From positions 1 to 64,000 of the IMG/VR virus record IMGVR_UViG_2974796443_000001: a stretch of 64,000 nucleotides of DNA; one strand, given 5' to 3'. This document shows positions 1 to 64,000 of this stretch, in pieces; the stretch's first letter is position 1, and each line of letters begins with the position of its first letter. The notes under the pieces were generated by a model. It had not been told where the DNA came from. It worked only from the letters and a program-made list of their open reading frames with translations, and did no database searches. The translations under genes and the position numbers were made by a program. The stretch comes from a virus. Its lineage: Duplodnaviria; Caudoviricetes.

Positions 1-234
1 GGAATTATCGCTAGTGAAGGTAAGATAGTTATTGTAGACGAACGTCAAGTAACAAGGAGATTTATAGAACAGGGTTCCAAAGACGGAATAAAGATGAGCG
101 ACTTAACCACTACTGGACGTGAGCTATTCTTAACTGCTTCCGTATTTATCTTTAGACCTAGCGCTGAAGCTTGGGTTCAACATAAACACCTTGCCCAATA
201 CAAGAGAGGTTATATAATGAAAACACGATGGTAG
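1..234 (+). CDS. 3' end of a gene truncated by the window edge
   Basis: Frame 1 is open from base 1 to TAG 232-234 and overlaps the next ATG. Confidence 0.6.
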   Translation, partial: GIIASEGKIVIVDERQVTRRFIEQGSKDGIKMSDLTTTGRELFLTASVFIFRPSAEAWVQHKHLAQYKRGYIMKTRW

Positions 235-623
235 AGATAACTAGAAAAGAAGCTCAGGCTGAAGCTAACGCTATTGAGAGCCTAAAGGGTAAATTACTTG
301 AATGCTCTTACCCTACTAGTACAATGACTAAGGGTAGGGCTTATGTAATACTCAACCACTTCAAGTATTTAAACAGGGTGAAGGATATAGGTTGGGTAGT
401 TGATGAGTTCGTAACCATCAAGAATAATTCGGGATATACGATCAAAGTCAACCGACGTAAGTTCACCAGAAGAAAGCCCTCTGCTGAGGCATGTTTAATG
501 TACCATATAGAAACAAGACCTAAAGCTACCACGCTTAAATTATTTAAAGCGGTTCATAAGATGGCGGAGCCAGACATGACATTTGATGAGTGGGTCTCTA
601 AATACATATTTACAAATGAGTAA
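228..623 (+). CDS. hypothetical protein
   Basis: 131-aa ORF, tightly packed with neighbours. Confidence 0.7.
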   Translation: MVEITRKEAQAEANAIESLKGKLLECSYPTSTMTKGRAYVILNHFKYLNRVKDIGWVVDEFVTIKNNSGYTIKVNRRKFTRRKPSAEACLMYHIETRPKATTLKLFKAVHKMAEPDMTFDEWVSKYIFTNE

Positions 624-1077
624 AGTATTCGTAGTACCTAAGTGGATGAAGCCTTATTGCAGTTCACCTATGTTACCCTTTACACCTGATCAGATTGCTG
701 ACTTCATTAATATGTCTGATGAACAGTCAGCCAGTTTAGGTTTAGAGAATGCTAGATTAGCTGCCATATCCAGAACCGACGTTATATTAAAGCTACATGA
801 GCTAGGCATTTTAGGGCACCACGTACGATGCGCCACCTGCGGTGTTCTTATTGATTGCAGGGATTTGAGCGAGGTATTCAAACATGAACACGATAGTACA
901 ATTGAGGTTCTTCCGTATGCTGGGTCTAAAGTATATAATCCAGAAGATTTATTTAAACAAGTTAAAGACGAACTATTCAAAGCTAGTGAGACTCTAGGGA
1001 CTGCTCCTACTGATGTTTATTTACTAGGCGTAGAAGCGGGAGTCTATGGTACTCATAAAATAATGAAAGATGTTTAA
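616..1077 (+). CDS. hypothetical protein with small CxxC..C..HxH metal-binding motif
   Basis: ATG 616 preferred to TTG 583; motif CATCG..DCRDL..VFKHEH. Confidence 0.6.
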   Translation: MSKVFVVPKWMKPYCSSPMLPFTPDQIADFINMSDEQSASLGLENARLAAISRTDVILKLHELGILGHHVRCATCGVLIDCRDLSEVFKHEHDSTIEVLPYAGSKVYNPEDLFKQVKDELFKASETLGTAPTDVYLLGVEAGVYGTHKIMKDV

Positions 1078-1456
1078 GAAATTATTTTCACCTGCTATTA
1101 GGACTTTAACAATTACTAAGACTGTGGTTAAGCCTATGTACTTAGCTAAACCAAAAATCTCTCAGGTTCTTAGTGTCTCTGACGTTAGTGTTGGTGACTA
1201 TATACTAAGGAAGACTTATACAGTGCCTTATAATAATATGAAAGGCGCTATGCCTAATGGGATAACTAAAGTTCTTAGTATTGATTCTAAAGCTAAACTA
1301 CTTTATACTAAGACTACTAACGGAACAACTATAAAAATATTTTTGTCCGAGCTAGATTCTCACGGGTGTAACACTAGAGGGTCTGAGAGTATGGAATGTT
1401 ATTACCAAGATAGTTATTATAAATTAACCCCTATAGATCAAGTTTATTATGAATAA
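1070..1456 (+). CDS. hypothetical protein
   Basis: 128-aa ORF with overlapping junctions. Confidence 0.65.
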   Translation: MFKKLFSPAIRTLTITKTVVKPMYLAKPKISQVLSVSDVSVGDYILRKTYTVPYNNMKGAMPNGITKVLSIDSKAKLLYTKTTNGTTIKIFLSELDSHGCNTRGSESMECYYQDSYYKLTPIDQVYYE

Positions 1457-1748
1457 ACCAACAGTAGAAGAAGTTAAAGACTGGATATCCGAATTTGGTT
1501 ATTACTTACACTCACATTCAGGAGATAAGCAACTTCTTACATTCACTCATGAATCCTTAGATAGTGACTATCCTGCAATAACAGTAACTATTAAAGACGA
1601 GACTAAAGTCAGTTTCAATGGAGGTGACCTTAAATTCTTCTTTCAAATAGTAGGAGGTCCAATTCAGTATAAGCATCCTCAGATGCAAAGGTATATAATA
1701 ATATTTAAACACTACGCACAAGTCTGTGCTACTAATTCTCCGTTCTAA
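1449..1748 (+). CDS. hypothetical protein
   Basis: 99-aa ORF, TAATG coupling to next gene. Confidence 0.65.
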   Translation: MNKPTVEEVKDWISEFGYYLHSHSGDKQLLTFTHESLDSDYPAITVTIKDETKVSFNGGDLKFFFQIVGGPIQYKHPQMQRYIIIFKHYAQVCATNSPF

Positions 1749-2374
1749 TGAGATACGTAAAAAGCGATCAACTAAAGTTATCTAAGTTAAGAGTCCTATC
1801 TAAATTCCTAGAGGGACATAAAGGCTTCATTGCTGGAGGTGTATTCAAAGACATCTTTAATAACAAGCCGTTTAAGGATATTGATATATTCTTCAGAACT
1901 GAGGAAGACCTAGCTGATGCTATTGCCTACTTTACAGATAAAGTTGATTCTAAAGATAATAAAGTCTATTGGAAATACTATGAGAACAAACAAGCAATAG
2001 CTTTCAAGACTGCCTCTACCTCAGTAACTATTGAACTCATCAAGACTACAGTAGGTACCCCTAGAGAAGTAATGACCCAATTTGATTTCTCTATTACTAG
2101 GTTCGCTTACGGTCACAATAAAAACTCTTCTGAGGATGCTACTAGTTATATTGCTATCTACGATTCCAGATTCTTTGAACACCTAGTTACTAAGAAACTT
2201 GTATTAGAAGCCCCTGATCAAATTAAATTCCCTGTCTCTACTTTCGACAGATCATATAGATATGCCAAGTATGGCTATGGTTTATGTAAGGAATCTAAGC
2301 AAAATCTTATCGAAGCCCTACAAGGGGCTGATATTAACGACTTAAGTAATAGTCTTTACTTCGGAATCGACTAA
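1748..2374 (+). CDS. nucleotidyltransferase (polyA-polymerase/CCA head-like)
   Basis: FIAGGVFKD..KDIDIF and FDFSI motifs of class II NTase heads. Confidence 0.75.
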   Translation: MRYVKSDQLKLSKLRVLSKFLEGHKGFIAGGVFKDIFNNKPFKDIDIFFRTEEDLADAIAYFTDKVDSKDNKVYWKYYENKQAIAFKTASTSVTIELIKTTVGTPREVMTQFDFSITRFAYGHNKNSSEDATSYIAIYDSRFFEHLVTKKLVLEAPDQIKFPVSTFDRSYRYAKYGYGLCKESKQNLIEALQGADINDLSNSLYFGID

Positions 2375-2392
2375 AACATCTACATATTAAGT

Positions 2393-2471
2393 CCGTTTAA
2401 CGTTTTAATCACTCCGTTTAACGTTTTTATTCATAATTACTTTGTTTTCCCGTCAAACAACCCGAAATTTG
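2393..2471 (+). promoter_or_regulatory. early promoter P1, Bacteroidota -33/-7 type, with upstream direct repeats
   Basis: TTTG(2441)-N19-GAAATTTG(2464); CCGTTTAACGTTT at 2393 and 2414; same layout at 3678 and 15014. Confidence 0.75.
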
Positions 2472-2500
2472 TTGTGTTGTTTAACCGTAAACCGAAACCC

Positions 2501-2698
2501 ATGAAAACAGTAATAACCCTAATCGCTCTTCTTTCCTTCTCTCTTGCTTCCGCCAACTCGGAAGAGGTAAAAATAGAAAAGGTTGAAGTAATCGAAATGC
2601 CAGTTAAAGCTGAGGTCGCTAGGTTGTATAAATTTAAGAACAGCCGAATCAAGAAAGCCTTGAATTTCGAAACTAAGAAAGTAACTAAATTATGTTAA
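2501..2698 (+). CDS. small secreted basic protein
   Basis: Signal peptide MKTVITLIALLSFSLASA; basic C-terminus ARLYKFKNSRIKKAL. Confidence 0.7.
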   Translation: MKTVITLIALLSFSLASANSEEVKIEKVEVIEMPVKAEVARLYKFKNSRIKKALNFETKKVTKLC

Positions 2699-2700
2699 TT

Positions 2701-2865
2701 ATGAAAACCTTAATCGTTAATCCAGAAATGTTTATCTTTGAAGAATACGTCCTTGCCGGAACTGCCTTCCTATTCCTAATGCTAGCGGGAGTTGTGCTTA
2801 AGAGGTCTTTCGATAATGCCCGTTGGGCGAAGAGAGAATTAGCTAACCTTAAAAACAATAAATAA
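2701..2865 (+). CDS. small single-TM protein (54 aa, absent from ORF track)
   Basis: Hand translation MKTLIVNPEM..VLAGTAFLFLMLAGVVL..; fills the gap exactly. Confidence 0.65.
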   Translation: MKTLIVNPEMFIFEEYVLAGTAFLFLMLAGVVLKRSFDNARWAKRELANLKNNK

Positions 2866-2866
2866 T

Positions 2867-3478
2867 ATGAGAACTTACGAAACGATAGAATTTACTCCAA
2901 TAGGAAAAAGTTACTGGGCTGGTTGTGGTTCTTATAATGCTGAACTACAGAAATATATGGATGAGTTAGTCCCTAGCTCTGGTCCAGCTGATTCGGTTGA
3001 AGGAGAACTAGTCCGAGGACTTGCCCGTCTTAACTACGACTACGGCAATAACGGTAACTGTAATGTTGTTCAGCAAGAGTGGGAGACGGAAGAGTACTCC
3101 TGTAGTAGCTGCGGTGGTTCTGGCGAGTGTGATACTTATGAAGAAGAAGACGAGCCTGAAGATTGCGATGCTTGTGGTGGCTCTGGTTATGAAGAGGAAG
3201 AAGTCGAGGGAGAGATAACCATAGGTGACTACTACCAAAAGTTTATTGACCTAATACTTAAAACGGTTCCTGACATCAGTCCTGAAATAAGTAACCTAAC
3301 TGATCTCTACGATAGAGTCGGGTCTAGCCCAACGTTCGAAGATGCTGAAACTAACATCTTTGACCGACTAATAGATAAGGCAACTTTCTTCCTTCTACAG
3401 AGACCTGAGGATGCGGAACTAACCCCACTACCAGAAGACTACCCTGAGAAGAATGTTGAACCTGCTCCTTTTCGTTAA
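2867..3478 (+). CDS. acidic protein with DnaJ-type CxxCxGxG zinc finger
   Basis: CSSCGGSG and CDACGGSG. Confidence 0.7.
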   Translation: MRTYETIEFTPIGKSYWAGCGSYNAELQKYMDELVPSSGPADSVEGELVRGLARLNYDYGNNGNCNVVQQEWETEEYSCSSCGGSGECDTYEEEDEPEDCDACGGSGYEEEEVEGEITIGDYYQKFIDLILKTVPDISPEISNLTDLYDRVGSSPTFEDAETNIFDRLIDKATFFLLQRPEDAELTPLPEDYPEKNVEPAPFR

Positions 3479-3499
3479 TAACCTTAAAATAAAATAATT

Positions 3500-3676
3500 A
3501 TGAATACTTTTCTTGGAATCTTAGTTTTGTTAGTAATCGGTTTAGGTCTCCTTAGTGGAGCCAGAGTAAAAACCCGTCCTCAAGGTAGACCTAATGGGTC
3601 AAGTGGTAATGGAGCTCTGAGTATTATCTCCCTCCTAATCTTAATCATAGTAATAGTTGGCGGGTTATTCTCATAA
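3500..3676 (+). CDS. small two-TM membrane protein (58 aa, absent from ORF track)
   Basis: Hand translation MNTFLGILVLLVIGLGLLSG...IISLLILIIVIVGGLFS. Confidence 0.65.
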   Translation: MNTFLGILVLLVIGLGLLSGARVKTRPQGRPNGSSGNGALSIISLLILIIVIVGGLFS

Positions 3677-3677
3677 T

Positions 3678-3756
3678 CCGTTTAACGTTTAAATCGAACC
3701 GTTCAACGTTTTTCTTAATAATCACTTTGTTTTCTCCCCAAAGAGCCCGAAATTTG
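3678..3756 (+). promoter_or_regulatory. early promoter P2
   Basis: TTTG(3726)-N19-GAAATTTG(3749); repeats at 3678 and 3699. Confidence 0.75.
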
Positions 3757-3785
3757 TTGTGTTGTTTAACTTTAAATTTTTAACT

Positions 3786-4385
3786 ATGAAACACCTAATC
3801 CTAATTGCCTTAAGTTCTCTTCTGTTCCTGTCTTGTTCTAAAGAAGAGCTAACTACCGAAACCTTATTTGAGTATAACTCTAATCAACCAACCGTAATTA
3901 ACGTAGAAGTGATTCCTACCGAAGACGTAACTCTAAACTTTGCTGAAATGGAATACGTGGTTAACTCCGAATACTTCCACCGTTACGGAATTCACTTAAA
4001 CCTTGTTGAGTCTGCCCGAATCGAATTAGATGAGAGAATAACCGACGGTCCTCAAATCTTCCTACCTTTCGATACTGACCGAGACGTAGTTAGGAACCAC
4101 ATCAAAGTATATGTGTTGTCTGAAGATAATATAAACTTCTGGGGAAGTCCTTCTGGTTATGCAATGGTAGACCAGCTTAATGTGATGATTCGGGAAGACG
4201 TCCAAACAGAACGAACTGTTGCACATGAAATAGCTCACGTCTTGGGTCTTGGTCATAACGACACTAAGGGAAATATGATGACCGAGAAAGTTGCCTTGGG
4301 TAGCTCGATAGTATATGACTTTACCGAGGAGCAAGTTGCTATAATGATGGCAACGATAGCTGACAGAAACCTTAACACTAAATAA
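3786..4385 (+). CDS. lipoprotein metzincin-type zinc metalloprotease
   Basis: Lipobox LFLSC; HEIAHVLGLGH followed by Met-turn NMM. Confidence 0.85.
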   Translation: MKHLILIALSSLLFLSCSKEELTTETLFEYNSNQPTVINVEVIPTEDVTLNFAEMEYVVNSEYFHRYGIHLNLVESARIELDERITDGPQIFLPFDTDRDVVRNHIKVYVLSEDNINFWGSPSGYAMVDQLNVMIREDVQTERTVAHEIAHVLGLGHNDTKGNMMTEKVALGSSIVYDFTEEQVAIMMATIADRNLNTK

Positions 4386-4419
4386 GACTTATATCCAAAC
4401 CCCTTTAAATATATCACAC

Positions 4420-5409
4420 ATGGAAAATACATTAATTGAAAAACTTAGTAAACTACTTAAGAAAGCTGAATCAGCTAAGGAGCTCGGGTCTCTTGACGAA
4501 GCGAACATGTTTATGGCTAAGGTGCAGGAACTATGTACTAAGCACCAACTGGAAATGTCTGAAGTACGTGACTTCAATGAGAAGCCTAAAATAACTACTA
4601 CTCGAGAACAAGCTAAAGCATATAACGAGAAACACGGATATGGATATGGTCACCCTGACCGTAAAGCAGCTTCTGCTATTGACTGGCAGACTAACGGGCT
4701 TGAAGGACATTGGAACCTAACCTTAATTGATATCCTAGCTGAGCACAATTTATGTAAAGCTTTATTCGGACAGACTTACGCCACGAGTACGCTAATCGGA
4801 ACTGAGGATAATATCGAAATCGTTAAATACTTATATGCGGTAATAAAACCAATTATCCTTGACCTCGCTAAAGCTGAGTGGAAGAAAATGGTGAAAGACA
4901 TGAAGGAGTCCTTCGTTGTTTGGTCTTCTCCAGATTCTAAACTAACTGCTATGTCTAAGCGGAAAATGTTGACTGAGGAAATGGATAATAAGTTTAAGTG
5001 GAACGACTGGGTATATGACCAAATGGAGATCGATACTAAAGCTGAACCTGCTCCTAATGGTGATGTGCGATGGTGGAGAGCTGATATAAACCGTCTTCTC
5101 CCTAATCGAACTAATTGGATTAGAGCTTATTGCCAAGGCGCTGCTGAGGGTATTGATTATAAGTTACACAAAGATAAACGTGAAATGGAGCAATCGTTAA
5201 GAGAGCAAGTTGAGGGTCTAATAAAAGTTAATGACGCTGAGCTAAATGCCTACTACGAAGAGAACTATAAGAATGTTGGTACCACTCGTAACCCTACTGC
5301 TAACGAACCTGCCTACGCTAAGGCAAAGGGTTATGAGTCAGGTAAAACTATATCGTACGCAAGAGGAATGTCTTCAGGTAAGACAACCGCAACTAAGCAA
5401 CTTAAATAA
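4420..5409 (+). CDS. DUF2786-like domain protein
   Basis: N-terminal IEKLSKLLKKAES..EA..FMAKVQEL..KH signature. Confidence 0.7.
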   Translation: MENTLIEKLSKLLKKAESAKELGSLDEANMFMAKVQELCTKHQLEMSEVRDFNEKPKITTTREQAKAYNEKHGYGYGHPDRKAASAIDWQTNGLEGHWNLTLIDILAEHNLCKALFGQTYATSTLIGTEDNIEIVKYLYAVIKPIILDLAKAEWKKMVKDMKESFVVWSSPDSKLTAMSKRKMLTEEMDNKFKWNDWVYDQMEIDTKAEPAPNGDVRWWRADINRLLPNRTNWIRAYCQGAAEGIDYKLHKDKREMEQSLREQVEGLIKVNDAELNAYYEENYKNVGTTRNPTANEPAYAKAKGYESGKTISYARGMSSGKTTATKQLK

Positions 5410-5498
5410 CGATAAATCTAGGTCTTGATTTTAAAGGGGAACTTAACCTTTGAATCCCCCCAATTCGAGATCATGAGCCCCTCTATAAACTTAACTAC

Positions 5499-5759
5499 AT
5501 GTCTGATATTTCGATATTCGCTAAATTACGTGACTTCTTAAATTCTAAGGGTACTATTCAAAGTGGAGAGCTAGCTAACATATTTCCAGTAGCTACTCTC
5601 CCTAAGGTTGAACGATACAAAGAAAAATTTACTAAAACTGGATTCCTAATCCAAGACGGTGAGTCTACTCTCGTAGTCAGCCAACATATACCTGAGTCTC
5701 TATCCTTGAGACAACTGAATGCTTTATATAATTTGGAAGAACTCCATAAAGCCGTTTAA
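5499..5759 (+). CDS. hypothetical protein, possible winged helix
   Basis: 86-aa ORF with helical pattern then ..KTGFL. Confidence 0.5.
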   Translation: MSDISIFAKLRDFLNSKGTIQSGELANIFPVATLPKVERYKEKFTKTGFLIQDGESTLVVSQHIPESLSLRQLNALYNLEELHKAV

Positions 5760-5840
5760 GCACTCTTTAAATTCTCCCCGCACCTTTCGCCCAAACATTT
5801 AATAACATTCCTTAAAACCCCTCTAAACATGTTCAAACAT
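5752..5840. repeat. dispersed intergenic element, copy 1
   Basis: CACCTTTCGCCCAAA (5781-5795) is the exact reverse complement of 49008-49022; followed by phased TAAA arm. Confidence 0.8.
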
Positions 5841-6209
5841 TCTATTAGGAGCGTTCTCCAAACGCCCGTTGAAATACAATTGTCAAAAGAGAGCTGGATA
5901 TATACTCCATCAACTTTCCCAAAGAGAAATAGATACAATAGACTTTATCTTAAAGGAACTGAATCTTATCTTCGAACTAATGAAGCTCTCATCTTATTAT
6001 ACCTTGCAGATAAATTTGATACCTATGTTAATCTAACTTGTTTGATGAACCACATAGGTTATGCTGACACTGCTGACTCTCGTCGATTGATGAGTTATTC
6101 GTTCTTAAATGTTAAACAATTTCTTTTGATTTTAGATAACTACTTGCTTGAGTTCAACCACGGTGACCAAGTAAGATTAATAAACAAGAACGATTATGTA
6201 CACCATTAA
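5829..6209 (+). CDS. divergent OmpR/PhoB-type winged-helix protein
   Basis: LRTNEALILLYLA..L..IGY..SRR.M pattern resembles Trans_reg_C. Confidence 0.5.
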   Translation: MFKHSIRSVLQTPVEIQLSKESWIYTPSTFPKRNRYNRLYLKGTESYLRTNEALILLYLADKFDTYVNLTCLMNHIGYADTADSRRLMSYSFLNVKQFLLILDNYLLEFNHGDQVRLINKNDYVHH

Positions 6210-6390
6210 AGAATTACAATTTGTCTTACTATTCGAGGTCTTCACTTTCGATGACATGGATAACTGGCAAGCAGCTGTTCATTCCTTATTCAACTTGTTT
6301 CCTAAGTTATATTCGACGGATGAAATAGATACTATCTTTATGTTAGCTCAGGAAAAGTATGACTCCCTAATATATACCTTAGATGAATAG
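6196..6390 (+). CDS. hypothetical protein
   Basis: 64-aa ORF with overlapping junctions. Confidence 0.6.
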   Translation: MYTIKELQFVLLFEVFTFDDMDNWQAAVHSLFNLFPKLYSTDEIDTIFMLAQEKYDSLIYTLDE

Positions 6391-6811
6391 TGTTAGAGAG
6401 ATACTAAGCCAATATATAGATCAAGAGCATCTACTTAGTAAAGCCGTTTCTGAGGTAACCGAGTTCTATTCAATTAAATTTGAAGACTTTGAATTTAATC
6501 TATTTAGTGATGAGGTTCCTGTAAAGTTTTATAAATCAGGAGGTAAGAGCTCAATGGAATATAAGAAGTTTCATAAGATAGGTATTATACCTCAAATGTT
6601 TATGATCTTAGCTAAGTCTCCTGAGAAGCCTATATCCAAAGTGAATTTAATAAAAACTATTTGGGGTTCCTATGATAAGTACATTGATAATTCATTTAGG
6701 GTACAAATAGGATTTATGAAAAAATTACTGAAAGATAACAATTCTCCTTGGCGTATTGATACCTCTAAAATAAATCAAATTAAATTTACCACCTCTAATG
6801 AATCAGATTAA
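6383..6811 (+). CDS. OmpR/PhoB-type winged-helix DNA-binding protein without receiver domain
   Basis: MFMILAKSPEKPISKVNLIKTIWG..NSFRVQIGFMKKLL. Confidence 0.7.
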   Translation: MNSVREILSQYIDQEHLLSKAVSEVTEFYSIKFEDFEFNLFSDEVPVKFYKSGGKSSMEYKKFHKIGIIPQMFMILAKSPEKPISKVNLIKTIWGSYDKYIDNSFRVQIGFMKKLLKDNNSPWRIDTSKINQIKFTTSNESD

Positions 6812-7208
6812 GAAGAATATTATTAAGAAGTACCTTCCTGACTTTGTATATAGTACTACTAAGTCCGTTGAAGTAACTCCAGATCAACTAAGAGACATGA
6901 TGGAAGATTATCATGGTAAGATGCATAATGCTGCTCTAACTCTAAAGATGACTGAGAAGACTCCTATCTTCCATTTTGAAAATTGGGAGACAGGAAATGA
7001 ATTGGAATACACGGATATCAGATGTAAAAAAGAAATCGGATTTACTTTCTCTGAGATCAAAGCTTCCATGGAACTATTCTATCCAAATGACGATATAGTT
7101 TATTTCACCTCTGATATAGGAGGTTTGAATTTAATAATAACCCACGAGCCTGAAGGGTACACTATTTATAGAGTGCTTACTAAAACTCACGATACTGCAG
7201 GTTATTAA
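6798..7208 (+). CDS. hypothetical protein
   Basis: 136-aa ORF. Confidence 0.65.
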   Translation: MNQIKKNIIKKYLPDFVYSTTKSVEVTPDQLRDMMEDYHGKMHNAALTLKMTEKTPIFHFENWETGNELEYTDIRCKKEIGFTFSEIKASMELFYPNDDIVYFTSDIGGLNLIITHEPEGYTIYRVLTKTHDTAGY

Positions 7209-7300
7209 ACTCTTTCTCGTTCCCCCACTCTTTTATTGCCAATTCGCCCAAAGTTTTCGCTGGGTTAAGTGCGGAACGAAATAATTGTAAAAACTAGATT

Positions 7301-9316
7301 ATGAAGAAAATCAGTTTATTTTATTGCTTACTAATGGTACTAACCCTTGTTGGGTGTAGTATTGACAAAGACCCTCAGACACTTGTCATAGAGGGAATCG
7401 ATGGGTCGTCCTCCCTTGTAAGGTGGTCTCAAGAACCAATCGGTAGTAATTGTGACAACGGAGGAATCCGTTTACAATTCGGTTTGGATTTAGACTTTAG
7501 CGGAAGCTTGTCTGACAACGAGGTGTCCTCAACCGCTTTTGTTTGTAACGGGATTAATGGAGCCGACGGTGCTTCTGCCCTAGTTACTGTTGAACCAGTT
7601 AACGGAGACGATGAGTACTCTAATGGTGGTGTTAAAATTAATACGGGTTACGACCTTAATGGTAACGGTCTTCTGGAAGAGAACGAAGTATCCTACAGTG
7701 AGTTTGTTCCTAACGGTGCTGATGGCTCAGATGGAGCTGACGGTTCGGATGGTTCAACCGCTTTAGTTAACACAACTATAATTAGTGATGGTGAGGAATA
7801 CGAGGGAACAGTTTATGTCTCTGGTGGTTTCATCTTTACTTCAGGACTTGACTTGAATAGTAACGGTTTATTAGATGAGTCTGAAATAACTGAAACTAAA
7901 ATTGTTGAAAACGGGGTTGACGGTAAGTCTCTTGCTTTCTCTGTTGAAGTTGTTGAGGAATCTGAAGAGTGCCCTACTGGTGGACTTATCCTTTACTTAG
8001 GACTTGATCAAGACGGTGACGGCTTACTTACTGGGTCTGAGATATCTGACGGACAAGGCTTCCCTATCTGTAATGGGCTTAATGGCGCTGACGGAGAAGA
8101 CGGATTTACTTCTTTAAGTGAATCTTCCTACTTTGAAAATCAAATCGGGTCAGGTGTTATAACCTATACAGGACTAGACAGGAATAATAACGGAACCTTA
8201 GATGAGGATGAAGTTACTGGTTCTTTTGTTATCTACAATGGTCTTGACGGCTCAGATGGAGCTGACGGCTCAGATGGTGCTGACGGAGAAGACGGTGCTG
8301 ATGGTTCAGATGGAGCTGACGGTTTTACAACTTTGTTTAAATTCGTTCTTACTCCTACTGGTACTCTGATATCTTCAGGTTTAGATAATGGTGATGGACT
8401 TTTAGGAACTGCTTATGACGGAATCCTATCCTTAACTGAAGTAGATAACCTTACGTTTGTCTCTAATGGGGTTGACGGTATAGATGGACTTGACGGTCAA
8501 GATGGAGAAGATGGTAAAACAGTAATAACTCGAACTAATAAAGTGGACGGTGTAACTACAGTTGAATTTGGTTATATAATTGACGGGGAGTTTGAGTTAA
8601 TAGACTCTATAACAATTAATGACGGAACTAACGGAGAAGATGGTGCTGATGGCTCAGATGGAGCTGACGGTTCGGATGGCGCTGACGGAGAAGACGGAGT
8701 TGATGGTATGCCAAGCTTTGTTGAAGTAACTGACTTACCTTGTGATCCTTCAGTATGCGCTAACGGAGGTATCCGAGTTTCTGCTGGTTATGATTTAGAT
8801 AATAACGGAACTCTTGAAGGGTCTGAAATCCTTAGTACTAAAGTTATCTGTAATGGTAATAATGGATTGAACGGTCAAGATGGGGAAGACGGTCAGGACG
8901 GAGCTGATGGTGAAGATGGAGCTGGCGGGGTTTGTCCTGAATGTGACTTTGAAGAAAACTGTAAGGAAGGAACTGTTATAATCTGCCATAAAGAGGGTAA
9001 CACTAAAACCCAACTTGAATTGACGTTCCCTCAGTACATCCAACACGTTTACGAAGTTCATAATGGTAATAGTACTCAGAATGACTCTTTCGGTCCATGC
9101 TACACTCCTACAGAGATTTGTGTTAAGAAGTGGGTTTGTACAGGACATAGCTCAAGCTCTTGGGGTACTTCATATCACTCTAACGAAGAATCTTCTAATT
9201 GTAATAGAGGTAGTTGGGTTAGATATAATGTGATTCCTGAAACTGAAGCTGACTACAACTTCTGGTTCAACGAGTATATCCACAAACATGGAACAAGCTC
9301 AACTCCTTGTAACTAA
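7301..9316 (+). CDS. surface lipoprotein with repeated DxDxNG Ca-binding modules and collagen-like GxD linkers
   Basis: Lipobox LVGC; about 7 GG..GLDxxxNGxL..E modules; DGADGSDG runs; C-terminal ICH..H.G..D..GPC motif. Confidence 0.85.
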   Translation: MKKISLFYCLLMVLTLVGCSIDKDPQTLVIEGIDGSSSLVRWSQEPIGSNCDNGGIRLQFGLDLDFSGSLSDNEVSSTAFVCNGINGADGASALVTVEPVNGDDEYSNGGVKINTGYDLNGNGLLEENEVSYSEFVPNGADGSDGADGSDGSTALVNTTIISDGEEYEGTVYVSGGFIFTSGLDLNSNGLLDESEITETKIVENGVDGKSLAFSVEVVEESEECPTGGLILYLGLDQDGDGLLTGSEISDGQGFPICNGLNGADGEDGFTSLSESSYFENQIGSGVITYTGLDRNNNGTLDEDEVTGSFVIYNGLDGSDGADGSDGADGEDGADGSDGADGFTTLFKFVLTPTGTLISSGLDNGDGLLGTAYDGILSLTEVDNLTFVSNGVDGIDGLDGQDGEDGKTVITRTNKVDGVTTVEFGYIIDGEFELIDSITINDGTNGEDGADGSDGADGSDGADGEDGVDGMPSFVEVTDLPCDPSVCANGGIRVSAGYDLDNNGTLEGSEILSTKVICNGNNGLNGQDGEDGQDGADGEDGAGGVCPECDFEENCKEGTVIICHKEGNTKTQLELTFPQYIQHVYEVHNGNSTQNDSFGPCYTPTEICVKKWVCTGHSSSSWGTSYHSNEESSNCNRGSWVRYNVIPETEADYNFWFNEYIHKHGTSSTPCN

Positions 9317-9348
9317 TAAATTAATCATAAATAATAAAAACAATTAAG

Positions 9349-10401
9349 ATGAAAAAATTCGGATTTTTAATTTTGCTAATGGTGACTATGAGTGTTTCTG
9401 CTCAAGGTTTCAATAAGTGGGCTGTTGAGGGTGACTTCGGGATGCACTCTATTGGTGACGAGTCAGCTACTCTAAGGGATAATTACAACCACTTTGGGGG
9501 TACTCTTAGATATAACATCAATCCTAAGTTTGGTTTAGGTTTAAGCTACGGTAAGGATAACTTGTCTATGCTTAACTTTGATGGTGGTATTGCCAGTACT
9601 AATTACAATAGATACGACCTTGAGGCTTTCGTTGATATCTTTGATGTCCTTGACTTACAGAATAACTTTATAACAATTCTCGGTCACGGTGGTGGGGGTA
9701 TCTCTACGATAGATGCAATTGAAACAGATTACTACCAAAGCGTTTTTAATATGAGAGGTGGTTTAACTGCCTTATTCAAAATGTCTAGAACAGTTGCCTT
9801 GAAAGTAGATGCTTCAACAACAGTTAACATATCTCAGGATAGAACCCTAGATGGTTATCAAGACATCTCTAATGCCGGTATTAATTCAACTGTTGATAAT
9901 TTGTCTGCAGGACTTGTTTTCTACTTAGGTAAGAAAGGCAAAGATGGTAAGAAGAGGCAACATGCTGATTGGGTAAAGCCTACTGTACCTCAACCTATTA
10001 CAGAGACTATCTATCTTAAGTCTGACCCAATAGTTAATAACATAACTAAAGTGGTTAACGTATGTGCTTGTGCAGCTAGGGAGAATATCTTCTTCGATCA
10101 CGATAAAGCTATTGTGAAAGAAACTGAAGGTACCAAAAACGCCCTTGTTAAGATTTATACTTATCTTAAGGAGAACCCTGATTCTAAGGTTCTTATTAAT
10201 ACTTTCGCTTCGGCAACTAAGTCAACTGATGAATACAACTACGAGTTGTCTATCAAGAGAGCTAATGCAACTGAGGCTAAGTTAATTAACATGGGTATCC
10301 CGAAATCTCGTATTGAGAAAAAGGGTAATGGTAAGGACTTCAACTGGGGTGCTGAATCAGAACATCCTGAAGCTCGCCGTGCTGAGTTGATTATAAAATA
10401 A
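9349..10401 (+). CDS. OmpA-family outer membrane protein
   Basis: Signal peptide, beta-barrel strands, OmpA_C motifs IFFDHDK, YNYELSIKRA, ARRAEL. Confidence 0.9.
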   Translation: MKKFGFLILLMVTMSVSAQGFNKWAVEGDFGMHSIGDESATLRDNYNHFGGTLRYNINPKFGLGLSYGKDNLSMLNFDGGIASTNYNRYDLEAFVDIFDVLDLQNNFITILGHGGGGISTIDAIETDYYQSVFNMRGGLTALFKMSRTVALKVDASTTVNISQDRTLDGYQDISNAGINSTVDNLSAGLVFYLGKKGKDGKKRQHADWVKPTVPQPITETIYLKSDPIVNNITKVVNVCACAARENIFFDHDKAIVKETEGTKNALVKIYTYLKENPDSKVLINTFASATKSTDEYNYELSIKRANATEAKLINMGIPKSRIEKKGNGKDFNWGAESEHPEARRAELIIK

Positions 10402-10424
10402 GAAACAGATCAAACTATATACTG

Positions 10425-10458
10425 AAAGAGCTCTTCCTACTATTGGGAGAGCTCTTTT
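10425..10458 (+). terminator. intrinsic terminator
   Basis: AAAGAGCTCTTCC-loop-GGGAGAGCTCTTTT. Confidence 0.85.
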
Positions 10459-10494
10459 ATTTTTATATCTAAATTTTAAACCCAAAGTAATGTG

Positions 10495-10845
10495 ATGTTA
10501 AACTCCGCAGCTAAAATATTCGATTGGTTTAAGACTCAAACTGCTAGGAACCAAGTCTACTGTTTATTGCTTTTAATCATTTGTGGATTAGGAGCATATA
10601 TTTATTATGATGACCAAGCTGATCAGAAACAGATAGCTGCAGTAAGAGGTATTTACAAACAGTCGAGAAAGGCGGACTCTTTACTATTAAGGGAATTTAA
10701 TCTTAGAGAACAAGCTACCTTACAAGCCTTGCGGTTATGTAATGAATCTAGAGCTGAGGATAACTCCTCTTGCACTGAGGCACTTGAACGAGCCTATCGA
10801 TATACTAATGAAGCGTACAGAGACTTAAATAATGTAACTCCATGA
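10495..10845 (+). CDS. single-TM membrane protein with helical tail
   Basis: TM segment VYCLLLLIICGLGAYIYY. Confidence 0.65.
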   Translation: MLNSAAKIFDWFKTQTARNQVYCLLLLIICGLGAYIYYDDQADQKQIAAVRGIYKQSRKADSLLLREFNLREQATLQALRLCNESRAEDNSSCTEALERAYRYTNEAYRDLNNVTP

Positions 10846-11129
10846 GATTAATAAAAAACATATTACTATTTCTTATTTTCTTAGCCTTATTAACTATTGG
10901 CATTATTATTTACAATAGTGAGACTAATTCTAAGATACCTGTCGTAGAGTCTATCCAGCCTGACACTTCTGAGATGGACAGTATCCGAGAAGAGATTATA
11001 TACCAAGAAGAGGTTAAGTCTCGTCAACGAGTTATTCGGCATAAGAATGATTCTATTAAGATTCTTATTAATAGAAATCTTGAATATAATTATTCCAAAG
11101 CTAAATCATTAAAAGATACCATTAACTAA
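10842..11129 (+). CDS. membrane-anchored protein
   Basis: N-terminal TM, coiled-coil-like tail. Confidence 0.65.
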   Translation: MRLIKNILLFLIFLALLTIGIIIYNSETNSKIPVVESIQPDTSEMDSIREEIIYQEEVKSRQRVIRHKNDSIKILINRNLEYNYSKAKSLKDTIN

Positions 11130-11332
11130 TGAAACCTAAATTTGTATTTTCACTTCTTATATTATTAGTAGTTGCTGTAATAGGATTATTTACCTTGCTT
11201 GAATTCTCAGGTAAGAATACTTCATTTACCCCGACAACTTCTCCTCCAGTAGACCCTACAGTCCCTGAAGTTATTTTTGAGCATCCTGCGGTTCTAGATT
11301 CTATTCATCTTGACGAAGACTTAAATCCTTAA
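11129..11332 (+). CDS. small membrane-anchored protein
   Basis: N-terminal TM, Pro/Thr-rich tail. Confidence 0.6.
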   Translation: MKPKFVFSLLILLVVAVIGLFTLLEFSGKNTSFTPTTSPPVDPTVPEVIFEHPAVLDSIHLDEDLNP

Positions 11333-11334
11333 AT

Positions 11335-11706
11335 ATGAATTTACTACTAAAGAAATATTTAGAGGATAAGCGAATTGAATTCTCACCTGAGGGTACTGTT
11401 ACTCTAACTGAAGAGGGCTTGGATTCACTAGTAGCAGGGTTCACTTCATTAGAAAGATTAAATAGACATGCATTCTTTGGTATGGCTCACATAGAATTAA
11501 TTGATCTAACTAAAGTAGATACCCCTAAAGCTATGGCTAAGTTTGTCCGTGAGGTTGAAATGAAGCTATCGATAGATTGGGAAATAGTAGATAGAGAGAA
11601 AGAGATATTTCTATCTAATGTGAAATCAGTCGGAAATATCTATACTTGGAGGAATCTCCTTATCCTTGATTACAACGGTTACATAGGAATAGAACAAGCT
11701 CGGTAG
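11335..11706 (+). CDS. hypothetical protein
   Basis: 123-aa ORF. Confidence 0.65.
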   Translation: MNLLLKKYLEDKRIEFSPEGTVTLTEEGLDSLVAGFTSLERLNRHAFFGMAHIELIDLTKVDTPKAMAKFVREVEMKLSIDWEIVDREKEIFLSNVKSVGNIYTWRNLLILDYNGYIGIEQAR

Positions 11707-11707
11707 A

Positions 11708-11820
11708 GCCCGTTTAAGCGTTTAGAGTCTTTCTTTGGCAAGGTTGTTAAGCCGAGTACGTGCGAAGCGGTAAAACGCTTGTAAACAACCTTAAACAAAG
11801 TATTTAACCCTTTAAACGAA
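11708..11820. repeat. dispersed element, degenerate copy
   Basis: Phased GTTTA left arm and TAAAC right arm; core degenerate (TTTGGCAAGG). Confidence 0.45.
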
Positions 11821-11827
11821 AACCAAA

Positions 11828-12118
11828 ATGTGTATTAACTGTAATGTTGCTTACCACGGAGGAGATATGGCTTCTCGGATGGGTGTCTGTCTTACTACTA
11901 ATCTTCCAGTCGCTCACTTTGTAGCAGAGTCTTCTATAATCAAAAAAGCTTCTGAAGTCTTAGGTCTTACTGAAGAGACAGCTACCTTATTAGCTTGGGA
12001 CTTATTTAACTACAAGAACAAAGAATTTAAATCTCGAGGAGATATCTATTTCTGTGAGGATCACTTTGCGGGTGATCTGAGACAATTCTTTGAATCTTGC
12101 AAAAATACCTTAGTATGA
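11828..12118 (+). CDS. hypothetical Cys/His-containing protein
   Basis: CINC at N-terminus, CEDH near C-terminus. Confidence 0.6.
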   Translation: MCINCNVAYHGGDMASRMGVCLTTNLPVAHFVAESSIIKKASEVLGLTEETATLLAWDLFNYKNKEFKSRGDIYFCEDHFAGDLRQFFESCKNTLV

Positions 12119-12351
12119 AAAAATATTGGTACCTTCACTTAGATCAGAATCTTAACTACCATGCCCTTAGCTCAGAAGGAGAAACTGTTCCATTAGGAAC
12201 TGAGGTTAAATCTGCTCATGAGATTTTACAAGTAATAAGAAAGAGAGAGACGTCTAGATACCGAATTAAGAAAGTCTTACTAATAGCTACTTTGGTTTTA
12301 TTATTAAGTTCTCTTGGGTATCAAATCTTCTATCATATCTTCCTTAAGTAA
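12115..12351 (+). CDS. small protein with C-terminal TM
   Basis: ATG 12115; hydrophobic C-terminus. Confidence 0.6.
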   Translation: MKKYWYLHLDQNLNYHALSSEGETVPLGTEVKSAHEILQVIRKRETSRYRIKKVLLIATLVLLLSSLGYQIFYHIFLK

Positions 12352-12360
12352 CCTATACAG

Positions 12361-12375
12361 TTTTAAATTAAATTT
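12361..12375 (+). promoter_or_regulatory. putative late promoter motif
   Basis: TTTTAAATTAAATTT; the motif also heads structural operons. Confidence 0.5.
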
Positions 12376-12382
12376 ACCTTAA

Positions 12383-13129
12383 ATGGATTATAAGTACAAA
12401 ACCGCTGTCGGTATAGTCATAAATGACGACAACGAAATATTACTAGGAAGATGTGTAACTGAAGATGACCGTAATGGTATGTTATGTTTCCCTGGAGGTG
12501 GAATAGATAAGGGTGAGGATATATTCTCAGCTGCTATTCGAGAAGTTCAAGAAGAGACAAATATTTCCTGTCATGTTGACAAGATGGTGTTTGTCACTCA
12601 TAGTTCAAGACCTACGGTTGCTTTTGTAATGTTGAAACCTGAGGTTGGTTTCATGGACCCTAAGTTCAATGATGAATACGACCAGTCAAATCCAGGTGGA
12701 TGGTTTCCTCTTGATAATCTCCCAACTGCTGAAGTATTGAATAATAACTTAGATATTCTAAGGAACTTCAAACTAGTAACAGGTAAAGTTGAATATGCAA
12801 AAGATAATATAAACGAATCAAGTAATATGAAATCTGAAGATATAAAAAGTTTGATAGAGAGTTCTGACTCAGCTGAGGACATAGTTGAAGCTATTACTGA
12901 AGCTGCTAAGGGAATAAACACTGCCTATATAGTGGTCAATAAAGACGAGACTTTAGTTGCTAATGGACCTAAGGATACGACTAAATTGAAAAAAGGTCTT
13001 CTTCTAGACCCGTTTGTTATCGATTCCAAGGTTGGGGCTGACACTAGTATTAAAGCTTGGAAGTTAGATTCTAATGAATGGAAAGTGAAAGCAGTGAATT
13101 ATAAATTTGGATTATCTCAACGATACTAA
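12383..13129 (+). CDS. Nudix hydrolase fused to tagged C-terminal domain
   Basis: Nudix box GGGIDKGEDIFSAAIREVQEET; internal KSLIES...ITE tag from ATG 12827. Confidence 0.85.
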   Translation: MDYKYKTAVGIVINDDNEILLGRCVTEDDRNGMLCFPGGGIDKGEDIFSAAIREVQEETNISCHVDKMVFVTHSSRPTVAFVMLKPEVGFMDPKFNDEYDQSNPGGWFPLDNLPTAEVLNNNLDILRNFKLVTGKVEYAKDNINESSNMKSEDIKSLIESSDSAEDIVEAITEAAKGINTAYIVVNKDETLVANGPKDTTKLKKGLLLDPFVIDSKVGADTSIKAWKLDSNEWKVKAVNYKFGLSQRY

Positions 13130-13130
13130 T

Positions 13131-13565
13131 ATGAAAACAGGAAAAATTAAAACTCTTATTGAGTCCACGAAAGACGCTCCTGAAATACTAAAGGCTTTAA
13201 CTGAGTACGTTAAAGTTAAAGATGAGTTGACGAACAGTAAATTATATTTAGGTAATTCTCGAGAAGCAACTACATTCCTTAGACCTTACCTTAACTGGGC
13301 TCTAGTTGAACCTACAGAAGAACAAGACGATTCTTACTGGGATGAAGGAGTCCCAAGTAAATATAGCTCTAAGCTTAAAGGCACCGACTTTTTAGTTGGT
13401 CAAGGAGATAAAGGTGGAGGTTATCTTGCAGGCTCAACTGGAAAACTTAAGGGTATCGACTTTATTATAATGGGTTATGGTGATGGAGGACAAAGTGCTC
13501 TTTCATTCTTATATGTTAAACCTGGAAATGAAGCCAAGATGCTTAATGCTCTAGGAATAAAATAA
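13131..13565 (+). CDS. tagged putative internal head protein
   Basis: MKTGKIKTLIESTKDAPEILKALTE leader. Confidence 0.65.
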   Translation: MKTGKIKTLIESTKDAPEILKALTEYVKVKDELTNSKLYLGNSREATTFLRPYLNWALVEPTEEQDDSYWDEGVPSKYSSKLKGTDFLVGQGDKGGGYLAGSTGKLKGIDFIIMGYGDGGQSALSFLYVKPGNEAKMLNALGIK

Positions 13566-13570
13566 ATCTT

Positions 13571-14368
13571 ATGAATTTAAAAACGCTGGTCGAAACTGAT
13601 AAATCAGTCGACGATATTTTAGTAGACATCTTTGATTTCAATATCTTAGATGTCGATAGCGTATATAATTCTCTCTATCTTCAGCCTACCCTGAATCCTA
13701 GTATATGGGACGGTCTTTCAATGAGACCTGAAGTTAGGAAAAGATTACTAGCGATTGCTTATGATTTCTTTAATAGTCTTGGTTTGAATAAGCCTGATAC
13801 ACTGAAAGACATAACTCTTACAGGAAGTTCCTCTAACTACAACTGGTCAAGTTTCTCTGACATAGATTTACATCTACGCTTAGACTTTTCCCAAATCTCA
13901 GATGATACTGATTTTGTTAAAGAACTATTCCTAGGAAAGAAGACCATTTGGAATGCTGAACATAATATAAAGATATTTGACATACCTGTTGAAGTCTATA
14001 TTGAGAATATAGGAGACACTCACATTGCCTCAGGATTATTCTCAGTTCTAAATAACTCTTGGATAGTAACTCCAGTAAGGACTCAACTATCAGTCGATAA
14101 AGACGATGTCATCTCCAAGGTAGAGGGCTTCACCAGTCAGTTACCGTATCTTATTGAATTGTTCAACTCAGGTAGTTACCCCCGACTGATCGAGACGATA
14201 ACTAAGATAAAGGATAAGATAGCAACTCTTCGTCAGTCAGGCTTAATCAAAACAGGTGAATTCGGAGTAGAAAATCTTACCTTCAAAATACTTCGCCGAG
14301 GAAACTTCATATCCTCACTTAATGATCTTAGTACACGGGCGTTTGACCTGATGATGGGATTAGACTAA
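13571..14368 (+). CDS. Pol-beta superfamily nucleotidyltransferase with N-terminal tag
   Basis: TGSSSNYNWSSFSDIDLH and PVEVY motifs; leader MNLKTLVET. Confidence 0.8.
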   Translation: MNLKTLVETDKSVDDILVDIFDFNILDVDSVYNSLYLQPTLNPSIWDGLSMRPEVRKRLLAIAYDFFNSLGLNKPDTLKDITLTGSSSNYNWSSFSDIDLHLRLDFSQISDDTDFVKELFLGKKTIWNAEHNIKIFDIPVEVYIENIGDTHIASGLFSVLNNSWIVTPVRTQLSVDKDDVISKVEGFTSQLPYLIELFNSGSYPRLIETITKIKDKIATLRQSGLIKTGEFGVENLTFKILRRGNFISSLNDLSTRAFDLMMGLD

Positions 14369-14412
14369 GTCTTTCCTCCTACCTTTCCTCTTTTATTCAA
14401 AATTAACCCCTT

Positions 14413-14898
14413 ATGAAATTACGTCAAGAAGAAATTAAGCTGGATGAAGTATCTGCGATCTTTGAGAATTTCCTTAAAGAGATTAAGCAAGAGCGAGTTA
14501 GAGTTTCCATCAAACGAGTTGATGATCTAGAGAATAGCTCAGTTCGAGTCTTTATCCCTTACTCTGCGGGTAAAATAAATTTGGACTTCAGAGTAACTAA
14601 AGCTATGGATGTTTGTTATATCTATTTCAGCTTTATTCCTAGAACTAATGGTATTAAGTATACTAGCTCATTCGGAATGTTTCAAGATTTCGATGATCTG
14701 GAGTCTGCCTTATTCAATAAGTCAGTCAACATCTTACAGGAACTTAAAAAGCCTGAATCAACAGTTGATGACTATATCTCTAATAAAGTAGCCAAACGCT
14801 TTCTCCAAGATAATACTGAGATAACTAAAGTTGAAGACTCTACTTCAAAATTACTTAAGATACCTAAATGGGTAAGAACAATATTTTCAGCCGAGTAA
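14413..14898 (+). CDS. hypothetical protein
   Basis: 161-aa ORF. Confidence 0.65.
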   Translation: MKLRQEEIKLDEVSAIFENFLKEIKQERVRVSIKRVDDLENSSVRVFIPYSAGKINLDFRVTKAMDVCYIYFSFIPRTNGIKYTSSFGMFQDFDDLESALFNKSVNILQELKKPESTVDDYISNKVAKRFLQDNTEITKVEDSTSKLLKIPKWVRTIFSAE

Positions 14899-14979
14899 CT
14901 TGAGTGAATAGTTTTATAAATGAAATCCTTGTTGGTTAGGGTTTGTTGGTTTATGATTGAAAATTGGAACATTTCAGAT

Positions 14980-15014
14980 AACTCCTCTTAGTTTAGACTA
15001 GGGGGAGTTTATTT
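14980..15014 (+). terminator. probable terminator hairpin
   Basis: AACTCCTCTTAGT-TTAG-ACTAGGGGGAGTT followed by T-rich run. Confidence 0.6.
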
Positions 15015-15093
15015 CGTTTAAACGGTCTTTTCAAACTGTTAAACGTTTATTTACTTAATTACTTTGTTTTCTCGGTAAAAAGCCCGAAATTTG
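15014..15093 (+). promoter_or_regulatory. early promoter P3
   Basis: TTTG(15063)-N19-GAAATTTG(15086); degenerate upstream repeats. Confidence 0.75.
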
Positions 15094-15137
15094 TTTCGTT
15101 GTGCCGAAGTCGGCTTAACTTCAAATAAATCCCTGAT

Positions 15138-15446
15138 ATGAAAACTATTAAAGCCCGTATTTTAGAATTAACCCTTGAATCTTGTTCTGCTCACTTAAAA
15201 CGGTTGAAAGAGATAAACGCTCCTGAAATCCTAATCGAGGGCTCGACTCTATACTTAGCTGAGCTTGAGCGAGGTGAGATAGAAATTGGGGGATCGGTTG
15301 AGCTTCTTAATGAGGAGTACGTTTCCCATGAAAAGTTAAAAGGTAATGGGGGTAAGAGATTTATCTGTTTCAACGGCACTGTTAATTACTTCCCTAAGGC
15401 TAAGTTCGGTAAATATATCACTCCAGTAACTAAAATTAATTCTTAA
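15138..15446 (+). CDS. hypothetical early protein
   Basis: First ORF after P3. Confidence 0.7.
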   Translation: MKTIKARILELTLESCSAHLKRLKEINAPEILIEGSTLYLAELERGEIEIGGSVELLNEEYVSHEKLKGNGGKRFICFNGTVNYFPKAKFGKYITPVTKINS

Positions 15447-15458
15447 ATAAACTAAAGT

Positions 15459-15977
15459 ATGATCACTACCACACACACCACTAGAAACCGAGTCACTAAA
15501 TCTGACCGACATACGTTAAGGCTAGCTAAGCTTAAAGAACTGGTCAAAAGTAAAATTGACGTGCAAGTCTATTCTGAGTTAAAGGCTTCTCTTGATCTAG
15601 CTTATAAGAATCTTGTTGAGAAGACTAAAATGGGTAACTCACACTTAGATAGATACACTGCTTTTGAAAATTATTGTTATTACTTAACTAAGGTAGATAA
15701 TCAAATTAGATTTCACGGTGGTCTTACAGGAATTAAAGCTTTACCTGAACCTATTGAGAGATGTATAATTAATCTTAAAGGTCAAGTAAATGAAACTTAC
15801 TACAGAAATGTTAGGGATTTTATCCTTGAACTATTTGAAATGGATACCCCTGAAGATATTTACTTACTTAAGAAATCTGCAGGAGAACAAGCAATTAAAT
15901 CTTGCCATGGTCAACTTAATAAAGAAAACCTTGGGGCGTCTAGATACGAAGGATTAATCGAACTTGTAACTAATTAA
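15459..15977 (+). CDS. hypothetical protein
   Basis: 172-aa ORF. Confidence 0.7.
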   Translation: MITTTHTTRNRVTKSDRHTLRLAKLKELVKSKIDVQVYSELKASLDLAYKNLVEKTKMGNSHLDRYTAFENYCYYLTKVDNQIRFHGGLTGIKALPEPIERCIINLKGQVNETYYRNVRDFILELFEMDTPEDIYLLKKSAGEQAIKSCHGQLNKENLGASRYEGLIELVTN

Positions 15978-15978
15978 T

Positions 15979-16500
15979 ATGAAAGAGAAACTTGAATACT
16001 TTAGATTACCACTAGCCTTAGCTACTTCGGTCGCACTTCTAATATATGGGATTACTGAAAACGGGGTTTCCTTTATTCTAGGTTTTATATCTATATTTGT
16101 GATAGGTATAATTATTAAAGAAATCTGGAGAGTTCTTAATGGTAGGATTGAGGATGTTATTGAGGGATTGAAAACTTACTATGATGACGAAGAATACTTG
16201 GATGATGTTCCCCCTATTAATTTACCTCTCCCTAAGGTTCCTACAATCACTCCTGACTTAAGTGATCATAAATATAGATTCTACATTAATAGTCACCAGT
16301 TTGCAATAAGAGATGAAATCATTCAAGGCAAAACATTAATAGCTACTTTCGGATATCGGTCTCCTAACTACAGACTATTTGTAGTTCATGATTCTAAAGA
16401 AGTCGAGATAACTGACGAAGACTGGATTCCTCTAAGTAGCGACCCGTCTGAAAATAAATTTTTACTAATAGATACTAATTATGAAAGCAAGTCCAACTAA
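15979..16500 (+). CDS. two-TM protein with possible C-terminal multi-ubiquitin-like domain
   Basis: YRFYINS..F...IIQG..L.....YRLF....EVEI..ED.I.L....ENKF pattern. Confidence 0.5.
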   Translation: MKEKLEYFRLPLALATSVALLIYGITENGVSFILGFISIFVIGIIIKEIWRVLNGRIEDVIEGLKTYYDDEEYLDDVPPINLPLPKVPTITPDLSDHKYRFYINSHQFAIRDEIIQGKTLIATFGYRSPNYRLFVVHDSKEVEITDEDWIPLSSDPSENKFLLIDTNYESKSN

Positions 16501-16636
16501 AGCAGTAGAGAATTTTGAGTCAATGTTAGACTCCACTGTATTATCAGAGTCTGAGAAAGAACGTTTAAGTTCTCAGCTTGAGAATACAATTAATGAGTTT
16601 ACCTTAGGGATTGCATCCGAGGTTTCTAGAGGTTAA
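16481..16636 (+). CDS. small hypothetical protein (51 aa, absent from ORF track)
   Basis: Hand translation MKASPTKAVENFESML...; fills the gap. Confidence 0.5.
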   Translation: MKASPTKAVENFESMLDSTVLSESEKERLSSQLENTINEFTLGIASEVSRG

Positions 16637-16640
16637 TAAC

Positions 16641-16712
16641 CCCTGTTTGGGGCAAACCCCCGAAAGTTTATTAAACATTCCTTAAAACGTCGCTAAACGC
16701 TCTAAAACAGCC
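16641..16712. repeat. dispersed intergenic element
   Basis: TTTGGGGCAAA (16646) plus AACATTCCTTAAAAC arm with TAAA every ~10 nt. Confidence 0.8.
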
Positions 16713-16740
16713 GATAGCGTCTCCTCTTTAAGCCCAAGAC

Positions 16741-16755
16741 TTTTAAACTAAATTT
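16741..16755 (+). promoter_or_regulatory. putative late promoter motif
   Basis: TTTTAAACTAAATTT, identical to 48459-48473. Confidence 0.55.
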
Positions 16756-16761
16756 GAACTG

Positions 16762-17271
16762 ATGAATCTAAAGTCACTTGTTGAATCTAATAAACCTATA
16801 TCCTCTATTATGGAAAGGGTCTATTATAGAATGCCCCCTCAGTATAAAGACAAGCCTGAGAACATGTATGACATAAAACCTGGAGGGTATTTGTACTTTG
16901 CAGACGATTCAGATAAAGACTTTAAATTTGAGGAGTACTTGATTATCCAATTATTCACTGACGAGAGAACTGACTATGTTATTATCTACGATGAGGATGA
17001 GGATAGAATTAAGTGTGTTACGTCAGATAACTACTACGAACATGGGATAGGGTATGCTGAGTCCTCTGAAAAGAATTTAGCTCTAGCTAGCCAAATTTGG
17101 AAAGACAATGCTTCTACTATTAACTTACTTAGAAGACACCCTAGCGCTTTTGCTTATGAGCGTGACTCTAGACCAGATAATTATGAATCTGAGATAGTCC
17201 TCGGAGTTGAGGATAGGGTGAATGATTTTGTAAACAAGTTAAAAATGGCTAAAGCAGCAGGTGTCTTATGA
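16762..17271 (+). CDS. tagged putative internal head protein
   Basis: MNLKSLVESNKPISSIME leader. Confidence 0.65.
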   Translation: MNLKSLVESNKPISSIMERVYYRMPPQYKDKPENMYDIKPGGYLYFADDSDKDFKFEEYLIIQLFTDERTDYVIIYDEDEDRIKCVTSDNYYEHGIGYAESSEKNLALASQIWKDNASTINLLRRHPSAFAYERDSRPDNYESEIVLGVEDRVNDFVNKLKMAKAAGVL

Positions 17272-17669
17272 AAGACTACTCTTCAATAAGTAATGCAGAG
17301 CCAAGAGAATGGAAAGATACCTTTGGACCTAAGGTATTTTCTATGTTAAAACAAATGTGGTCTACCGAACTTAAATTAATGTCTGATGAACAAGCGTCAG
17401 ACGAAATTGTAAACAGAATGAATAAATACACGAATACTCCGAGTAATTTGAAAAATTTAATCGAGTCTGACGCTTCAGAAGATGAAGTAGTTAAAGCGGT
17501 TACTGAGAAAGGTGGTGGGGGTAGAATTGACCCAATGAACATCACTGATGAAAACGAACTTATTAAAGCAGTTCAGAACTTAGCTAAGAAGTCAAAAACT
17601 TTCGCTTCTAAGTTCATGAAAGCAATGGAGCCTTACGGTAAAGCTGCTGGACAAGCTATTAGAAAATAG
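17268..17669 (+). CDS. protein with internal tag
   Basis: NLKNLIESDASEDEVVKAVTE. Confidence 0.65.
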   Translation: MKDYSSISNAEPREWKDTFGPKVFSMLKQMWSTELKLMSDEQASDEIVNRMNKYTNTPSNLKNLIESDASEDEVVKAVTEKGGGGRIDPMNITDENELIKAVQNLAKKSKTFASKFMKAMEPYGKAAGQAIRK

Positions 17670-17675
17670 GAACCT

Positions 17676-17918
17676 ATGAAGCCAGAAGAAATTAAATCTC
17701 TAGTAGAGTCTGAGAACTCAGTTTCTACCATAGCCAGTAAGGTAATTAACCCTATCTCTGAATCAGCGATTAGTATTGACGATGAAGTTAAAGTTGTCGG
17801 TCCAGTAGAGGGCAAAGGTAAGAAAGGGATTGTTTTAGAAGTTATGGGGAGCTTTATTGTAGTTCAGATTAAAGGCAAGAAACATTCTTATCATGAAACA
17901 GATTTAAAAATACTATAA
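17676..17918 (+). CDS. tagged small KOW/SH3-like protein
   Basis: MKPEEIKSLVES leader; IDDEVKVVG..GKKGIVLEV. Confidence 0.65.
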   Translation: MKPEEIKSLVESENSVSTIASKVINPISESAISIDDEVKVVGPVEGKGKKGIVLEVMGSFIVVQIKGKKHSYHETDLKIL

Positions 17919-17920
17919 TT

Positions 17921-18193
17921 ATGAAGACAACTGAACTAAAATCTTTAATTGAGTCTGAGAGCTCAGTCGAATCAATAACTGAGATGATGTTAGGTATGAC
18001 GGGTGGAGAATCTAACTTCACTGAAGCCAAGGAAAGCTACCTTAATAAATACGGTGAGAAAGTTAGTGATGTATCCTCGGCTGCCATTCTAGAAAAACCA
18101 GAAGCAGAAAAACTTGCTAAGTCCTATAAGGGGAAGACTACTATAGTACCTGAGAAAAACGGTAAAAACTATTTAGTCTTGGTTTCTAGTTAG
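17921..18193 (+). CDS. tagged small protein
   Basis: MKTTELKSLIESESSVESITE leader. Confidence 0.65.
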   Translation: MKTTELKSLIESESSVESITEMMLGMTGGESNFTEAKESYLNKYGEKVSDVSSAAILEKPEAEKLAKSYKGKTTIVPEKNGKNYLVLVSS

Positions 18194-18219
18194 ACTTTAA
18201 AACATATAAATATTCTTTT

Positions 18220-18251
18220 GAAAGGCTGTTAAGTTAAATTAACGGTCTTTC
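18220..18251 (+). terminator. terminator hairpin
   Basis: GAAAGGCTGTTAA-loop-TTAACGGTCTTTC. Confidence 0.65.
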
Positions 18252-18270
18252 ATTATCTTAAAACAATCCT

Positions 18271-18645
18271 ATGGATGAGAATCTAAAGAAATTAGTATCC
18301 GATGTTAAACCACCCTTACATCTAGTCGAAGCAAAATCTGAGACGAATAAAGAGGGTGTATATTGCGAGTTTGTTAGCTTGCATGCCTTAACCAGACCTG
18401 CTCGTAGAGAGTTTCTACATAATAACTACATAGAAGCTCAAGCTATAATGGAGCTTGAAGGTAAGTCTTACTTGGTAATAAATCAAGAGACTAAAAAAGG
18501 TAAGCATAGATCAACCTCTAAATCTTCATATGCAATTGGAGATAAAACAGATCACGGAATAATAACCAGAATAGAGTTCAACCGAGTACCTCAACGTAAA
18601 GGCGTTAAGGACGTAATATTTGGTTTCCTCTATTTCATTAAATAA
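18271..18645 (+). CDS. hypothetical protein
   Basis: 124-aa ORF. Confidence 0.65.
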   Translation: MDENLKKLVSDVKPPLHLVEAKSETNKEGVYCEFVSLHALTRPARREFLHNNYIEAQAIMELEGKSYLVINQETKKGKHRSTSKSSYAIGDKTDHGIITRIEFNRVPQRKGVKDVIFGFLYFIK

Positions 18646-18650
18646 GTCCT

Positions 18651-19001
18651 ATGTTATTAACTATTAAGTATTCTTGGGAGAAAAACGGTATTATGTGCGT
18701 AGCTCCCGATCAGTTAGACGCTAGAATATCAGAAGCCCGTTTAGGTAATGCTGATGTCCATCTAGTAGACGATGGTCCAATCCTTGACGGAGAAATGTTC
18801 TATCTTGACTCTATTAAGAAAATCATTCCTCCTGGTTCTACTATGTTTGCCAAATTCCATGATCACCCAGAAGCTATGCGAGTAGTTAAAACATCTAGAC
18901 CTCAATCACTTAAGAGGATGATCGAACCTAATCTTCTTGAGATGTTACAAAATCGAATAGTGTTCGAAAATATGAAAGTTAAATCTTGCTTATTATGGTA
19001 G
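18651..19001 (+). CDS. hypothetical protein
   Basis: 116-aa ORF. Confidence 0.65.
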   Translation: MLLTIKYSWEKNGIMCVAPDQLDARISEARLGNADVHLVDDGPILDGEMFYLDSIKKIIPPGSTMFAKFHDHPEAMRVVKTSRPQSLKRMIEPNLLEMLQNRIVFENMKVKSCLLW

Positions 19002-19432
19002 ATAAAATCACCCTTATTGTAAACCACTTAAATTTAATACTTCTAGGTAGTACTCCTAAGATAATCAACGATGGTCATGAAATGGAGGTATCAGGTGTAG
19101 TTAGACAACCTGACGGTACTTGGAACGCCTTAGTATTCCTTGATCCCTTAGCTGATCCTAAGATGATGCATCAAATTCCTATTACTGAAGAAATTAAGAT
19201 AGTAGCTAAAAGCCTTGGGAGAACTAAGACTGAGAAGATAATTAATGGATTAACTATAGCTGAAGAGCTGACTCAACCCTTTGATAGGAAGTCTCCTCAG
19301 TATAGCGAGATATTTGTTATGTTAGACTACAATCCTTTAGCCCTGCCGTTCTTCATGCTTAAGGTATTAATAGATCATAACTTCGATGTTCTACACCTAG
19401 ATAAGTATGGATTGCTTGTAGATGAAGAGTAG
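18995..19432 (+). CDS. hypothetical protein
   Basis: ATG 18995; C-terminal L...FDV..L...GL motif. Confidence 0.6.
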   Translation: MVDKITLIVNHLNLILLGSTPKIINDGHEMEVSGVVRQPDGTWNALVFLDPLADPKMMHQIPITEEIKIVAKSLGRTKTEKIINGLTIAEELTQPFDRKSPQYSEIFVMLDYNPLALPFFMLKVLIDHNFDVLHLDKYGLLVDEE

Positions 19433-19595
19433 GGTATGTTAGTAATTTTAAATTAAAATAACCTAACAAGAAAGGAGGGACAAAATCTTCTTGCGAGCTT
19501 GGCTTAACTGCTGAGCTCGTACTGATTTAAATCTTACCTATCAAATTGAGCCTTGTGTACTAAACCACTTCTTTTTATTTTAGAAACACTGAAAC

Positions 19596-19868
19596 ATGAC
19601 CGAAGACCACAAAACTATTAGAGACTCTATTCTTAACTTATGTTCACTCTTCAATGAGCACTATAAGATACCTCTAACTGTTACATGTTCTTTTGGAGTT
19701 ACTAAGTTTTCAATTAGAGTAAAAACGGGTTCCCCCGAAGTTGAGCTAACTCTACTAGCTAAGTTAACTGACCTCCTAGTTACTATTGGAATACCTCACT
19801 TTGAACGGGGTATGTCTGTAGTATTCAATTCAGAGGATGTCAAAGTATTAAACAAAATTCTAAACTAA
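19596..19868 (+). CDS. hypothetical protein
   Basis: 90-aa ORF, TAATG coupling. Confidence 0.65.
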   Translation: MTEDHKTIRDSILNLCSLFNEHYKIPLTVTCSFGVTKFSIRVKTGSPEVELTLLAKLTDLLVTIGIPHFERGMSVVFNSEDVKVLNKILN

Positions 19869-20632
19869 TGTCAAACTATTGGACGGACGAAGACCTTATT
19901 AGGTTCATCGAATCAAACACACCTGAAGAAGTAAACAAGCTTCTATTCGAAAACATGAAAGTGTGTAAACAAGCTAAAAATGCCGAAGCAATTTGGTCTA
20001 AGTTATACGAGAAACTTGGAACTAAGATTTACGACTATACTGATGAATGTCAGGATAAGACTAATAAGTTTATTGCTGAACTACTGGATAAGTTATTTGA
20101 AGGTATGTCAGTATTAGATATAGGAGCAAGTTTTGGGCAGTATTATAAAGATAGTACTAAGCTCAAGTCTCTTAACATAACCGATATTGCTAAATTACCT
20201 ATTAAGTATTTTAACGAAAATATTTCTCCTACTTTACCATTCCCTAATATGGGTCATGTTAAAGGTATTGAAGACCTCCCTATTGCAGAACTAGATTCTC
20301 ATGATGTAATATTTACCATGAACACACTTGACCTAATCCAACCAGGATTAAGAGTCTCATTCCAAGGTAAGATACAAGAATTGAAATCTACTAAGTATAT
20401 CTTATGTGGAGGTAATATATTTGAAGGAGAAATAGATTGGGATGAACGAGGAGGGAGAATGATTAAACATAACTTCCCTGAAGTCCTAGTGTATCCCTAC
20501 TACAAACGTGACTACGGACACGGAGTTGGGATAGGTAATTGGAAATTAGTCGAAAGATTCGAAGTGCCTAATCCGCATGACAATTCGTCTAAAAGCCGTC
20601 CTATGTTCTTATCCTTATATGAAAGAAGATAA
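19868..20632 (+). CDS. class I SAM-dependent methyltransferase-like protein
   Basis: Motif I SVLDIGASFG, TDI after strand 2, HDVIFT. Confidence 0.65.
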   Translation: MSNYWTDEDLIRFIESNTPEEVNKLLFENMKVCKQAKNAEAIWSKLYEKLGTKIYDYTDECQDKTNKFIAELLDKLFEGMSVLDIGASFGQYYKDSTKLKSLNITDIAKLPIKYFNENISPTLPFPNMGHVKGIEDLPIAELDSHDVIFTMNTLDLIQPGLRVSFQGKIQELKSTKYILCGGNIFEGEIDWDERGGRMIKHNFPEVLVYPYYKRDYGHGVGIGNWKLVERFEVPNPHDNSSKSRPMFLSLYERR

Positions 20633-20782
20633 CATTACCATCGTGAATTACCAAGTTGGAGTATCCATACTTGGATTACCATTAACATGCTCTCATGTAA
20701 TTTCACATAGAGCTAAAACCAATTTTAAGACTAGGACTGTTCAACAGGTCATAGTTAATAATTACAGAGATTTAGAGAAATT

Positions 20783-21202
20783 ATGAAAAAACAGTTAAAC
20801 CAATTAAAAGACTTTCATGTAGCTTTCAAAGTTACTGAAGGTACCGCAACAGTTCCAGGATTCGTATCTAAGAAAACAAGTGACCTTAGATTTAAGTTAA
20901 TGGATGAAGAAAATAATGAGTATCTAGAAGCGTGTGAAGAGAATGATCTTCCTGGTATTGCTGATGCCTTAGGAGATCAGCTTTACATCTTACTAGGTAC
21001 AATGAACTGTCATGGTATGCAAGATAAGATAGAAGAAATCTTTGATGCTATCCATACAGCTAACATGAGTAAGCTTAACTCTGACGGTGAACCTATTGTT
21101 AATGGTGTAAATGGGCATGATCCCAATAAACCTGCAGGTAAGGTTCTTAAGCCTGAGGGATGGAAAGCTCCTGACATCGAAAGTATTATTAACCCTAAAT
21201 AA
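20783..21202 (+). CDS. MazG-like NTP pyrophosphatase
   Basis: LMDEENNEY..A, DALGDQLY, ANMSK, GKVLKP motifs. Confidence 0.85.
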   Translation: MKKQLNQLKDFHVAFKVTEGTATVPGFVSKKTSDLRFKLMDEENNEYLEACEENDLPGIADALGDQLYILLGTMNCHGMQDKIEEIFDAIHTANMSKLNSDGEPIVNGVNGHDPNKPAGKVLKPEGWKAPDIESIINPK

Positions 21203-21208
21203 ATTGTT

Positions 21209-21772
21209 ATGAGTATTGATTGGAAGATTATAGTGCCCGTAGTTGCCGTTATTGGATGGCTAGTCTACAAGTTTGTTAAAGGAGAGTTAACCTCAGAAAA
21301 TATTGGGGACACTATTAAAGAGGTTTTAGAATTTCCTTTAGTAGTAGACTTAATGGCGTACTTAAGTGATGGTAGACTTACCCTTGGTGAGATTATCAAA
21401 ATAGTTGAAACAGGAATGAGCTATGTAATTAGGCTTGACCTAGAGACAGGTAAAAGAGTTGCTGAACCAATCGGCGATGAAATATTTTCAGCCTCAGATA
21501 CTATTGAAGAAGATAACTTAGCCTCACTTAAGAGACAGCTTACTGAAGAGGGTATCCCTTTTGAAGCTTCTACTTCTAGGTTAGCCAGATCAGTTAAGAT
21601 AAATGTAGATGGAGAAGTCTTCGGTTTATACCCAGACAGTGGGTATATTAAGAAGTCTAATGAGTCATCTAAGTTTGTAACTATTAATGCTAAGGCTACT
21701 GATAATTTAGCTTCAAGGGATGAGTTTAAGAATAACCCTAGAGCTTTAGTTAACTTTATCAAAAGAGTATAA
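21209..21772 (+). CDS. membrane-anchored hypothetical protein
   Basis: N-terminal TM. Confidence 0.6.
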   Translation: MSIDWKIIVPVVAVIGWLVYKFVKGELTSENIGDTIKEVLEFPLVVDLMAYLSDGRLTLGEIIKIVETGMSYVIRLDLETGKRVAEPIGDEIFSASDTIEEDNLASLKRQLTEEGIPFEASTSRLARSVKINVDGEVFGLYPDSGYIKKSNESSKFVTINAKATDNLASRDEFKNNPRALVNFIKRV

Positions 21773-22017
21773 TGAATACAGCTACATTTAAATCCAATGT
21801 AGCTTCTAGAGTTAGGTCTCTAAGCGAGACGGCTTATTCTGGAACTACTGAGCAGATCATAGTTCAAGTTACAACTGATCTAGCTACTATTTACGCTGAA
21901 GAAATAGAAACTCTTCTTGAGTCTGTTCAAGTTGTTATGCCTATTGGGTCTATCAATGTAACAGGCAGTGCCGCTTCTCAGTCTAATGCAACTCCAGCTA
22001 TTGGAGAGCTTCAATAA
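21772..22017 (+). CDS. small putative virion (spike-tip-like) protein
   Basis: LA..YA..I....V.V..G...VTGSA..Q pattern, recalled from Bacteroidota baseplate modules. Confidence 0.35.
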   Translation: MNTATFKSNVASRVRSLSETAYSGTTEQIIVQVTTDLATIYAEEIETLLESVQVVMPIGSINVTGSAASQSNATPAIGELQ

Positions 22018-22086
22018 TAATTAAGCTAAATTTAGTCTTTTAAGTTTTTAAATTAAGTATTTGCAAATATTAATAAATAATCGATT

Positions 22087-22383
22087 ATGAAAGATAACGA
22101 AGTAAAAGCTTTGGTTGAGTCTGAGAAGACTACTGAAGAAATTGCGGCTGAAGTTACTGAGAGTATCCAGCCTAAGAAGCCTATGGCTGAAATGAACCTA
22201 GAAGACGTCAAAAAGAAGATGACGGAAGAGGGAGCTCCTGCAGATGAGCCGTACGAATTTAAAGAGGGTGATGCTTCCTTTAAATACGAAAACGATAAGA
22301 TGCAAGTTAAGACCGAAGAAGGATGGGCAGGATGCACATCTGTTAAGGAAGGACTTGACATGATTAAGGAGAAAAAGAAATAA
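22087..22383 (+). CDS. tagged small acidic protein
   Basis: MKDNEVKALVESEKTTEEIAAEVTE; own late-type motif at 22046 and terminator. Confidence 0.7.
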   Translation: MKDNEVKALVESEKTTEEIAAEVTESIQPKKPMAEMNLEDVKKKMTEEGAPADEPYEFKEGDASFKYENDKMQVKTEEGWAGCTSVKEGLDMIKEKKK

Positions 22384-22406
22384 GCTGTTGAAGCTAATTA
22401 GTTACT

Positions 22407-22437
22407 AAAAGGATTCTGTGTACAATAGAATCCTTTT
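22407..22437 (+). terminator. intrinsic terminator
   Basis: AAAAGGATTCT-loop-AGAATCCTTTT. Confidence 0.8.
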
Positions 22438-22499
22438 ATTGTCTTAGGTCTTTAACAATTGAAGAGTTTATATAAGGCTCTTAAAACAATTCTAAGTTC

Positions 22500-22566
22500 T
22501 GAACGGGCGGTTTGCCCGACCACCATTTAAACATTGCTTAAAACTTCCCGCAAGGTCTTTAAACCA
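22500..22566. repeat. dispersed intergenic element
   Basis: CGGGCGGTTTGCCCG core plus AACATTGCTTAAAAC arm in the same register as copy 1. Confidence 0.7.
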
Positions 22567-22674
22567 CTTATTACAGGTTGGTTCCAAGGGCGAAAATAAT
22601 GTTCTATCTGATATTCCGAAACTTAGCTTGTAAATTTGAAGTTCTGATTTTTGTTTAACTAATAATTTAACTCA

Positions 22675-23661
22675 ATGAGTATTTTTGTAAAAACGAAACA
22701 TATCGATCCTAAATATAATTTTTTGGAGAAGTATGTTTCAATTATGTACCGAGGGATGTGGACTCCCGCTAAGTACGAGAAACACATTAAAGAAATAGAT
22801 GCCCCTCAATTCTTTAATGAAATGCCTGAGGTGGATAGAGAAACAATAAGACGATGTATCTTAGCTGTTTCTATGGTTGAGGATAAAGTGAAGACGTACT
22901 GGTGTACTCTCCCTATTCAGATACCTCAAACTATTGTAGGAGACGTAGGCGGTTTATTTGGTCAGTCCGAAGTAACTCACCGTCGATCTTATCATTCGTT
23001 AGCTGAACATCTTAAAGTGGATTGTGATCTTATTGATACTTTCCCAGTTCTTCGAGGTAGAGTTCAGTATTTAAAGAAATATTTAGAACCACACCCGTTG
23101 ATTAAAGGAAATAAGCTAGTACTTAAAAAGCTTATCCTATTTACCGCTCTAGTTGAAAGAGCAAGTTTATTTACCCAATTTTATATTCTAATGTCTTATG
23201 CTCTACATAATAGAGGGCTTAAGACTATCTCAGCTTTACAGGAGTCTACTGCTAAGGAAGAGATGACCCATTATAAATTTGGACTTTCCCTTATTAATAT
23301 TATTAAGGAAGAGCATCCTGAAATGTGGGATGAGTTGTTAGCTGAGCTTGTAACCAAAAATATTAAAGACGCTTATACTTCTGAGCTTAACTTAATTGAT
23401 TGGTTCTTCGAGAAAGGAACACCCGCTCATTTAACTAAAGGTGAAGTAGTCAATTTTTTAAATTACAACTTTAATGTTATTTGCGAGGACTTACAAATCA
23501 ATTTAAACTTCGAAGTGAACGATGATTTGTTTGAAGATAAAAGTGCTTGGTTTAAGAGAAAAGTATTCATAACAGGAGAACCTGATTTCTTTGACAACGC
23601 TGCTGGTGGTTATGCTGCAGATGACGAGGAGATTTCAGTTGACTCAATATTCGATAATTAA
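22675..23661 (+). CDS. nrdB: ribonucleotide reductase class I beta subunit
   Basis: WTP, SEVTHRRSY (ExxH plus radical Tyr), VERASLF, EEMTH, PDFF. Confidence 0.95.
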   Translation: MSIFVKTKHIDPKYNFLEKYVSIMYRGMWTPAKYEKHIKEIDAPQFFNEMPEVDRETIRRCILAVSMVEDKVKTYWCTLPIQIPQTIVGDVGGLFGQSEVTHRRSYHSLAEHLKVDCDLIDTFPVLRGRVQYLKKYLEPHPLIKGNKLVLKKLILFTALVERASLFTQFYILMSYALHNRGLKTISALQESTAKEEMTHYKFGLSLINIIKEEHPEMWDELLAELVTKNIKDAYTSELNLIDWFFEKGTPAHLTKGEVVNFLNYNFNVICEDLQINLNFEVNDDLFEDKSAWFKRKVFITGEPDFFDNAAGGYAADDEEISVDSIFDN

Positions 23662-23662
23662 T

Positions 23663-25366
23663 ATGAAATTAGATTTTTTAAAAGACCCTCAGATAGAGTT
23701 CTTACGAGAAGGACTTTACATTAGAGAGGATGAATCCCCCGAAGACAGATTTAAGGAAATTCTCGATAGAGTTAGAGAATATGAATCTGACTATGGTGAG
23801 GGATTAGCAGACAGGTTAGAATACATGATATCTAAAAATATCTTTAGTCTATCAACTCCTGCTCTTGCCAACTTTGGTAGACCTCTTGACCCAGAGAAGA
23901 ATACTCATTCGCTCCCTGCTAGTTGTAATATTATTACAGTAGGCAATTCGATAGCGGATATTTATCACTCTTTGTCTCAAGTAGCTATGTTATCCAAGTT
24001 AGGAGCGGGAGTTGGTAGTGACTTTCAATCAGTCAATTCCAAAGGTACTAAATTAGGAGAGGGCTTTTACTCTAACTCTAAACTGGATTGGATAGAAGAC
24101 TCAGTAGCTGCTGGTCAGAAAGTTTCTCAAGGAACTCAACGTAGAGGATATAACACCCCTTTTATTTCAATCCTTGACCCTGAGTTAGATGACTTGTTAG
24201 CTAGAGTAGATCGAAACAACCCTAATAGCAATGACCCGTTAGTGGATAATACTATTGGGATTATTATGCCCGAGGGTTTTTGGGAAGAAATAGCAAATAA
24301 GAATAAAGACTATCAGTCTAGATGGTTGAAAGTTATTAAGGCTAGGGAGAAAAACGGTCGTATATACTTAGGTGATGTTAGAAATATGAATGTTAACTCA
24401 TCTCCAGTTTATGCTAAGTTAGGTCTTAAATGCGCTACTACTAATATTTGCACTGAATTTATTCAACCGCATTTCCCTGATATGACTTCAGTGTGTGTTA
24501 TCTCGGCATTCAACTTAATGCATTGGGATGAAATAAAGGCAAACCCCCAAATGATTAAAGACGGTTTTACTTTCTTAGACATTCTTAATGAGGAGTATAT
24601 TAAGTTAACTGAGGGAGTTCCATTTTTAGATAGAGCTAGATTAGCTGCTATTAATAAGAGAGACATAGGAATGGGAACTGTTGGGTTCCATGAATTTCTT
24701 CAGTCTAAGGGAATGGCTTATGGTGATTTAAGAAGTCGTGCTGTTAATAAGGAGATTTATTCTACTCTTCGTAAATACGGTGAAGAGACTACTAAAGAAT
24801 TAGGTGCTAAACTTGGCTCTCCTAAATTATGTCAGGAAGCAGGAATGGTAAGAAGAAATTGTTCTCTTATGATGGTTGCCCCTAATAAGTCAACTTCTTT
24901 TATCTCAGGTTGTACTTCAGGTGGAATAGAACCTTTTATGAGTAATGTGTTTTTGAAGAACTTAGCTAAGATTCAACATGTATTTAAGAATACTCATCTG
25001 GTTAAACTTCTTGAGACGAAGGAAATGAATACTAGAGCTACTTGGGATTCTATTGAAGATAACAATGGATCAGTTGCTCACCTTGATTTCTTAACCCAAG
25101 ATGAGAAAGACATATTTAAGACTTTTGCAGAGATTTCTCCTAAAGACATAATTGACCTTGCCGCTGATAGACAAGAGTTTATAGATATGGGTCAATCCCT
25201 CAATCTTGTATTTAGGAAGAACTACACTCTTAAAGACTTACATGAGATTCATAAGTATGCATTTGATTCAGGTCTTAAGACTTTATATTATGCCTACAAT
25301 TCTGCTCATGCTTCTTTAGAGCAAGACGGAGAAGCTTGGGATACATGTATTTCATGTGCTGACTAA
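23663..25366 (+). CDS. nrdA: ribonucleotide reductase class I alpha subunit (no ATP cone)
   Basis: STPALAN, ASC, TNICTE, APNKSTS, GLKTLYY, C-terminal CISC; ATG 23663. Confidence 0.95.
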   Translation: MKLDFLKDPQIEFLREGLYIREDESPEDRFKEILDRVREYESDYGEGLADRLEYMISKNIFSLSTPALANFGRPLDPEKNTHSLPASCNIITVGNSIADIYHSLSQVAMLSKLGAGVGSDFQSVNSKGTKLGEGFYSNSKLDWIEDSVAAGQKVSQGTQRRGYNTPFISILDPELDDLLARVDRNNPNSNDPLVDNTIGIIMPEGFWEEIANKNKDYQSRWLKVIKAREKNGRIYLGDVRNMNVNSSPVYAKLGLKCATTNICTEFIQPHFPDMTSVCVISAFNLMHWDEIKANPQMIKDGFTFLDILNEEYIKLTEGVPFLDRARLAAINKRDIGMGTVGFHEFLQSKGMAYGDLRSRAVNKEIYSTLRKYGEETTKELGAKLGSPKLCQEAGMVRRNCSLMMVAPNKSTSFISGCTSGGIEPFMSNVFLKNLAKIQHVFKNTHLVKLLETKEMNTRATWDSIEDNNGSVAHLDFLTQDEKDIFKTFAEISPKDIIDLAADRQEFIDMGQSLNLVFRKNYTLKDLHEIHKYAFDSGLKTLYYAYNSAHASLEQDGEAWDTCISCAD

Positions 25367-25393
25367 ATTTCTTAACTAATATATTTTCTTTTT

Positions 25394-25428
25394 AAGGGTA
25401 CTTGGTAAATTCAGGTACCCTTTATTTT
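25394..25428 (+). terminator. intrinsic terminator
   Basis: AAGGGTACTTGG-loop-TCAGGTACCCTTT. Confidence 0.8.
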
Positions 25429-25485
25429 TAAACAAATCTGACCTATGTCTGATTTAAATTCCAAAATTAATTAAACTATATAAAC

Positions 25486-26535
25486 ATGAGTAAAGTAGTA
25501 GCCGTAACAGGAGGAGCTGGTTTCATTGGTGGTGAGTTTGTCCAACAACTAAATGCAGACCCTGAGGTAAGTGAAATCAAAATCATTGATATTAGCTTTC
25601 CTGATTATAAATTAGAACCTAAGATGAAATATTACTACGGTAATGTATCTGACTTAGCCCGACTTATTAACTTATTTAAAGGGGTCGATGAAGTCTATGA
25701 TAATGTAGGCTTATTAGGAACTCATGATACTGAGGAGTTAGGAGCTTATCCGTTTTCCGCTGCTCAAGTAAATAACATAGGCTTCCTTAATCAAATTCAA
25801 GCAGCTGAGATGTGTGGTATTAAGAAATTCTTCCACCAGACTAAAGACTTGTTCTTCAATGAATATGAGAATACTTACACGTTTACTAAAAAGGCTGCAG
25901 AGCTATATGCATTCTGGGCTAGGTACACTGGAAGACTTAATGTAACAGTGGCTACTTATTTCAACGCTTCAGGGTATCGCCAACACCTTGGTCCAATAAG
26001 GAAGTTGTTTCCATTAGTAACTGTTCAAGCTTTATTGGGTTTAGACTTAACTATCTATGGGACAGGTAACCAAACTTTAGATGCAGTTCACCCTACTGAC
26101 TTAGTTAGAGCAGCTATCTTATTAACTAAACATGATGACGGTAACAAAGAAGTTAATAAGATTTACGATATAGGTACAGGTCAGCGTATTTCAGTTAATG
26201 AGCTTTGTGATAAGATCATTGAGTTCTCAGGCTCGGATAGTAAGAAAGTTTATCTACCGATGCGTCAAGGTGAGAAAGCCGATGCTGTTTTAGAAGCAAA
26301 TGTAGATGACGTAAGAATGCTTGAAGAGAAGTATGGCTTTAAGTGTGAGAAATCTACGGATGAAATAATTACAGAATATATTGAGTACTACCGAACTCAA
26401 GTTGATCCTGTCTATGTATATAACTGTCTTAAGTATTTCCAAGACACTTACGGTAAGTTCAAGAAAGATGGAGTTGAGGTTGATATTGCTGACTACAGCG
26501 TCCTTGATATTAAACGTCTTTTACGAGGTTTCTAA
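25486..26535 (+). CDS. NAD-dependent nucleotide-sugar epimerase/dehydratase
   Basis: TGGAGFIG, YTFTK (YxxxK), YFNA, IYGTGNQT. Confidence 0.9.
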   Translation: MSKVVAVTGGAGFIGGEFVQQLNADPEVSEIKIIDISFPDYKLEPKMKYYYGNVSDLARLINLFKGVDEVYDNVGLLGTHDTEELGAYPFSAAQVNNIGFLNQIQAAEMCGIKKFFHQTKDLFFNEYENTYTFTKKAAELYAFWARYTGRLNVTVATYFNASGYRQHLGPIRKLFPLVTVQALLGLDLTIYGTGNQTLDAVHPTDLVRAAILLTKHDDGNKEVNKIYDIGTGQRISVNELCDKIIEFSGSDSKKVYLPMRQGEKADAVLEANVDDVRMLEEKYGFKCEKSTDEIITEYIEYYRTQVDPVYVYNCLKYFQDTYGKFKKDGVEVDIADYSVLDIKRLLRGF

Positions 26536-26640
26536 GAATGTAAAGGACTGTTTTGGGGCAAAGCTCCCGCTTTTTAAAGAAAACGGCTTAAAACGCTCTT
26601 AAACAGTCCTTAACAGTTTATTTAACTCCTTAAACGAAAC
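26530..26640. repeat. dispersed intergenic element
   Basis: TTTGGGGCAAAGCT (26552) plus CTTAAAAC..CTTAAAC..CTTAAC phased arm. Confidence 0.8.
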
Positions 26641-26644
26641 AATT

Positions 26645-27337
26645 ATGGTGAAATCCACAAAGTACTTAGTAATTGGTATTGTTGTACTCTTAGTCTTGTT
26701 AGCAGTTCTAGCAAGTAGATACTTCAATACAGTAAAACAACTTAAAAACTCTGAAACTAATCTAGAGCTAACTGAGCAAAAGATTATTAAAGAGAAAGAC
26801 AAGTTTGGAAATGAGATAGCTACTATTCAAAGTATGGTAGTTAGAAAGAATTCTGAAATACTTAAATTGAAGGATTCTATTAAAGGGATTAAGTCTAATA
26901 CAATTGTTAGGGTAGTTACTAAAACTGTTCGAGATACTATTGAAGTGGAAGCTGAGTCTCCACCCGACATAGTAGACAACAGGTTACTTCTCCCTTTCTC
27001 ATTTGGTTATTCTGGAGACTGGTTAAAGTTCAAAGGTAGTATCAATACAGATGGAATTACTCGATTAGTTGATTATGAAGACACCCATAAACTAAACCTA
27101 TATGTAGGTTCTACTACCAATAAATGGTATCAGATTTTCAGAAAGAAGAAATCCATTGTTAAACTTACTGATGAGAACCCGTTTAGTACTGTTACTGAGT
27201 TTGAATCAATAACAATAGAAGAAGATAGACCTAAGCGGTTTGGTATAGGAGTACATCTAGGTTACGGAGGTCAATCCCTCGATGCTCTAGGTCCGACCAT
27301 TTCTGCAGGTCTTAACTATAATCTAATAAGATTTTGA
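26645..27337 (+). CDS. TM/coiled-coil protein with C-terminal beta-hairpin (spanin candidate)
   Basis: N-terminal TM, coiled coil, KRFGIGVHLGYG..ISAGLNYNLIRF. Confidence 0.55.
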   Translation: MVKSTKYLVIGIVVLLVLLAVLASRYFNTVKQLKNSETNLELTEQKIIKEKDKFGNEIATIQSMVVRKNSEILKLKDSIKGIKSNTIVRVVTKTVRDTIEVEAESPPDIVDNRLLLPFSFGYSGDWLKFKGSINTDGITRLVDYEDTHKLNLYVGSTTNKWYQIFRKKKSIVKLTDENPFSTVTEFESITIEEDRPKRFGIGVHLGYGGQSLDALGPTISAGLNYNLIRF

Positions 27338-27897
27338 AATACTATGTTTACATTCTTTACTTAAATTCTGAACCTATTTATGTAGGTAAGGGTTCTAAAG
27401 ATAGGGTCTTCCTTTCTCAGAGGAAGCATAAAGCTGATAAATTTTCTATAGTATATAAATCTTATAATGAGCTAATGTGTCTTAGAGAAGAGACTAGATT
27501 AATTATAGAGATTAAGAGAATCCAAGAAGGAGGTACTCTTAGAAATATAGCAATCTGGGATACTTCTAATAAATTAACTGATGCCGAGTGTTCCTTAATA
27601 GGTAAAGAAAATTGGAAAGACCCTGTTTATAGAGCTTGGATGACTAGCAAGAGGAACTCTCCTAATTTTATCCAGAAGTCAACTGAGACTATAACTCGGC
27701 TTAATAATGATCCAGAGTTTAAATCTAAAAGATTGAAATCATTAAAATCTCGAACTAAACTTTCTAAAGATCAAATTGGGGATATTTATTTAAAACACAA
27801 GTCAGGGTATCTAGCTAAACAGTTAGCAACCGAATACAGAGTTCACCCTGATACTATAAGTAACGCTATTAATAATTACAATATCTTAGAGTTTTAG
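27334..27897 (+). CDS. GIY-YIG family endonuclease (free-standing, homing-like)
   Basis: YYVYIL..PIYVGKG..R, E, LRN; C-terminal HTH. Confidence 0.75.
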   Translation: MKYYVYILYLNSEPIYVGKGSKDRVFLSQRKHKADKFSIVYKSYNELMCLREETRLIIEIKRIQEGGTLRNIAIWDTSNKLTDAECSLIGKENWKDPVYRAWMTSKRNSPNFIQKSTETITRLNNDPEFKSKRLKSLKSRTKLSKDQIGDIYLKHKSGYLAKQLATEYRVHPDTISNAINNYNILEF

Positions 27898-27923
27898 TAA
27901 ACAAATTTTTCCTTTAAATATAC

Positions 27924-27950
27924 AAAGGGTGACTTCTCCGTTACCCTTTT
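27924..27950 (+). terminator. intrinsic terminator
   Basis: AAAGGGTGAC-loop-GTTACCCTTTT. Confidence 0.8.
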
Positions 27951-27973
27951 ATTTTACCCAATAATAAAGAAAT

Positions 27974-28321
27974 ATGAAAGACACTTCTGTTTACTGGTTT
28001 ACTTGGAATATATCAGATCAAGCCAAACTCTTAATGCAACTATCTTTCAAGTACATTGATGGCTATACAGGTGTTTTCCTCACTGATGATACTAAGCCTA
28101 AAATGAGGGGTCTTCGAATGACCTCACCTGAGTATACTCTATTAATAGCTGAATACATAAAATACTCAGAACTCCTCTTCAAAGAATTTACTATTCGCAA
28201 AATACATCTTAATAACTTATTCTCAGATTTTTTAAATGAACATAAGTTGTATACCGAGAATGTATATGAGCAAACGAGTCTTAATATAAATAAGAAAATC
28301 CCAAAATTAGATGGTAAGTAA
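27974..28321 (+). CDS. hypothetical protein
   Basis: 115-aa ORF. Confidence 0.6.
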   Translation: MKDTSVYWFTWNISDQAKLLMQLSFKYIDGYTGVFLTDDTKPKMRGLRMTSPEYTLLIAEYIKYSELLFKEFTIRKIHLNNLFSDFLNEHKLYTENVYEQTSLNINKKIPKLDGK

Positions 28322-28703
28322 AAACGCCCTTGATTTCATTACTAAAGTTGAAGCTGATGTTTCTCTTCCCTCTACTCTCAGGGAAGAAGCTAAACAAATT
28401 CTTTTTACCCAAGCCTTGGTTGAGTATCAGGATAAGTCAATTAACTCTAAGATTCCTGGCTACAATATACAGTCTCTGGTTAGCTTAGGTTCTTTATTCT
28501 ACATACGAATGAAGTATCTTAAAACAAACACTACTTATATTGCGATGTATAAAGATATTAATCCCCTAGTCTTTGTTGATCAAGTGGCGGGTGGGCTAAG
28601 ACCTTTTGAATCTCAGTACTTTGTAGATGCATTATTAAGTAACCCCGAAAATAATAATATATACCGAGAAAGATTATATGAGGAATTTATTTCTAAACGT
28701 TAA
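28311..28703 (+). CDS. hypothetical protein
   Basis: 130-aa ORF. Confidence 0.6.
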   Translation: MVSKNALDFITKVEADVSLPSTLREEAKQILFTQALVEYQDKSINSKIPGYNIQSLVSLGSLFYIRMKYLKTNTTYIAMYKDINPLVFVDQVAGGLRPFESQYFVDALLSNPENNNIYRERLYEEFISKR

Positions 28704-28914
28704 GAAGTCTGGTCAGGTTGAGATAGATAGATTTGCAGAAGCTGTAGTTAATTTAGGCTTTGAATTAAGATGTCCTCAAGACCCGTATCAATACGACTAT
28801 TTGAAAATTGAGAAAGGAATAGTAACTGGAATGAAGATAGGTAACATAGTAATAGAGGTATTACTTCCTACAGATTTCTTTAAAATAATAGATCATTTAA
28901 ATGGAAACAACTAA
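28678..28914 (+). CDS. hypothetical protein
   Basis: 78-aa ORF. Confidence 0.55.
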   Translation: MRNLFLNVKKSGQVEIDRFAEAVVNLGFELRCPQDPYQYDYLKIEKGIVTGMKIGNIVIEVLLPTDFFKIIDHLNGNN

Positions 28915-29257
28915 AGTAAGTCAAATTAGAATTAGAGATTTTGTAAGAAAATTTACTAACAACCTGTTTTCTGACGCTGAGTTAGATGGGTTGAGGTTAA
29001 CTAGTAGAGTAACTTTATTTATTAATGTTGATGACGAGAAATTCAGTACTCGAGATAACATCGCTTACATGAATGACTACTTGAAGCCTGTTCGTAATGA
29101 GAAGAATGAAATCGAGTGGCATGTCTTCTGTCAACATACTGGGGAGATGTGTGGTATCTGTCAGAATAAAGAGTTGCTTAATTCCTACGTAAAGGATTTA
29201 AAGATTTCTCAAGTATACACTAAACTATTTAACGAAGATGAGTTTCACAAGCAATAA
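28901..29257 (+). CDS. hypothetical protein
   Basis: 118-aa ORF. Confidence 0.6.
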   Translation: METTKVSQIRIRDFVRKFTNNLFSDAELDGLRLTSRVTLFINVDDEKFSTRDNIAYMNDYLKPVRNEKNEIEWHVFCQHTGEMCGICQNKELLNSYVKDLKISQVYTKLFNEDEFHKQ

Positions 29258-29471
29258 TGAATTAATTTACGACATAGGTAGATTAGCGTCTGAGATAGAC
29301 GAGGTAATATCAATAGAAATTCACCCTCAAGGTGAGGAAGAGCGACTTGTAAGAGTTGCATTTGAAAATTCACATAGCTACAATAGAGAGTTTATATCTC
29401 ATGAAGGTACCGATGTAATTGACGAGATAGAACTACACTTTAATGATATCAGAAGAAAAAACGATATTTAA
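29238..29471 (+). CDS. hypothetical protein
   Basis: 77-aa ORF. Confidence 0.55.
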   Translation: MSFTSNNELIYDIGRLASEIDEVISIEIHPQGEEERLVRVAFENSHSYNREFISHEGTDVIDEIELHFNDIRRKNDI

Positions 29472-29799
29472 AGAGTTTCCTGTTGGGGTAATATATCACC
29501 ATATTACTCTAACTGGGAATACATATTATTCTTGGGAGAAAGTGACTCCTAGGATAGATTCTATTTTGGAGGAGTTTTTGATTAAGGTTAACCTAGGAAA
29601 AGGGTTGTACCATAATACAATGATTCGAAGTCTTACTAATCAAACTCACCTCATCTTTACTTTTCTAACTTCAGCTGAACTTATTAAAAAGCGGGAGTTC
29701 TTAGAAGCTACTGTTGCTAGACCTCTTAATCCAGACTGGCCAGAGGAAGTAGGCTTAATAGATATTACGGATTACTTAAAAGAGAACAATCCCCTTTAA
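29443..29799 (+). CDS. hypothetical protein
   Basis: 118-aa ORF. Confidence 0.55.
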   Translation: MISEEKTIFKEFPVGVIYHHITLTGNTYYSWEKVTPRIDSILEEFLIKVNLGKGLYHNTMIRSLTNQTHLIFTFLTSAELIKKREFLEATVARPLNPDWPEEVGLIDITDYLKENNPL

Positions 29800-29828
29800 A
29801 TTCAACTTTAATTTTTTAAACTACCTAA

Positions 29829-30245
29829 ATGAACAAAGCAATTGAGATTGAAGTTTTCCGTAACTTCGTAGTCTCTCCAGATTACAAGAACAAGAGATTA
29901 GCTCAGCGTTATTACTATCGTGCATTAATAGTAGGAGGTGATAATGTTAGAAAAGCTAAGAACAGTATTATTAAGGGGAACCTTACAATGTTCAATACTT
30001 ACCTTGATATGGCTTTGTATCATGTATGTCCTACTACTCAAGAGGACAATTTAAAATCCATCCTCCAATTCGAACTAAATAACTTCTCAGGTCTAGAAGT
30101 TGAGGACGAGACTCTTTCCAAAATAGACCAAACCCTAAATGCCTTAATAGAAAATATTTACGGATGCGACACTCCTATTAAATTAGAAGTGGAAAACGTT
30201 TCTAAATCTTCAGCTAAATTTAGAGTGAAAATAATTAATTTCTAA
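29829..30245 (+). CDS. hypothetical protein
   Basis: 138-aa ORF. Confidence 0.6.
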   Translation: MNKAIEIEVFRNFVVSPDYKNKRLAQRYYYRALIVGGDNVRKAKNSIIKGNLTMFNTYLDMALYHVCPTTQEDNLKSILQFELNNFSGLEVEDETLSKIDQTLNALIENIYGCDTPIKLEVENVSKSSAKFRVKIINF

Positions 30246-30288
30246 ATTCTTATTCCCTAACTACGCACCTTTTAAGTTAAAATCACAA

Positions 30289-30558
30289 GTGCGTAGAAAT
30301 CGTAAATTCAAAATATCTTCCGAGAAGTTTAGAATACCTGAAAAGGCTTCTTCTGATGATGACTTCAATCCTAACGTTCAAAGAGAGTATGTTTTCTTTG
30401 ATAGTGTTACCGGAGAGTCTAAAGTCATTAATCATCCTGATAATATCATTTTTACTTATGATGAAGCTACTGGAGAGTTATCCGTAGAAGACCCATCAGG
30501 TACAGATAATGAAAGGTATTCCCTTGTTGATGATTCACTTTATAAAGATTTTAGCTAA
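30289..30558 (+). CDS. hypothetical protein heading the fibre operon
   Basis: GTG start after late-type motif at 30270; TAATG coupling. Confidence 0.6.
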   Translation: MRRNRKFKISSEKFRIPEKASSDDDFNPNVQREYVFFDSVTGESKVINHPDNIIFTYDEATGELSVEDPSGTDNERYSLVDDSLYKDFS

Positions 30559-32039
30559 TGGCATTAACAAATTTAGGTAAAACAGGTTTAAATAATAGAG
30601 AGCAGACTGTTATTAGTAAATTGTTTACTGGGGGTTCTAATCCTAACGGGGTTCTTACTTCAGCTGCAGGGTCTATTTACATGGAAACTACAACCCCTGA
30701 AATCTATGTTAACGTAGATAGTGGTAACACTTGGGTCAAATTATTAAATCTCCCAGAACTGCAAGTAGATGATCCTGCTTATGATACCTTACAGAAGATT
30801 ACCACAATACTTAAAGCACTTCAAACTCAAGTCAATACCCTAGAAGTTGAGGATATTCAAAATTTAGAAGATTACATCGCTAACTTAGATATAACTTCGA
30901 TTGACGGACTTACTGATGCTTTAGATACAAAAGTAGATAAGGTTACTGGGTATGCTCTATCTGAGAATGATTTTAATGATACTTACAAGGCTAACGTGGA
31001 TGGTAACACTGCCCATAAGACTGCAACTAATAATCCTCACGGAGTTACTAAAGCTCAAGTTGGGCTAAGTGATGTTGATAATACTTCAGATGCAGATAAA
31101 CCTCTGAGTGATGCCGCAGTTGCAGCTTTAGATAATAAAGTGGATAAAGGAGGTGTCGTAGAAACAGTTCAGGGTATCTCTCCTGATGTAGCAGGGGCGG
31201 TTGTTCTACCTTTCTCAGATTTACTAACTGATAATGATTCAACCCTTTTCGCTTCAGCTAGAAGCGTATATAGGTTGAAACAGATGATGGATACAATATA
31301 TGCCATGGATACTTGGATATCTGCCCTTAAAGTAGTAGGGGTTAGCTACAAAGTAGACGTAGCTAATAATGAAACTGATTTAACAGGTGAGATTTGGGAT
31401 ACCGACATTATCCTACGCCAAATAGATAGTGAGATTAGAATATTAGTAAAAACGGTTGGTTCAGGGATACCTGCTTTGATTTTAGACCAACTTACTAATA
31501 CCGGTAGTTATTACCAAATATCTCTAATTTCATCTGAAGCAGACCCTGTAGAACCTGAAGGTATTAATTTGGATGCTACGGTAGCCTTTAAATCTAATCC
31601 GATTAGTACTACTGGTCTAGATACAGACTACCTACAGTTCAAAGTAGATGAAACAGTTTCAGCTTTCTTCACTCTGTTGACTACCGAGACAGATGCAGAA
31701 GATATAGTTCTATTTAATATGATAGGAAAAGATAATAGTGAAGGGTCATTTGTTTCGGTAGCATCTGATTTCTCAATTATCCCTAATGATCATAATAGAT
31801 ACACGGAAGTTACTCACGCCAACCCTACGATAACAGTAACAGGAGCTAGTCTTACTGCTGAGGGAGATCAAACTGTTATTGACTTTACAGGAACAGGAAC
31901 TCTAACTATCGCAGCTTCCGGAGCAACCCTCCGATACAATGCGTTAAGAGAGCTAACTGCAGAACAATACAGTGTTGTCACAATAAAGAAAATAGGTCCA
32001 AGTGAATACCGAGTTTACGGTGAATTAAATTTAGCTTAA
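30558..32039 (+). CDS. tail fibre protein 1
   Basis: N-terminus paralogous to 32871; KVDKVTG, NPHGVTKAQVGL shaft motifs. Confidence 0.75.
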   Translation: MALTNLGKTGLNNREQTVISKLFTGGSNPNGVLTSAAGSIYMETTTPEIYVNVDSGNTWVKLLNLPELQVDDPAYDTLQKITTILKALQTQVNTLEVEDIQNLEDYIANLDITSIDGLTDALDTKVDKVTGYALSENDFNDTYKANVDGNTAHKTATNNPHGVTKAQVGLSDVDNTSDADKPLSDAAVAALDNKVDKGGVVETVQGISPDVAGAVVLPFSDLLTDNDSTLFASARSVYRLKQMMDTIYAMDTWISALKVVGVSYKVDVANNETDLTGEIWDTDIILRQIDSEIRILVKTVGSGIPALILDQLTNTGSYYQISLISSEADPVEPEGINLDATVAFKSNPISTTGLDTDYLQFKVDETVSAFFTLLTTETDAEDIVLFNMIGKDNSEGSFVSVASDFSIIPNDHNRYTEVTHANPTITVTGASLTAEGDQTVIDFTGTGTLTIAASGATLRYNALRELTAEQYSVVTIKKIGPSEYRVYGELNLA

Positions 32040-32040
32040 T

Positions 32041-32871
32041 ATGATTGGAGTAATCGGAGCGTCAGGTGTATATAGTTTAGGAGCTGCCCCAGTAGGTGGA
32101 TTAACTCCTGCAGGGTCTTTCAATATAGACTCAGATTACACTCCTATAACTAGAGTGCATATAAAAGATAACGGATTGACTTTAGTACTTCTCTCTGTTA
32201 ACTCTACTGAGTATCCTTATACTATGAGTAGGTTCTCAATGAGCTCTGCCTTAGATATCTCTACTCTTACTGATGATATAAACCAATTTGTTTTTCCATC
32301 AGGTATCCAAGCCTTTCATATGTCAGCAGACGGAACCAGAGCTTATGCAGGTACTTTTCAAAGAACTGTATATTCCTATATTCTATCAACTGCTTATGAT
32401 TTGACTACAGCAACTTTAGATGAGACTGAGGATTATGATGGGGAGGGAACAGGTATGAGAGACGTACTCCTATCTCCTGATGGAACAACCTTATATCACC
32501 TAAGCGCAGATAGAACTATCTATGTCTACTCTCTTACAGTGGCTTATGAAACAGGGTCTTATACTTATACTCCTCTCAAGAACTTTACTCTACCTGACGT
32601 TAGTGCTTCGTACTACCAGTTCCAGTTTAGCCCTGATGGATTAATAATGTGTGCAGTAACTTCATCTGGGGGAGTCAGTACATTCCATAAATTTACACTG
32701 ACTGTAGCTTTCGATTTAACAACTGCTACTTTCGATTCCAATTATGTAGTCGGAGGAAGCAGAAGCTTTAATGGATTCTGGATGAGTAATGATGGGAAGA
32801 CCTTTATTGGGATATCAGCTAATGATTCTCAACTTTACAAATATACTACTAATATAGCTTTTGATATATAA
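32041..32871 (+). CDS. beta-propeller protein (fibre tip / receptor-binding candidate)
   Basis: Repeats of SxDGT..Y....Y.L.TAYDLTTA. Confidence 0.7.
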   Translation: MIGVIGASGVYSLGAAPVGGLTPAGSFNIDSDYTPITRVHIKDNGLTLVLLSVNSTEYPYTMSRFSMSSALDISTLTDDINQFVFPSGIQAFHMSADGTRAYAGTFQRTVYSYILSTAYDLTTATLDETEDYDGEGTGMRDVLLSPDGTTLYHLSADRTIYVYSLTVAYETGSYTYTPLKNFTLPDVSASYYQFQFSPDGLIMCAVTSSGGVSTFHKFTLTVAFDLTTATFDSNYVVGGSRSFNGFWMSNDGKTFIGISANDSQLYKYTTNIAFDI

Positions 32872-35792
32872 TGGCGTTAACAAATTTAGGTAAAACAGGT
32901 TTAAATTTAAGGGAGCAAGACTTACTAGATAGAATACTAGTAGGTTCGACCGACCCTAGTGGAGTTGTTTCTTCTAATATAGGAGACTTATACTTAGTAC
33001 CTTCTATTCCTGACCTATTTATTAATATGGATGGAATAACAACTTGGAAGAATATTTCTTCTTTAGTTGAGTTAGAGGTTGATGATTCTACCTACAATAC
33101 ATTACAGAAAATAGTAGATAAGTTAAAAGCTTCTGAATTAGCAATATCTGATATACAAGTTTCAGACATAGCTGACTTACAAGACTACTTAGATAATCTA
33201 AGTGTAGCCGACATACAGAATTTACAACCTGCACTAGACAATAAGGTAGATAAGGTAGCGGGGAAAGGTCTAAGTACTAATGACTTCACTGTAGCTTATC
33301 GTAATGAAGTAGACTCCAATACAAGTCATCGAAGTAGAACAGATAACCCTCACGGTGTTTCTAAGTCCCAAGTAGGGCTAGGTAATGTTAATAACACTTC
33401 TGATCTTAGTAAACCTATCAGTACCTTACAACAAGCTGCTTTTACCGCTAAGGTAGATAAAGTGACAGGTAAGGAATTATCTGATAATAATTACACTGAC
33501 GAGGATAAGTCTACTGTTATTAATGCGTCTTCTCATATGGATGCTGAGAATAATCCTCACGGGGTCACTGATACTCAATTAGGATTAGGTACAGGTCACT
33601 TTAGACCGCCTGTTTCTGACTTGACTGAACTAGCTGCTTTGTTAGAGGAGGAACTACTTAATAATGAAAGGCGTTATGTAACATCTGAAAATATTGATTA
33701 CTTCTTCTCAACAACCGCGACCTCAGGTGACGTATCTCCTGACGATCAGACCTTAGGGACAGGATTCTGGACTAAAGCGACTGCTGGAGTTGAAGATGTA
33801 TATACTAAAGCTGAGTCCGACGCTAAGTATGCAGAGATAGGAGATTCTTTTACTAAATCTGAGTCTGATGCTAAGTACTCTCTTACTTCACATACTCACC
33901 TCATTGCTGATATAACTGACTTCACTGATAACTCTACTGACTGGGACACTGCTTTCGGTTGGGGTAATCATAATTCTCAAGGTTATGTAGTTGTAGGAGT
34001 GGCTTCAACTGAAAATAATTTAGTACTATGGGATGCCTCAGGTAAAATAACCGATGCAGTAGGTCTTAGTTGGTCTGCAAGTTCACTTTCTGTTACAGGA
34101 GCTATCTCAGCTACTGGTGCAGGTGTATTTGGGAATGTTCAAGTTTTAGACGTTCCGTATGACGAGTCATCTTGGAATGGAGCTTTAACTGTTCCTACTA
34201 TGAATGCTATTCGAGATTGGATAGTAGGTTTTTCTGTTTCCGATATTAATGCAACAGGAACTGCCTCAGCTTCTACTTACTTAAGAGGAGATGGGGTATG
34301 GGCTACTGTAACCGCTTCTGCTGCTTGGGGAGCTATCTCAGGTACTTTAACTGATCAAACGGACTTAGTCGCTAAATTCGGGGAGTACTTACCATTATCA
34401 GGTGGTACAGTAACAGGTAATCTATTCGCACCCTCTTTTAGGGTACAAGGCACAGGCACTGGTATATCAAATACAGGAGTCCTAGCTGTCTATGAATCAG
34501 ATGGTACAACTAGACAAGGTTATATAGGGTTTGGTAGTGGTTCAAGTTCAGATTTTATCTGGTACAATGACGTAGGAACAAACTATTTAAGACTGTTAGA
34601 TGACGGTGGTGCAAATGGTTTATTCTATAACTATTCTGGAGGTAGTGGTGCTGTATACCATACAGGTAATAGTAGTGGTTTAGTAAATACAGGTTCAGCA
34701 ACTCAAACTAAAACTGGGGGATTAGCAGCACAGACATTAACAACTACAAACTCAGGGGATGGAGCAACCTTACTCACATTCTCTACCGAACGTCCTTGGA
34801 GGTTCGTCCAAATTGGTACTGGTTCAGGAGCAGTGCTAGGGTTGCAGGATTTAAATGGTTCTAAGAGCTTTAATATAACAGACCCATCTGGAAATAGAAA
34901 TCACTCTTTTGCATCATCAGGTAATTATGACCTAACTGGTGATATAAAAATGAGTAAAGAGAAGCCGATTTTGACTCTACATAGTACTAAGAATGGAAAC
35001 TGGGTAGAGGGAGAGACATTGTCGGAAATTATTTTCTACGGAGCTGACGGTAGTAGTAATGGTGCAAATGACAGAGGAGCTATAAAATTAAGCTCGTATG
35101 ACGTATTTGGAATAAGGTTTAATATGGATTTTTATACATCCAGTAATGCAGACCCTGAGTTGGCTATGCGTATTGGTTATGATAAAAACGTGACAATAGT
35201 AGGCGATCTCACAGTAAGTGGTGATAATATTATCATGGATGATGTCAATAATAGAGTAAAATATGCTGTATGGAATACCTCTGGTACGTTCGGTATTGGG
35301 ATGGGTGCGTCATATACCTACGGAGGTTTAAATGATTTTGCTATGACCTTCCAAATGAACAGTTCATCGACTCGTGGATGGTGGTGGGGAACTGATTCCC
35401 ACTCTAACGCACAAGGGTCGATGTCATTAACTACAACTGGAGTGTTAACAGTTGCTAGTTCGGTAACGGCTACTAACTTTATCTTGTCCTCTGATAAGAG
35501 ACTAAAAAAGAATATTAAAACCCTTAGAGGAGATGACTTAGATTTAAGATGGGTACAGTTTAATAGAATAGATGATGGGTCGTTTCAATTAGGTCTTATA
35601 GCGCAAGAGGTTGAAAAAACTAATCCTGAATTTGTCCTAACAGATAAAACAGGATTTAAATCAGTTAAGTATATAGATGTTCTTATTGCTAAAATGGCAG
35701 AGAAGGATAGAAAAGATAGGGATAAGGACGCTAAGATAAAGTCTTTAGAAACTAGAGTATCTAAATTAGAGAAATTCTTAAATCTTAATTAA
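32871..35792 (+). CDS. tail fibre protein 2 with C-terminal S74 intramolecular chaperone
   Basis: SSDKRLKKNI...GLIAQEVE..P; NPHGV repeats; YLPLSGGT. Confidence 0.9.
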   Translation: MALTNLGKTGLNLREQDLLDRILVGSTDPSGVVSSNIGDLYLVPSIPDLFINMDGITTWKNISSLVELEVDDSTYNTLQKIVDKLKASELAISDIQVSDIADLQDYLDNLSVADIQNLQPALDNKVDKVAGKGLSTNDFTVAYRNEVDSNTSHRSRTDNPHGVSKSQVGLGNVNNTSDLSKPISTLQQAAFTAKVDKVTGKELSDNNYTDEDKSTVINASSHMDAENNPHGVTDTQLGLGTGHFRPPVSDLTELAALLEEELLNNERRYVTSENIDYFFSTTATSGDVSPDDQTLGTGFWTKATAGVEDVYTKAESDAKYAEIGDSFTKSESDAKYSLTSHTHLIADITDFTDNSTDWDTAFGWGNHNSQGYVVVGVASTENNLVLWDASGKITDAVGLSWSASSLSVTGAISATGAGVFGNVQVLDVPYDESSWNGALTVPTMNAIRDWIVGFSVSDINATGTASASTYLRGDGVWATVTASAAWGAISGTLTDQTDLVAKFGEYLPLSGGTVTGNLFAPSFRVQGTGTGISNTGVLAVYESDGTTRQGYIGFGSGSSSDFIWYNDVGTNYLRLLDDGGANGLFYNYSGGSGAVYHTGNSSGLVNTGSATQTKTGGLAAQTLTTTNSGDGATLLTFSTERPWRFVQIGTGSGAVLGLQDLNGSKSFNITDPSGNRNHSFASSGNYDLTGDIKMSKEKPILTLHSTKNGNWVEGETLSEIIFYGADGSSNGANDRGAIKLSSYDVFGIRFNMDFYTSSNADPELAMRIGYDKNVTIVGDLTVSGDNIIMDDVNNRVKYAVWNTSGTFGIGMGASYTYGGLNDFAMTFQMNSSSTRGWWWGTDSHSNAQGSMSLTTTGVLTVASSVTATNFILSSDKRLKKNIKTLRGDDLDLRWVQFNRIDDGSFQLGLIAQEVEKTNPEFVLTDKTGFKSVKYIDVLIAKMAEKDRKDRDKDAKIKSLETRVSKLEKFLNLN

Positions 35793-36247
35793 TGGCAGTT
35801 CCAAATACTACTACCTTTACCTTAGCTAATGTATGTGACGAAATAGGACTAACAGGTTCTAATAGAACTTTACAGTCATGCTTCAATTCAGCTGAATCTA
35901 GAGGTTATAATTCTAGTTACTCAGGCTCTAAAAACTCACTACTGAATTTTCGAGACTACGAGACTCCTTCGACCGCAGATATCTTATCAGTTAACCCTAC
36001 TACCCATTCTAATACCTCAGGATTTACTGACTCATTTGTAGTTTCTGTTACCTCTAATACCTCATGGACAGTCTCAGATAATCAGACTTGGATTACCTTA
36101 TCCTCTTCGTCAGGCTCAGGTAATGGAAGCATCACTGTGAACCTATCTTCAAATGGGACAGGTAGTACTAGGTATGGTGTCGTAGTCTTCACTACAGGAG
36201 ATATTACTAGAACAGTTACTGTAACCCAAACAAGTAATTTCTCTTAA
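35792..36247 (+). CDS. BACON-domain virion protein
   Basis: VTSNTSWTVS..WITLS..SGSGNG..N....R.G.V...VTVTQ. Confidence 0.85.
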   Translation: MAVPNTTTFTLANVCDEIGLTGSNRTLQSCFNSAESRGYNSSYSGSKNSLLNFRDYETPSTADILSVNPTTHSNTSGFTDSFVVSVTSNTSWTVSDNQTWITLSSSSGSGNGSITVNLSSNGTGSTRYGVVVFTTGDITRTVTVTQTSNFS

Positions 36248-36286
36248 TCTTTTCATTAAAATTCATCTAACTATTATTGAGATTAG

Positions 36287-36301
36287 TTTTAAACCAAATT
36301 T
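36287..36301 (+). promoter_or_regulatory. putative late promoter motif heading the lysis cassette
   Basis: TTTTAAACCAAATTT, identical to 41108-41122. Confidence 0.55.
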
Positions 36302-36323
36302 TTAACAATTAAAATTGGTTATT

Positions 36324-36521
36324 ATGGAAGAGAGATTTAAAACTATTACTGACCTATTACTACTAGCAGGTGTCCAGTCCACTCCTATGGTGTTGGAGTT
36401 AATAGAGAACGTAACAAAAGAATTTGATGATAAGGGGGATAAAGTCACTCTTAAAGATATCAGAGACTTAAAGACAATGGTGGAAGACAAGTACACTAAG
36501 AAAGAGGAAGCTGCAAAATAA
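36324..36521 (+). CDS. small hypothetical protein
   Basis: ATG 36324. Confidence 0.6.
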   Translation: MEERFKTITDLLLLAGVQSTPMVLELIENVTKEFDDKGDKVTLKDIRDLKTMVEDKYTKKEEAAK

Positions 36522-36546
36522 TTAGCACTTTCTACAATTGCTTAAT

Positions 36547-36993
36547 ATGGTTGAAATATTATATGCTTATTTTTCGTTACCTTTAGAAATAAGAGTTGAA
36601 GACTCTTTAGTGAATGGGGGTATCATAGGAGCGGTTGTAACTCTAATCCTAGCTATTATTAAACTTGGGGATAAATACTTATCTAAGTATGTTGACTCTA
36701 AGAGAGATGTTGATATCAAAAGATTAGAGTTACAAGCTGACTCTGCCGAAGTGGCGGTTCTTCAGAACAACTACCAAGAAGCATTAAATATTATAGCTGA
36801 GCTCAAATCAGAAAAAGTTGATCTAGAAAGTAGATTATTGGTAGTAGCAGATAAAGAGAGAAAAACATTCACTAAGTTAAATTCTATTATTATCTCTTTT
36901 GATATAGTGTACGATCAGTTAGAAAGAATTTTCGAACCTGGAGACCCTAACATGGCTTTACTTAAGAAATACAAATACTACATAGACAAATGA
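36547..36993 (+). CDS. holin-like single-TM/coiled-coil protein
   Basis: TM GGIIGAVVTLILAII plus coiled coil; upstream of the endolysin. Confidence 0.5.
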   Translation: MVEILYAYFSLPLEIRVEDSLVNGGIIGAVVTLILAIIKLGDKYLSKYVDSKRDVDIKRLELQADSAEVAVLQNNYQEALNIIAELKSEKVDLESRLLVVADKERKTFTKLNSIIISFDIVYDQLERIFEPGDPNMALLKKYKYYIDK

Positions 36994-37859
36994 TACTACA
37001 AGAACATAATATGGATTCCTTTGAATCCGCTGCTCAGATGAATATGGACGGCATGGTCTGTTGGCTAATGGATGCCGAAATAGCCCGAGACATGTTCATC
37101 GCAAATATCGTAATAGGAGTTTCGTACTTCGTTATATCGGGATTGTTAGTTTTATTAGCTAGAACTACTTGGGACTTATTATCTAGGTCATTTAAATTGA
37201 ATTTAGGATTGTTCTCATTCTTTATACTATTTTGTGGGATAGGTCATATTATCAAAGTCCTTAACATCTGGGAAGGTATGTTTAGGTTGGAATTAGCAAT
37301 AGATATTGCAACTGCAGTAATCTCTGTAATTGAGGCTGTTTTCCTAACCTACGGTATGAGAAGATTCACTAGTAAGGTAAAATTAAATAAATCTATCTTT
37401 GACTCTAATTTCAAAGACGTCTTAGTTCTTACAGGAGTTTTAGCGCTTAAGAACAAAAAGCCAACTACTGCTTTGAAGAGGAATACCTTAGATAATAAAA
37501 CAGTACTTGATATTCTTTTTGGCAAGTCTGACTTATCTAAATTATTCTTTTACGATTTAGAAAATATAATATTTAATTACGAATTTGTTATAGGAGGTTT
37601 AAAAGTAATTAGAAAGACTCAACCATCTGAAGGAACTTATTTAGTTATTAAAACAACTGAAGCTCAAGAACTTAGCGGGTTTACTATTGTAGACTCTAAT
37701 ACTTGGATTTATTGTGATAAAGGAAGTTTTGTTAATTTACCCTTAGATAAAGTAGTAGGGGTTAATTCTTACTCTCATCACTCTAAGAATAAAGTTATTA
37801 AAATTAGTATAGCTGCTAATTCTCAATTACGTATGTATTTTAGTAAATCAAAAATTTAA
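36990..37859 (+). CDS. ETR1-like (ethylene-receptor N-terminal) 3-TM domain plus soluble C-terminal domain
   Basis: ANIVIGVSYFVI / FFILFCGIGH / DIATAVISVIEA align with ETR1 TM1-3. Confidence 0.7.
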   Translation: MILQEHNMDSFESAAQMNMDGMVCWLMDAEIARDMFIANIVIGVSYFVISGLLVLLARTTWDLLSRSFKLNLGLFSFFILFCGIGHIIKVLNIWEGMFRLELAIDIATAVISVIEAVFLTYGMRRFTSKVKLNKSIFDSNFKDVLVLTGVLALKNKKPTTALKRNTLDNKTVLDILFGKSDLSKLFFYDLENIIFNYEFVIGGLKVIRKTQPSEGTYLVIKTTEAQELSGFTIVDSNTWIYCDKGSFVNLPLDKVVGVNSYSHHSKNKVIKISIAANSQLRMYFSKSKI

Positions 37860-37862
37860 GTT

Positions 37863-38459
37863 ATGATATATAAACCTATGTTTGATAATGGTCACGGAAG
37901 TGTGATCAATGGTATCTACCAGACTCCAGGTAAGAGGAGTCCTAATTGGGAATGTGGTACTGTATATGAGGGTCAATTAAACCGAGTTATTGTAAACGGG
38001 GTAATACGACTATGTATGTTGAATAATATTCCGTACTACCATGTTTCACCAGAGCTAACTGATGTTGGTTTAGATGCTAGAGTAAATAGAGCTAATAAGA
38101 TTTATGCTGTAGATAGAAGTGCTTACCTTTTATCTATTCACTTTAACGCTGGAGGTGGAACTGGGATTGAGGGCTTTACTTCTAAAGGAGAAACTAAATC
38201 CGATCCTATCTGTAATCTATTTCTAAGTAACTACGAGGAAGTTGGTGAGAAGATGAGGTATGACTACTCCGATGGAGATAAGGATAAAGAAGCTGGGTAT
38301 TATGTTCTAACCCGTACAAACTGTCCTGCTGCTTTGATGGAACTAGGCTTTATGGATAATAAAGCTGATTACCTAAAGATGTGGGACACTGATCATTTAG
38401 ACAAACTTATTAACTCTACGTTCAAGACGGTTGAGCAGTTATATAGAGGAAGTCTTTAA
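37863..38459 (+). CDS. endolysin, N-acetylmuramoyl-L-alanine amidase (Amidase_3)
   Basis: DNGHG, E, SIHFNA, ELGFMDN zinc-amidase motifs. Confidence 0.92.
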   Translation: MIYKPMFDNGHGSVINGIYQTPGKRSPNWECGTVYEGQLNRVIVNGVIRLCMLNNIPYYHVSPELTDVGLDARVNRANKIYAVDRSAYLLSIHFNAGGGTGIEGFTSKGETKSDPICNLFLSNYEEVGEKMRYDYSDGDKDKEAGYYVLTRTNCPAALMELGFMDNKADYLKMWDTDHLDKLINSTFKTVEQLYRGSL

Positions 38460-38552
38460 ACCTTTTTAAGAGTTTTGACCCCTCGTTTGGGGCAAAGCTC
38501 TTTTATTTTCCTAAAACACTGCCTTAGAGCCTGAAAACACCCTTAAACAAGG
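38452..38552. repeat. dispersed intergenic element
   Basis: TTTGGGGCAAAGCT (38486) with phased arms on both sides. Confidence 0.8.
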
Positions 38553-38591
38553 TATTTCGCTCGTTTGGCGATTTTTAAATTCAAAAACCTT

Positions 38592-39089
38592 ATGGAAGCC
38601 GAGGAAGACAATTTAGATTTAAACAAGATAGTTAAATATCTTAGTGGGAGTAACTCGATACAAGATATCCAAGAGTCCGATAAACTTGCTCTCTTATTAA
38701 GAAACTATTCTAAAGCAGGTAATGCTTATCTTGCAATGATGGTATATAAAACCATGGAGCGTGTTAGTAGAATGATGACTGCCCTAGATTTCCTAGAAGC
38801 CAAACTCTACTCTCAAGCTGAATTAGATAAGATGTGGGACCCTGAACAAATGTCTGAGTTAATCGTTCAGATAAATAATACAATGAATAATGGCATAAAC
38901 TTCATTATGCAAATGTCATCTAAACGTATTGAAAACAAGTATAAAGCTACTAACTTCAATTTCAATATTAATACCTTCACTAATGTAGAGACAACTGATA
39001 ACGCCAAGTTATTGGATTCTACCCAACGTCAGAATATGAGAGACTTAGTTGAAAAAGTTAAAGCATCGATAATGGATGGATCTAAGTAG
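38592..39089 (+). CDS. putative terminase small subunit
   Basis: Helical protein immediately upstream of TerL; ATG 38592. Confidence 0.5.
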   Translation: MEAEEDNLDLNKIVKYLSGSNSIQDIQESDKLALLLRNYSKAGNAYLAMMVYKTMERVSRMMTALDFLEAKLYSQAELDKMWDPEQMSELIVQINNTMNNGINFIMQMSSKRIENKYKATNFNFNINTFTNVETTDNAKLLDSTQRQNMRDLVEKVKASIMDGSK

Positions 39090-41085
39090 CCTACATCTCA
39101 ACCCAGATCAGAAAGCTGGTATTGAGAAAATCCTAATACAGGATAAACACCTAGATAGAGTATTCTATGACACTCTTAGTCAACACGAGAAAGATGAGTT
39201 CTTAGGAATAATGCTTCAGTTGATAGACAAAGGGGAGTCTACGAAACTCAATACTTTATGGGAATTGGATTATGAAGTTAAACCCGTAGGTATTGAAGAA
39301 TTCATTCAAGATGAGTATTTCCTTGGAAGAATATTAGGGAAAGGTATGTATCCTGGATGGAAGGAACACGTATATAATATAGCCAACCCCGCTAATAATA
39401 TTACTTTCGCCTGTTTTACCGGAGCGATTGGATTAGGAAAATCTTATATTGCTACTTCTCTTATGCAGTATGATTTATACAAGTTACTATGTTTGAGAGA
39501 CCCTCAGAAGTTTTACTCTCTACCTAACACTAAGATTCGATTTGCTATTTTTAATATTACATTAGACTTGGCGGGTGATGTAGGTTTGGAACTTTGGACT
39601 AATGCTATTAGAAGCAGTCCTTACTTTCAAGAGATAGCTTCAATCGATCCTACTTATGGAGGAATAACTCTCCCTAAGAATGTTGATATAGCAGTAGGGT
39701 CTAACTTCACCCACGCCTTAGGTCAAGCTATCTTCTCTAGTTTCTTAGATGAGGTTAACTTCTCGAACAACGCTGAGAAGATGCTTAATAACTTTAATGC
39801 TCTACTTAGAAGGATGGAATCTAGATTTAGGTCTCCTGATGGTAGGATACCAGGAACTTTCTACTTAGTATCATCTAAGAAATCTGGTAGTGACTTCTTG
39901 GAGGGGTACATACGTAAGAATAAAAACCGTGAAGGTACCTACGTAGTAGATCAACCTATCTGGAAGATTAAGACTCATAGATATGATAGCGAGGTAGATC
40001 GTCAAATTAACTTGTACCCTAGTGGGAAAGAGTTTAGAGTTCTTGTAGGTGACGAATCGACTGACCCTAGAATTTTAAGACCTGACGAGTTACTAGGTAG
40101 TACTCAACGTATCCTAGATGTTCCTATTGAGCACCAAGATGCATTTGAGCGTGATATAACAAACTCCCTTAGAGATATTGCAGGGGTATCTGTTTATGAT
40201 GAACAAACGTATATTGTTAATAGGGATGCAGTTAGAGCTTCATTTAAAGAAGAATGCTATAATCCATTCCCTGCATTACTTAAATTACCTTTCGATCCTG
40301 AAGGAGACCAGATAATATCATTAGTAGACAACGTTTATTTAAAAAGGTTGTATAGCGAAACCTCTACTATTAAAAGATCGATCCACGTCGATGTTGCGGT
40401 ATCTGGGGATAAGTTAGGTATTAGTATGGGGCATATTAGTGCACTTAGAGAAATTAAGAGAACTAATATTAATCTTGAGGAGACTGAAACAATAGAGCCT
40501 TTAATTAAATATGACTTCATTGCTAGGATAGGTTATCTAGATGGGGAGCAAATTCCTCTATTTAAAATAACTAGATTTATAAATGATTTAATAAAAGGAA
40601 TTGGATTTGATATATCTGTTATTACTTTTGATGGATACCAGAGTACTTACATGGTTCAGTTACTTAATGCTAATGGACATAACGCTAAGGTGTTATCTGT
40701 AGATAGAACTTCAGATGCTTATGACACTCTTAAGAATGCTATCTACGAAGATAGAGTCTCAATGCCACCATCGGAGAAAGCCCTTATTGAACTTCTTTCG
40801 TTAGTTAAAGATAACAAGACTAATAAGGTAGATCACCGAGATGAGAATATAGATCAATCTGAGGGGTCTAAGGATGTTGCGGATTCACTTGCAGGCGTTG
40901 CCTTTAACTTACATAGAGAAGATGAGTTCATTAACTCATATAGAGAAATATCCCCAGCTGACTATATTGCTAGCTTAGAGGAAATGATGCAAGACCAATT
41001 AGCTGCTAGGTATAATAGACCTAAGTCAGTTCACGAATTAATGAGCGATCCTGAAGAGGATATAGATGAGGACGGTGAGTGGTAG
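39076..41085 (+). CDS. terL: terminase large subunit
   Basis: Walker A GAIGLGKS, Walker B FLDE, nuclease HVDVA, TFDGYQS, KVDH..SKDVADS. Confidence 0.92.
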   Translation: MDLSSLHLNPDQKAGIEKILIQDKHLDRVFYDTLSQHEKDEFLGIMLQLIDKGESTKLNTLWELDYEVKPVGIEEFIQDEYFLGRILGKGMYPGWKEHVYNIANPANNITFACFTGAIGLGKSYIATSLMQYDLYKLLCLRDPQKFYSLPNTKIRFAIFNITLDLAGDVGLELWTNAIRSSPYFQEIASIDPTYGGITLPKNVDIAVGSNFTHALGQAIFSSFLDEVNFSNNAEKMLNNFNALLRRMESRFRSPDGRIPGTFYLVSSKKSGSDFLEGYIRKNKNREGTYVVDQPIWKIKTHRYDSEVDRQINLYPSGKEFRVLVGDESTDPRILRPDELLGSTQRILDVPIEHQDAFERDITNSLRDIAGVSVYDEQTYIVNRDAVRASFKEECYNPFPALLKLPFDPEGDQIISLVDNVYLKRLYSETSTIKRSIHVDVAVSGDKLGISMGHISALREIKRTNINLEETETIEPLIKYDFIARIGYLDGEQIPLFKITRFINDLIKGIGFDISVITFDGYQSTYMVQLLNANGHNAKVLSVDRTSDAYDTLKNAIYEDRVSMPPSEKALIELLSLVKDNKTNKVDHRDENIDQSEGSKDVADSLAGVAFNLHREDEFINSYREISPADYIASLEEMMQDQLAARYNRPKSVHELMSDPEEDIDEDGEW

Positions 41086-41141
41086 ATTCTTCCTCGTCCC
41101 GAATTTCTTTTAAACCAAATTTGAATTAAAACTTAGTAATT

Positions 41142-41726
41142 ATGGAAAACACCACACAAGAAACTCTTCCAACAACTTCGGTTAAGTCAACCCTTTTGAA
41201 AGCGTTAGAACTACACGCAATCGCGGAAGACATGTCTGAACAAATTGTTGCCAAGGTCGGTGAAACTAAAAACCTTGAAGAATTAGTAAAATCGTCAACA
41301 ACCGTTTTAAATGAAACGTGGAACGACGAAGTCTTCACTAGCTCTATTGTCTCTACAGTAATTGCTCTTGAGGAAAACGCTGAGGCGTATGAAAGAATTT
41401 ATCCTAACTTCAGTACCCCACCTCCTGCGACTAAAAAGAAAGCAGCTAGCGGTGGTTCAAAGTCTTCAACACCTAAGAAGCCTGTTGTTGATCTGGAGTT
41501 CCCTATTAAAGTTGACTTGGAAGCTAAGTCTTTCGCAACTGGAAAAGAATTATTAGAAGCTTGTCAGAAGATTGTTGCCGACGGTAAATCTCCTAACTTC
41601 CAAACTTTGTCTGAGCACTTCGGTGTTTCTGAAGGACGAATTGGAACCTTAGTTGACAAGACTACTAACCTAACAATGTCCCAATTTGTAAGGAACGAAG
41701 TGTGGTTGGATGGTAGATATGAGTAA
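41142..41726 (+). CDS. protein with C-terminal HTH
   Basis: FQTLSEHFGVSEGRI; own late motif (41108) and terminator. Confidence 0.55.
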   Translation: MENTTQETLPTTSVKSTLLKALELHAIAEDMSEQIVAKVGETKNLEELVKSSTTVLNETWNDEVFTSSIVSTVIALEENAEAYERIYPNFSTPPPATKKKAASGGSKSSTPKKPVVDLEFPIKVDLEAKSFATGKELLEACQKIVADGKSPNFQTLSEHFGVSEGRIGTLVDKTTNLTMSQFVRNEVWLDGRYE

Positions 41727-41743
41727 TTTATCTTAAATTCATT

Positions 41744-41770
41744 AAAGGTGACTCTAACGGGTCACCTTTT
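41744..41770 (+). terminator. intrinsic terminator
   Basis: AAAGGTGACTC-loop-GGGTCACCTTTT. Confidence 0.85.
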
Positions 41771-41822
41771 ATTATTTTCAATTTGTAGTTTATTTTATTA
41801 CTTTTAATCCAAAGTTTATTTT

Positions 41823-43415
41823 ATGGCAAAAGGCGCAGGATTCGGTCTTCCTGGAATTTTCCAAAATCTTAAACCAAAGAGGGTTGATCCTCTTGTTGAT
41901 GATTCTGAAAATGACGGACTAGGCGGAGGTAATTTGGAACAAGAGCTATTAGGCTCCATTGTACCTACCCACAAGCGTTCAATAATTTATATGGACGCTG
42001 ACTTTGTAGATGCTTCAGATGAAGACGTTAGTAGCTTCCTGAGTGACATCTCTATTGATGCTACCCAGTACTCAGCTACAACTAACTCTTGTATATGGCC
42101 AACCTCGAATGATAAAGACCTAGAAATAATTATAAGTGACTTACTTAAGAATCTTAGAATTGAATATAGAGCTCAATCTATTGTTAGGGATATTGCTAAA
42201 TACGGAGATAAGTTCGGCAGACTTATTATTGATCCTAGCAAAGGGGTTATAGGTATTAAATTAAATATCCATCCTAAGGATATGGTTCGCTTAGAATACG
42301 GTGGACAATTAATTGGATTCTTCAAAGTTGGTGATGAAGCAGCTCTTGAGAAATATGAAGTAGTTCATTGGATGAACCCTTCTGAATTTGTCGAGGATGA
42401 TATTCTTAAAACCAACCCAATTATTAAAGATAAATATCTTGTTGATAGAGACCCGTCTTATGGGTTCTCCTCTATCTTCAGAGTTATCAGTATTTCAAAG
42501 AGACTAAAATATACTCTTGATGCATTAACTATGGGTAGGATGGCTAAGTCCAAATCTTTCCGTACTCACTATGTAGAGGTAGGTAAAGCCACTGCTGGAG
42601 AGAGAGTTAAGCTAATGAGAACTTATCGTAAGGTATGGAATAGGACTTCAGGGGGTTCTTACGGTGGAGGGGCTAAGGATGCCTTTTCTCGTGAGGGTGA
42701 CTTCTCCTATGAAGTAGACAAGATGTTTCCCGTATCTGACGGTAAGGGAACTTCTTCTATCTCTAATGTTGGAGGTGACTTAGATATTACAGGAATAGCT
42801 GATATAGAATACTACGATAAAAAGAAACAACAACTTTTAAGTCAGCCTGAGGGGTTCAATACTGCAACCCGACTTAAGGAGGATACTAAGTATGCTAGAA
42901 TAGTATCTTCATATCAACGTTCATTCTTAGAGGGTGTTTATCAGTTAATAGATGTTCACTTGGATATCTTAGGAATATATGAGGAAAAGCGAAAGTACGT
43001 ACTTAACATTGTAGAAGTAGATACTTTTACTCAAGTTGAGAGAAACGATGTGTTATCTTCTTCTATCGAGTTTATTGAGAGAGTTATGCAACTATCTAAT
43101 ATAGAAGGAGTTAATCTTAATGCTAATTACTTGTTTAAATATCTTATTACTAATTATGTTAAATTCCCTGGATTGAACTTTGATGCTTTAATAACTGAAG
43201 CACCTGAAGGAGAACCTTTAGATAAGAATGAGGAGGAAGCGTTAGATGAAGCTATCAATACAGTAGAAGCTCTTATAGAATCTAGTCCAACAATACGAGA
43301 ACGGTTAAGTAAATTAAATGAAACAACATCTGCCAAGCTTTCAACTCTAAGTGATTTTAATCCTAAGAGTCATGTTAAGTCCTCAGATAAAAAATTAACA
43401 GACCATGAGAAGTGA
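41823..43415 (+). CDS. portal protein (T4 gp20-like)
   Basis: Position and size; RDIAKYGDKF, VVHW, YGFS, DIEYY motifs. Confidence 0.85.
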   Translation: MAKGAGFGLPGIFQNLKPKRVDPLVDDSENDGLGGGNLEQELLGSIVPTHKRSIIYMDADFVDASDEDVSSFLSDISIDATQYSATTNSCIWPTSNDKDLEIIISDLLKNLRIEYRAQSIVRDIAKYGDKFGRLIIDPSKGVIGIKLNIHPKDMVRLEYGGQLIGFFKVGDEAALEKYEVVHWMNPSEFVEDDILKTNPIIKDKYLVDRDPSYGFSSIFRVISISKRLKYTLDALTMGRMAKSKSFRTHYVEVGKATAGERVKLMRTYRKVWNRTSGGSYGGGAKDAFSREGDFSYEVDKMFPVSDGKGTSSISNVGGDLDITGIADIEYYDKKKQQLLSQPEGFNTATRLKEDTKYARIVSSYQRSFLEGVYQLIDVHLDILGIYEEKRKYVLNIVEVDTFTQVERNDVLSSSIEFIERVMQLSNIEGVNLNANYLFKYLITNYVKFPGLNFDALITEAPEGEPLDKNEEEALDEAINTVEALIESSPTIRERLSKLNETTSAKLSTLSDFNPKSHVKSSDKKLTDHEK

Positions 43416-44145
43416 GTTAATGGATAGATTCTCTGAGATTATCCCCATTGGGACTAATAAGAAATTAGAGTATAGTTTCAAAGAGTCTATCAATATTTAT
43501 AGTATACTAGAGAGCAACAAGGGGCTTGATCCTATTATGGAAAGTCTTGCTAAGATTTATAATGAGACTTTTACCCATGCTCAACATTCTGATATCGCTA
43601 TCATCAATGAGAGTATTACAGTTTTCTTAGAATCCAACTACGAACAGTTAACTGAGGTTACCTTCAAGAAGAAGAAACGTAAGAAGAGACCTAACTCAGC
43701 TTTATCTAGAGTTGCTAAACAAAGGTGGCGAAAGAATAAGACTAGTTACAAGAAAGGTCTGAAGAAGTTTCACAAATCATCTAAGGGTAAGACCTATCAT
43801 AAAGCTCTTAGTCGATTCAACAAAAGAAATAGTAATAAAAAGGAGGGGGTTAATGATATAACTTTCAATGATATTACTGAGCTGATAATTGCTATATCCT
43901 CAGCGTTCACTAATGTATTATTATATATTAATGAGCAAACAGAAGCTAGCGAGGATTTTGACGCTATTGAATTAATAGACGTATTACGTGAAATTCAAAA
44001 CATGTCAATTGAAGAATTGTTAACCGAGTACAATTCTGAATCCAAAGAATACCTTGACTCGGTGGTTAGTGAGGTAACTGATTTATTTTTAGATATAGTT
44101 ACCGAGTATGAATTTTACCCTTATGAAGATAACGATGAAGAATAA
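43405..44145 (+). CDS. prohead core protein (acidic ends, very basic centre)
   Basis: Lies between portal and protease; KKKKRKKR tract; many (I/L/M)xE sites. Confidence 0.55.
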   Translation: MRSELMDRFSEIIPIGTNKKLEYSFKESINIYSILESNKGLDPIMESLAKIYNETFTHAQHSDIAIINESITVFLESNYEQLTEVTFKKKKRKKRPNSALSRVAKQRWRKNKTSYKKGLKKFHKSSKGKTYHKALSRFNKRNSNKKEGVNDITFNDITELIIAISSAFTNVLLYINEQTEASEDFDAIELIDVLREIQNMSIEELLTEYNSESKEYLDSVVSEVTDLFLDIVTEYEFYPYEDNDEE

Positions 44146-44146
44146 C

Positions 44147-45445
44147 ATGTTAAAAGATTCCTTAGGTGTTAGTATGAAAGTACTATCTGAAGGAACTAGT
44201 ACAGATGTGCTTCAACCTGTTTATCTCCAGTGCATTGCGATTACCCCAGATATACCTAATAACAACGGGCGGATTTACGAGGAGGAACTAGTAGATAAGA
44301 TTTTAGCTACAAGAATGTCTCCTGATCAACTTAAGTCCAACCCTTTGTTTATGGAAATAGTTCATCCTGCTGAAGATCAGACAGGAGAAATTAATTCTGA
44401 AAGGATCGCTGCTCAGATTATTAAAGCATGGAAAGCTCCTAGTAATGAGCTTGTTGTTTTAATTGAGTTACTGCCTGAGATAGGTAATGTTGGAGCGAAA
44501 GTTTTGTATAACCTAGTAGTTAAAAGGAACGCTGTTCCTGGAATTAGCATTAGAGGATTTGGAAAATACCGTAGAGGGAATACTGTAGACACTGCGAGCT
44601 ACAAATTCGTTACTATTGATATTACGTTCAATCCGTCTAATATAGCTAGCTTTGCCCAGAAGCTTAATAGTACTGAGGCATTGGACATCTCTGAATACAT
44701 AGGAGAAAGCACTGAGGAAGAGTTAATGTCCTTGAGTGAATCATTTAAAGCGGGAGACAAATCCCTAGTAAAACTAATTGAAAATAAAAACGCAAACGTT
44801 AAAAACAGTAACAAGATGGAAGACCCTAATAAAGAATTACTAGAAAAGGTTGCTGACCTTTCTGGTAAGTTAGCTAAGTCGGAAAGTGAGAACGAGCAAT
44901 TGAAGAAAGAATCTTCAGATGTTAAGGAAGAACTTGCCGCTAAAACAGAATCATTAAAAACCGTTGAAGGTCATTACGCTAAGTGTTTAGCTATTACCGA
45001 ATCAGTTATTGATGAATTAAAGATTTCAGACCAATCTCGTGTTGACCTAGAAGTGCAGGTAGAGAGTTTGAATGATACCAATAAAGTTTTGACTGAAAGT
45101 CTTAAAACAACTGAAGCGCATTACAATAAGTCAGTGGCGGTTATCTCTACCATTAACGAAAGTGTGCAGCATAATAAAGTTGTTGAGATGGTTGAATCTA
45201 AACTTGGTGAGGGTGCTTATGAAAAGTACTCTAACCTTTTTGAAAACACTTCATATCAAAAAGCTGAGACCCTAGTGACTGCTCTTTCTGAGAACAGTAA
45301 GCCTACAGTAACAAAGCCTTTCGTTGAGCAATTCCGTAATGGAGCTGCTGCTGAAGGAGCTGATGCTGCTGAGGGTTTAGAGAACTTGACTGAGAGCGAG
45401 AAAGTTGATTATGAAAGACGTAAATTCCTTTACGCTCAAGACTAA
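44147..45445 (+). CDS. prohead protease (gp21-like) fused to scaffold
   Basis: NNNGRIY, EIVHP, GISIRG, TIDITFNPS; C-terminal coiled coil. Confidence 0.88.
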   Translation: MLKDSLGVSMKVLSEGTSTDVLQPVYLQCIAITPDIPNNNGRIYEEELVDKILATRMSPDQLKSNPLFMEIVHPAEDQTGEINSERIAAQIIKAWKAPSNELVVLIELLPEIGNVGAKVLYNLVVKRNAVPGISIRGFGKYRRGNTVDTASYKFVTIDITFNPSNIASFAQKLNSTEALDISEYIGESTEEELMSLSESFKAGDKSLVKLIENKNANVKNSNKMEDPNKELLEKVADLSGKLAKSESENEQLKKESSDVKEELAAKTESLKTVEGHYAKCLAITESVIDELKISDQSRVDLEVQVESLNDTNKVLTESLKTTEAHYNKSVAVISTINESVQHNKVVEMVESKLGEGAYEKYSNLFENTSYQKAETLVTALSENSKPTVTKPFVEQFRNGAAAEGADAAEGLENLTESEKVDYERRKFLYAQD

Positions 45446-45485
45446 TCAGTTAATTGTTTAATTAATTTGAAATCTTAATAAAAAG

Positions 45486-46910
45486 ATGAAATACGAAAAT
45501 AGAATGACGGAAGTTCTTACCGAAGCTCAAAAGCACACTGCTGGGCTTAGAGGTAAGTACGCCAAGTACATGAATCCATTGACTGAGTCTTTGGCTTCTA
45601 AGAAACGTAGGCTTGATCCTATGTTAGAGGCAACTATGTTGCAATTGTTAAATAAGCTTGATGATGATTTAGCGATCATGGAAGCTACTAATTCCGGTAT
45701 GGTTGGTTCTTTTATCCAGCATGGTTATGATTTGATCATGGCTACTTACCCGAATTTAGTTACAGCTCAGATTGCTTCTATCCAGCCTTTGTTTTATAAG
45801 ACTGGTGAAATCTGGTTCTTATCTGCAGTTTCAGATAAAGCTAAAGGTACTGAAGTAGCGGGAACTAAGTTCTTCGATGCTAAGCAAGGTACTAGAATCA
45901 ATAAGCTTTACTCTTCTGAGTATATCGATGCTGTTGATGATGGTGATGCAACAGTTACGACTTTTAACTTTGCTTATGGTGCTGAGCTTCGCACAAATGT
46001 TGGTGATGACTTCGTTGTTGTTACTGATGGTGTTGAAACTTTTACAGTTGACCCTTCTGATAACACTAAGCTTATTGGTTCTGAGGGTGGTGCTGGTACT
46101 ATCAATGCTGCTACTGGTGCAGTTGCTGTTACTTTCGATACTGCTCCTGCAGTTGGGACTGGTAATGTTGTTGCAACAGCGAAAGTTTATTTTGAAAAAG
46201 AGCCTGATCAAATCGGTCAAGTTCGTATTGACTTGGTTTCTGAGCCTATTTCTGCTCAAGAGCATAAGTTAATTACTCAATATACATTGAATGCTGAATT
46301 CGACCTAAACCGTCAATTCAAAATGTCATTGTCTGATGAGTTGATCAAAATGACTTCTGCTCAAATTAGAGCTGAGATCGATCAATTATGTTTAGATCAA
46401 ATTAAGGCAGCTGCTAAAGGTAATGGTACTACTTCTTGGAGTGCTACTGTTCCTTCAGGAGTATCTGAAACTGAACACTTCAGAAGTATCTTGACTGCTT
46501 TCCAAAGACAGTCTAACCAAATTTATAAGAACACTCACATGGCTGAGGGTACTTTTATCATAACTGGTTTAGATGCTGCTACTATTATAGAGACGTTGCC
46601 ATCTTACCGAAGAATTGCTAAGTCAAGTGATTCAGGTAAGTCTGGACCTTACGTTGCTGGTGAAGTTGGGGATTACTTACATGTTAAGAATCCTTACTAC
46701 CTTGATACTGAATGGGTAATGGGAAGTAAAGGGAACTCTGTTTTCTCTACTGGTTTTATCTTAGCTCCATATTCTGGACTTATGGTAACTCCTCCTGCTA
46801 CTGATGCTAATGACCCGTTCACTATTTCTAGAGGACTTTGGTTACAAGCTGGTAGAAAGGTTGTTAATAAGTTCTTCTACGCTTACGGTGTAGTTACGAA
46901 CTTTAACTAA
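45486..46910 (+). CDS. major capsid protein (T4 gp23-like)
   Basis: PNLV..QIASIQP..TG.I; IRAEIDQ; GFILAPY; IME/AT propeptide junction at residue 66. Confidence 0.93.
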   Translation: MKYENRMTEVLTEAQKHTAGLRGKYAKYMNPLTESLASKKRRLDPMLEATMLQLLNKLDDDLAIMEATNSGMVGSFIQHGYDLIMATYPNLVTAQIASIQPLFYKTGEIWFLSAVSDKAKGTEVAGTKFFDAKQGTRINKLYSSEYIDAVDDGDATVTTFNFAYGAELRTNVGDDFVVVTDGVETFTVDPSDNTKLIGSEGGAGTINAATGAVAVTFDTAPAVGTGNVVATAKVYFEKEPDQIGQVRIDLVSEPISAQEHKLITQYTLNAEFDLNRQFKMSLSDELIKMTSAQIRAEIDQLCLDQIKAAAKGNGTTSWSATVPSGVSETEHFRSILTAFQRQSNQIYKNTHMAEGTFIITGLDAATIIETLPSYRRIAKSSDSGKSGPYVAGEVGDYLHVKNPYYLDTEWVMGSKGNSVFSTGFILAPYSGLMVTPPATDANDPFTISRGLWLQAGRKVVNKFFYAYGVVTNFN

Positions 46911-46923
46911 TCATTAATTAATC

Positions 46924-46956
46924 AAAGGGTGCCTGTTTAATACACGCACCCTTTTT
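46924..46956 (+). terminator. intrinsic terminator
   Basis: AAAGGGTGC..GCACCCTTTTT. Confidence 0.8.
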
Positions 46957-46968
46957 AAATTCTAAATA

Positions 46969-47580
46969 ATGGCAAATTATAAATTAACATCAAAAGTGAA
47001 TCACCCGCTATCTATTAGTGCGGCTCACGCTAGCCTTAGGCTAAGCTTAGATCCATTAGGGACTAAGACAAAAGAATTAACCAGTGAAGCGGTTTCCTAC
47101 CTTAAGAAGTACTTTCCAGGTATTGAGGTTACTAAAGTAGCTGACACTCCTGTTAAGACAAAAACTCCAGCTAAAGTAGTTCCTATTTCTAATACTGTTA
47201 AAGTAACTAAAGAGGGTGGTGATGTCGATCCTAATGCAGGTGATGTCGATCCTAATGCAGGTGATGTCGATCCTAATGCAGGTGATGTCGATCCTAATGC
47301 AGGTGATGTCGATCCTAATGCAGGTGATGTCGATCCTAATGCAGGTGATGTCGATCCTAATGCAGGTGATGTCGATCCTAATGCTGAGGAAGAGGAAGCT
47401 CCTATTGAATTCTCATTAGAGCAAGTAGGCGGTAAGTCAACTGAGTTACTAGCTCCTGATGCTATTAAAGCCTTAGATACAATTGCAGAGAATGATATTA
47501 CATTAATTGATGTATTTGTTGAAGGAGATAAAAGAGTTACAATTACTGAAAAAGTTCAATCTTTGAAAGCTACTGAATAA
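46969..47580 (+). CDS. head-associated protein with GDVDPNA repeats
   Basis: Follows the major capsid gene; internal heptapeptide repeat. Confidence 0.65.
47218..47385 (+). repeat. tandem repeat, 8 x 21 bp
   Basis: GGTGATGTCGATCCTAATGCA x7 plus one copy ending GCT. Confidence 0.98.
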
Positions 47581-48458
47581 TGGCTTCTAGTAAAAGTAGA
47601 AAAAGAGGTAGAACCCTAGCTCAGATTGTGGAGGTAATCCGCAAAGAGTTAGGGTCTTCTATTGTACATATTGAGGTTAATAATGATGACATAGAAGAAT
47701 TTGTTCTTGACTCTCTGCTTACTGTTAGTCAGTATAAGCCTAGAGTTCACACCACCACTGTTTATCTAAATGGTGAAGCGGGAGAAATAGTAGCTGAGGA
47801 AGTAGATTTCGATCCGTCATGGAAAGTAGGAGACAAGCCTTTAGAATTTAAATCTAGAGAAGACGTAATATGCTTTCTTAATATTGAACCTCTTCAGGGA
47901 AGTGTCGGAGAAATAATAAACCCGTTTACTCATAATACAGGTCTTTATTTCTTTCCTACTTCTGCTCAAGCTAATAACAACCTAAATGCAGTCTCTAGTA
48001 TTATGGGAGACTTTATTAACTTTAAGATATTAGAAGCTGGGGTTGACTTAGCTCAAGCACAAGCGGATAGTGAGTTTGATTGGTGGGAAAACACTAATGA
48101 CTCATCTAGAGCTTTCTTTGCTAATGCTAAGACAACTAATAAAGCTAATATTACTTTAGGGTTAGAATGGTATCTAGGAGATTTTGATTATGAACTACCT
48201 GATGTTACATCTGAGGTAGGGACGCCTTTGATAAAAAAGGAACAAACTATTAAAGGTAATGTCTTCAATCATACTAAGAATCTTGCTAAGGCTAAAACCA
48301 TGCAGGCTATTGGTAGGATTAGAGGTAAATTAGAGGGAGGGTCAAATAGTACTCAATTAGACGGAGCATCTATTTTATCTGATGGTAATGAGTTAGAAGA
48401 AAAGGTAATGGAGTCATTAACAACTAATGTTGATTATTCTGCTGCCTACCAAGGTTGA
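47580..48458 (+). CDS. neck / head-tail adaptor (gp13-like)
   Basis: IRKELG..V.IE; AK.K...GRIRGK....QLDG..I..DG..LE. Confidence 0.75.
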   Translation: MASSKSRKRGRTLAQIVEVIRKELGSSIVHIEVNNDDIEEFVLDSLLTVSQYKPRVHTTTVYLNGEAGEIVAEEVDFDPSWKVGDKPLEFKSREDVICFLNIEPLQGSVGEIINPFTHNTGLYFFPTSAQANNNLNAVSSIMGDFINFKILEAGVDLAQAQADSEFDWWENTNDSSRAFFANAKTTNKANITLGLEWYLGDFDYELPDVTSEVGTPLIKKEQTIKGNVFNHTKNLAKAKTMQAIGRIRGKLEGGSNSTQLDGASILSDGNELEEKVMESLTTNVDYSAAYQG

Positions 48459-48479
48459 TTTTAAACTAAATTTTGAATT

Positions 48480-48980
48480 ATGGCAATGGAAGGAGCCAAA
48501 TACGGCAAAAAGAGAGAGGGTGAGGTTAAGCCCCAATTAGCAAAGATTTTTGAAAAGGAGGGATTCGTATTTCACGAACTACCTGATACTTTCAGAGCAA
48601 GGGGCGTAAGGATGCCCGCACAACCAAGTGACTTCATTGTTTTCTTTGAAGCTATGAGTGGATTCTATTTAGAGTTCAAAGTTGCATCTGACGAAAACCG
48701 TTGGACTAACAATGGCTTACAGAAGAAACAATGGGAAACTATTTGTGATTGTAAAAGAACAGGAGCTATGTACTTCGTTTTAATCGAATGTACTCAGAAT
48801 AAATGTTGGTACCTAACTCCAGGAAACTTTCTTCATGACTTTGAGGAAGAGAATAAAACTAAGTCTATTAACTGGAAACACTTTAAAGAGTTCCAAATTG
48901 ACAGTTTAACTCAGATTCCAGACAAAGTGTTTGAAACGGTTTCCGCAAACGAAGCTAATACATCTTCTAAAGGTGTTTAA
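48480..48980 (+). CDS. PD-(D/E)xK nuclease, RecU/Holliday-junction resolvase-like
   Basis: GK..E, LPD, PSDF, YLEFK, Q motifs. Confidence 0.75.
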   Translation: MAMEGAKYGKKREGEVKPQLAKIFEKEGFVFHELPDTFRARGVRMPAQPSDFIVFFEAMSGFYLEFKVASDENRWTNNGLQKKQWETICDCKRTGAMYFVLIECTQNKCWYLTPGNFLHDFEEENKTKSINWKHFKEFQIDSLTQIPDKVFETVSANEANTSSKGV

Positions 48981-49045
48981 AAGCGTTTTAAGCAATGTTA
49001 AATCCTCTTTGGGCGAAAGGTGCCCCAAGACCTAATAAATTCGTA
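48970..49045. repeat. dispersed intergenic element
   Basis: GTTTTAAGCAATGTT arm plus TTTGGGCGAAAGGTG core (49008). Confidence 0.8.
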
Positions 49046-49046
49046 A

Positions 49047-49325
49047 ATGAAACTTCAAAACATGATAGAATCCGTAATGACGGAAGCTGATATTATTGCC
49101 TCAGTAAAGCGAGGAAATCTTGGGGATCAACTCCGAGGACATCTTAAGAAGATGTACGATATAGATAGCTCTGATCTTACAGCAGGTGACCGTAATGGTA
49201 AAAAGGTACTTATCTATAGTGCAGTTAATCCTAAACAATCTACCCAAGATTTTTTAGCAGATGATTTTCTGTCTAACTATTTAATTATAGAACCTGGAAT
49301 TCCAACTACATTTTTAGCTGAGTAA
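49047..49325 (+). CDS. small protein with short tag
   Basis: MKLQNMIESVMTE. Confidence 0.6.
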   Translation: MKLQNMIESVMTEADIIASVKRGNLGDQLRGHLKKMYDIDSSDLTAGDRNGKKVLIYSAVNPKQSTQDFLADDFLSNYLIIEPGIPTTFLAE

Positions 49326-49762
49326 TGTTACATCCATCAGACAAAGAAATAAATTATTTAATAAGCCGAGAAGAGGAGAGGTTTAATTTAATCAATCCTC
49401 CTATCTCTTATCAAGCATGGGAGAATTCAACTGTCCTAGCAGATGAAGATGATTTCTTTGGTGATGATAAAAATCGTAAGTTTGCTAAATCTTTCGAGGT
49501 ACCTGCTGATTACGATTTTAACGAAAAGATAAAGAAATGGGAAAACGGGGTTTCTCAGATAACTAACTTGATGAGAGTCAAGATTCCTATTTCCTTACTT
49601 GCTAAAAATAATGTTGCCCCTAAGAAAGGTGATCAGATGATATTTGACGGTGAGGTATATGATGTTCTTTCAGTTAAGAAAACTGACATCATTCAAGGAA
49701 CCTCAAATAGATTTCTGTTTTATACAATAACAATAGATACTGAACAAACATCCCAAGACTAA
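49325..49762 (+). CDS. head closure / stopper protein
   Basis: Position; DDFFGD, PKKGDQMIFDGEVYDV. Confidence 0.6.
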   Translation: MLHPSDKEINYLISREEERFNLINPPISYQAWENSTVLADEDDFFGDDKNRKFAKSFEVPADYDFNEKIKKWENGVSQITNLMRVKIPISLLAKNNVAPKKGDQMIFDGEVYDVLSVKKTDIIQGTSNRFLFYTITIDTEQTSQD

Positions 49763-50073
49763 TGACCCAACTTAAAAAATTAATAGAGTCATCTAAGACT
49801 ACTCAGGAAATTCTAGATGTTCTAACTGAATCTAATACTAACTTAAATAGTTTAGTTAAGCAACTTAAAGCATCACCTAAAGTATCCGACGTCAAAGTGG
49901 GAGGTAAACCAACCTATAGAGAAATCTGGTTTACAATAGGTAAGGAAGACTGGACTCTTGCTATAGACACTCAGTTAAGTAATGACGCTGAACTTCAACT
50001 CTACTCGGAAGACGGATTTGGAGCTGACGACGCTTTGAAACATCTTAATAAATTAGGAGTAAAAATAAAATAA
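49762..50073 (+). CDS. tagged small protein
   Basis: MTQLKKLIESSKTTQEILDVLTE. Confidence 0.7.
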   Translation: MTQLKKLIESSKTTQEILDVLTESNTNLNSLVKQLKASPKVSDVKVGGKPTYREIWFTIGKEDWTLAIDTQLSNDAELQLYSEDGFGADDALKHLNKLGVKIK

Positions 50074-50077
50074 AATA

Positions 50078-50578
50078 ATGTTAGCTGTACGTCTCCCTAA
50101 AAATCTTACTAAGAAAGTTCGAGCTCTCAAGAAGCTAGCTAATCTTAATGAGGAATTTGTAGAGGAAAATATTAAAGCGTTTGCTGAGATGTTTTATAAT
50201 AGACTAATGCTTCATATTGAAAACCAAGATTTAGGGTGGAGACCTTTATCTACTGATTACTTAGAATGGAAACGTTCTGAAGGTAAAAGCACTAAGATTT
50301 GGGTTAAGGATGGAGTGCTTCAGAAAGAAATAAAACTAATGCGAATTACGGATGAGAATCTATGGTTCGTTGGTATTGATGGAACTGCAACTTACCCCGA
50401 TTCGGATATACCCGTTTCTATGATAGCTGCGGTTATGGAATATGGCTCTCCTAGCAAAGGTATTCCAGCTAGACCTTTATTTAGACCTAGTCGACAAGAA
50501 GTTATTAAGGAGATTAAAGTGATTATCGAAAGAAACAATCAACGTTTCCTTGCGAAACTGAAAAAAGAAATTGGATAA
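50078..50578 (+). CDS. tail completion / morphogenesis protein
   Basis: WRPLS..Y..WK, MEYG...IPARPLFRP. Confidence 0.75.
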   Translation: MLAVRLPKNLTKKVRALKKLANLNEEFVEENIKAFAEMFYNRLMLHIENQDLGWRPLSTDYLEWKRSEGKSTKIWVKDGVLQKEIKLMRITDENLWFVGIDGTATYPDSDIPVSMIAAVMEYGSPSKGIPARPLFRPSRQEVIKEIKVIIERNNQRFLAKLKKEIG

Positions 50579-50847
50579 TGAAAGTAATAGAAGGTAATAA
50601 TAATTATAGCTTATACTACACTAACGAGATGGGTTCTGTTATTAAGGTGAAAGAGCTTTATACTAACAGAATTATAATCGACTTAGATGGTAGGGAGAAA
50701 ATAATTAACCATAATGTATTTAATCGTATTCTTGAGGAATATGGTTATACGGCAGTTAGTTCTAAGAACAATAAGAAAAACTTGGGAGTTCTAGTTGAAT
50801 CCAAGTTGAACCCTAAAGATATCGTTGAGTGTCTAAGAGAGCAATAA
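50578..50847 (+). CDS. small protein with C-terminal tag-like motif
   Basis: NLGVLVESKLNPKDIVECLRE. Confidence 0.6.
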   Translation: MKVIEGNNNYSLYYTNEMGSVIKVKELYTNRIIIDLDGREKIINHNVFNRILEEYGYTAVSSKNNKKNLGVLVESKLNPKDIVECLREQ

Positions 50848-51785
50848 AATTTAAATTTCGTTTAGACGAGGGAGACTTCTTGATTGAAGCATCTAACATA
50901 GCATTATTCCTAGAAATAGGAGAATTCTATTCAATTGATGCTGAGTCAGGAATCATTGTATTTTCTATTCTTAAGTTTAGAGATATTGATACTTTAGAAA
51001 TAAAGGTAGATACTGATAATACTAAAGGGTCAATTAATACTAATGAAATCTTCACTGAACTACACCGAGGGTTTGACCTTAGTGCTTCTACAGTAGGTAA
51101 CTATGATACTCACTTCCACCGAAATGGTTATATGGGTATCTCTAATTCAGTTAAACAACTTTTCTTAAATAAAATAGATAACTGGGGTTGGAATAATCTT
51201 GGGTTATTTAGAACTTGGGAGCAGAGAAAAGTAAATGATGCTAAATGGGTACCTCTTGAATTCTTCAATAAGAGACCTGTATTTAGAAAAGAGTTAGTTG
51301 AACTAGAAAAAGATAAGGCTAAGATAACTTATCCGTATATGACCTTTACCCCTCTCGGTCATACTAACTTAACAGAAGAGTGGCCATTGATTGAAGACTG
51401 GACTTCATCTATGGATAACCTGTTGGTAGATCAAGAAGACGACGATGGCGTTGCTATCTTCCGTGATATAGAGGAATTTAAAGCTCCAGTAGTAAAAGAA
51501 TTTGGATATCAGATTACTGCCATAACGGTAGGGTTTCCTGACTTAGAGTTAATACGAACACATCTTGAGAATCAAATCTTTCCTCTAGATCACCTAGAGA
51601 GGTTTGCAACTTTCCCATCAGGATTTAATTATCGTGTTCGTCAGGAACCAACAGTAATCAATCCTTTAACTGATTCAGGGATTTTTGAATGCTCAATAGA
51701 TTATTACTTTTTAATACCTATCGTGGAACACTATCCTGAATACACTTTTAAAGCTATTAACGGAGAAATCGTTATTAGTGATTAA
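50829..51785 (+). CDS. putative tail terminator
   Basis: Directly upstream of the sheath gene; YPYM, YQIT; GTG start. Confidence 0.5.
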   Translation: MSKRAIKFKFRLDEGDFLIEASNIALFLEIGEFYSIDAESGIIVFSILKFRDIDTLEIKVDTDNTKGSINTNEIFTELHRGFDLSASTVGNYDTHFHRNGYMGISNSVKQLFLNKIDNWGWNNLGLFRTWEQRKVNDAKWVPLEFFNKRPVFRKELVELEKDKAKITYPYMTFTPLGHTNLTEEWPLIEDWTSSMDNLLVDQEDDDGVAIFRDIEEFKAPVVKEFGYQITAITVGFPDLELIRTHLENQIFPLDHLERFATFPSGFNYRVRQEPTVINPLTDSGIFECSIDYYFLIPIVEHYPEYTFKAINGEIVISD

Positions 51786-51820
51786 TTAACAAACATAGTT
51801 TTAATCTAAAATTTAACAAA

Positions 51821-53311
51821 ATGAACATAGGAAGTAATATTAGAGAAGAAAGCGATAACAGGGTAGCAACTGTTAATCCTGCTCCTCTATACAATATCGC
51901 TATTGTTGGTAAAGCTGATGCTGGACCACTAAACAAAGCCGTACTATTAGCTGACGATGACTTCTTTTACAGAATTTTTGGTAGAAACAATGTTGATTAC
52001 GCTGCTCACATTATAAGAGGTATCTTTCAAAATGTTGAAGACGTAGTTCCTAATGTATATTTTGTTAGAGACTATGACCCAACTGAAGCGGGAGATGCTG
52101 CAAGTGTAGCGCTTACTACTGTTGGAACTGGAAGCATAACTGTTTCCTCTGCATACTTTGGAGATACGTCTCCTGGTGCTGACGGTAATAAGTTGAGAGT
52201 AGTAGTCAACGATGGTTTTACTTCAGGTTCTTATTACATAGAAGTTTACAAAGCTGATTCAGACGGGAATTTATCTAGAGTAGAAACTACTCCTGAATTT
52301 ACTATTAGTAACATTAAGGAAATTCTTGATGCTAACTCTCAGTACATAACTGCAACATCCGTTACACCTGAAACGGTAACTGCAATAACTGCCGGTACTA
52401 CTTTATCTCTAACTTCAGGGGCTGATCCTGACGATGCTGCTGAAGCTGACTCAATCGCTAACCTAGCAGTTCTTGAGAATAAGAAGCTTCAGTATATTAT
52501 TCATACTGACCATTTCACTCAGAGTTACTTCCTACTTCAGGAAGCTTGGGCTAGAAAACAAAAGGTTTTACCTATAATTTCTGCTAGTTCAAGTATGAAC
52601 CCTGCAAGTACCTTTACTGAATACTCTAGCCTTTTGGTTAAAGAGAGTTTCAATGCTGGTTACTTCAACTGGGGCTACGTTTCCAAGTTCGATGAAGATG
52701 AGGGAGAAGTACTAGTTCCATTAATTGGACATATCTTCGGTGCTTACTACGTTAACAACCGAGTTAAGGAGGGTTCTAAGGCACATGAAGCTCCAGGTGG
52801 AATGCGTGTTACTGTTAGAGGAATTAATAGTCTTCAGCATAATGATCTTTTAACTCCTACTATCCGAACTAGTATAACTAGGTCTTATGGTTGGAACGTT
52901 ATTAACTTCGAAGAGGGGTTTGGTATTGTAGTACAGAGTTCTCGAACTATGTCGACTGCTAACCACCTTTATTCAATTCACATCCGAACTGCTAAGAATT
53001 ACTTAATTCAGAGCTTTGCTGATACTTTGAAATTCTACCAACAGAAAGGTAACAATCCTAAGAATAGATTGTCATTAACTGTTGCGTTACGTTCTTTCTT
53101 ACGAGGAGAGTACGATAAAGGGATGTTCGAAGTTGAGAATGGATTTGAAGGGTCTGTTGGGGTTATTTGCGATGAGACTAACAATGGTAAGCTAGTTAGA
53201 CAACAACGTCAAATGCAATCCAGAGTTAAATTAGTGTTTACTGAAATCGCAGAAGAAGTTACTTTAGCTTTATCTCAGTCAGTTGACGCTTTAAATATTG
53301 TTGAACAATAA
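51821..53311 (+). CDS. tail sheath protein
   Basis: G.A..GP.NK; YFNW; HEAPGG; SSRT; VICDETNN; EIAEEV. Confidence 0.92.
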   Translation: MNIGSNIREESDNRVATVNPAPLYNIAIVGKADAGPLNKAVLLADDDFFYRIFGRNNVDYAAHIIRGIFQNVEDVVPNVYFVRDYDPTEAGDAASVALTTVGTGSITVSSAYFGDTSPGADGNKLRVVVNDGFTSGSYYIEVYKADSDGNLSRVETTPEFTISNIKEILDANSQYITATSVTPETVTAITAGTTLSLTSGADPDDAAEADSIANLAVLENKKLQYIIHTDHFTQSYFLLQEAWARKQKVLPIISASSSMNPASTFTEYSSLLVKESFNAGYFNWGYVSKFDEDEGEVLVPLIGHIFGAYYVNNRVKEGSKAHEAPGGMRVTVRGINSLQHNDLLTPTIRTSITRSYGWNVINFEEGFGIVVQSSRTMSTANHLYSIHIRTAKNYLIQSFADTLKFYQQKGNNPKNRLSLTVALRSFLRGEYDKGMFEVENGFEGSVGVICDETNNGKLVRQQRQMQSRVKLVFTEIAEEVTLALSQSVDALNIVEQ

Positions 53312-53321
53312 AATCCGAAAT

Positions 53322-53789
53322 ATGAGACCTCAAGTTATAGAGACTACTACTAATTTAATGACTGCTAACTTATTCACTTTTGAATTTGTTGGAGTTGCGT
53401 TAAATAGCCCTAACTTCAATAGAGTTGAAGGAGCTAACTTAATGGCTGAGACTGTGGAACACCCTGACGGTGGTACTGGTATCATCCGAAAGTTCCATGG
53501 TGGAACAGTTAGAGCCGAAGATATTTCTATTGTAAGAGTTAGAGATAATACGCAAAACGATCTTGACCTTTACAACATGGTAAGGAATTACCTAGTAACA
53601 GGTCAGAAGAGAGATGGGTTGATGGTTAAACGTCAATTCGGAAAGATCATCCGAAGAATAGAATTCGAAGGATTGAATACTTCTGCTGAGCAACTTCCGT
53701 CTTACGACAACGGGGCTGCTGCTGGTGAGGAGATAACTTATGCTTGTCAAGTTGACTGGTATGAAGAACTATTTACAGGACTTTCTTAA
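53322..53789 (+). CDS. tail tube protein (gp19-like)
   Basis: Follows sheath; F..V.G...E.VE..DGG pattern; ATG 53322. Confidence 0.85.
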   Translation: MRPQVIETTTNLMTANLFTFEFVGVALNSPNFNRVEGANLMAETVEHPDGGTGIIRKFHGGTVRAEDISIVRVRDNTQNDLDLYNMVRNYLVTGQKRDGLMVKRQFGKIIRRIEFEGLNTSAEQLPSYDNGAAAGEEITYACQVDWYEELFTGLS

Positions 53790-54157
53790 TGAAACTGACT
53801 TTTGTTAAATCAATCGTTGAAGGGAAGTTCCTAATTGTAGTTAGTACAACGGAATTTGCCCAATCTGATCTTGACCTAATGGCTCTTCACGGAGAGCCTA
53901 TAGTGTCTATCGGTGGGGAGTTAAATGATACTGATGATGCTTTCTTGATGAACTTTCCTAAAGTAGATAGATTAATTAAATCTGATTTACCTTACACAAT
54001 AGAAGTTTCTGATAGTACAGTACCGAACAATGCACTCTCACTACTTGATGTTGCCCTTTCTATTACAGCTAAAGTCCAACTAGTTATAGATCAAGCAATG
54101 ACAGATTTGAGAGCTAAGACTGACACTTTCAGTGGGACTACTGAAGTGACTATTTGA
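53789..54157 (+). CDS. putative virion protein
   Basis: Translationally coupled to tube gene. Confidence 0.55.
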   Translation: MKLTFVKSIVEGKFLIVVSTTEFAQSDLDLMALHGEPIVSIGGELNDTDDAFLMNFPKVDRLIKSDLPYTIEVSDSTVPNNALSLLDVALSITAKVQLVIDQAMTDLRAKTDTFSGTTEVTI

Positions 54158-54180
54158 GACTCGCTTCCAGAGCCGATCGA

Positions 54181-54211
54181 TAAGCCCTACCCCTAACCAA
54201 GGTAGGGTTTA
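54181..54211 (+). terminator. terminator hairpin
   Basis: TAAGCCCTACC-loop-GGTAGGGTTTA. Confidence 0.75.
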
Positions 54212-54275
54212 TTATTAACTGTGAATCGAATACCGCTAAAATCCACTTTTAAATTTGTAAATTAAATACTTTATT

Positions 54276-55130
54276 ATGGAAGCTAATGAGAATCAAAAAG
54301 TTTACAACAAACTACATGTCCCATTTGAGTTTGACGGTAAATTGATCGAGTATTTCTCCGCAAGAGAAGTTACTCCAAAAGAAATTAATGACTATCTAAA
54401 TAGTGATAAGAAGCAGAATATAGACTACATAAAGTGGGTACTAGATTCAGCTTGTGTTTGTCTTGACTCTTTAGGTGACTATTCAGTTAACTCTCAATGG
54501 GTTGCTAATAAGAGAAACACTTATCCTAGAGTTCTTCTTGCAATGCCTATTGTTAACTTTACTAGTATCTTAATTGGCTCTCACATTGAGACCTTTGAGA
54601 ACTTAATAGAAGAAGCCCCGTCTTTCGATAAGATAAGTGGGAAACCCTTCTTAGGTAAAGTTGATCTACTGGAGAATGCTGATGGTAGACAGGCACAGAC
54701 TGCTAGTGAGTTATCTGTTGACATCGAACTTAAGTCAGGTTATTTCATGTCAGATAAGCTAGCCCAGAGAGTTGGAACTACTACTGATAATAAAATTGAG
54801 CTAATAGGAATTAGGATTCCGACTTTAGAAGATGCCTATAAAGTACGTGAGCACTACGGAGTTGATGAAAACAACTATTCATTTCAAACTAACTTACTAG
54901 GTAGGTGTTTGTATAAAGCGGTTTGTGTTGATGGTACTGAACTCCCTGATAATATTGTTCAGACACGAGGTATTGATATAATAAGCGGATTATCAGCTAA
55001 GGACATCAGAGAAGTTATTAAAGGACACAATAAAATCAAGCCTGTTAATAATACCTATACAGTTCAGTCTGATGACGATAAGGTAGGAACAATAGAGATA
55101 GACTCGGGTTTTCTATTCTCTCTCGCTTAG
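54276..55130 (+). CDS. tail assembly chaperone (gpG-like)
   Basis: Lies between tube and tape measure; IRIPT..D, LSAKD; slippery site at its 3' end. Confidence 0.75.
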   Translation: MEANENQKVYNKLHVPFEFDGKLIEYFSAREVTPKEINDYLNSDKKQNIDYIKWVLDSACVCLDSLGDYSVNSQWVANKRNTYPRVLLAMPIVNFTSILIGSHIETFENLIEEAPSFDKISGKPFLGKVDLLENADGRQAQTASELSVDIELKSGYFMSDKLAQRVGTTTDNKIELIGIRIPTLEDAYKVREHYGVDENNYSFQTNLLGRCLYKAVCVDGTELPDNIVQTRGIDIISGLSAKDIREVIKGHNKIKPVNNTYTVQSDDDKVGTIEIDSGFLFSLA

Positions 55131-55375
55131 ATTCAAGTCCATTAGCGAGGGAGTTATTCAACATAGGATTAACTCCTTTATATCATAACATATTTTATAT
55201 GGCTACTATTGTATTCGGACATAAGTATATTGATAAGATTTATGGAATAGCAACAGTACTCTCAGTTGAGACTAGTAATAGTTTTAACGATGTTTTAAAT
55301 TGGACTTACAAAGAGATAATGCATAGGGATAGATTATACCGTCATTATTTCGAACAAAGAAACTCTAAACAATAA
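55106..55375 (+). other. -1 programmed frameshift site and extension (gpGT-like)
   Basis: G GGT TTT at 55106-55112; hairpin 55118-55153; -1 frame open to TAA 55373-55375. Confidence 0.85.
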
Positions 55376-55378
55376 TGA

Positions 55379-57529
55379 ATGCAAACTAGATTAGATTTTG
55401 GTATAGGATTCGAACATCAGTCAGTAGATAAACAGACTAGATCACTTAAGCGTCAAGCTAAGGTAATGCTAGGAGCTGTATCTGCTCTGGTTACTATGAA
55501 GAAAGCTGGAGGTGCTGCAAGTAAATCCATTGGGTCTGGTTTCAGTTCCATGGGTAAACGAGCAGGTAGCCTGACTAAGATGATTGGAAATAAATTACCT
55601 GGAGCTTATGGAGTCCTACTTAAGGGAGCAACTAAGTTCGCATCTTTCGCTTCTGATAGCTTTGACCAGCTTAGTAAGGATGCTATGATATTGGAAGGGA
55701 GGTATACTAGACTAGCTAATGTTCTAGGGTCTAACTCCTATGCTACTAAGGTCAATAAATGGCAACGAGAGCAGTTAGCTAATATGCCAATTATCCAAGA
55801 CGACCTACAAGACTTCACTCTTGCTATGAATAAGTTTGGTATTCCACCTGACTTAATGAATCTTAAAGGTGTTATTGAAGCGGGTGTAGGTCCAGCTAAT
55901 GACTTTAACAATGCCTTGTCCTCAATGATGGACTTAGCTAACGGAGGTGATATCCAAGCTTTCCAAGAGTCAATGAATTTCAAGGTGTCTGCTCAGGAAA
56001 TAGGGAATGCTCTACAAGGGGCTTCTACTGTTCAAGAAAGGATGATTGCTATTTCAAACTTTTATGATAAATCATTTGCAGGAGGGGTAGAAAGAAGTAA
56101 TAGGACTATAGCCCAATCAATGAGTTTTGCAGGGAATATATTCCAAGACTTTAGGGAAGCCATCATAGGTGAACCAGTCAAGGGAGGGTTCTTATATGAG
56201 GTTCAGCAGATGTTCAAAGATGGTGTTGACTATCTTCGAGATAATAGAAAAGGAATAATTCTACTAGGTAAATCTATAAGTGGAGTATTAACCGCTGCAT
56301 TCAAAGGAGCTATGAGAGCTGCAGGTCCACTAGTTGACATGGTCAAGGACTTAATAGGTTCATTTGAGACTTCAGCAGATACTATGCAAAAGAAATCAGC
56401 CATGATAGGTTTAGCTTTCACCTTTCTAGGGGAGAGACTTAGATGGGCATTTAATAATCCTCTTACTGCTTTAGATATATTGTGGGATAAGATCGTAGGT
56501 CTACCTGCTAAGTTAATGGATTTAGACTTTGAAGGAGGTTTCTCTGACAAACTGTTTGAAGTAGGGAAGAATGCAGGTAAGTGGTTATGGAAAGGTATTA
56601 AAGCAGGATTCTTTGCTCTAATGGAACTTGGAGGTGAATTCCAACAACTAGGAGCTAAAATAGGAGCTGAAATAATAAAAGGGGTTGGTTTAGATGATAC
56701 TAAGGCTGGCAGGTTCCTACTTAAGACAATGGGTTTTGCCTCAGCTACAGGAAGTATGATGAGTACCTCAGCTAAAGCTCAACGTAAGGAAGTTTTCGCA
56801 GTAGAGCGAGGTCAAGAGAAACAGAAGAATAATAAAAGTACTGCTTTAGCTGCAATAAACTCTGCAATGGATAAAGCTGGTATTACTGACCCATCACATC
56901 GAGCTTATGTATTAGCTACCGCTGAACATGAGAGTAATGGATTTAACGCTAAATCCGAATCCTCTAGATGGTCATACAAAACTTTCCAAGATTTATTTGG
57001 TAAGCGTAATGGGAATGATAAAATAAGTGCAGGAGCCTACAAGAAAATGTCATCTCAACAAAGGTTTGGGGCTGCTTATACTGGGATACTAGGAAATAAG
57101 AATGCTGACGACGCAAACCGATTTAAAGGTAGAGGGTATGTTCAGTTAACAGGTAGAAGCAATTATAGTAAAGCTACGATAGCACTTAAGAAAGCAGGTT
57201 ACAATGTTGATTTAGTTAAGAATCCTGAATTAGCCGAACGACCTGATATAGCTGCATTCCTACTTAGTCAAGGTATGAAGAGTGGGTCATTTACAGGTAA
57301 GTCTTTATCTGATTATGGATCAGGAGCTTCTTTTGATGCTATTAATGCTCGTAAGACTGTTAATGGAATGTTCCACGCAGATAAAGTAAGTGCCTTATAT
57401 GACCAGAATACAGGAGGTTCTTCAGTGAATATGAACGTGACTATTATTAATCCAGTTAACGGCAAACAAGTTGTTAATGAAATGAAAAACGAATTGGAAC
57501 GTAAAGGATTCCAAAAAGATCAAACTTAA
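55379..57529 (+). CDS. tape measure protein with C-terminal GH19 lysozyme-like domain
   Basis: Helical A/G-rich body; YVLATAEHES, FKGRGYVQLTGRSNY, NPEL. Confidence 0.88.
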   Translation: MQTRLDFGIGFEHQSVDKQTRSLKRQAKVMLGAVSALVTMKKAGGAASKSIGSGFSSMGKRAGSLTKMIGNKLPGAYGVLLKGATKFASFASDSFDQLSKDAMILEGRYTRLANVLGSNSYATKVNKWQREQLANMPIIQDDLQDFTLAMNKFGIPPDLMNLKGVIEAGVGPANDFNNALSSMMDLANGGDIQAFQESMNFKVSAQEIGNALQGASTVQERMIAISNFYDKSFAGGVERSNRTIAQSMSFAGNIFQDFREAIIGEPVKGGFLYEVQQMFKDGVDYLRDNRKGIILLGKSISGVLTAAFKGAMRAAGPLVDMVKDLIGSFETSADTMQKKSAMIGLAFTFLGERLRWAFNNPLTALDILWDKIVGLPAKLMDLDFEGGFSDKLFEVGKNAGKWLWKGIKAGFFALMELGGEFQQLGAKIGAEIIKGVGLDDTKAGRFLLKTMGFASATGSMMSTSAKAQRKEVFAVERGQEKQKNNKSTALAAINSAMDKAGITDPSHRAYVLATAEHESNGFNAKSESSRWSYKTFQDLFGKRNGNDKISAGAYKKMSSQQRFGAAYTGILGNKNADDANRFKGRGYVQLTGRSNYSKATIALKKAGYNVDLVKNPELAERPDIAAFLLSQGMKSGSFTGKSLSDYGSGASFDAINARKTVNGMFHADKVSALYDQNTGGSSVNMNVTIINPVNGKQVVNEMKNELERKGFQKDQT

Positions 57530-57530
57530 T

Positions 57531-58124
57531 ATGGCGATACCTAGAGCAAGATTCCGTGGTTTTATTAGCAATCCTGATGCAGGGTTGTTTCTACCTTTTA
57601 TGCTTAATCCTCAACCTCTTACTATTAATAAAACAGTAAATTGGGAAACTGAAGCAGTACCTGGATTAGCAGCGCCTGTTCATTATTTCCAATCAGGAGG
57701 AGAGAAGATTATATCATTCAACACTTTCTTTGATAATTCAGCGGCAGGTGTTTCATCTAATCTATATCCATTCGTTAACCCTGTTGGGGTAAGAGGGATT
57801 GAAAGTATATTAGAAGCTTTCTTAAATCCTCAAGCAACTTCAATAACTAATGGTGAATTCAACTTAGCTGGAGCTATTAAGTTTAAAGCACCTCCTCTTT
57901 GTACCTTAGTACTAGGTCTTAGATTCTGGAATGGTTACTTAGTATCTGCCCCATTAGAGGAAACTAAATTTAATACTAATCTTACTCCAACTCAATTTTC
58001 TTCAACTCTTGAATTCTCAGTAGTTGAAGATGGGGTTATTAATGAAGCTAATGTACTAACAAGAAATGGTTTGGCTTTAGCTGAGAGTGGAGTGAATTTG
58101 TTTAACTTCTCAATAGATATATAA
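57531..58124 (+). CDS. tail tube initiator / baseplate protein
   Basis: FMLNP..L...K.V.W....VPG; PPLC.L..G. Confidence 0.75.
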   Translation: MAIPRARFRGFISNPDAGLFLPFMLNPQPLTINKTVNWETEAVPGLAAPVHYFQSGGEKIISFNTFFDNSAAGVSSNLYPFVNPVGVRGIESILEAFLNPQATSITNGEFNLAGAIKFKAPPLCTLVLGLRFWNGYLVSAPLEETKFNTNLTPTQFSSTLEFSVVEDGVINEANVLTRNGLALAESGVNLFNFSIDI

Positions 58125-58402
58125 TGTCAGTACAATATCCCGAAGTAGAGATTACTAAAGATAATAAAGATTATAGGATTCCTTGGACTAAGGCTCGTAA
58201 GACTTCTTCTGAAAGTACTATTCATGTGGTTACTGAAGAAGACATCCTAGCAAATCCTCCTCATATCTACCACACCTTGTCCACTAAGTATTTTGGGGAT
58301 AATAGTTATTGGGAATTAATATATGATGCCAATGCTCTGTTTTCTCCTAATATTGTTGTTCCAGGAATTAAAATCAAAATACCCGTACTTATAAATGGCT
58401 AA
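58124..58402 (+). CDS. LysM-like baseplate protein
   Basis: LS.KYFGD..YW..IYDAN.....PG..IKIP. Confidence 0.8.
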   Translation: MSVQYPEVEITKDNKDYRIPWTKARKTSSESTIHVVTEEDILANPPHIYHTLSTKYFGDNSYWELIYDANALFSPNIVVPGIKIKIPVLING

Positions 58403-59852
58403 TAAATTACATGGATACGAATGTTTTAGGCAAGTAAGTCTCACTATCCCAAAGACTGTTACAGGCAGACAGAGTGACGAGGAAAGGATAATACCTACTA
58501 AGTACCTACCTGATGCTCTAGTCTTTAGGACTGACCTTAATATGATTAACGAAGTCAGCTTCAGTATGTATGTTGACTTCTATTCAATATCTATTGAGGA
58601 TTTAGAAGGAACTCTTAAACCTGAGATACCCACTTCAGAACCATTCTATCCTCTTATTGATCCTAGTCTTGCTGGAGTACTTAGGTGCACTATATCATGT
58701 GGCTATGTAGAAAACCCAAATTTAGGTAAGTACTTCCGAGGATATCTAAAATCCTTAACTCCAAGTTTTGCTCCTGATGGTAGACTTATGGTTAGCTATA
58801 CATTCCAAGATAATGGATTTGATATGGTTAAGAGAGTAGTAACTGATTTTACTTATCCTGCAATAAGGGAGAATATTTCAGATTTAGATGACCATGCTCA
58901 AAGACAGATAACTGAATTCACTCCTGAGTTTAAAGGAACTGAAGATGATTTCAAGAATGCTAAGTCCTCAGCTACTAAGACTTCCAATGTTCTTGATCAG
59001 ACTTATAGAAGACCTTGGGCGGTTAGTAAGAAAGCTGATTTCACAATAACCTTATATGATATATTTTACAATATTATAGACTCTTACGGATTCACTCCTG
59101 ACTTAGACGTCCAGTTGAAAGACATAGTAGCTAGTCATAAGAATCCAATTAAACAGCAAGGAGTTACTGATTGGTTATTTATTAGTTCCCAATCTGAGAA
59201 ATACGGATTTTATGTAACTAGGCAAATTACATCAACTGGTATGACTATTAAAGTAGAGTCACTTGCTGATTCGGAGAAATCTAACTTTGATAACTCAATC
59301 AAGTTCAGAGTCTTACGTCCAGGTCAGAACCTTGTTGATTACAATCCTCTAGTGAATAAGAAGTTTATTATCAAAGACCTTAATATAGATGTCTCAACTA
59401 GTGGTTTCTATTCTCCATTAATCAAAACCTTTCTTAATGAAGAGGGTGAGACTATTGTTGCAGTAAGAGGTAAGGATAAGAAAACTGAGTATACAAATTA
59501 TAAAATAAATCAAGAAGCTGTAGCTGCTGCTGTTAATTATGATCCTGAACGATCTTATATTCTTGAGATCATTAAAGGTAAGATGACTATTGACGATGCT
59601 ATTGCTGAAGGATTCATTTCGAGAGAGGTTGAGTCTGATAGTAACGAAGATGATACAGATAAAGCTTATAGCTCTTATGTTCCATTAGGTTGGACGGCTA
59701 ACTTTGCTAGTGAGGGTAATCCTTACTCAGTAATAGGAAATTGGTATATAATAGAAGGACTAGGAGCAAACTTCCTTAGACCCATTCAATTAATAAGTGT
59801 TGAAGACACGTTTTCACATAGGTGGGTGACTACTTATGAGCTTAAAAACTAA
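58395..59852 (+). CDS. baseplate hub protein
   Basis: Position; GY, F.G.L, Q...TDW.FI, GNP, IEGLG. Confidence 0.7.
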   Translation: MANKLHGYECFRQVSLTIPKTVTGRQSDEERIIPTKYLPDALVFRTDLNMINEVSFSMYVDFYSISIEDLEGTLKPEIPTSEPFYPLIDPSLAGVLRCTISCGYVENPNLGKYFRGYLKSLTPSFAPDGRLMVSYTFQDNGFDMVKRVVTDFTYPAIRENISDLDDHAQRQITEFTPEFKGTEDDFKNAKSSATKTSNVLDQTYRRPWAVSKKADFTITLYDIFYNIIDSYGFTPDLDVQLKDIVASHKNPIKQQGVTDWLFISSQSEKYGFYVTRQITSTGMTIKVESLADSEKSNFDNSIKFRVLRPGQNLVDYNPLVNKKFIIKDLNIDVSTSGFYSPLIKTFLNEEGETIVAVRGKDKKTEYTNYKINQEAVAAAVNYDPERSYILEIIKGKMTIDDAIAEGFISREVESDSNEDDTDKAYSSYVPLGWTANFASEGNPYSVIGNWYIIEGLGANFLRPIQLISVEDTFSHRWVTTYELKN

Positions 59853-59894
59853 CAATTTCCGAAAATAAAATAATACCCGACGGAAAAGGGCTCA

Positions 59895-59990
59895 AATAAA
59901 GTGTTTAAGACGGTTTTCCGACGTTTTAAAGACTGTTAATTAAATTTTGGGGCAAAGCTGAGGGGCGAACTAATTAAATCCTAAGACACT
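59895..59990. repeat. dispersed intergenic element
   Basis: GTTTTAAAGACTGTT arm plus TTTGGGGCAAAGCT (59946). Confidence 0.8.
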
Positions 59991-60737
59991 GTGAAAAAAG
60001 GTGGTACATTTTATGCTAGAATTGCTTTAGATGATCTTGACTTCGAAGATGTGGAGATGACTGGTGATATTCCAGTAATAGTTGGCAGTGAGGTTGTATT
60101 GGCAAGAAGTCTAAATGATGCTTTTACATTTAAAGTTCCAACCAAAGAATTTTTTCTTAAATACAAAAGTGATCTTCGAGTTGTTGTTGAGAGAGCTCAT
60201 GATACAGATAATAGGCTTTGGTGGAAAGGATTTAAATTGAATCATAAACATTCAATAGAAGAAATTAAATCTGATTACCCATATGTTGATCTAATTTATT
60301 TCAATGAAGAGTTCACTAATAGTTGTAATTCTAAAGTAGGAAGTAGATATTATCAGATAAAACATACTGACGGAACTTTTATTAGGATTTCACCTGACGA
60401 AGAATTGATTCACCTTTTTAATAAAGAAACCAATCAGTCAGTTAAGATTCACACTAAAACAAGTGTAGGTGATGAGGATGCAACTAAGCAACCTGCCGTT
60501 TTAGGAGATGAAGCTGTTTCTCTAATGAATTCGTTCTTAGATGAAATGTCTGAGTTTGCTGAAAAGATTAATGAGTTCTGTACTCTGCAAGAATCTGTTT
60601 CTACAGGGTACTTATCTCCTTACCGAGCGGGTTTTGCTACTTTGAGAACTCAATCAGATGCAATTAAGACTGCAGTTGATAATATAAAGTCAACTAAAGT
60701 AAATCCAATTTTAAGTAATTCTGTAATACTAGACTAA
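59991..60737 (+). CDS. baseplate spike (gp5/gpV-like)
   Basis: Position; HTDGTFIRI beta repeats; QPAVLGD. Confidence 0.6.
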   Translation: MKKGGTFYARIALDDLDFEDVEMTGDIPVIVGSEVVLARSLNDAFTFKVPTKEFFLKYKSDLRVVVERAHDTDNRLWWKGFKLNHKHSIEEIKSDYPYVDLIYFNEEFTNSCNSKVGSRYYQIKHTDGTFIRISPDEELIHLFNKETNQSVKIHTKTSVGDEDATKQPAVLGDEAVSLMNSFLDEMSEFAEKINEFCTLQESVSTGYLSPYRAGFATLRTQSDAIKTAVDNIKSTKVNPILSNSVILD

Positions 60738-61096
60738 TGGCAAAACGAGTAACTGCATATCCTTTAGAAATAAGAAATGGAAGAACCTTGATCTCTGATG
60801 ATCCAGGATCGGAACTTGATCTTCTTCTTGACTATCCTGTTAAGAGAAGAACTTTAGATGTTAATTACGGTGTGAGTATGGCTCAGTACCAGCAATTGTC
60901 ATTTAACGAAATAGAAAGACGAGCTCCTCTAATCTTAGTTGAGCTTAGGAATAAATTCCTTAGGTATATTAAGAATACTAGCCTTACTAAAGTGAATATA
61001 TTCAAAGAGAAGAAATCTAGGTACTTCAGTGTAGAAGCCTACTATAAAATTAATCAGTCTGTCGCTAGTACAGTTAAAAACATAGGAAATGAGTAA
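60737..61096 (+). CDS. baseplate wedge protein (gp25-like)
   Basis: YPL...R.L..NYG; size and position. Confidence 0.7.
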   Translation: MAKRVTAYPLEIRNGRTLISDDPGSELDLLLDYPVKRRTLDVNYGVSMAQYQQLSFNEIERRAPLILVELRNKFLRYIKNTSLTKVNIFKEKKSRYFSVEAYYKINQSVASTVKNIGNE

Positions 61097-62588
61097 GAAC
61101 ACTTTAGTTGGAGTTATTAATATCGACAGAGACACTATGTTTCAACGTGCGGTTGATATTAAGAACTTATACCCGAATTTAATAGATTGGGATATTGAAA
61201 ATGATAACGATGCTCTTCGAGTTATCCTTGATGCTTATTATTTAGGTATTGAAGATTTAGGAAAGTTTGCTAATAACTTAGCTCAAGAGTTTTCAATGGC
61301 ATCTGCTATTACGAGAACTTCCGTTGAGGAGAAAGCTTTCTTAGCTGGATATAATGTTACTAGACGAGCTTGTGCAGTAGGAGTCCTTACTATAAACTTT
61401 GATACAGGGATATCTACAGTAATACCAGCTTATGGTTTGGTTCTATCAGGAGACGGAGTTGACGGTAGTAAAATATTTGTTGAGAATGTTAATCCTATTA
61501 CTTTAGCTCCAGCGGACACTAGCTTAGAAATAGAAGTTGCTGAAGGTAGATCAAAAACAATAACATATAAAGCTAAGGGGCTTGTTAGAGAAAGCTTCCT
61601 AATTCAGGATAAAGTAATTGATTCTACCATTGTTTTAACAGTTAACTCTACTGAGTGGAGTCAAGTCTATAAAATAACAGGTGAGTCTTTATCTACGGAT
61701 ACTCACTACCAGCTTAGGGAAGTTGGAGATAATAATTACACTATAGTAGTAGGTGATGGAGTGAACGGGGCTTTGTTAGAAGAGTCTGCTATTGTTGAAA
61801 TATCTTACAGAGTTGGTCAAGGGACTAATGGTAATATACCGGTAACTAACATAGACAGAATAGAATTAACACCTAGCGCTAGAATAATTGGAATCCAAGA
61901 TACTGAAGACGAATTAGTAGGAGGAACTGATTTAGAGTCAATTGAGAAGATTAAAGCTTACGCTCCTAGAAGAGCTAGAATCCAAAACACTATAGGTAAC
62001 AAGTTTGATATGGATATATTCTTACAAACGTATCCTGGAATTGGACGAGCTAGAAGTTTTCCTCTAGGGGTTAATACTATTAAATCGTACATACTTCTTA
62101 CCTCTGGTTCAGTTACTGAAACCTTTTTAAATAATTTAAACGCAGTTATTAATTCAGGGATTCTTATATTCAACTTAACTTCGGTAGTTGAGGAGGTAGA
62201 GAAAGTAACAGTAGACATAGGTCTAGATATTATATATCGAAATAATTATAATGAGAAAGATTTGGAGGAGACTATTAAACAAACTGTTCTTGAAATACTT
62301 AATCCTTTTTACGTTGATGGAGATGACGAGTATAGTCGAGAGTTTGGTTCTGACTTGTTATCCTCTGATATTATTGCAGCTGTTGAGGGTATTGCAGGAG
62401 TTGTTTCAGTAGCAATTACTTCGCCTACCCCAGTTTCAGCTCAAGTGTTAATAGAAGTAGATGAGAATCAAGTTATTGTAGATGATGGAAGTACTGTCTC
62501 AGTAACTATGAACTCAATTGAGAATACGAGCCTTAAGACAAGTAGAAATGATAAGTACTTATTTAATAACCCAACTTCAAATAGCTAA
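61089..62588 (+). CDS. baseplate J / gp6-like wedge protein
   Basis: A..R.SV...A...GY; GDGVNG; YRVG.G..GN; GG.D.ESIE.IK..AP. Confidence 0.88.
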   Translation: MSKNTLVGVINIDRDTMFQRAVDIKNLYPNLIDWDIENDNDALRVILDAYYLGIEDLGKFANNLAQEFSMASAITRTSVEEKAFLAGYNVTRRACAVGVLTINFDTGISTVIPAYGLVLSGDGVDGSKIFVENVNPITLAPADTSLEIEVAEGRSKTITYKAKGLVRESFLIQDKVIDSTIVLTVNSTEWSQVYKITGESLSTDTHYQLREVGDNNYTIVVGDGVNGALLEESAIVEISYRVGQGTNGNIPVTNIDRIELTPSARIIGIQDTEDELVGGTDLESIEKIKAYAPRRARIQNTIGNKFDMDIFLQTYPGIGRARSFPLGVNTIKSYILLTSGSVTETFLNNLNAVINSGILIFNLTSVVEEVEKVTVDIGLDIIYRNNYNEKDLEETIKQTVLEILNPFYVDGDDEYSREFGSDLLSSDIIAAVEGIAGVVSVAITSPTPVSAQVLIEVDENQVIVDDGSTVSVTMNSIENTSLKTSRNDKYLFNNPTSNS

Positions 62589-63631
62589 TGCATTTACCGT
62601 CTAGAGAAATACCGAGAGTAGTAAGGGAATCAAATTCTGTATTTATAGATATAACTGATTTCTTTGATAAACTACATGTTGAGTTTCCATATAAAGATAT
62701 TCAAAATCTATATGATCTTCTTAGTTACAAGTCTTGTGATAATAAGTACCTAGATTTCTTCTTATATGATTTAGGGTTATCTACGTCTCAAGCCCTCACT
62801 CCAGCGATGAAAAGGTGTATAATAGGGAAATGGGATGTTATTCAAGCTCAGCGATTCAGCACCCTAGGATTAGAAGCTTATCTTGGCTGTATGCTAGCGG
62901 GGCTTTCTATTGACTTCATTGGGTCTGCTCCTAAGAACTTTATCCAACCAAATCTAACTACTAACTCGTTTGGTAATTCTGAAATGGTTGCAACTGCAGG
63001 TCTAGCTTATGACCAAACAACTTACATATACTCACCTGCATATAGGGAAGAATCCTTTCTTAGTATTAAATACGACGACTCAGCTGAAATAACTTTTGAT
63101 CTTCTAAATTATATAAACAGTCTATTGGAATTGGAATTACCTTTAAGGGGAGTTCAGCAAATTTGGACTTGGACGTTTCTTAGATCACTAGCAGATACTT
63201 ATACGGTAGATGATAACAAACTTACTTTTGATACTACTGATGTTGATTCTTACTATAATAGGACTGATGCGGATATAGAATCAATTGATGGTAATAAACT
63301 TACTATTTCAGGAAATCTGATAGATATTAGCAAAATTCTGTTAAATCATCATATAAAGGTAAATGGTAACTCTGGGTCAGATAGTATAGTGCGAGTAGAC
63401 CAAATTGTTTATATAGCAAATAGGGATGAAACCGAGATCATATTAGATGTAGGTGGATTTGACCCAACTGCCCTAACTATTACTTATATCTCACGTCCGT
63501 ATCTATTCCTAGACGAGACTAGGTATTTAATTATAGATATAGAAAATACCGATACCTTAGTTCTGAGCGAGGATATAGTTGAACCTTTCGATGATATTTA
63601 TTTAACTGATAACATTTATTATAACAATTAA
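62588..63631 (+). CDS. baseplate wedge (gp7/tail I-like)
   Basis: Follows J; CD.KYLD.L..LG motif. Confidence 0.6.
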   Translation: MHLPSREIPRVVRESNSVFIDITDFFDKLHVEFPYKDIQNLYDLLSYKSCDNKYLDFFLYDLGLSTSQALTPAMKRCIIGKWDVIQAQRFSTLGLEAYLGCMLAGLSIDFIGSAPKNFIQPNLTTNSFGNSEMVATAGLAYDQTTYIYSPAYREESFLSIKYDDSAEITFDLLNYINSLLELELPLRGVQQIWTWTFLRSLADTYTVDDNKLTFDTTDVDSYYNRTDADIESIDGNKLTISGNLIDISKILLNHHIKVNGNSGSDSIVRVDQIVYIANRDETEIILDVGGFDPTALTITYISRPYLFLDETRYLIIDIENTDTLVLSEDIVEPFDDIYLTDNIYYNN

Positions 63632-63633
63632 TT

Positions 63634-64000
63634 ATGGCAACACCTTATGAACCAGTAAGATATAAGATAGGAGATTCAGTTCTGTTCCTAGAATTCTTAC
63701 CAGTACCCAATTTATTTTTTGACGGTGACTACAACACTAATAGTTGGTTAGTCTGGAACTTCGTCGGTGACTTCTTCGCTAGAACTTTTGGAGCTGTTCG
63801 TGGTAATGGATTCGCAGTTTCAGTTAGCGGGTCTAATATTACTATACAGAACGGAAGATTCTGGTATAAGTACTTTGTTCTAAAACAGTCTACTAATGTG
63901 ACTCTAACTGGAGAACGAACTCCAAATGCGCTAGAGTATCTGTATGTTAAACTAGAATTAAAGAGAAATACAATAGCAGATGATCCAGCTGAGCAAGACC
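63634..64000 (+). CDS. baseplate/tail protein, truncated by the window end
   Basis: ATG 63634, frame open to the end of the window. Confidence 0.6.
   Translation, partial: MATPYEPVRYKIGDSVLFLEFLPVPNLFFDGDYNTNSWLVWNFVGDFFARTFGAVRGNGFAVSVSGSNITIQNGRFWYKYFVLKQSTNVTLTGERTPNALEYLYVKLELKRNTIADDPAEQD

Follow-up and report, generated by a model that had tools for sequence, protein, structure and literature searches.

A tag shared by otherwise unrelated phage proteins

The window analyzed here, a stretch of 64,000 nt, comes from the 124.7 kb genome of a marine Maribacter phage, a member of Molycolviridae with T4-like head genes. At least 15 small, otherwise unrelated proteins of this phage share a tag of ~25 residues, the tagged cargo including two enzymes, a Nudix hydrolase and a nucleotidyltransferase, as well as about a dozen small proteins without an assigned function. 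We built an HMM of the tag from 10 clear copies inside the window:

12827..12904, + strand: tag in the Nudix ORF (12383-13129, residues 149-174), HMM 37 bits
13131..13208, + strand: N-terminal tag of the 144-residue protein 13131-13565, HMM 37.6 bits
13571..13639, + strand: N-terminal tag of the 265-residue nucleotidyltransferase-like protein 13571-14368, HMM 36.7 bits
16762..16830, + strand: N-terminal tag of the 169-residue protein 16762-17271, HMM 38.9 bits
17433..17510, + strand: internal tag (residues 56-81) of the 133-residue protein 17268-17669, HMM 36.6 bits
17676..17753, + strand: N-terminal tag of the 80-residue protein 17676-17918, HMM 36.5 bits
17921..17998, + strand: N-terminal tag of the 90-residue protein 17921-18193, HMM 35.9 bits
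22087..22164, + strand: N-terminal tag of the 98-residue protein 22087-22383, HMM 36.1 bits
49762..49833, + strand: N-terminal tag of the 103-residue protein 49762-50073, among neck genes, HMM 33-36 bits
50767..50844, + strand: C-terminal tag of the 89-residue protein 50578-50847, HMM 34-36 bits

One weaker candidate was also noted:

49047..49094, + strand: possible short tag variant, MKLQNMIESVMTEA, in the 92-residue protein 49047-49325, 6.5-8.3 bits

The original prediction had listed 12 copies; 10 of these were recovered in place, whereas two were not retained, namely, the portal C-terminus, which scores ~0 bits with the tag HMM and has only LIES in common with the tag, and the marginal copy at 49047, which is similar to the N-terminus at genome position 97416, MELQKWIESPLTEA. 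Outside the window, a tag-profile search over the whole genome yielded a further five independent copies, which start at 97898, 107604, 108009, 118268 and 118554 of the genome (14.6-27.3 bits), all on the + strand and in real ORFs; the next-best match in a six-frame search scored 8.7 bits. The enrichment over shuffled proteomes is clear, given that the best of 100 residue-shuffled proteomes reached 11.8 bits and none of the 100 reached 14.6. Among the 15 copies, the tag is N-terminal in 12, internal in two and C-terminal in one, and the attached parts are mutually unrelated, as had been claimed (BLASTP, E > 0.1 for every pair).

In the Nudix ORF, the tag is placed between the Nudix domain (Pfam PF00293, residues 5-121) and a 74-residue C-terminal part. 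Residues 36-250 of the nucleotidyltransferase-like protein 13571 match phrog_36119. Gene 16762-17271 opens a tagged operon of four genes, and in the protein 17268-17669, the internal tag is followed by a GGGG linker. Gene 50578-50847 is a neck-region gene at a conserved position; its orthologue in the relative L005 has the tag in the same place, followed by ~70 further residues, and the orthologue in L007 bears a degenerate tag. At the position equivalent to 49762, L005 also has a tagged ORF, but with a different cargo.

Upstream motif and cargo turnover

A promoter-like motif precedes several tagged genes:

12361..12376, + strand: promoter-like motif TTTTAAATTAAATTTA, 22 nt upstream of the Nudix-tag operon
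16741..16756, + strand: promoter-like motif TTTTAAACTAAATTTG, PWM 26.4 bits, 22 nt before the ATG of 16762

The late-type motif that had been described at the tagged clusters is indeed found at these two sites and, with one mismatch, at 22046, ahead of the tagged gene 22087. The same motif class occurs at 36287 (lysis), 41108, 41802 (portal), 48459 and 51799 (sheath); genes preceded by the motif are those for portal, sheath and lysis, genes 41142 and 48480, and neck genes. Overall, the motif heads four tagged genes and one variant (P = 0.005) and is strand-specific (14 vs 2); in relatives, their own version of the motif is likewise associated with tagged genes. The internal and C-terminal tag copies lack it. 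Judging from the identity of the motif-bearing genes, the tagged operons would be expressed late.

Comparison with the sister phage Colly_1, which is 98% identical, revealed three cargo swaps or indels that start inside a tag, with 3 of the 12 non-homologous blocks beginning there (P = 3e-4). The Nudix ORF is 100% identical to its Colly_1 counterpart as far as LIES and unrelated beyond, and homology resumes within the 13131 tag, the right edge of the swapped cassette. Furthermore, the 107604 and 108009 copies share a direct repeat of ~65 bp that consists of the motif and the 5' half of the tag. The portability of the tag, a central element of the original prediction, is borne out by these swaps and by the tag-free occurrence of cargo families elsewhere, as seen for the nucleotidyltransferase and phrog_33398 families; none of the best 119 homologues of the 13571 nucleotidyltransferase cargo carries the tag. 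The fast turnover of the cargo matches the diversity of the T-even internal proteins, which have only the capsid-targeting sequence (CTS) in common (PMC3012670).

The three breakpoints in tag-coding DNA and the ~65 bp repeat could also be taken to indicate that the repeat is a DNA-level device, a cassette of promoter and leader that serves as a recombination anchor and encodes a functionless peptide. We consider this very unlikely. Pairwise identity between tags is 0.49, 0.66 and 0.34 at codon positions 1, 2 and 3, respectively, against a background of ~0.29; second positions reach 0.66-0.89, and because third positions are near the background, the tag is conserved as a protein. Ser and Leu codons vary freely between the copies, the internal and C-terminal copies are not preceded by the motif, and relatives whose capsid identity is only ~45% retain the tag at the protein level, where it is present on other proteins.

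Conservation, predicted fold and distribution of the tag

Among 22 tags from three lineages, E11 is invariant, and conservation reaches 90% or more at S12 and I19. L9, [IV]10, E11 and S12 are all invariant or nearly so. AlphaFold2, run on the 22-tag alignment, predicts a helix at residues 3-10, a loop at 11-15 and a second helix at 16-28 (pLDDT 86). The L-[IV]-E-S signature falls at the end of predicted helix 1, so that a cut site there would be exposed. We also considered a helix-extension-helix DNA-binding motif of the SAP/HeH type and rejected it: there is no match to Pfam SAP, HeH or Rho_N up to E 0.1, and the tags are mostly acidic (net charge -6 to +2), which contradicts a basic SAP/HeH identity.

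Among 1.84 billion proteins, the tag matched only members of this phage clade, a restriction that fits a partner encoded by the phage itself. In relatives, the tagged genes lie within the head-neck-tail module, in places that differ between relatives, which we count in favor of a prohead-targeting role of the tag; some are located between the sheath and tube genes. In the phage analyzed here, most tagged genes sit amid genes for nucleotide metabolism and unassigned genes rather than structural genes, which we count against such a role.

These properties bear on whether the tag might be a docking or oligomerization module for a shared partner outside the prohead, such as a host hub, a chaperone of the phage or a factor for the assembly of tail or baseplate, in which case its L-x-E pattern would arise incidentally from the acidic, amphipathic nature of the helix. 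The 25 conserved residues and the confidently predicted helix-loop-helix exceed the needs of a cleavage signal and, together with the internal copies, would suit a small folded binding module of any purpose; placement at the N-terminus, internally or at the C-terminus is what an independent binding domain would allow, and the tagged genes between sheath and tube genes and the mixed charge of the cargo point the same way. Nevertheless, we regard docking of this kind as unlikely, because the invariant position of the tag is the Glu of L-x-E-S, a site type conserved in the capsid propeptide (see below), and confinement of the tag to one phage clade speaks against a conserved host hub. The motif shared with head, tail and lysis genes is a further argument: host-takeover proteins that carry it and are made late could act early only if packaged.

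The head module and candidate cut sites

The head genes in the window comprise:

41823..43415, + strand: T4-type portal (PF07230, E 4.9e-16)
43405..44145, + strand: candidate core protein of the prohead, located where T4 has gp67/gp68 (synteny with relatives; sites)
44108..45445, + strand: fusion of a gp21-type prohead protease domain with a coiled-coil scaffold (PF03420, E 1.2e-5; 5JBL)
45486..46910, + strand: gp23-type major capsid protein (PF07068, E 2.6e-32)

The gp21-like protease on which the original prediction relied is thus identifiable, with a PF03420 match of 25.3 bits, just under the curated cut-off of 27, and a match to the T4 gp21 structure 5JBL at E 2.7e-5; the counterpart in Colly_1 is annotated as scaffold and protease. 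This is presumably the enzyme that cuts the tags.

The scaffold and the capsid propeptide had been described as rich in potential cut sites, and this holds. The density of [LIVM]xE[SAG] per 100 residues is 0.43 in the proteome, 2.0 in the protease-scaffold, which holds nine such sites, and 6.2 in the tags, with tagged proteins ranking at the top of the proteome. The enrichment in the tags stems in part from the tag consensus itself, given that [LIVM]-x-E is short and acidic helices are Glu-rich, which we count against the proposed mechanism (see below). The sites of the capsid, portal and core proteins are concentrated near the protein ends. Four of the five sites of the capsid protein are in the first 66 residues, the presumed propeptide, and P31, E34, E66 and T68 are invariant in 21 homologues with 42-50% identity; the two sites, P-L-x-E34|S and [ILVM]-x-E66|[AS]-T, both have a hydrophobic P3 residue. 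All three [LIVM]xE[SA] sites of the portal are within its last 75 residues, including LIES at residue 484, which is likewise present in the portal tail of L007. The core protein, with acidic ends and a strongly basic center, has three [LIVM]xES sites in residues 1-70. Thus, as far as can be judged from the sequences, the tags, the capsid propeptide and the scaffold appear to follow a common cut-site rule. Three observations count against a cleavable prohead-targeting propeptide: the scaffold VES is not kept in all relatives, tag-like stretches sought in the scaffold, core and portal proteins gave no significant profile scores, and a second cut site is absent at tag residues 23-25 in 5 of the 15 copies.

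The same cut-site evidence would serve equally well if the tag were a removable inhibitory or sorting propeptide that controls the activity or lifetime of the cargo in the infected cell, without delivery to the next host, the cutter being the prohead protease or another Glu-specific protease. The Nudix hydrolase and the nucleotidyltransferase could indeed stay inactive until processed, but most of the cargo proteins are tiny and do not obviously need zymogen control. Moreover, T4 gp21-type proteases are active only within assembled proheads (PMC9026906), so that cleavage would already imply encapsidation. We therefore find such regulation improbable, more so than docking outside the prohead.

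Proposed mechanism

Those elements of the original prediction that can be judged from sequence were all borne out, and the data fit loading of the tagged proteins into the capsid followed by removal of the tag. With some caution, we consider it probable that the tag is a prohead-targeting propeptide that is removed by the head protease and is a functional counterpart of the T4 CTS. We infer binding, cleavage, packaging and cargo injection along the following lines. The tagged genes would be expressed along with the structural genes, and the helix-loop-helix of the tag would bind a component of the prohead interior, for example, the scaffold, the core protein or the capsid propeptide, carrying the attached protein into the assembling prohead. 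The gp21-type protease would then cut behind the invariant Glu11, where helix 1 ends (L-[IV]-E|S), and, usually, also at a second, [ILV]-x-E site near tag residues 21-25, freeing the cargo, which would remain in the head and probably be delivered with the DNA. We looked for a virion proteome of Molly or Colly in the paper describing these phages and found none.

A broader version, in which a single helix-loop-helix tag serves to load 15 or more proteins whether it is placed at the N-terminus, at the C-terminus or internally (as in a polyprotein, with the order Nudix-tag-domain), and in which the tag DNA also acts as a recombination joint for new cargo, is tentative and, in our view, rather doubtful.

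Comparison with known targeting systems

Encapsulin cargo-loading peptides and the C-terminal tail that targets the HK97 protease to the capsid are short, portable peptides that bind the interior of an HK97-fold shell or a scaffold domain and can sit at either end of the cargo. Their sequences are unrelated to the tag, and encapsulin cargo-loading peptides are not known to be removed by a protease, nor is their cargo known to be delivered to another cell.

A close functional parallel is the T4 CTS, MKTYQEFIAE (PMC8442874), likewise a short leader common to unrelated, fast-evolving accessory proteins, in a phage whose gp21 cuts after L/I-x-E (PMC9026906); the tag phage, too, encodes a protease of the gp21 type, along with portal and capsid proteins of the gp20 and gp23 types, respectively. 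Compared with the CTS, the first 11 tag residues (MK..IK.L[IV]E) agree only in length, the MK start and the LxE end, too short a sequence for statistics, and we accordingly treat the tag as working like the CTS, by analogy, rather than as its homologue. The tag has ~25 residues, a predicted helix-loop-helix and two putative cut sites, whereas the CTS has 10 residues and one site; the CTS is strictly N-terminal, whereas the tag also has two internal copies and one C-terminal copy; and the tag has at least 15 carriers, compared with ~4 for the CTS. In addition, the cargo is not uniformly basic, unlike the T4 internal proteins (pI of the post-tag parts, 4.5 to 9.9), which we count against the proposed mechanism; protease and scaffold form one fusion protein; and the host belongs to the Bacteroidota. 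Placement other than N-terminal and multiple cuts have precedents: both ends of T4 Alt undergo processing, and there are known propeptides that are cut at more than one site. On this comparison, the tag would be a CTS-like propeptide, longer and placeable at several positions, an assignment that we deem somewhat probable.

In the giant phages phiKZ, 201phi2-1 and SPN3US, a gp21 homologue processes many proteins inside the head, ejection and inner-body proteins among them, by cleavage behind Glu; as predicted for the tag, the propeptides have several cut sites, and the paralogues gp53 and gp54 agree in all of their first 15 residues. These propeptides, however, are 100 or more residues long and common to paralogues only, rather than one portable tag, and their cut motif is A/S/G-x-E, unlike that of the tag (PMC5694885). 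In phage P1, ~30 N-terminal residues of DarB suffice to bring a reporter into the capsid, and DarB cargo counteracts host restriction; in this case, no cleavage role is described for the signal, and the head type differs (PMC9024508).

Implications

If the tag loads the capsid, the Nudix hydrolase, the nucleotidyltransferase and about a dozen unassigned proteins would enter the host with the DNA, an injected set far larger and more varied than that of T4. The tag would then provide a simple sequence rule for finding injected proteins in marine Bacteroidota phages, where the genes are almost all unannotated, and the proteins found by such a rule would be likely counter-defense or takeover factors. 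How such a set might evolve is illustrated by the swapping of cargo at the tag in sister phages, and the tag could be used to package foreign proteins into Flavobacteriia phages. Should the position-independent system prove real, the injected proteins would constitute an arsenal open to rapid exchange, with the tag at hand as a ready tool to deliver proteins into Flavobacteriia.

Composition of the tag family

Of the 12 copies of the shared ~25-residue tag listed in the original prediction, 10 were confirmed at the positions given there, and two, the portal C-terminus (~0 bits) and ORF 49047 (6.5-8.3 bits), failed the tag profile. The confirmed copies align without gaps, with the consensus x5-[ILV]-K-x-L-[IV]-E-[ST]-x6-[IV]-[VLIM]-x2-[ILV]-T-E. 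When the profile built from these 10 copies was run over the whole genome (124,695 bp, with the window covering its first 64 kb), five more copies were detected outside the window, at 97898, 107604, 108009, 118268 and 118554. These scored 14.6-27.3 bits, compared to 8.7 bits for the next six-frame match and 11.8 bits for the best score in 100 shuffles, so that the anticipated enrichment over shuffled proteomes was indeed observed. True tags in the scaffold, core and portal proteins were ruled out by profile scores of 3 bits or less.

A shorter form, IES-x2-TEA, is common to ORF 49047 and the ORF at genome position 97416. In both proteins (49047-49325, and genome 97416-97901, which is 1417-1902 of L001), it is N-terminal and reads M-x-LQ-x-x-IES-x-x-TEA. 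A SWIM-like Cys/His pattern is also present in the protein encoded at genome 97416-97901, which has a weak match to a PHROG named "tail protein" (E 1.8e-5).

The tag is conserved at the protein level: pairwise identity at the three codon positions is 0.49, 0.66 and 0.34 (background, ~0.29), and 0.57, 0.89 and 0.38 when only the conserved columns are considered. A purely DNA-level role, in which the shared stretch would matter as nucleotide sequence, is unlikely because of this distribution across codon positions.

For 22 aligned tags, AlphaFold2 predicted a helix (residues 3-10), a loop (11-15) and a second helix (16-28), with a mean pLDDT of 86. E11 does not vary among these tags, and S12 hardly does; in the model, the predicted cut site (E11) would lie at the end of helix 1. 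In most copies, [ILV]-x-E recurs at residues 19-25. A SAP or HeH DNA-binding motif was ruled out, given that there was no Pfam match and that most tags are acidic. A single-sequence fold of the Nudix-tag fusion (pLDDT 35) yielded no usable model.

The tag as an add-on to unrelated cargo

The attached domains had been described as mutually unrelated, and, with the tag masked, no pairwise BLASTP similarity was detected among the 15 proteins. Sequence comparison shows that the tag is an add-on to the cargo families, in agreement with its proposed portability. In 13571, the cargo is a member of a large phage nucleotidyltransferase family (461 homologues at E <=1e-8; NTP_transf_2-like features in Atlas), and none of the best 119 of these 461 homologues carries the tag. 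The PHROG match of 13571 starts past the tag, and in 97898 the match of the cargo to an 84-position PHROG begins at residue 25. A CTS-like N-terminus (where CTS is the T4 capsid targeting sequence) on the nucleotidyltransferase homologues of other phages was considered but found no support: [LI]xE is present in only 9 of the 22 readable N-termini, many of which are 7-10 residues long. The Atlas model of 16762-17271 (residues 30-166) shows a weak likeness to WYL ligand-sensing domains (TM 0.40-0.46), which we regard as a lead only.

Colly_1, a myovirus of Maribacter forsetii (family Molycolviridae), is 98% identical to this genome. There are 12 non-homologous blocks between the two phages, three of which start inside a tag (P = 3e-4). 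At 12859, the two sequences agree fully through MKSEDIKSLIE and show no relation beyond it, with homology resuming inside the next tag, at ~13140; at 107644, the present genome contains an extra cassette with a tag at each edge where Colly_1 has one chimeric gene; and at 118590, a different cargo stands in Colly_1 in place of that of 118554. The nine other blocks lacking in Colly_1 have no link to a tag (genome 1073-1448, 27323-27872, 33606-34241, 35139-35502, 103061-103325, 107236-107440, 112097-112265, 117397-117822 and 120259-120684). The internal proteins of the T-even phages, a diverse set with only the CTS in common, offer a parallel to this tag-linked exchange (PMC3012670; PMC9026906). 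No virion proteome is given for either Molly or Colly in the paper that describes these phages.

Distribution of the tag among relatives

An IMG/VR search with the single capsid protein gave no match; metagenomic relatives with ~45% identical capsid proteins were found there with a capsid alignment. In these relatives, synteny is preserved across the head, neck and tail genes, and other small ORFs bear the tag. Two of the contigs, L007 and L008, contain five clear tags, two between the sheath and tube genes and three after the tube gene; the two contigs, which represent an independent lineage, are collinear. In L007, tag-like stretches below the profile occur in a 163-residue ORF at 19420 (identified by eye) and a 308-residue ORF at 18491 (4.3 bits). 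A third contig, L005, encodes a tagged ORF at the position of 49762 with a different cargo. In the orthologue of 50578, the location of the tag is unchanged, and the L005 protein continues for 70 more residues beyond it.

As far as such a search can reveal, the tag is specific to this clade: the profile produced 18 matches at E <=0.001 among 1.84 billion representative proteins, mostly the seed proteins themselves. The four non-seed matches that were read comprise two eukaryote-like repeats, one Colly_1 protein and one new metagenomic protein. A tblastn search of 50,697 phage records with one tag retrieved Colly_1 only, and a degenerate DNA pattern for IKSL[IV]ES..I gave 81 loci in IMG/VR, with no true tag among them; these are chance matches or N-termini of HK97-type capsid proteins (best, 13.7 bits).

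A promoter-like motif upstream of tagged units

For the motif TTTTAA[ATG][ATC][CT]AAA, 14 occurrences lie on the + strand, which holds nearly all genes, and two on the - strand; most are located 21-38 nt 5' of an ATG.

Positions of the promoter-like motif
Window, + strand: 12361, 16741, 19446, 30270, 36287, 41108, 41802, 48459, 51799
Rest of the genome, + strand: 64971, 84145, 97395, 107584, 107989

It precedes the lysis cassette (36287), 41142, the portal gene (41802), 48480 and the sheath gene (51799), as well as the tagged units at 12361, 16741, 107584 and 107989; at 97395, it heads a variant unit that runs on into the tagged gene 97898. Tagged genes account for 4 of the 11 motif-headed genes (P = 0.005). 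The tagged clusters had been proposed to follow a late-type motif at 12361, 16741 and 22046: the first two hold, and only a weaker form is found 5' of 22087, as is also the case for 118268. From the kinds of genes that it precedes, we infer that the motif marks late genes. In the relatives, a diverged form, CTTTTATTTTAAA, precedes the portal, protease and sheath genes and one tagged ORF, and the motif is a candidate for the late promoter of the phage family.

Also behind this motif, in the head-neck module, 48480-48980 encodes a RecU-type Holliday-junction resolvase (phrog_843, E 3.8e-13). This arrangement recalls endonuclease VII of T4, which acts during packaging.

Head module and predicted cleavage sites

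Genes of the head module
39-47 kb: head module (large terminase, portal, core-position protein, protease-scaffold, capsid protein)
Head module: portal, T4-type (PF07230)
Head module: capsid protein, gp23-type (PF07068)
43405-44145: core-position protein, 246 residues, acidic-basic-acidic, between portal and protease, in the place of T4 gp67/gp68
44108-45445: protease-scaffold, gp21-type protease domain fused to a coiled-coil scaffold (PF03420, E 1.2e-5; 5JBL, E 2.7e-5)

The profile matches of 44108-45445 corroborate the predicted gp21-like protease. The protease domain (~residues 30-190) and the long coiled-coil scaffold form a single ORF, an arrangement like that of the herpesvirus protease-scaffold; in a word-based search for scaffold homologues, the protein matched itself only. 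The core-position protein, with acidic ends and an extremely basic centre (~residues 88-150), is conserved among the relatives. It may act as a core protein or as an internal protein that binds DNA, and we consider it a candidate receptor for the acidic tags. Directly 3' of the capsid gene, ORF 46969-47580 contains eight tandem GDVDPNA heptads, a repeat also read by the shadow ORF 47216-47419; its product may be a decoration or spacer protein.

The T4 gp21 protease cleaves after L/I-x-E (PMC9026906). In 21 capsid homologues (42-50% identity), two sites are retained in the presumed propeptide: P31-L-x-E34 with S, A or G after it, and [ILVM]-x-E66 with [AS]-T68 after it. P31, E34, E66 and T68 are invariant in all 21. 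The density of [LIVM]-x-E-[SAG] per 100 residues is 0.43 in the proteome, 2.0 in the protease-scaffold and 6.2 in the tags, the last value being partly circular because the site belongs to the tag consensus. The tagged proteins and the scaffold rank at the top by site density. Such sites fall within the first 66 residues of the capsid protein (4 of 5), the last 75 of the portal (3 of 3) and the first 70 of the core protein (3 of 3). Thus, the scaffold and the capsid propeptide are rich in predicted cut sites, as originally proposed.

A proposed CTS-like propeptide

The best reading of these sequence data is that the tag is a CTS-like propeptide which would carry the attached protein into the prohead and then be cut off by the gp21-type protease, the cargo presumably being injected. 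The main rival is that the tag serves as a docking module for another partner. The CTS-like reading is supported independently by the capsid propeptide and scaffold, by the shared motif, and by the restriction to this clade and the swapping of cargo. The first 11 residues of the tag are similar to the T4 CTS, MKTYQEFIAE (PMC8442874), in length, the MK start and the LxE end. T4 Alt, which is processed at both ends, provides a precedent for the unusual positions of the tag, and giant-phage propeptides with several cut sites for its double site. Unlike in T4, the tag is a predicted 25-residue helix-loop-helix with at least 15 carriers, cargo of mixed charge, and internal use in the Nudix-tag-domain fusion.

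The Nudix ORF itself (12383-13129) matches PHROG 15528, annotated as "portal protein", at profile positions 523-691 (E 9.6e-5), and therefore some phage portals may carry a Nudix domain. If true, this would put a Nudix enzyme inside a capsid.

Follow-up and report, generated by a model that had tools for sequence, protein, structure and literature searches.

The Mollyvirus protein gp063, encoded immediately ahead of an endolysin gene, contains a membrane domain of the ETR1_N type. Its profile match and conserved residues mark this domain as truly related to the ethylene-sensing, copper-containing domain of plant and bacterial receptors, and the resemblance is not a chance one. Since gp063 carries no signaling domain, it probably helps to time or carry out host lysis. 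Our preferred reading, held with roughly even confidence, is that gp063 and its neighbor gp062 make up a lysis-timing module in the inner membrane, with gp063 as the sensor-type partner. The source phage is a cultured marine Mollyvirus (Molly/Colly) that infects Maribacter. With the phage isolated and its host, Maribacter forsetii DSM 18668, growing in culture, direct experiments on gp063 are possible. Coordinates refer to the window, the whole stretch of 64,000 nucleotides that was analyzed.

The ETR1_N domain of gp063

The domain matched the Pfam family ETR1_N (PF25487) with an E value of 1.5e-16 and 60.9 bits (cutoff, 27), spanning profile positions 7 to 93 of 97. When the phage genome was searched in six frames with the same profile, this domain was the single place returned (E, 2.3e-18; 63.2 bits). 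gp063 has three hydrophobic segments, and its AlphaFold2 model, made with a 150-sequence alignment, consists over residues 30 to 130 of three long helices with pLDDT values of 92 to 98. The first-pass annotation had quoted three ETR1-like transmembrane (TM) helices; these were confirmed at residues 38 to 50, 74 to 88, and 104 to 116, and its numbering of N39, Y46, I49, S50, I79, C82, and H86 is correct. Its statement that His kinase and GAF domains are absent agrees with our Pfam search, in which no output domain (GAF, His kinase, or other Pfam domain) was found in the 289 aa of gp063. A PDB sequence search with gp063 returned nothing. Structural searches of the model with Foldseek and VIA-align returned nothing beyond helical bundles of a generic kind and mixed beta folds, and no ETR1 membrane-domain chain was among the structural PDB matches.

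An exhaustive phmmer search with gp063 yielded 720 relatives at an E value of ≤1e-3, and conservation was counted in the best 150. Y46, C82, and H86, which correspond to ETR1 Y32, C65, and H69, are invariant among these best 150 of the 720 (150/150), and C24, I49, F75, F78, I79, G83, T108, and S112 are conserved in at least 90% of them. The ligand-site residues are invariant across phage and cellular members. The first-pass annotation had held that a missing profile match or an unconserved CxxxH would speak against an ETR1-type domain; the match was found, and the CxxxH is intact. The other ETR1 binding residues kept are I35 and I62, present as I49 and I79. At the positions of ETR1 Asp25 and Lys91, gp063 has Asn39 and Asp105. 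The 150-sequence alignment has the pair D/K in 55 sequences, N/D in 40, and N/N in 11, and on this count Asn39/Asp105 is a covarying replacement of the Asp25/Lys91 pair. The position of ETR1 P36 is Ser50 in Molly, with Ser in 25 and Pro in 108 of the 150 relatives. Charged residues (K+R/D+E) number 1/7 in the N-terminus, 3/1 in loop 1, and 5/1 after TM3. From the positive-inside rule only, gp063 is predicted to have a receptor-like orientation, with the N-terminus periplasmic and the C-terminal domain cytoplasmic.

These residues bear on a reading in which gp063 is a true receptor for ethylene or another small unsaturated ligand, so that algal or photochemical ethylene in bloom water would shift the lysis time or burst. 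A list of seven ETR1 residues for ethylene binding was reportedly drawn up by Wang in 2006. Seven residues are described as required for ethylene binding (PMC11819568). Molly keeps five of the seven (Y, I, I, C, and H), and most members of its clade, in which the Pro is kept, have six. Asn is a natural variant at the Asp25 position, where 1,221 ethylene-binding domains have Asp in 93.55% and Asn in 3.67%, and it is still functional in ETR1 (PMC10266040). The Maribacter host is also a bloom-associated flavobacterium (PMC8776804). However, ETR1 D25N has an approximately 100-fold lower affinity, and a yeast assay detected no binding by this variant (PMC10266040 and PMC11971883). Moreover, the Lys91 position is Asp in gp063, and a sequence does not reveal ligand specificity. 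We consider a true ethylene receptor decidedly improbable.

The endolysin unit

The gp063 gene belongs to a four-gene unit (Table 1) that is followed by the terminase genes, the large subunit starting at 39076. As the first-pass annotation described, gp063 overlaps gp062 by 4 nt (ATGA) and is separated by 3 nt from an amidase gene. The amidase assignment holds, with gp064 matching PF01520 (Amidase_3; E, 2.8e-13) and the endolysin family phrog_435 (E, 2.7e-27). gp064 has no signal, SAR, or TM segment, and the endolysin unit in the window encodes no membrane proteins besides gp062 and gp063. This combination favors a lysis module. The alternative start of gp062 is a TTG at 36538. For gp063, translation could equally well start at the in-frame Met8 (37011), because alignments with relatives begin at residue 8. 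The gp063 counterpart in the Colly_1 annotation is labeled "hypothetical." gp061 gave no match in Pfam and PHROG searches, has no TM segment, and had no homologue that was seen in the related loci. Small two-TM ORFs exist elsewhere in the Molly genome. An ORF at 6383-6811, called OmpR-type in the earlier annotation, gave no PDB sequence match at an E value of ≤0.01.

Table 1. Features of the gp061-gp064 unit in the window
Feature	Position	Strand	Description
gp061	36324..36521	+	65 aa, soluble; opens the four-gene unit; ORF and annotated CDS in Colly_1
gp062	36547..36993	+	148 aa; N-terminal TM helix (~residues 20-38), then charged coiled-coil C-terminal domain
gp063	36990..37859	+	289 aa; ETR1_N-type membrane protein; subject of the finding
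ETR1_N domain of gp063	37095..37364	+	Residues 36-125; three TM helices; PF25487 match
Cys82 codon	37233-37235	+	Within the ETR1_N domain of gp063
His86 codon	37245-37247	+	Within the ETR1_N domain of gp063
C-terminal domain of gp063	37485..37856	+	Residues ~166-289; beta-rich; predicted cytoplasmic
gp064	37863..38459	+	Soluble N-acetylmuramoyl-L-alanine amidase endolysin; PF01520, phrog_435
Two terminator-like hairpins	38489-38501, 38557-38571	+	Close the unit, ahead of the terminase genes

Comparison of Molly with Colly revealed 12 codon differences in gp062 and 21 in gp064, all synonymous. gp063 differs at 34 codons, of which 3 are nonsynonymous, and the 12 differences within its C-terminal domain are all synonymous. 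Purifying selection is strong on gp062, gp063, and gp064 and also acts on the C-terminal domain of gp063.

The first-pass annotation had proposed that the C-terminal domain of gp063 is possibly a degenerate cupin. The long relatives in the gp063 clade do end in a genuine cupin, which bears HxH..E..G and P..H motifs; its profile matched PDB 3d82 with an E value of 4e-6 and the anti-sigma factor ChrR (3o14) with an E value of 0.019. The gp063 domain occupies the position of this cupin. The Molly domain, on the other hand, has no detectable similarity to it: comparison with the relatives' cupin profile was not significant (hhalign probability, 0.1; hmmsearch, -0.2 bits), and the HxH..E..H metal ligands are absent. 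AlphaFold2 placed strands at residues 198 to 284 with pLDDT values of 40 to 77. Foldseek returned a few cupins amid mixed beta folds at E values of at least 5e-3, and weak language-model leads pointed to Cupin_2/Cupin_7 clusters (0.77). In the literature searched, there is no cupin fused to ETR1_N.

Phage relatives, the partner gene, and linked hydrolases

The gp063 clade is monophyletic (12 tips; support, 0.985). Its members come only from phage-like metagenomic contigs and Mollyvirus, the contigs of all members carry tail or virion PHROGs, and the short members are 124 to 172 aa long. A pattern scan of 185,579 reference genomes of bacteria and archaea found no clade member and so gives no support to the earlier description of a "host" sensor domain, and a pattern scan of IMG/VR found none either. 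In a tblastn search of 50,697 GenBank phage records with three ETR1_N queries, Colly_1 was the sole match. A BFVD search returned gp063 alone, and word-index searches with the protein or the clade alignment returned almost nothing. So far, the gp063 clade is phage-only. A distant phage ETR1_N protein (L017) lies inside a Mu-like baseplate module; this form and that of L015 have a charged coiled-coil tail. The literature searched describes no viral ETR1_N member.

Directly upstream of the ETR1_N gene, and usually overlapping it, eight loci in seven distinct places encode a gp062-like protein of 118 to 149 aa with one TM helix and a coiled coil. By the positive-inside rule, all eight are predicted to be N-out/C-in, with the coiled coil cytoplasmic. 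The first-pass annotation had called gp062 holin-like, a label that our searches do not support: against Pfam and PHROG, gp062 matched no holin or antiholin family and gave only weak, scattered PHROG matches. The partner family has weak matches to three Rz-like spanin PHROGs (8e-4 for one member and 0.02 to 0.035 for others), and the N-terminal TM helix and coiled coil of gp062 fit an i-spanin-type architecture. We considered and rejected gp062 as an i-spanin with an o-spanin nested inside its gene: the window has no ORF for an o-spanin lipoprotein within gp062 or next to it.

Four of the nine loci with readable downstream sequence have a peptidoglycan hydrolase no more than two genes downstream of the ETR1_N gene, and the hydrolases are of three unrelated types (Amidase_3, Peptidase_M23, and DUF5675). 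Amidase_3 follows in the window. In L004/L005, a Peptidase_M23 gene comes next and overlaps the ETR1_N gene by 4 nt, and in L006, a 77-aa lipoprotein precedes DUF5675, a C82-like candidate lysin (bioRxiv 10.64898/2026.04.11.717860). In L014, the ETR1_N gene is followed by genes for a 99-aa two-TM protein, a Peptidase_M23, and a lipoprotein that has a TM segment at its C-terminus, and a stand-alone PAS_3 protein is encoded two genes upstream. The synteny of homologues with lysis genes, which the first-pass annotation had put forward as a check, is thus seen as repeated linkage to three unrelated types of cell wall hydrolase. Lysis cassettes typically keep their linkage while the hydrolase type is swapped, and the exchange of hydrolase types seen here favors a lysis cassette. 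No recognized hydrolase is adjacent in L007, L008, L011, L012, L013, or L018; in L008, the genes after the pair are virion structural. PDB sequence searches with the unknown neighbors from L007 and L018 found no match. Other small multi-TM proteins are encoded in L004, L011, and L014 and could be the real holins.

The loci without a hydrolase raise the question of whether gp063 is unrelated to lysis. Its gene would then merely travel between the tail and packaging modules, expressed late and encoding a membrane sensor or an accessory protein with a part in, for example, superinfection exclusion, the handling of copper, or the manipulation of signaling in the host, and gp062 would be i-spanin-like. 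In L007, L008, L011, L012, and L013, the pair has no recognizable hydrolase beside it, but the small neighbors in the hydrolase-less loci are mostly membrane proteins or lipoproteins, as in lysis cassettes. The spanin matches of the partner family (best E, 8e-4) fit this reading, yet gp062 has no o-spanin ORF, and the predicted orientation of its family is the reverse of an i-spanin's in 8/8. The baseplate position of the L017 protein and the frequency of cargo genes in the region after the tail fibers are also consistent with a function outside lysis. What such a function leaves unexplained is that in four loci hydrolases, of three unrelated types in all, lie no more than two genes downstream, when the chance for a random gene in a phage of 100 to 200 genes is a few percent per locus. 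We judge it rather unlikely that gp063 is unrelated to lysis.

Proposed role and comparison with known systems

In the lysis-timing module that we prefer, gp063 and the translationally coupled gp062 would be the components of the Mollyvirus lysis cassette that sit in the inner membrane and would jointly provide the holin function. Their step would set the moment at which gp064, the soluble amidase, gains access to the cell wall. In the split that we favor, gp063 would be the sensory or regulatory subunit, either antiholin-like or a trigger. The Cys82/His86 site, probably with Cu(I), may set the conformation of gp063, which would then act on gp062 via the cytoplasmic domains. The cupin fusions in the long relatives and the PAS_3 protein of L014 point to a sensor flavor of the cassette. 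In a more specific version, which we regard as improbable, an ethylene-receptor-type Cu(I) site would gate lysis, and ethylene or another small olefin bound to gp063, or a change in copper or redox state, would shift amidase release by gp062/gp063. Receptors of the ETR1/ERS1 type have been reported to be cation permeable (bioRxiv 10.1101/2025.10.20.683334; PMC13261662), and a permeabilizing or depolarizing activity of the fold is therefore conceivable. Counting against a lysis module, gp063 matched no PHROG family at an E value of ≤0.1 and hence none annotated as lysis. The hydrolase-less loci, the baseplate position in L017, the small multi-TM proteins elsewhere, the large size of gp063 (289 aa) for a holin, and the Asn/Asp at the Asp25/Lys91 positions also speak against this reading.

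Alternatively, gp063 itself may be a class-I-like holin built on the ETR1_N fold, its Cys/His site being structural or a modulator and gp062 an accessory protein (antiholin- or spanin-like). The gene is immediately upstream of that for a soluble endolysin and, in L004/L005, is coupled translationally to Peptidase_M23. The three TM helices with predicted N-out/C-in orientation fit, as do the clade members of 124 to 172 aa and the coiled-coil-tailed forms of L015 and L017, which match class I holins in size and shape, and the endolysin unit in the window has no other multi-TM protein. In L014, however, a separate 99-aa two-TM protein lies between the ETR1_N and M23 genes. Holins are fast evolving and cofactor free, yet the ligand-site residues are invariant from phage to cellular members. 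Furthermore, the 289-aa Molly form has a selected, predicted cytoplasmic domain of 125 aa, and no holin family in PHROG or Pfam was matched. We consider it unlikely that gp063 is itself the holin.

Lysis timing is a major phage life history trait, and to our knowledge, few cases besides T4 lysis inhibition link it to the sensing of a signal. In plants, the ETR1 domain is the classic sensor of a gaseous hormone, and we know of only a handful of bacterial members that have been studied. If the improbable version with a ligand-gated Cu(I) site were true, a chemical cue from the algal surroundings would set the burst time of a bloom-associated phage, and gp062/gp063 would represent the first holin/antiholin system gated by a ligand, with gp063 the first viral ethylene-binding protein. 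The Asn/Asp variant and the cupin fusions are natural variants for ethylene receptor biochemistry. The first-pass annotation knew of no described phage lysis module of this kind, and the literature searched bears this out.

Paired membrane proteins set lysis timing in P2 (Y/LysA), Ms6 (Gp4/Gp5), and T4 (T/RI/RIII). Class I holins such as lambda S105 have three TM helices, an N-out/C-in orientation, and a charged cytoplasmic C-terminus, and they are encoded beside a soluble endolysin. gp062 and gp063 are likewise membrane proteins encoded beside a soluble endolysin, but they have no sequence or profile relation to known holin or antiholin families. Holins lack a cofactor site, whereas gp063 keeps one common to cellular sensors, and the Molly protein is twice the usual holin size. 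Rz-like i-spanins differ from gp062 in the predicted orientation of the coiled coil, which is cytoplasmic in all eight partner proteins. Cupin_2/ChrR-type cupins share motifs and a profile match with the long relatives; the motifs have been lost in Molly. Unlike the ethylene receptors (Arabidopsis ETR1/ERS1, Synechocystis SynEtr1, and Azospirillum AzoEtr1), gp063 is phage encoded within an endolysin operon, has a small beta-rich domain fused to it, lacks GAF, PAS, and histidine kinase output, and has Asn/Asp for Asp25/Lys91. Like them, it has three TM helices with a Cys before helix 1, the Tyr, Ile, Ile, Cys, and His positions together with the Thr/Ser positions of helix 3, and an identical CxxxH spacing. 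The spacing of 19 between the His and the polar residue of helix 3 in AzoEtr1 (H79/K98) is equal in gp063.

The ETR1-type domain of gp063 and its relatives

The first-pass annotation described an ORF with three membrane helices resembling those of the ethylene receptor ETR1. This ORF, gp063, is present as described and encodes 289 aa, and the quoted helices and residue numbers are correct against the sequence. PF25487 (ETR1_N) matches residues 36 to 125 at 60.9 bits (cutoff, 27; E = 1.5e-16), establishing an ETR1-type domain, and the phage genome has no second such place. Among 1.84 billion representative proteins searched exhaustively with phmmer, 720 relatives were found at E ≤ 1e-3. When the best 150 were aligned, Y46, C82, and H86 were invariant, and C24, I49, F75, F78, I79, G83, T108, and S112 were at least 90% conserved. 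AlphaFold2, supplied with this alignment, modeled residues 30 to 130 as three long helices (pLDDT, 92 to 98). Charge counts predict a receptor-like topology, with the N terminus outside and the C terminus inside, and the copper site looks intact from its sequence. Fifty of the 150 aligned proteins are shorter than 200 aa, i.e., without an output domain.

The position of ETR1 Asp25 is Asn39 in gp063, and that of Lys91 is Asp105. These columns covary strongly among the 150 sequences (D/K, 55; N/D, 40; N/N, 11), consistent with the coupling between Asp25 and Lys91 already published (PMC10266040). Proteins of the Asn/Asp type also occur outside the phage clade. Asp25Asn exists naturally in ETR1 as a minority variant (3.67%) and remains functional (PMC10266040), but its ethylene affinity is about 100-fold weaker (PMC11971883; PMC10266040). 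Because gp063 has Asn/Asp at these positions and Asp25Asn weakens ETR1 binding, high-affinity ethylene binding is doubtful. It is quite improbable that gp063 is a true ethylene or olefin sensor, a reading that overlaps the regulator and holin readings discussed below.

The clade containing gp063 is monophyletic (12 tips; support, 0.985) and comprises its ten best matches after itself together with the relatives P0016 and P0030. Its members share the Asn/Asp pair and a conserved periplasmic N-terminal motif (C-W-L-M-D in most); those other than gp063 all come from metagenomic contigs, and their nameable neighbors are phage tail or virion proteins. Three different ETR1_N queries (tblastn) against 50,697 GenBank phage records matched the Maribacter phage Colly alone, BFVD gave no match beyond gp063 itself, and no member of the clade turned up when IMG/VR and reference prokaryote genomes were scanned by pattern.

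Clade proteins are either short (124 to 172 aa; membrane domain only) or long (266 to 301 aa). Taken as a profile, the C-terminal domains of the long forms match cupins of solved structure, namely 3d82 (E = 4e-6), quercetinase cupins, and the cupin of the anti-sigma factor ChrR (0.019), and these relatives carry the cupin motifs HxH..E..G and P..H. The gp063 C-terminal domain (residues about 166 to 289) lacks both motifs, is not significantly similar to the relatives' cupin profile, yields only weak cupin leads, and is modeled by AlphaFold2 as seven beta strands at moderate confidence only. The earlier suggestion of a degenerate cupin is thus plausible from the domain's position, which is that of the relatives' true cupin, yet unproven. 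Relative to Colly, all 12 codon differences in this domain are synonymous, as are 31 of 34 in the whole gene; the domain is under strong purifying selection.

The endolysin gene unit and hydrolases linked to relatives

The window covers the left half of a virus record 124.7 kb long and shares 96.5% DNA identity with Maribacter phage Colly_1 (Mollyvirus, Molycolviridae; North Sea; host, Maribacter forsetii DSM 18668). The phage description paper names only the amidase as a Molly lysis gene, and ethylene is absent from its text (PMC8776804); in Colly, gp063 is annotated "hypothetical protein." The four-gene unit lies after the tail-fiber and BACON genes and before the terminase genes, and two terminator-like hairpins stand at its end. 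The ATGA overlap of gp063 with the upstream stop codon and the 3-nt gap to the amidase gene were confirmed. An in-frame Met8, from which relatives align, offers an alternative start that would leave a 17-nt gap to gp062 instead of the 4-nt overlap. The only membrane proteins within this unit are gp062 and gp063; the amidase lacks an export signal.

The BACON-domain protein differs from that of Colly at 11 of 151 residues, whereas gp062 (12 synonymous changes) and the amidase differ at none; such divergence beside conserved lysis genes fits a fast-evolving host-contact protein. Elsewhere in the window, an ORF previously called an orphan OmpR/PhoB-type DNA-binding protein had no PDB sequence match (phmmer, E ≤ 0.01).

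Features of the window and of contig loci carrying gp063 relatives
Sequence	Feature	Coordinates	Remarks
Window	ORF called OmpR/PhoB-type	6383-6811	
Window	BACON-domain protein	35792-36247	after tail fiber
Window	gp061	36324-36521	soluble; first gene of unit
Window	gp062	36547-36993	directly upstream of gp063
Window	gp063	36990-37859	289 aa
Window	gp063 Met8 start	37011	
Window	gp064	37863-38459	amidase
L004	Multi-TM protein	3083-3469	120-149 aa, His-rich C terminus; just upstream of pair
L011	Multi-TM protein	5191-5553	as L004
L014	Multi-TM protein	3734-4183	as L004
L014	Stand-alone PAS_3 protein	4180-4620	E = 5.6e-11; two genes upstream of short ETR1_N gene
L014	Lipoprotein-like gene	6315-6767	lipobox and C-terminal TM helix; unimolecular-spanin-like
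L006	Lipoprotein	6903-7136	77 aa; between ETR1_N gene and DUF5675
L015	Short ETR1_N protein, charged coiled-coil tail, and following gene	6001-6938	high-GC phage contig
L017	Short ETR1_N protein, charged coiled-coil tail, and following gene	6001-6796	high-GC phage contig

Linkage to cell-wall hydrolases was found at four loci, where the first or second gene after the ETR1_N gene encodes a peptidoglycan hydrolase of one of three unrelated types. The window and Colly have Amidase_3, and L004/L005 has Peptidase_M23 with a 4-nt overlap. At L006, the lipoprotein gene is followed by DUF5675, a C82-like candidate lysin according to a 2026 preprint (bioRxiv 10.64898/2026.04.11.717860). L014 encodes a 99-aa two-TM protein, Peptidase_M23, the lipoprotein, and a second M23 protein; the PAS_3 protein also lies inside this cassette. 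The L014 contig measures 530 kb and may be either a very large phage or a bacterial chromosome carrying a prophage. The window's lysis unit has no counterpart of the L014 and L006 lipoprotein-like genes. The His-rich multi-TM proteins of L004, L011, and L014 form one family (blastp, 1e-13 and 4e-3) and are candidate holins; the Molly genome encodes no homologue.

Modular lysis cassettes would be expected to show just this arrangement, one gene pair with three unrelated hydrolase types, which is unlikely for an unrelated cargo gene. At the other loci (L007, L008, L011, L012, L013, and L018), most neighbors are small proteins, membrane-bound or exported, that belong to no recognized family, and at L008 virion structural genes come next. 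It is unlikely that gp063 has no lysis role.

The upstream partner and the proposed role of the pair

At eight loci (seven distinct places), a gene for a 118- to 149-aa protein lies directly upstream of the ETR1_N gene, usually overlapping it; L011 has a gene for a three-TM protein in this position. Each partner protein combines a single N-terminal TM helix with a charged coiled coil. Homology among the partners is detectable, and they share, gp062 included, a C-terminal P-E/D..L-I..K-I-E-like motif. The family matched no holin family and only weakly matched Rz-like spanin PHROGs, and no lipoprotein ORF was found embedded in or adjoining gp062. By the positive-inside rule, the coiled coil is predicted to be cytoplasmic in all eight partners and therefore on the same side as the gp063 C-terminal domain, which argues against an i-spanin.

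Phage ETR1_N proteins that are more distantly related, one at L015 (70% GC) and one at L017 (61% GC), have their own coiled-coil tail, and each gene is followed by an overlapping gene for a coiled-coil membrane protein. The pairing therefore recurs well outside the gp063 clade. The L017 pair sits within a Mu-like baseplate module (DNA_circ_N, Baseplate_J, Mu_Gp48).

We give about an even chance to gp062 and gp063 together making up the part of the lysis system that sits in the inner membrane and governs timing; gp063 would then act as a regulatory or trigger subunit of the sensor type, with gp062 as its effector partner. This reading is favored because holins are not normally known to retain the same cofactor site as cellular sensors, because relatives add further sensor-type domains (cupin and PAS), and because a sensor domain without an output requires a partner. 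We rank it ahead of gp063 itself being a class-I-like holin, followed by no lysis role and then ethylene or olefin sensing.

Our literature search found no paper tying ethylene-receptor domains to phages or lysis. New here are an isolated phage with its host in culture, the clade's combination of ETR1_N with a cupin, present in diverged form in Molly, and the Asn/Asp covariation. The class-I-like holin reading is rather unlikely. A permeabilizing or depolarizing activity of the ETR1_N fold is conceivable, since ETR1/ERS1-type receptors, here plant proteins only, are reported to be cation conducting (bioRxiv 10.1101/2025.10.20.683334; PMC13261662).
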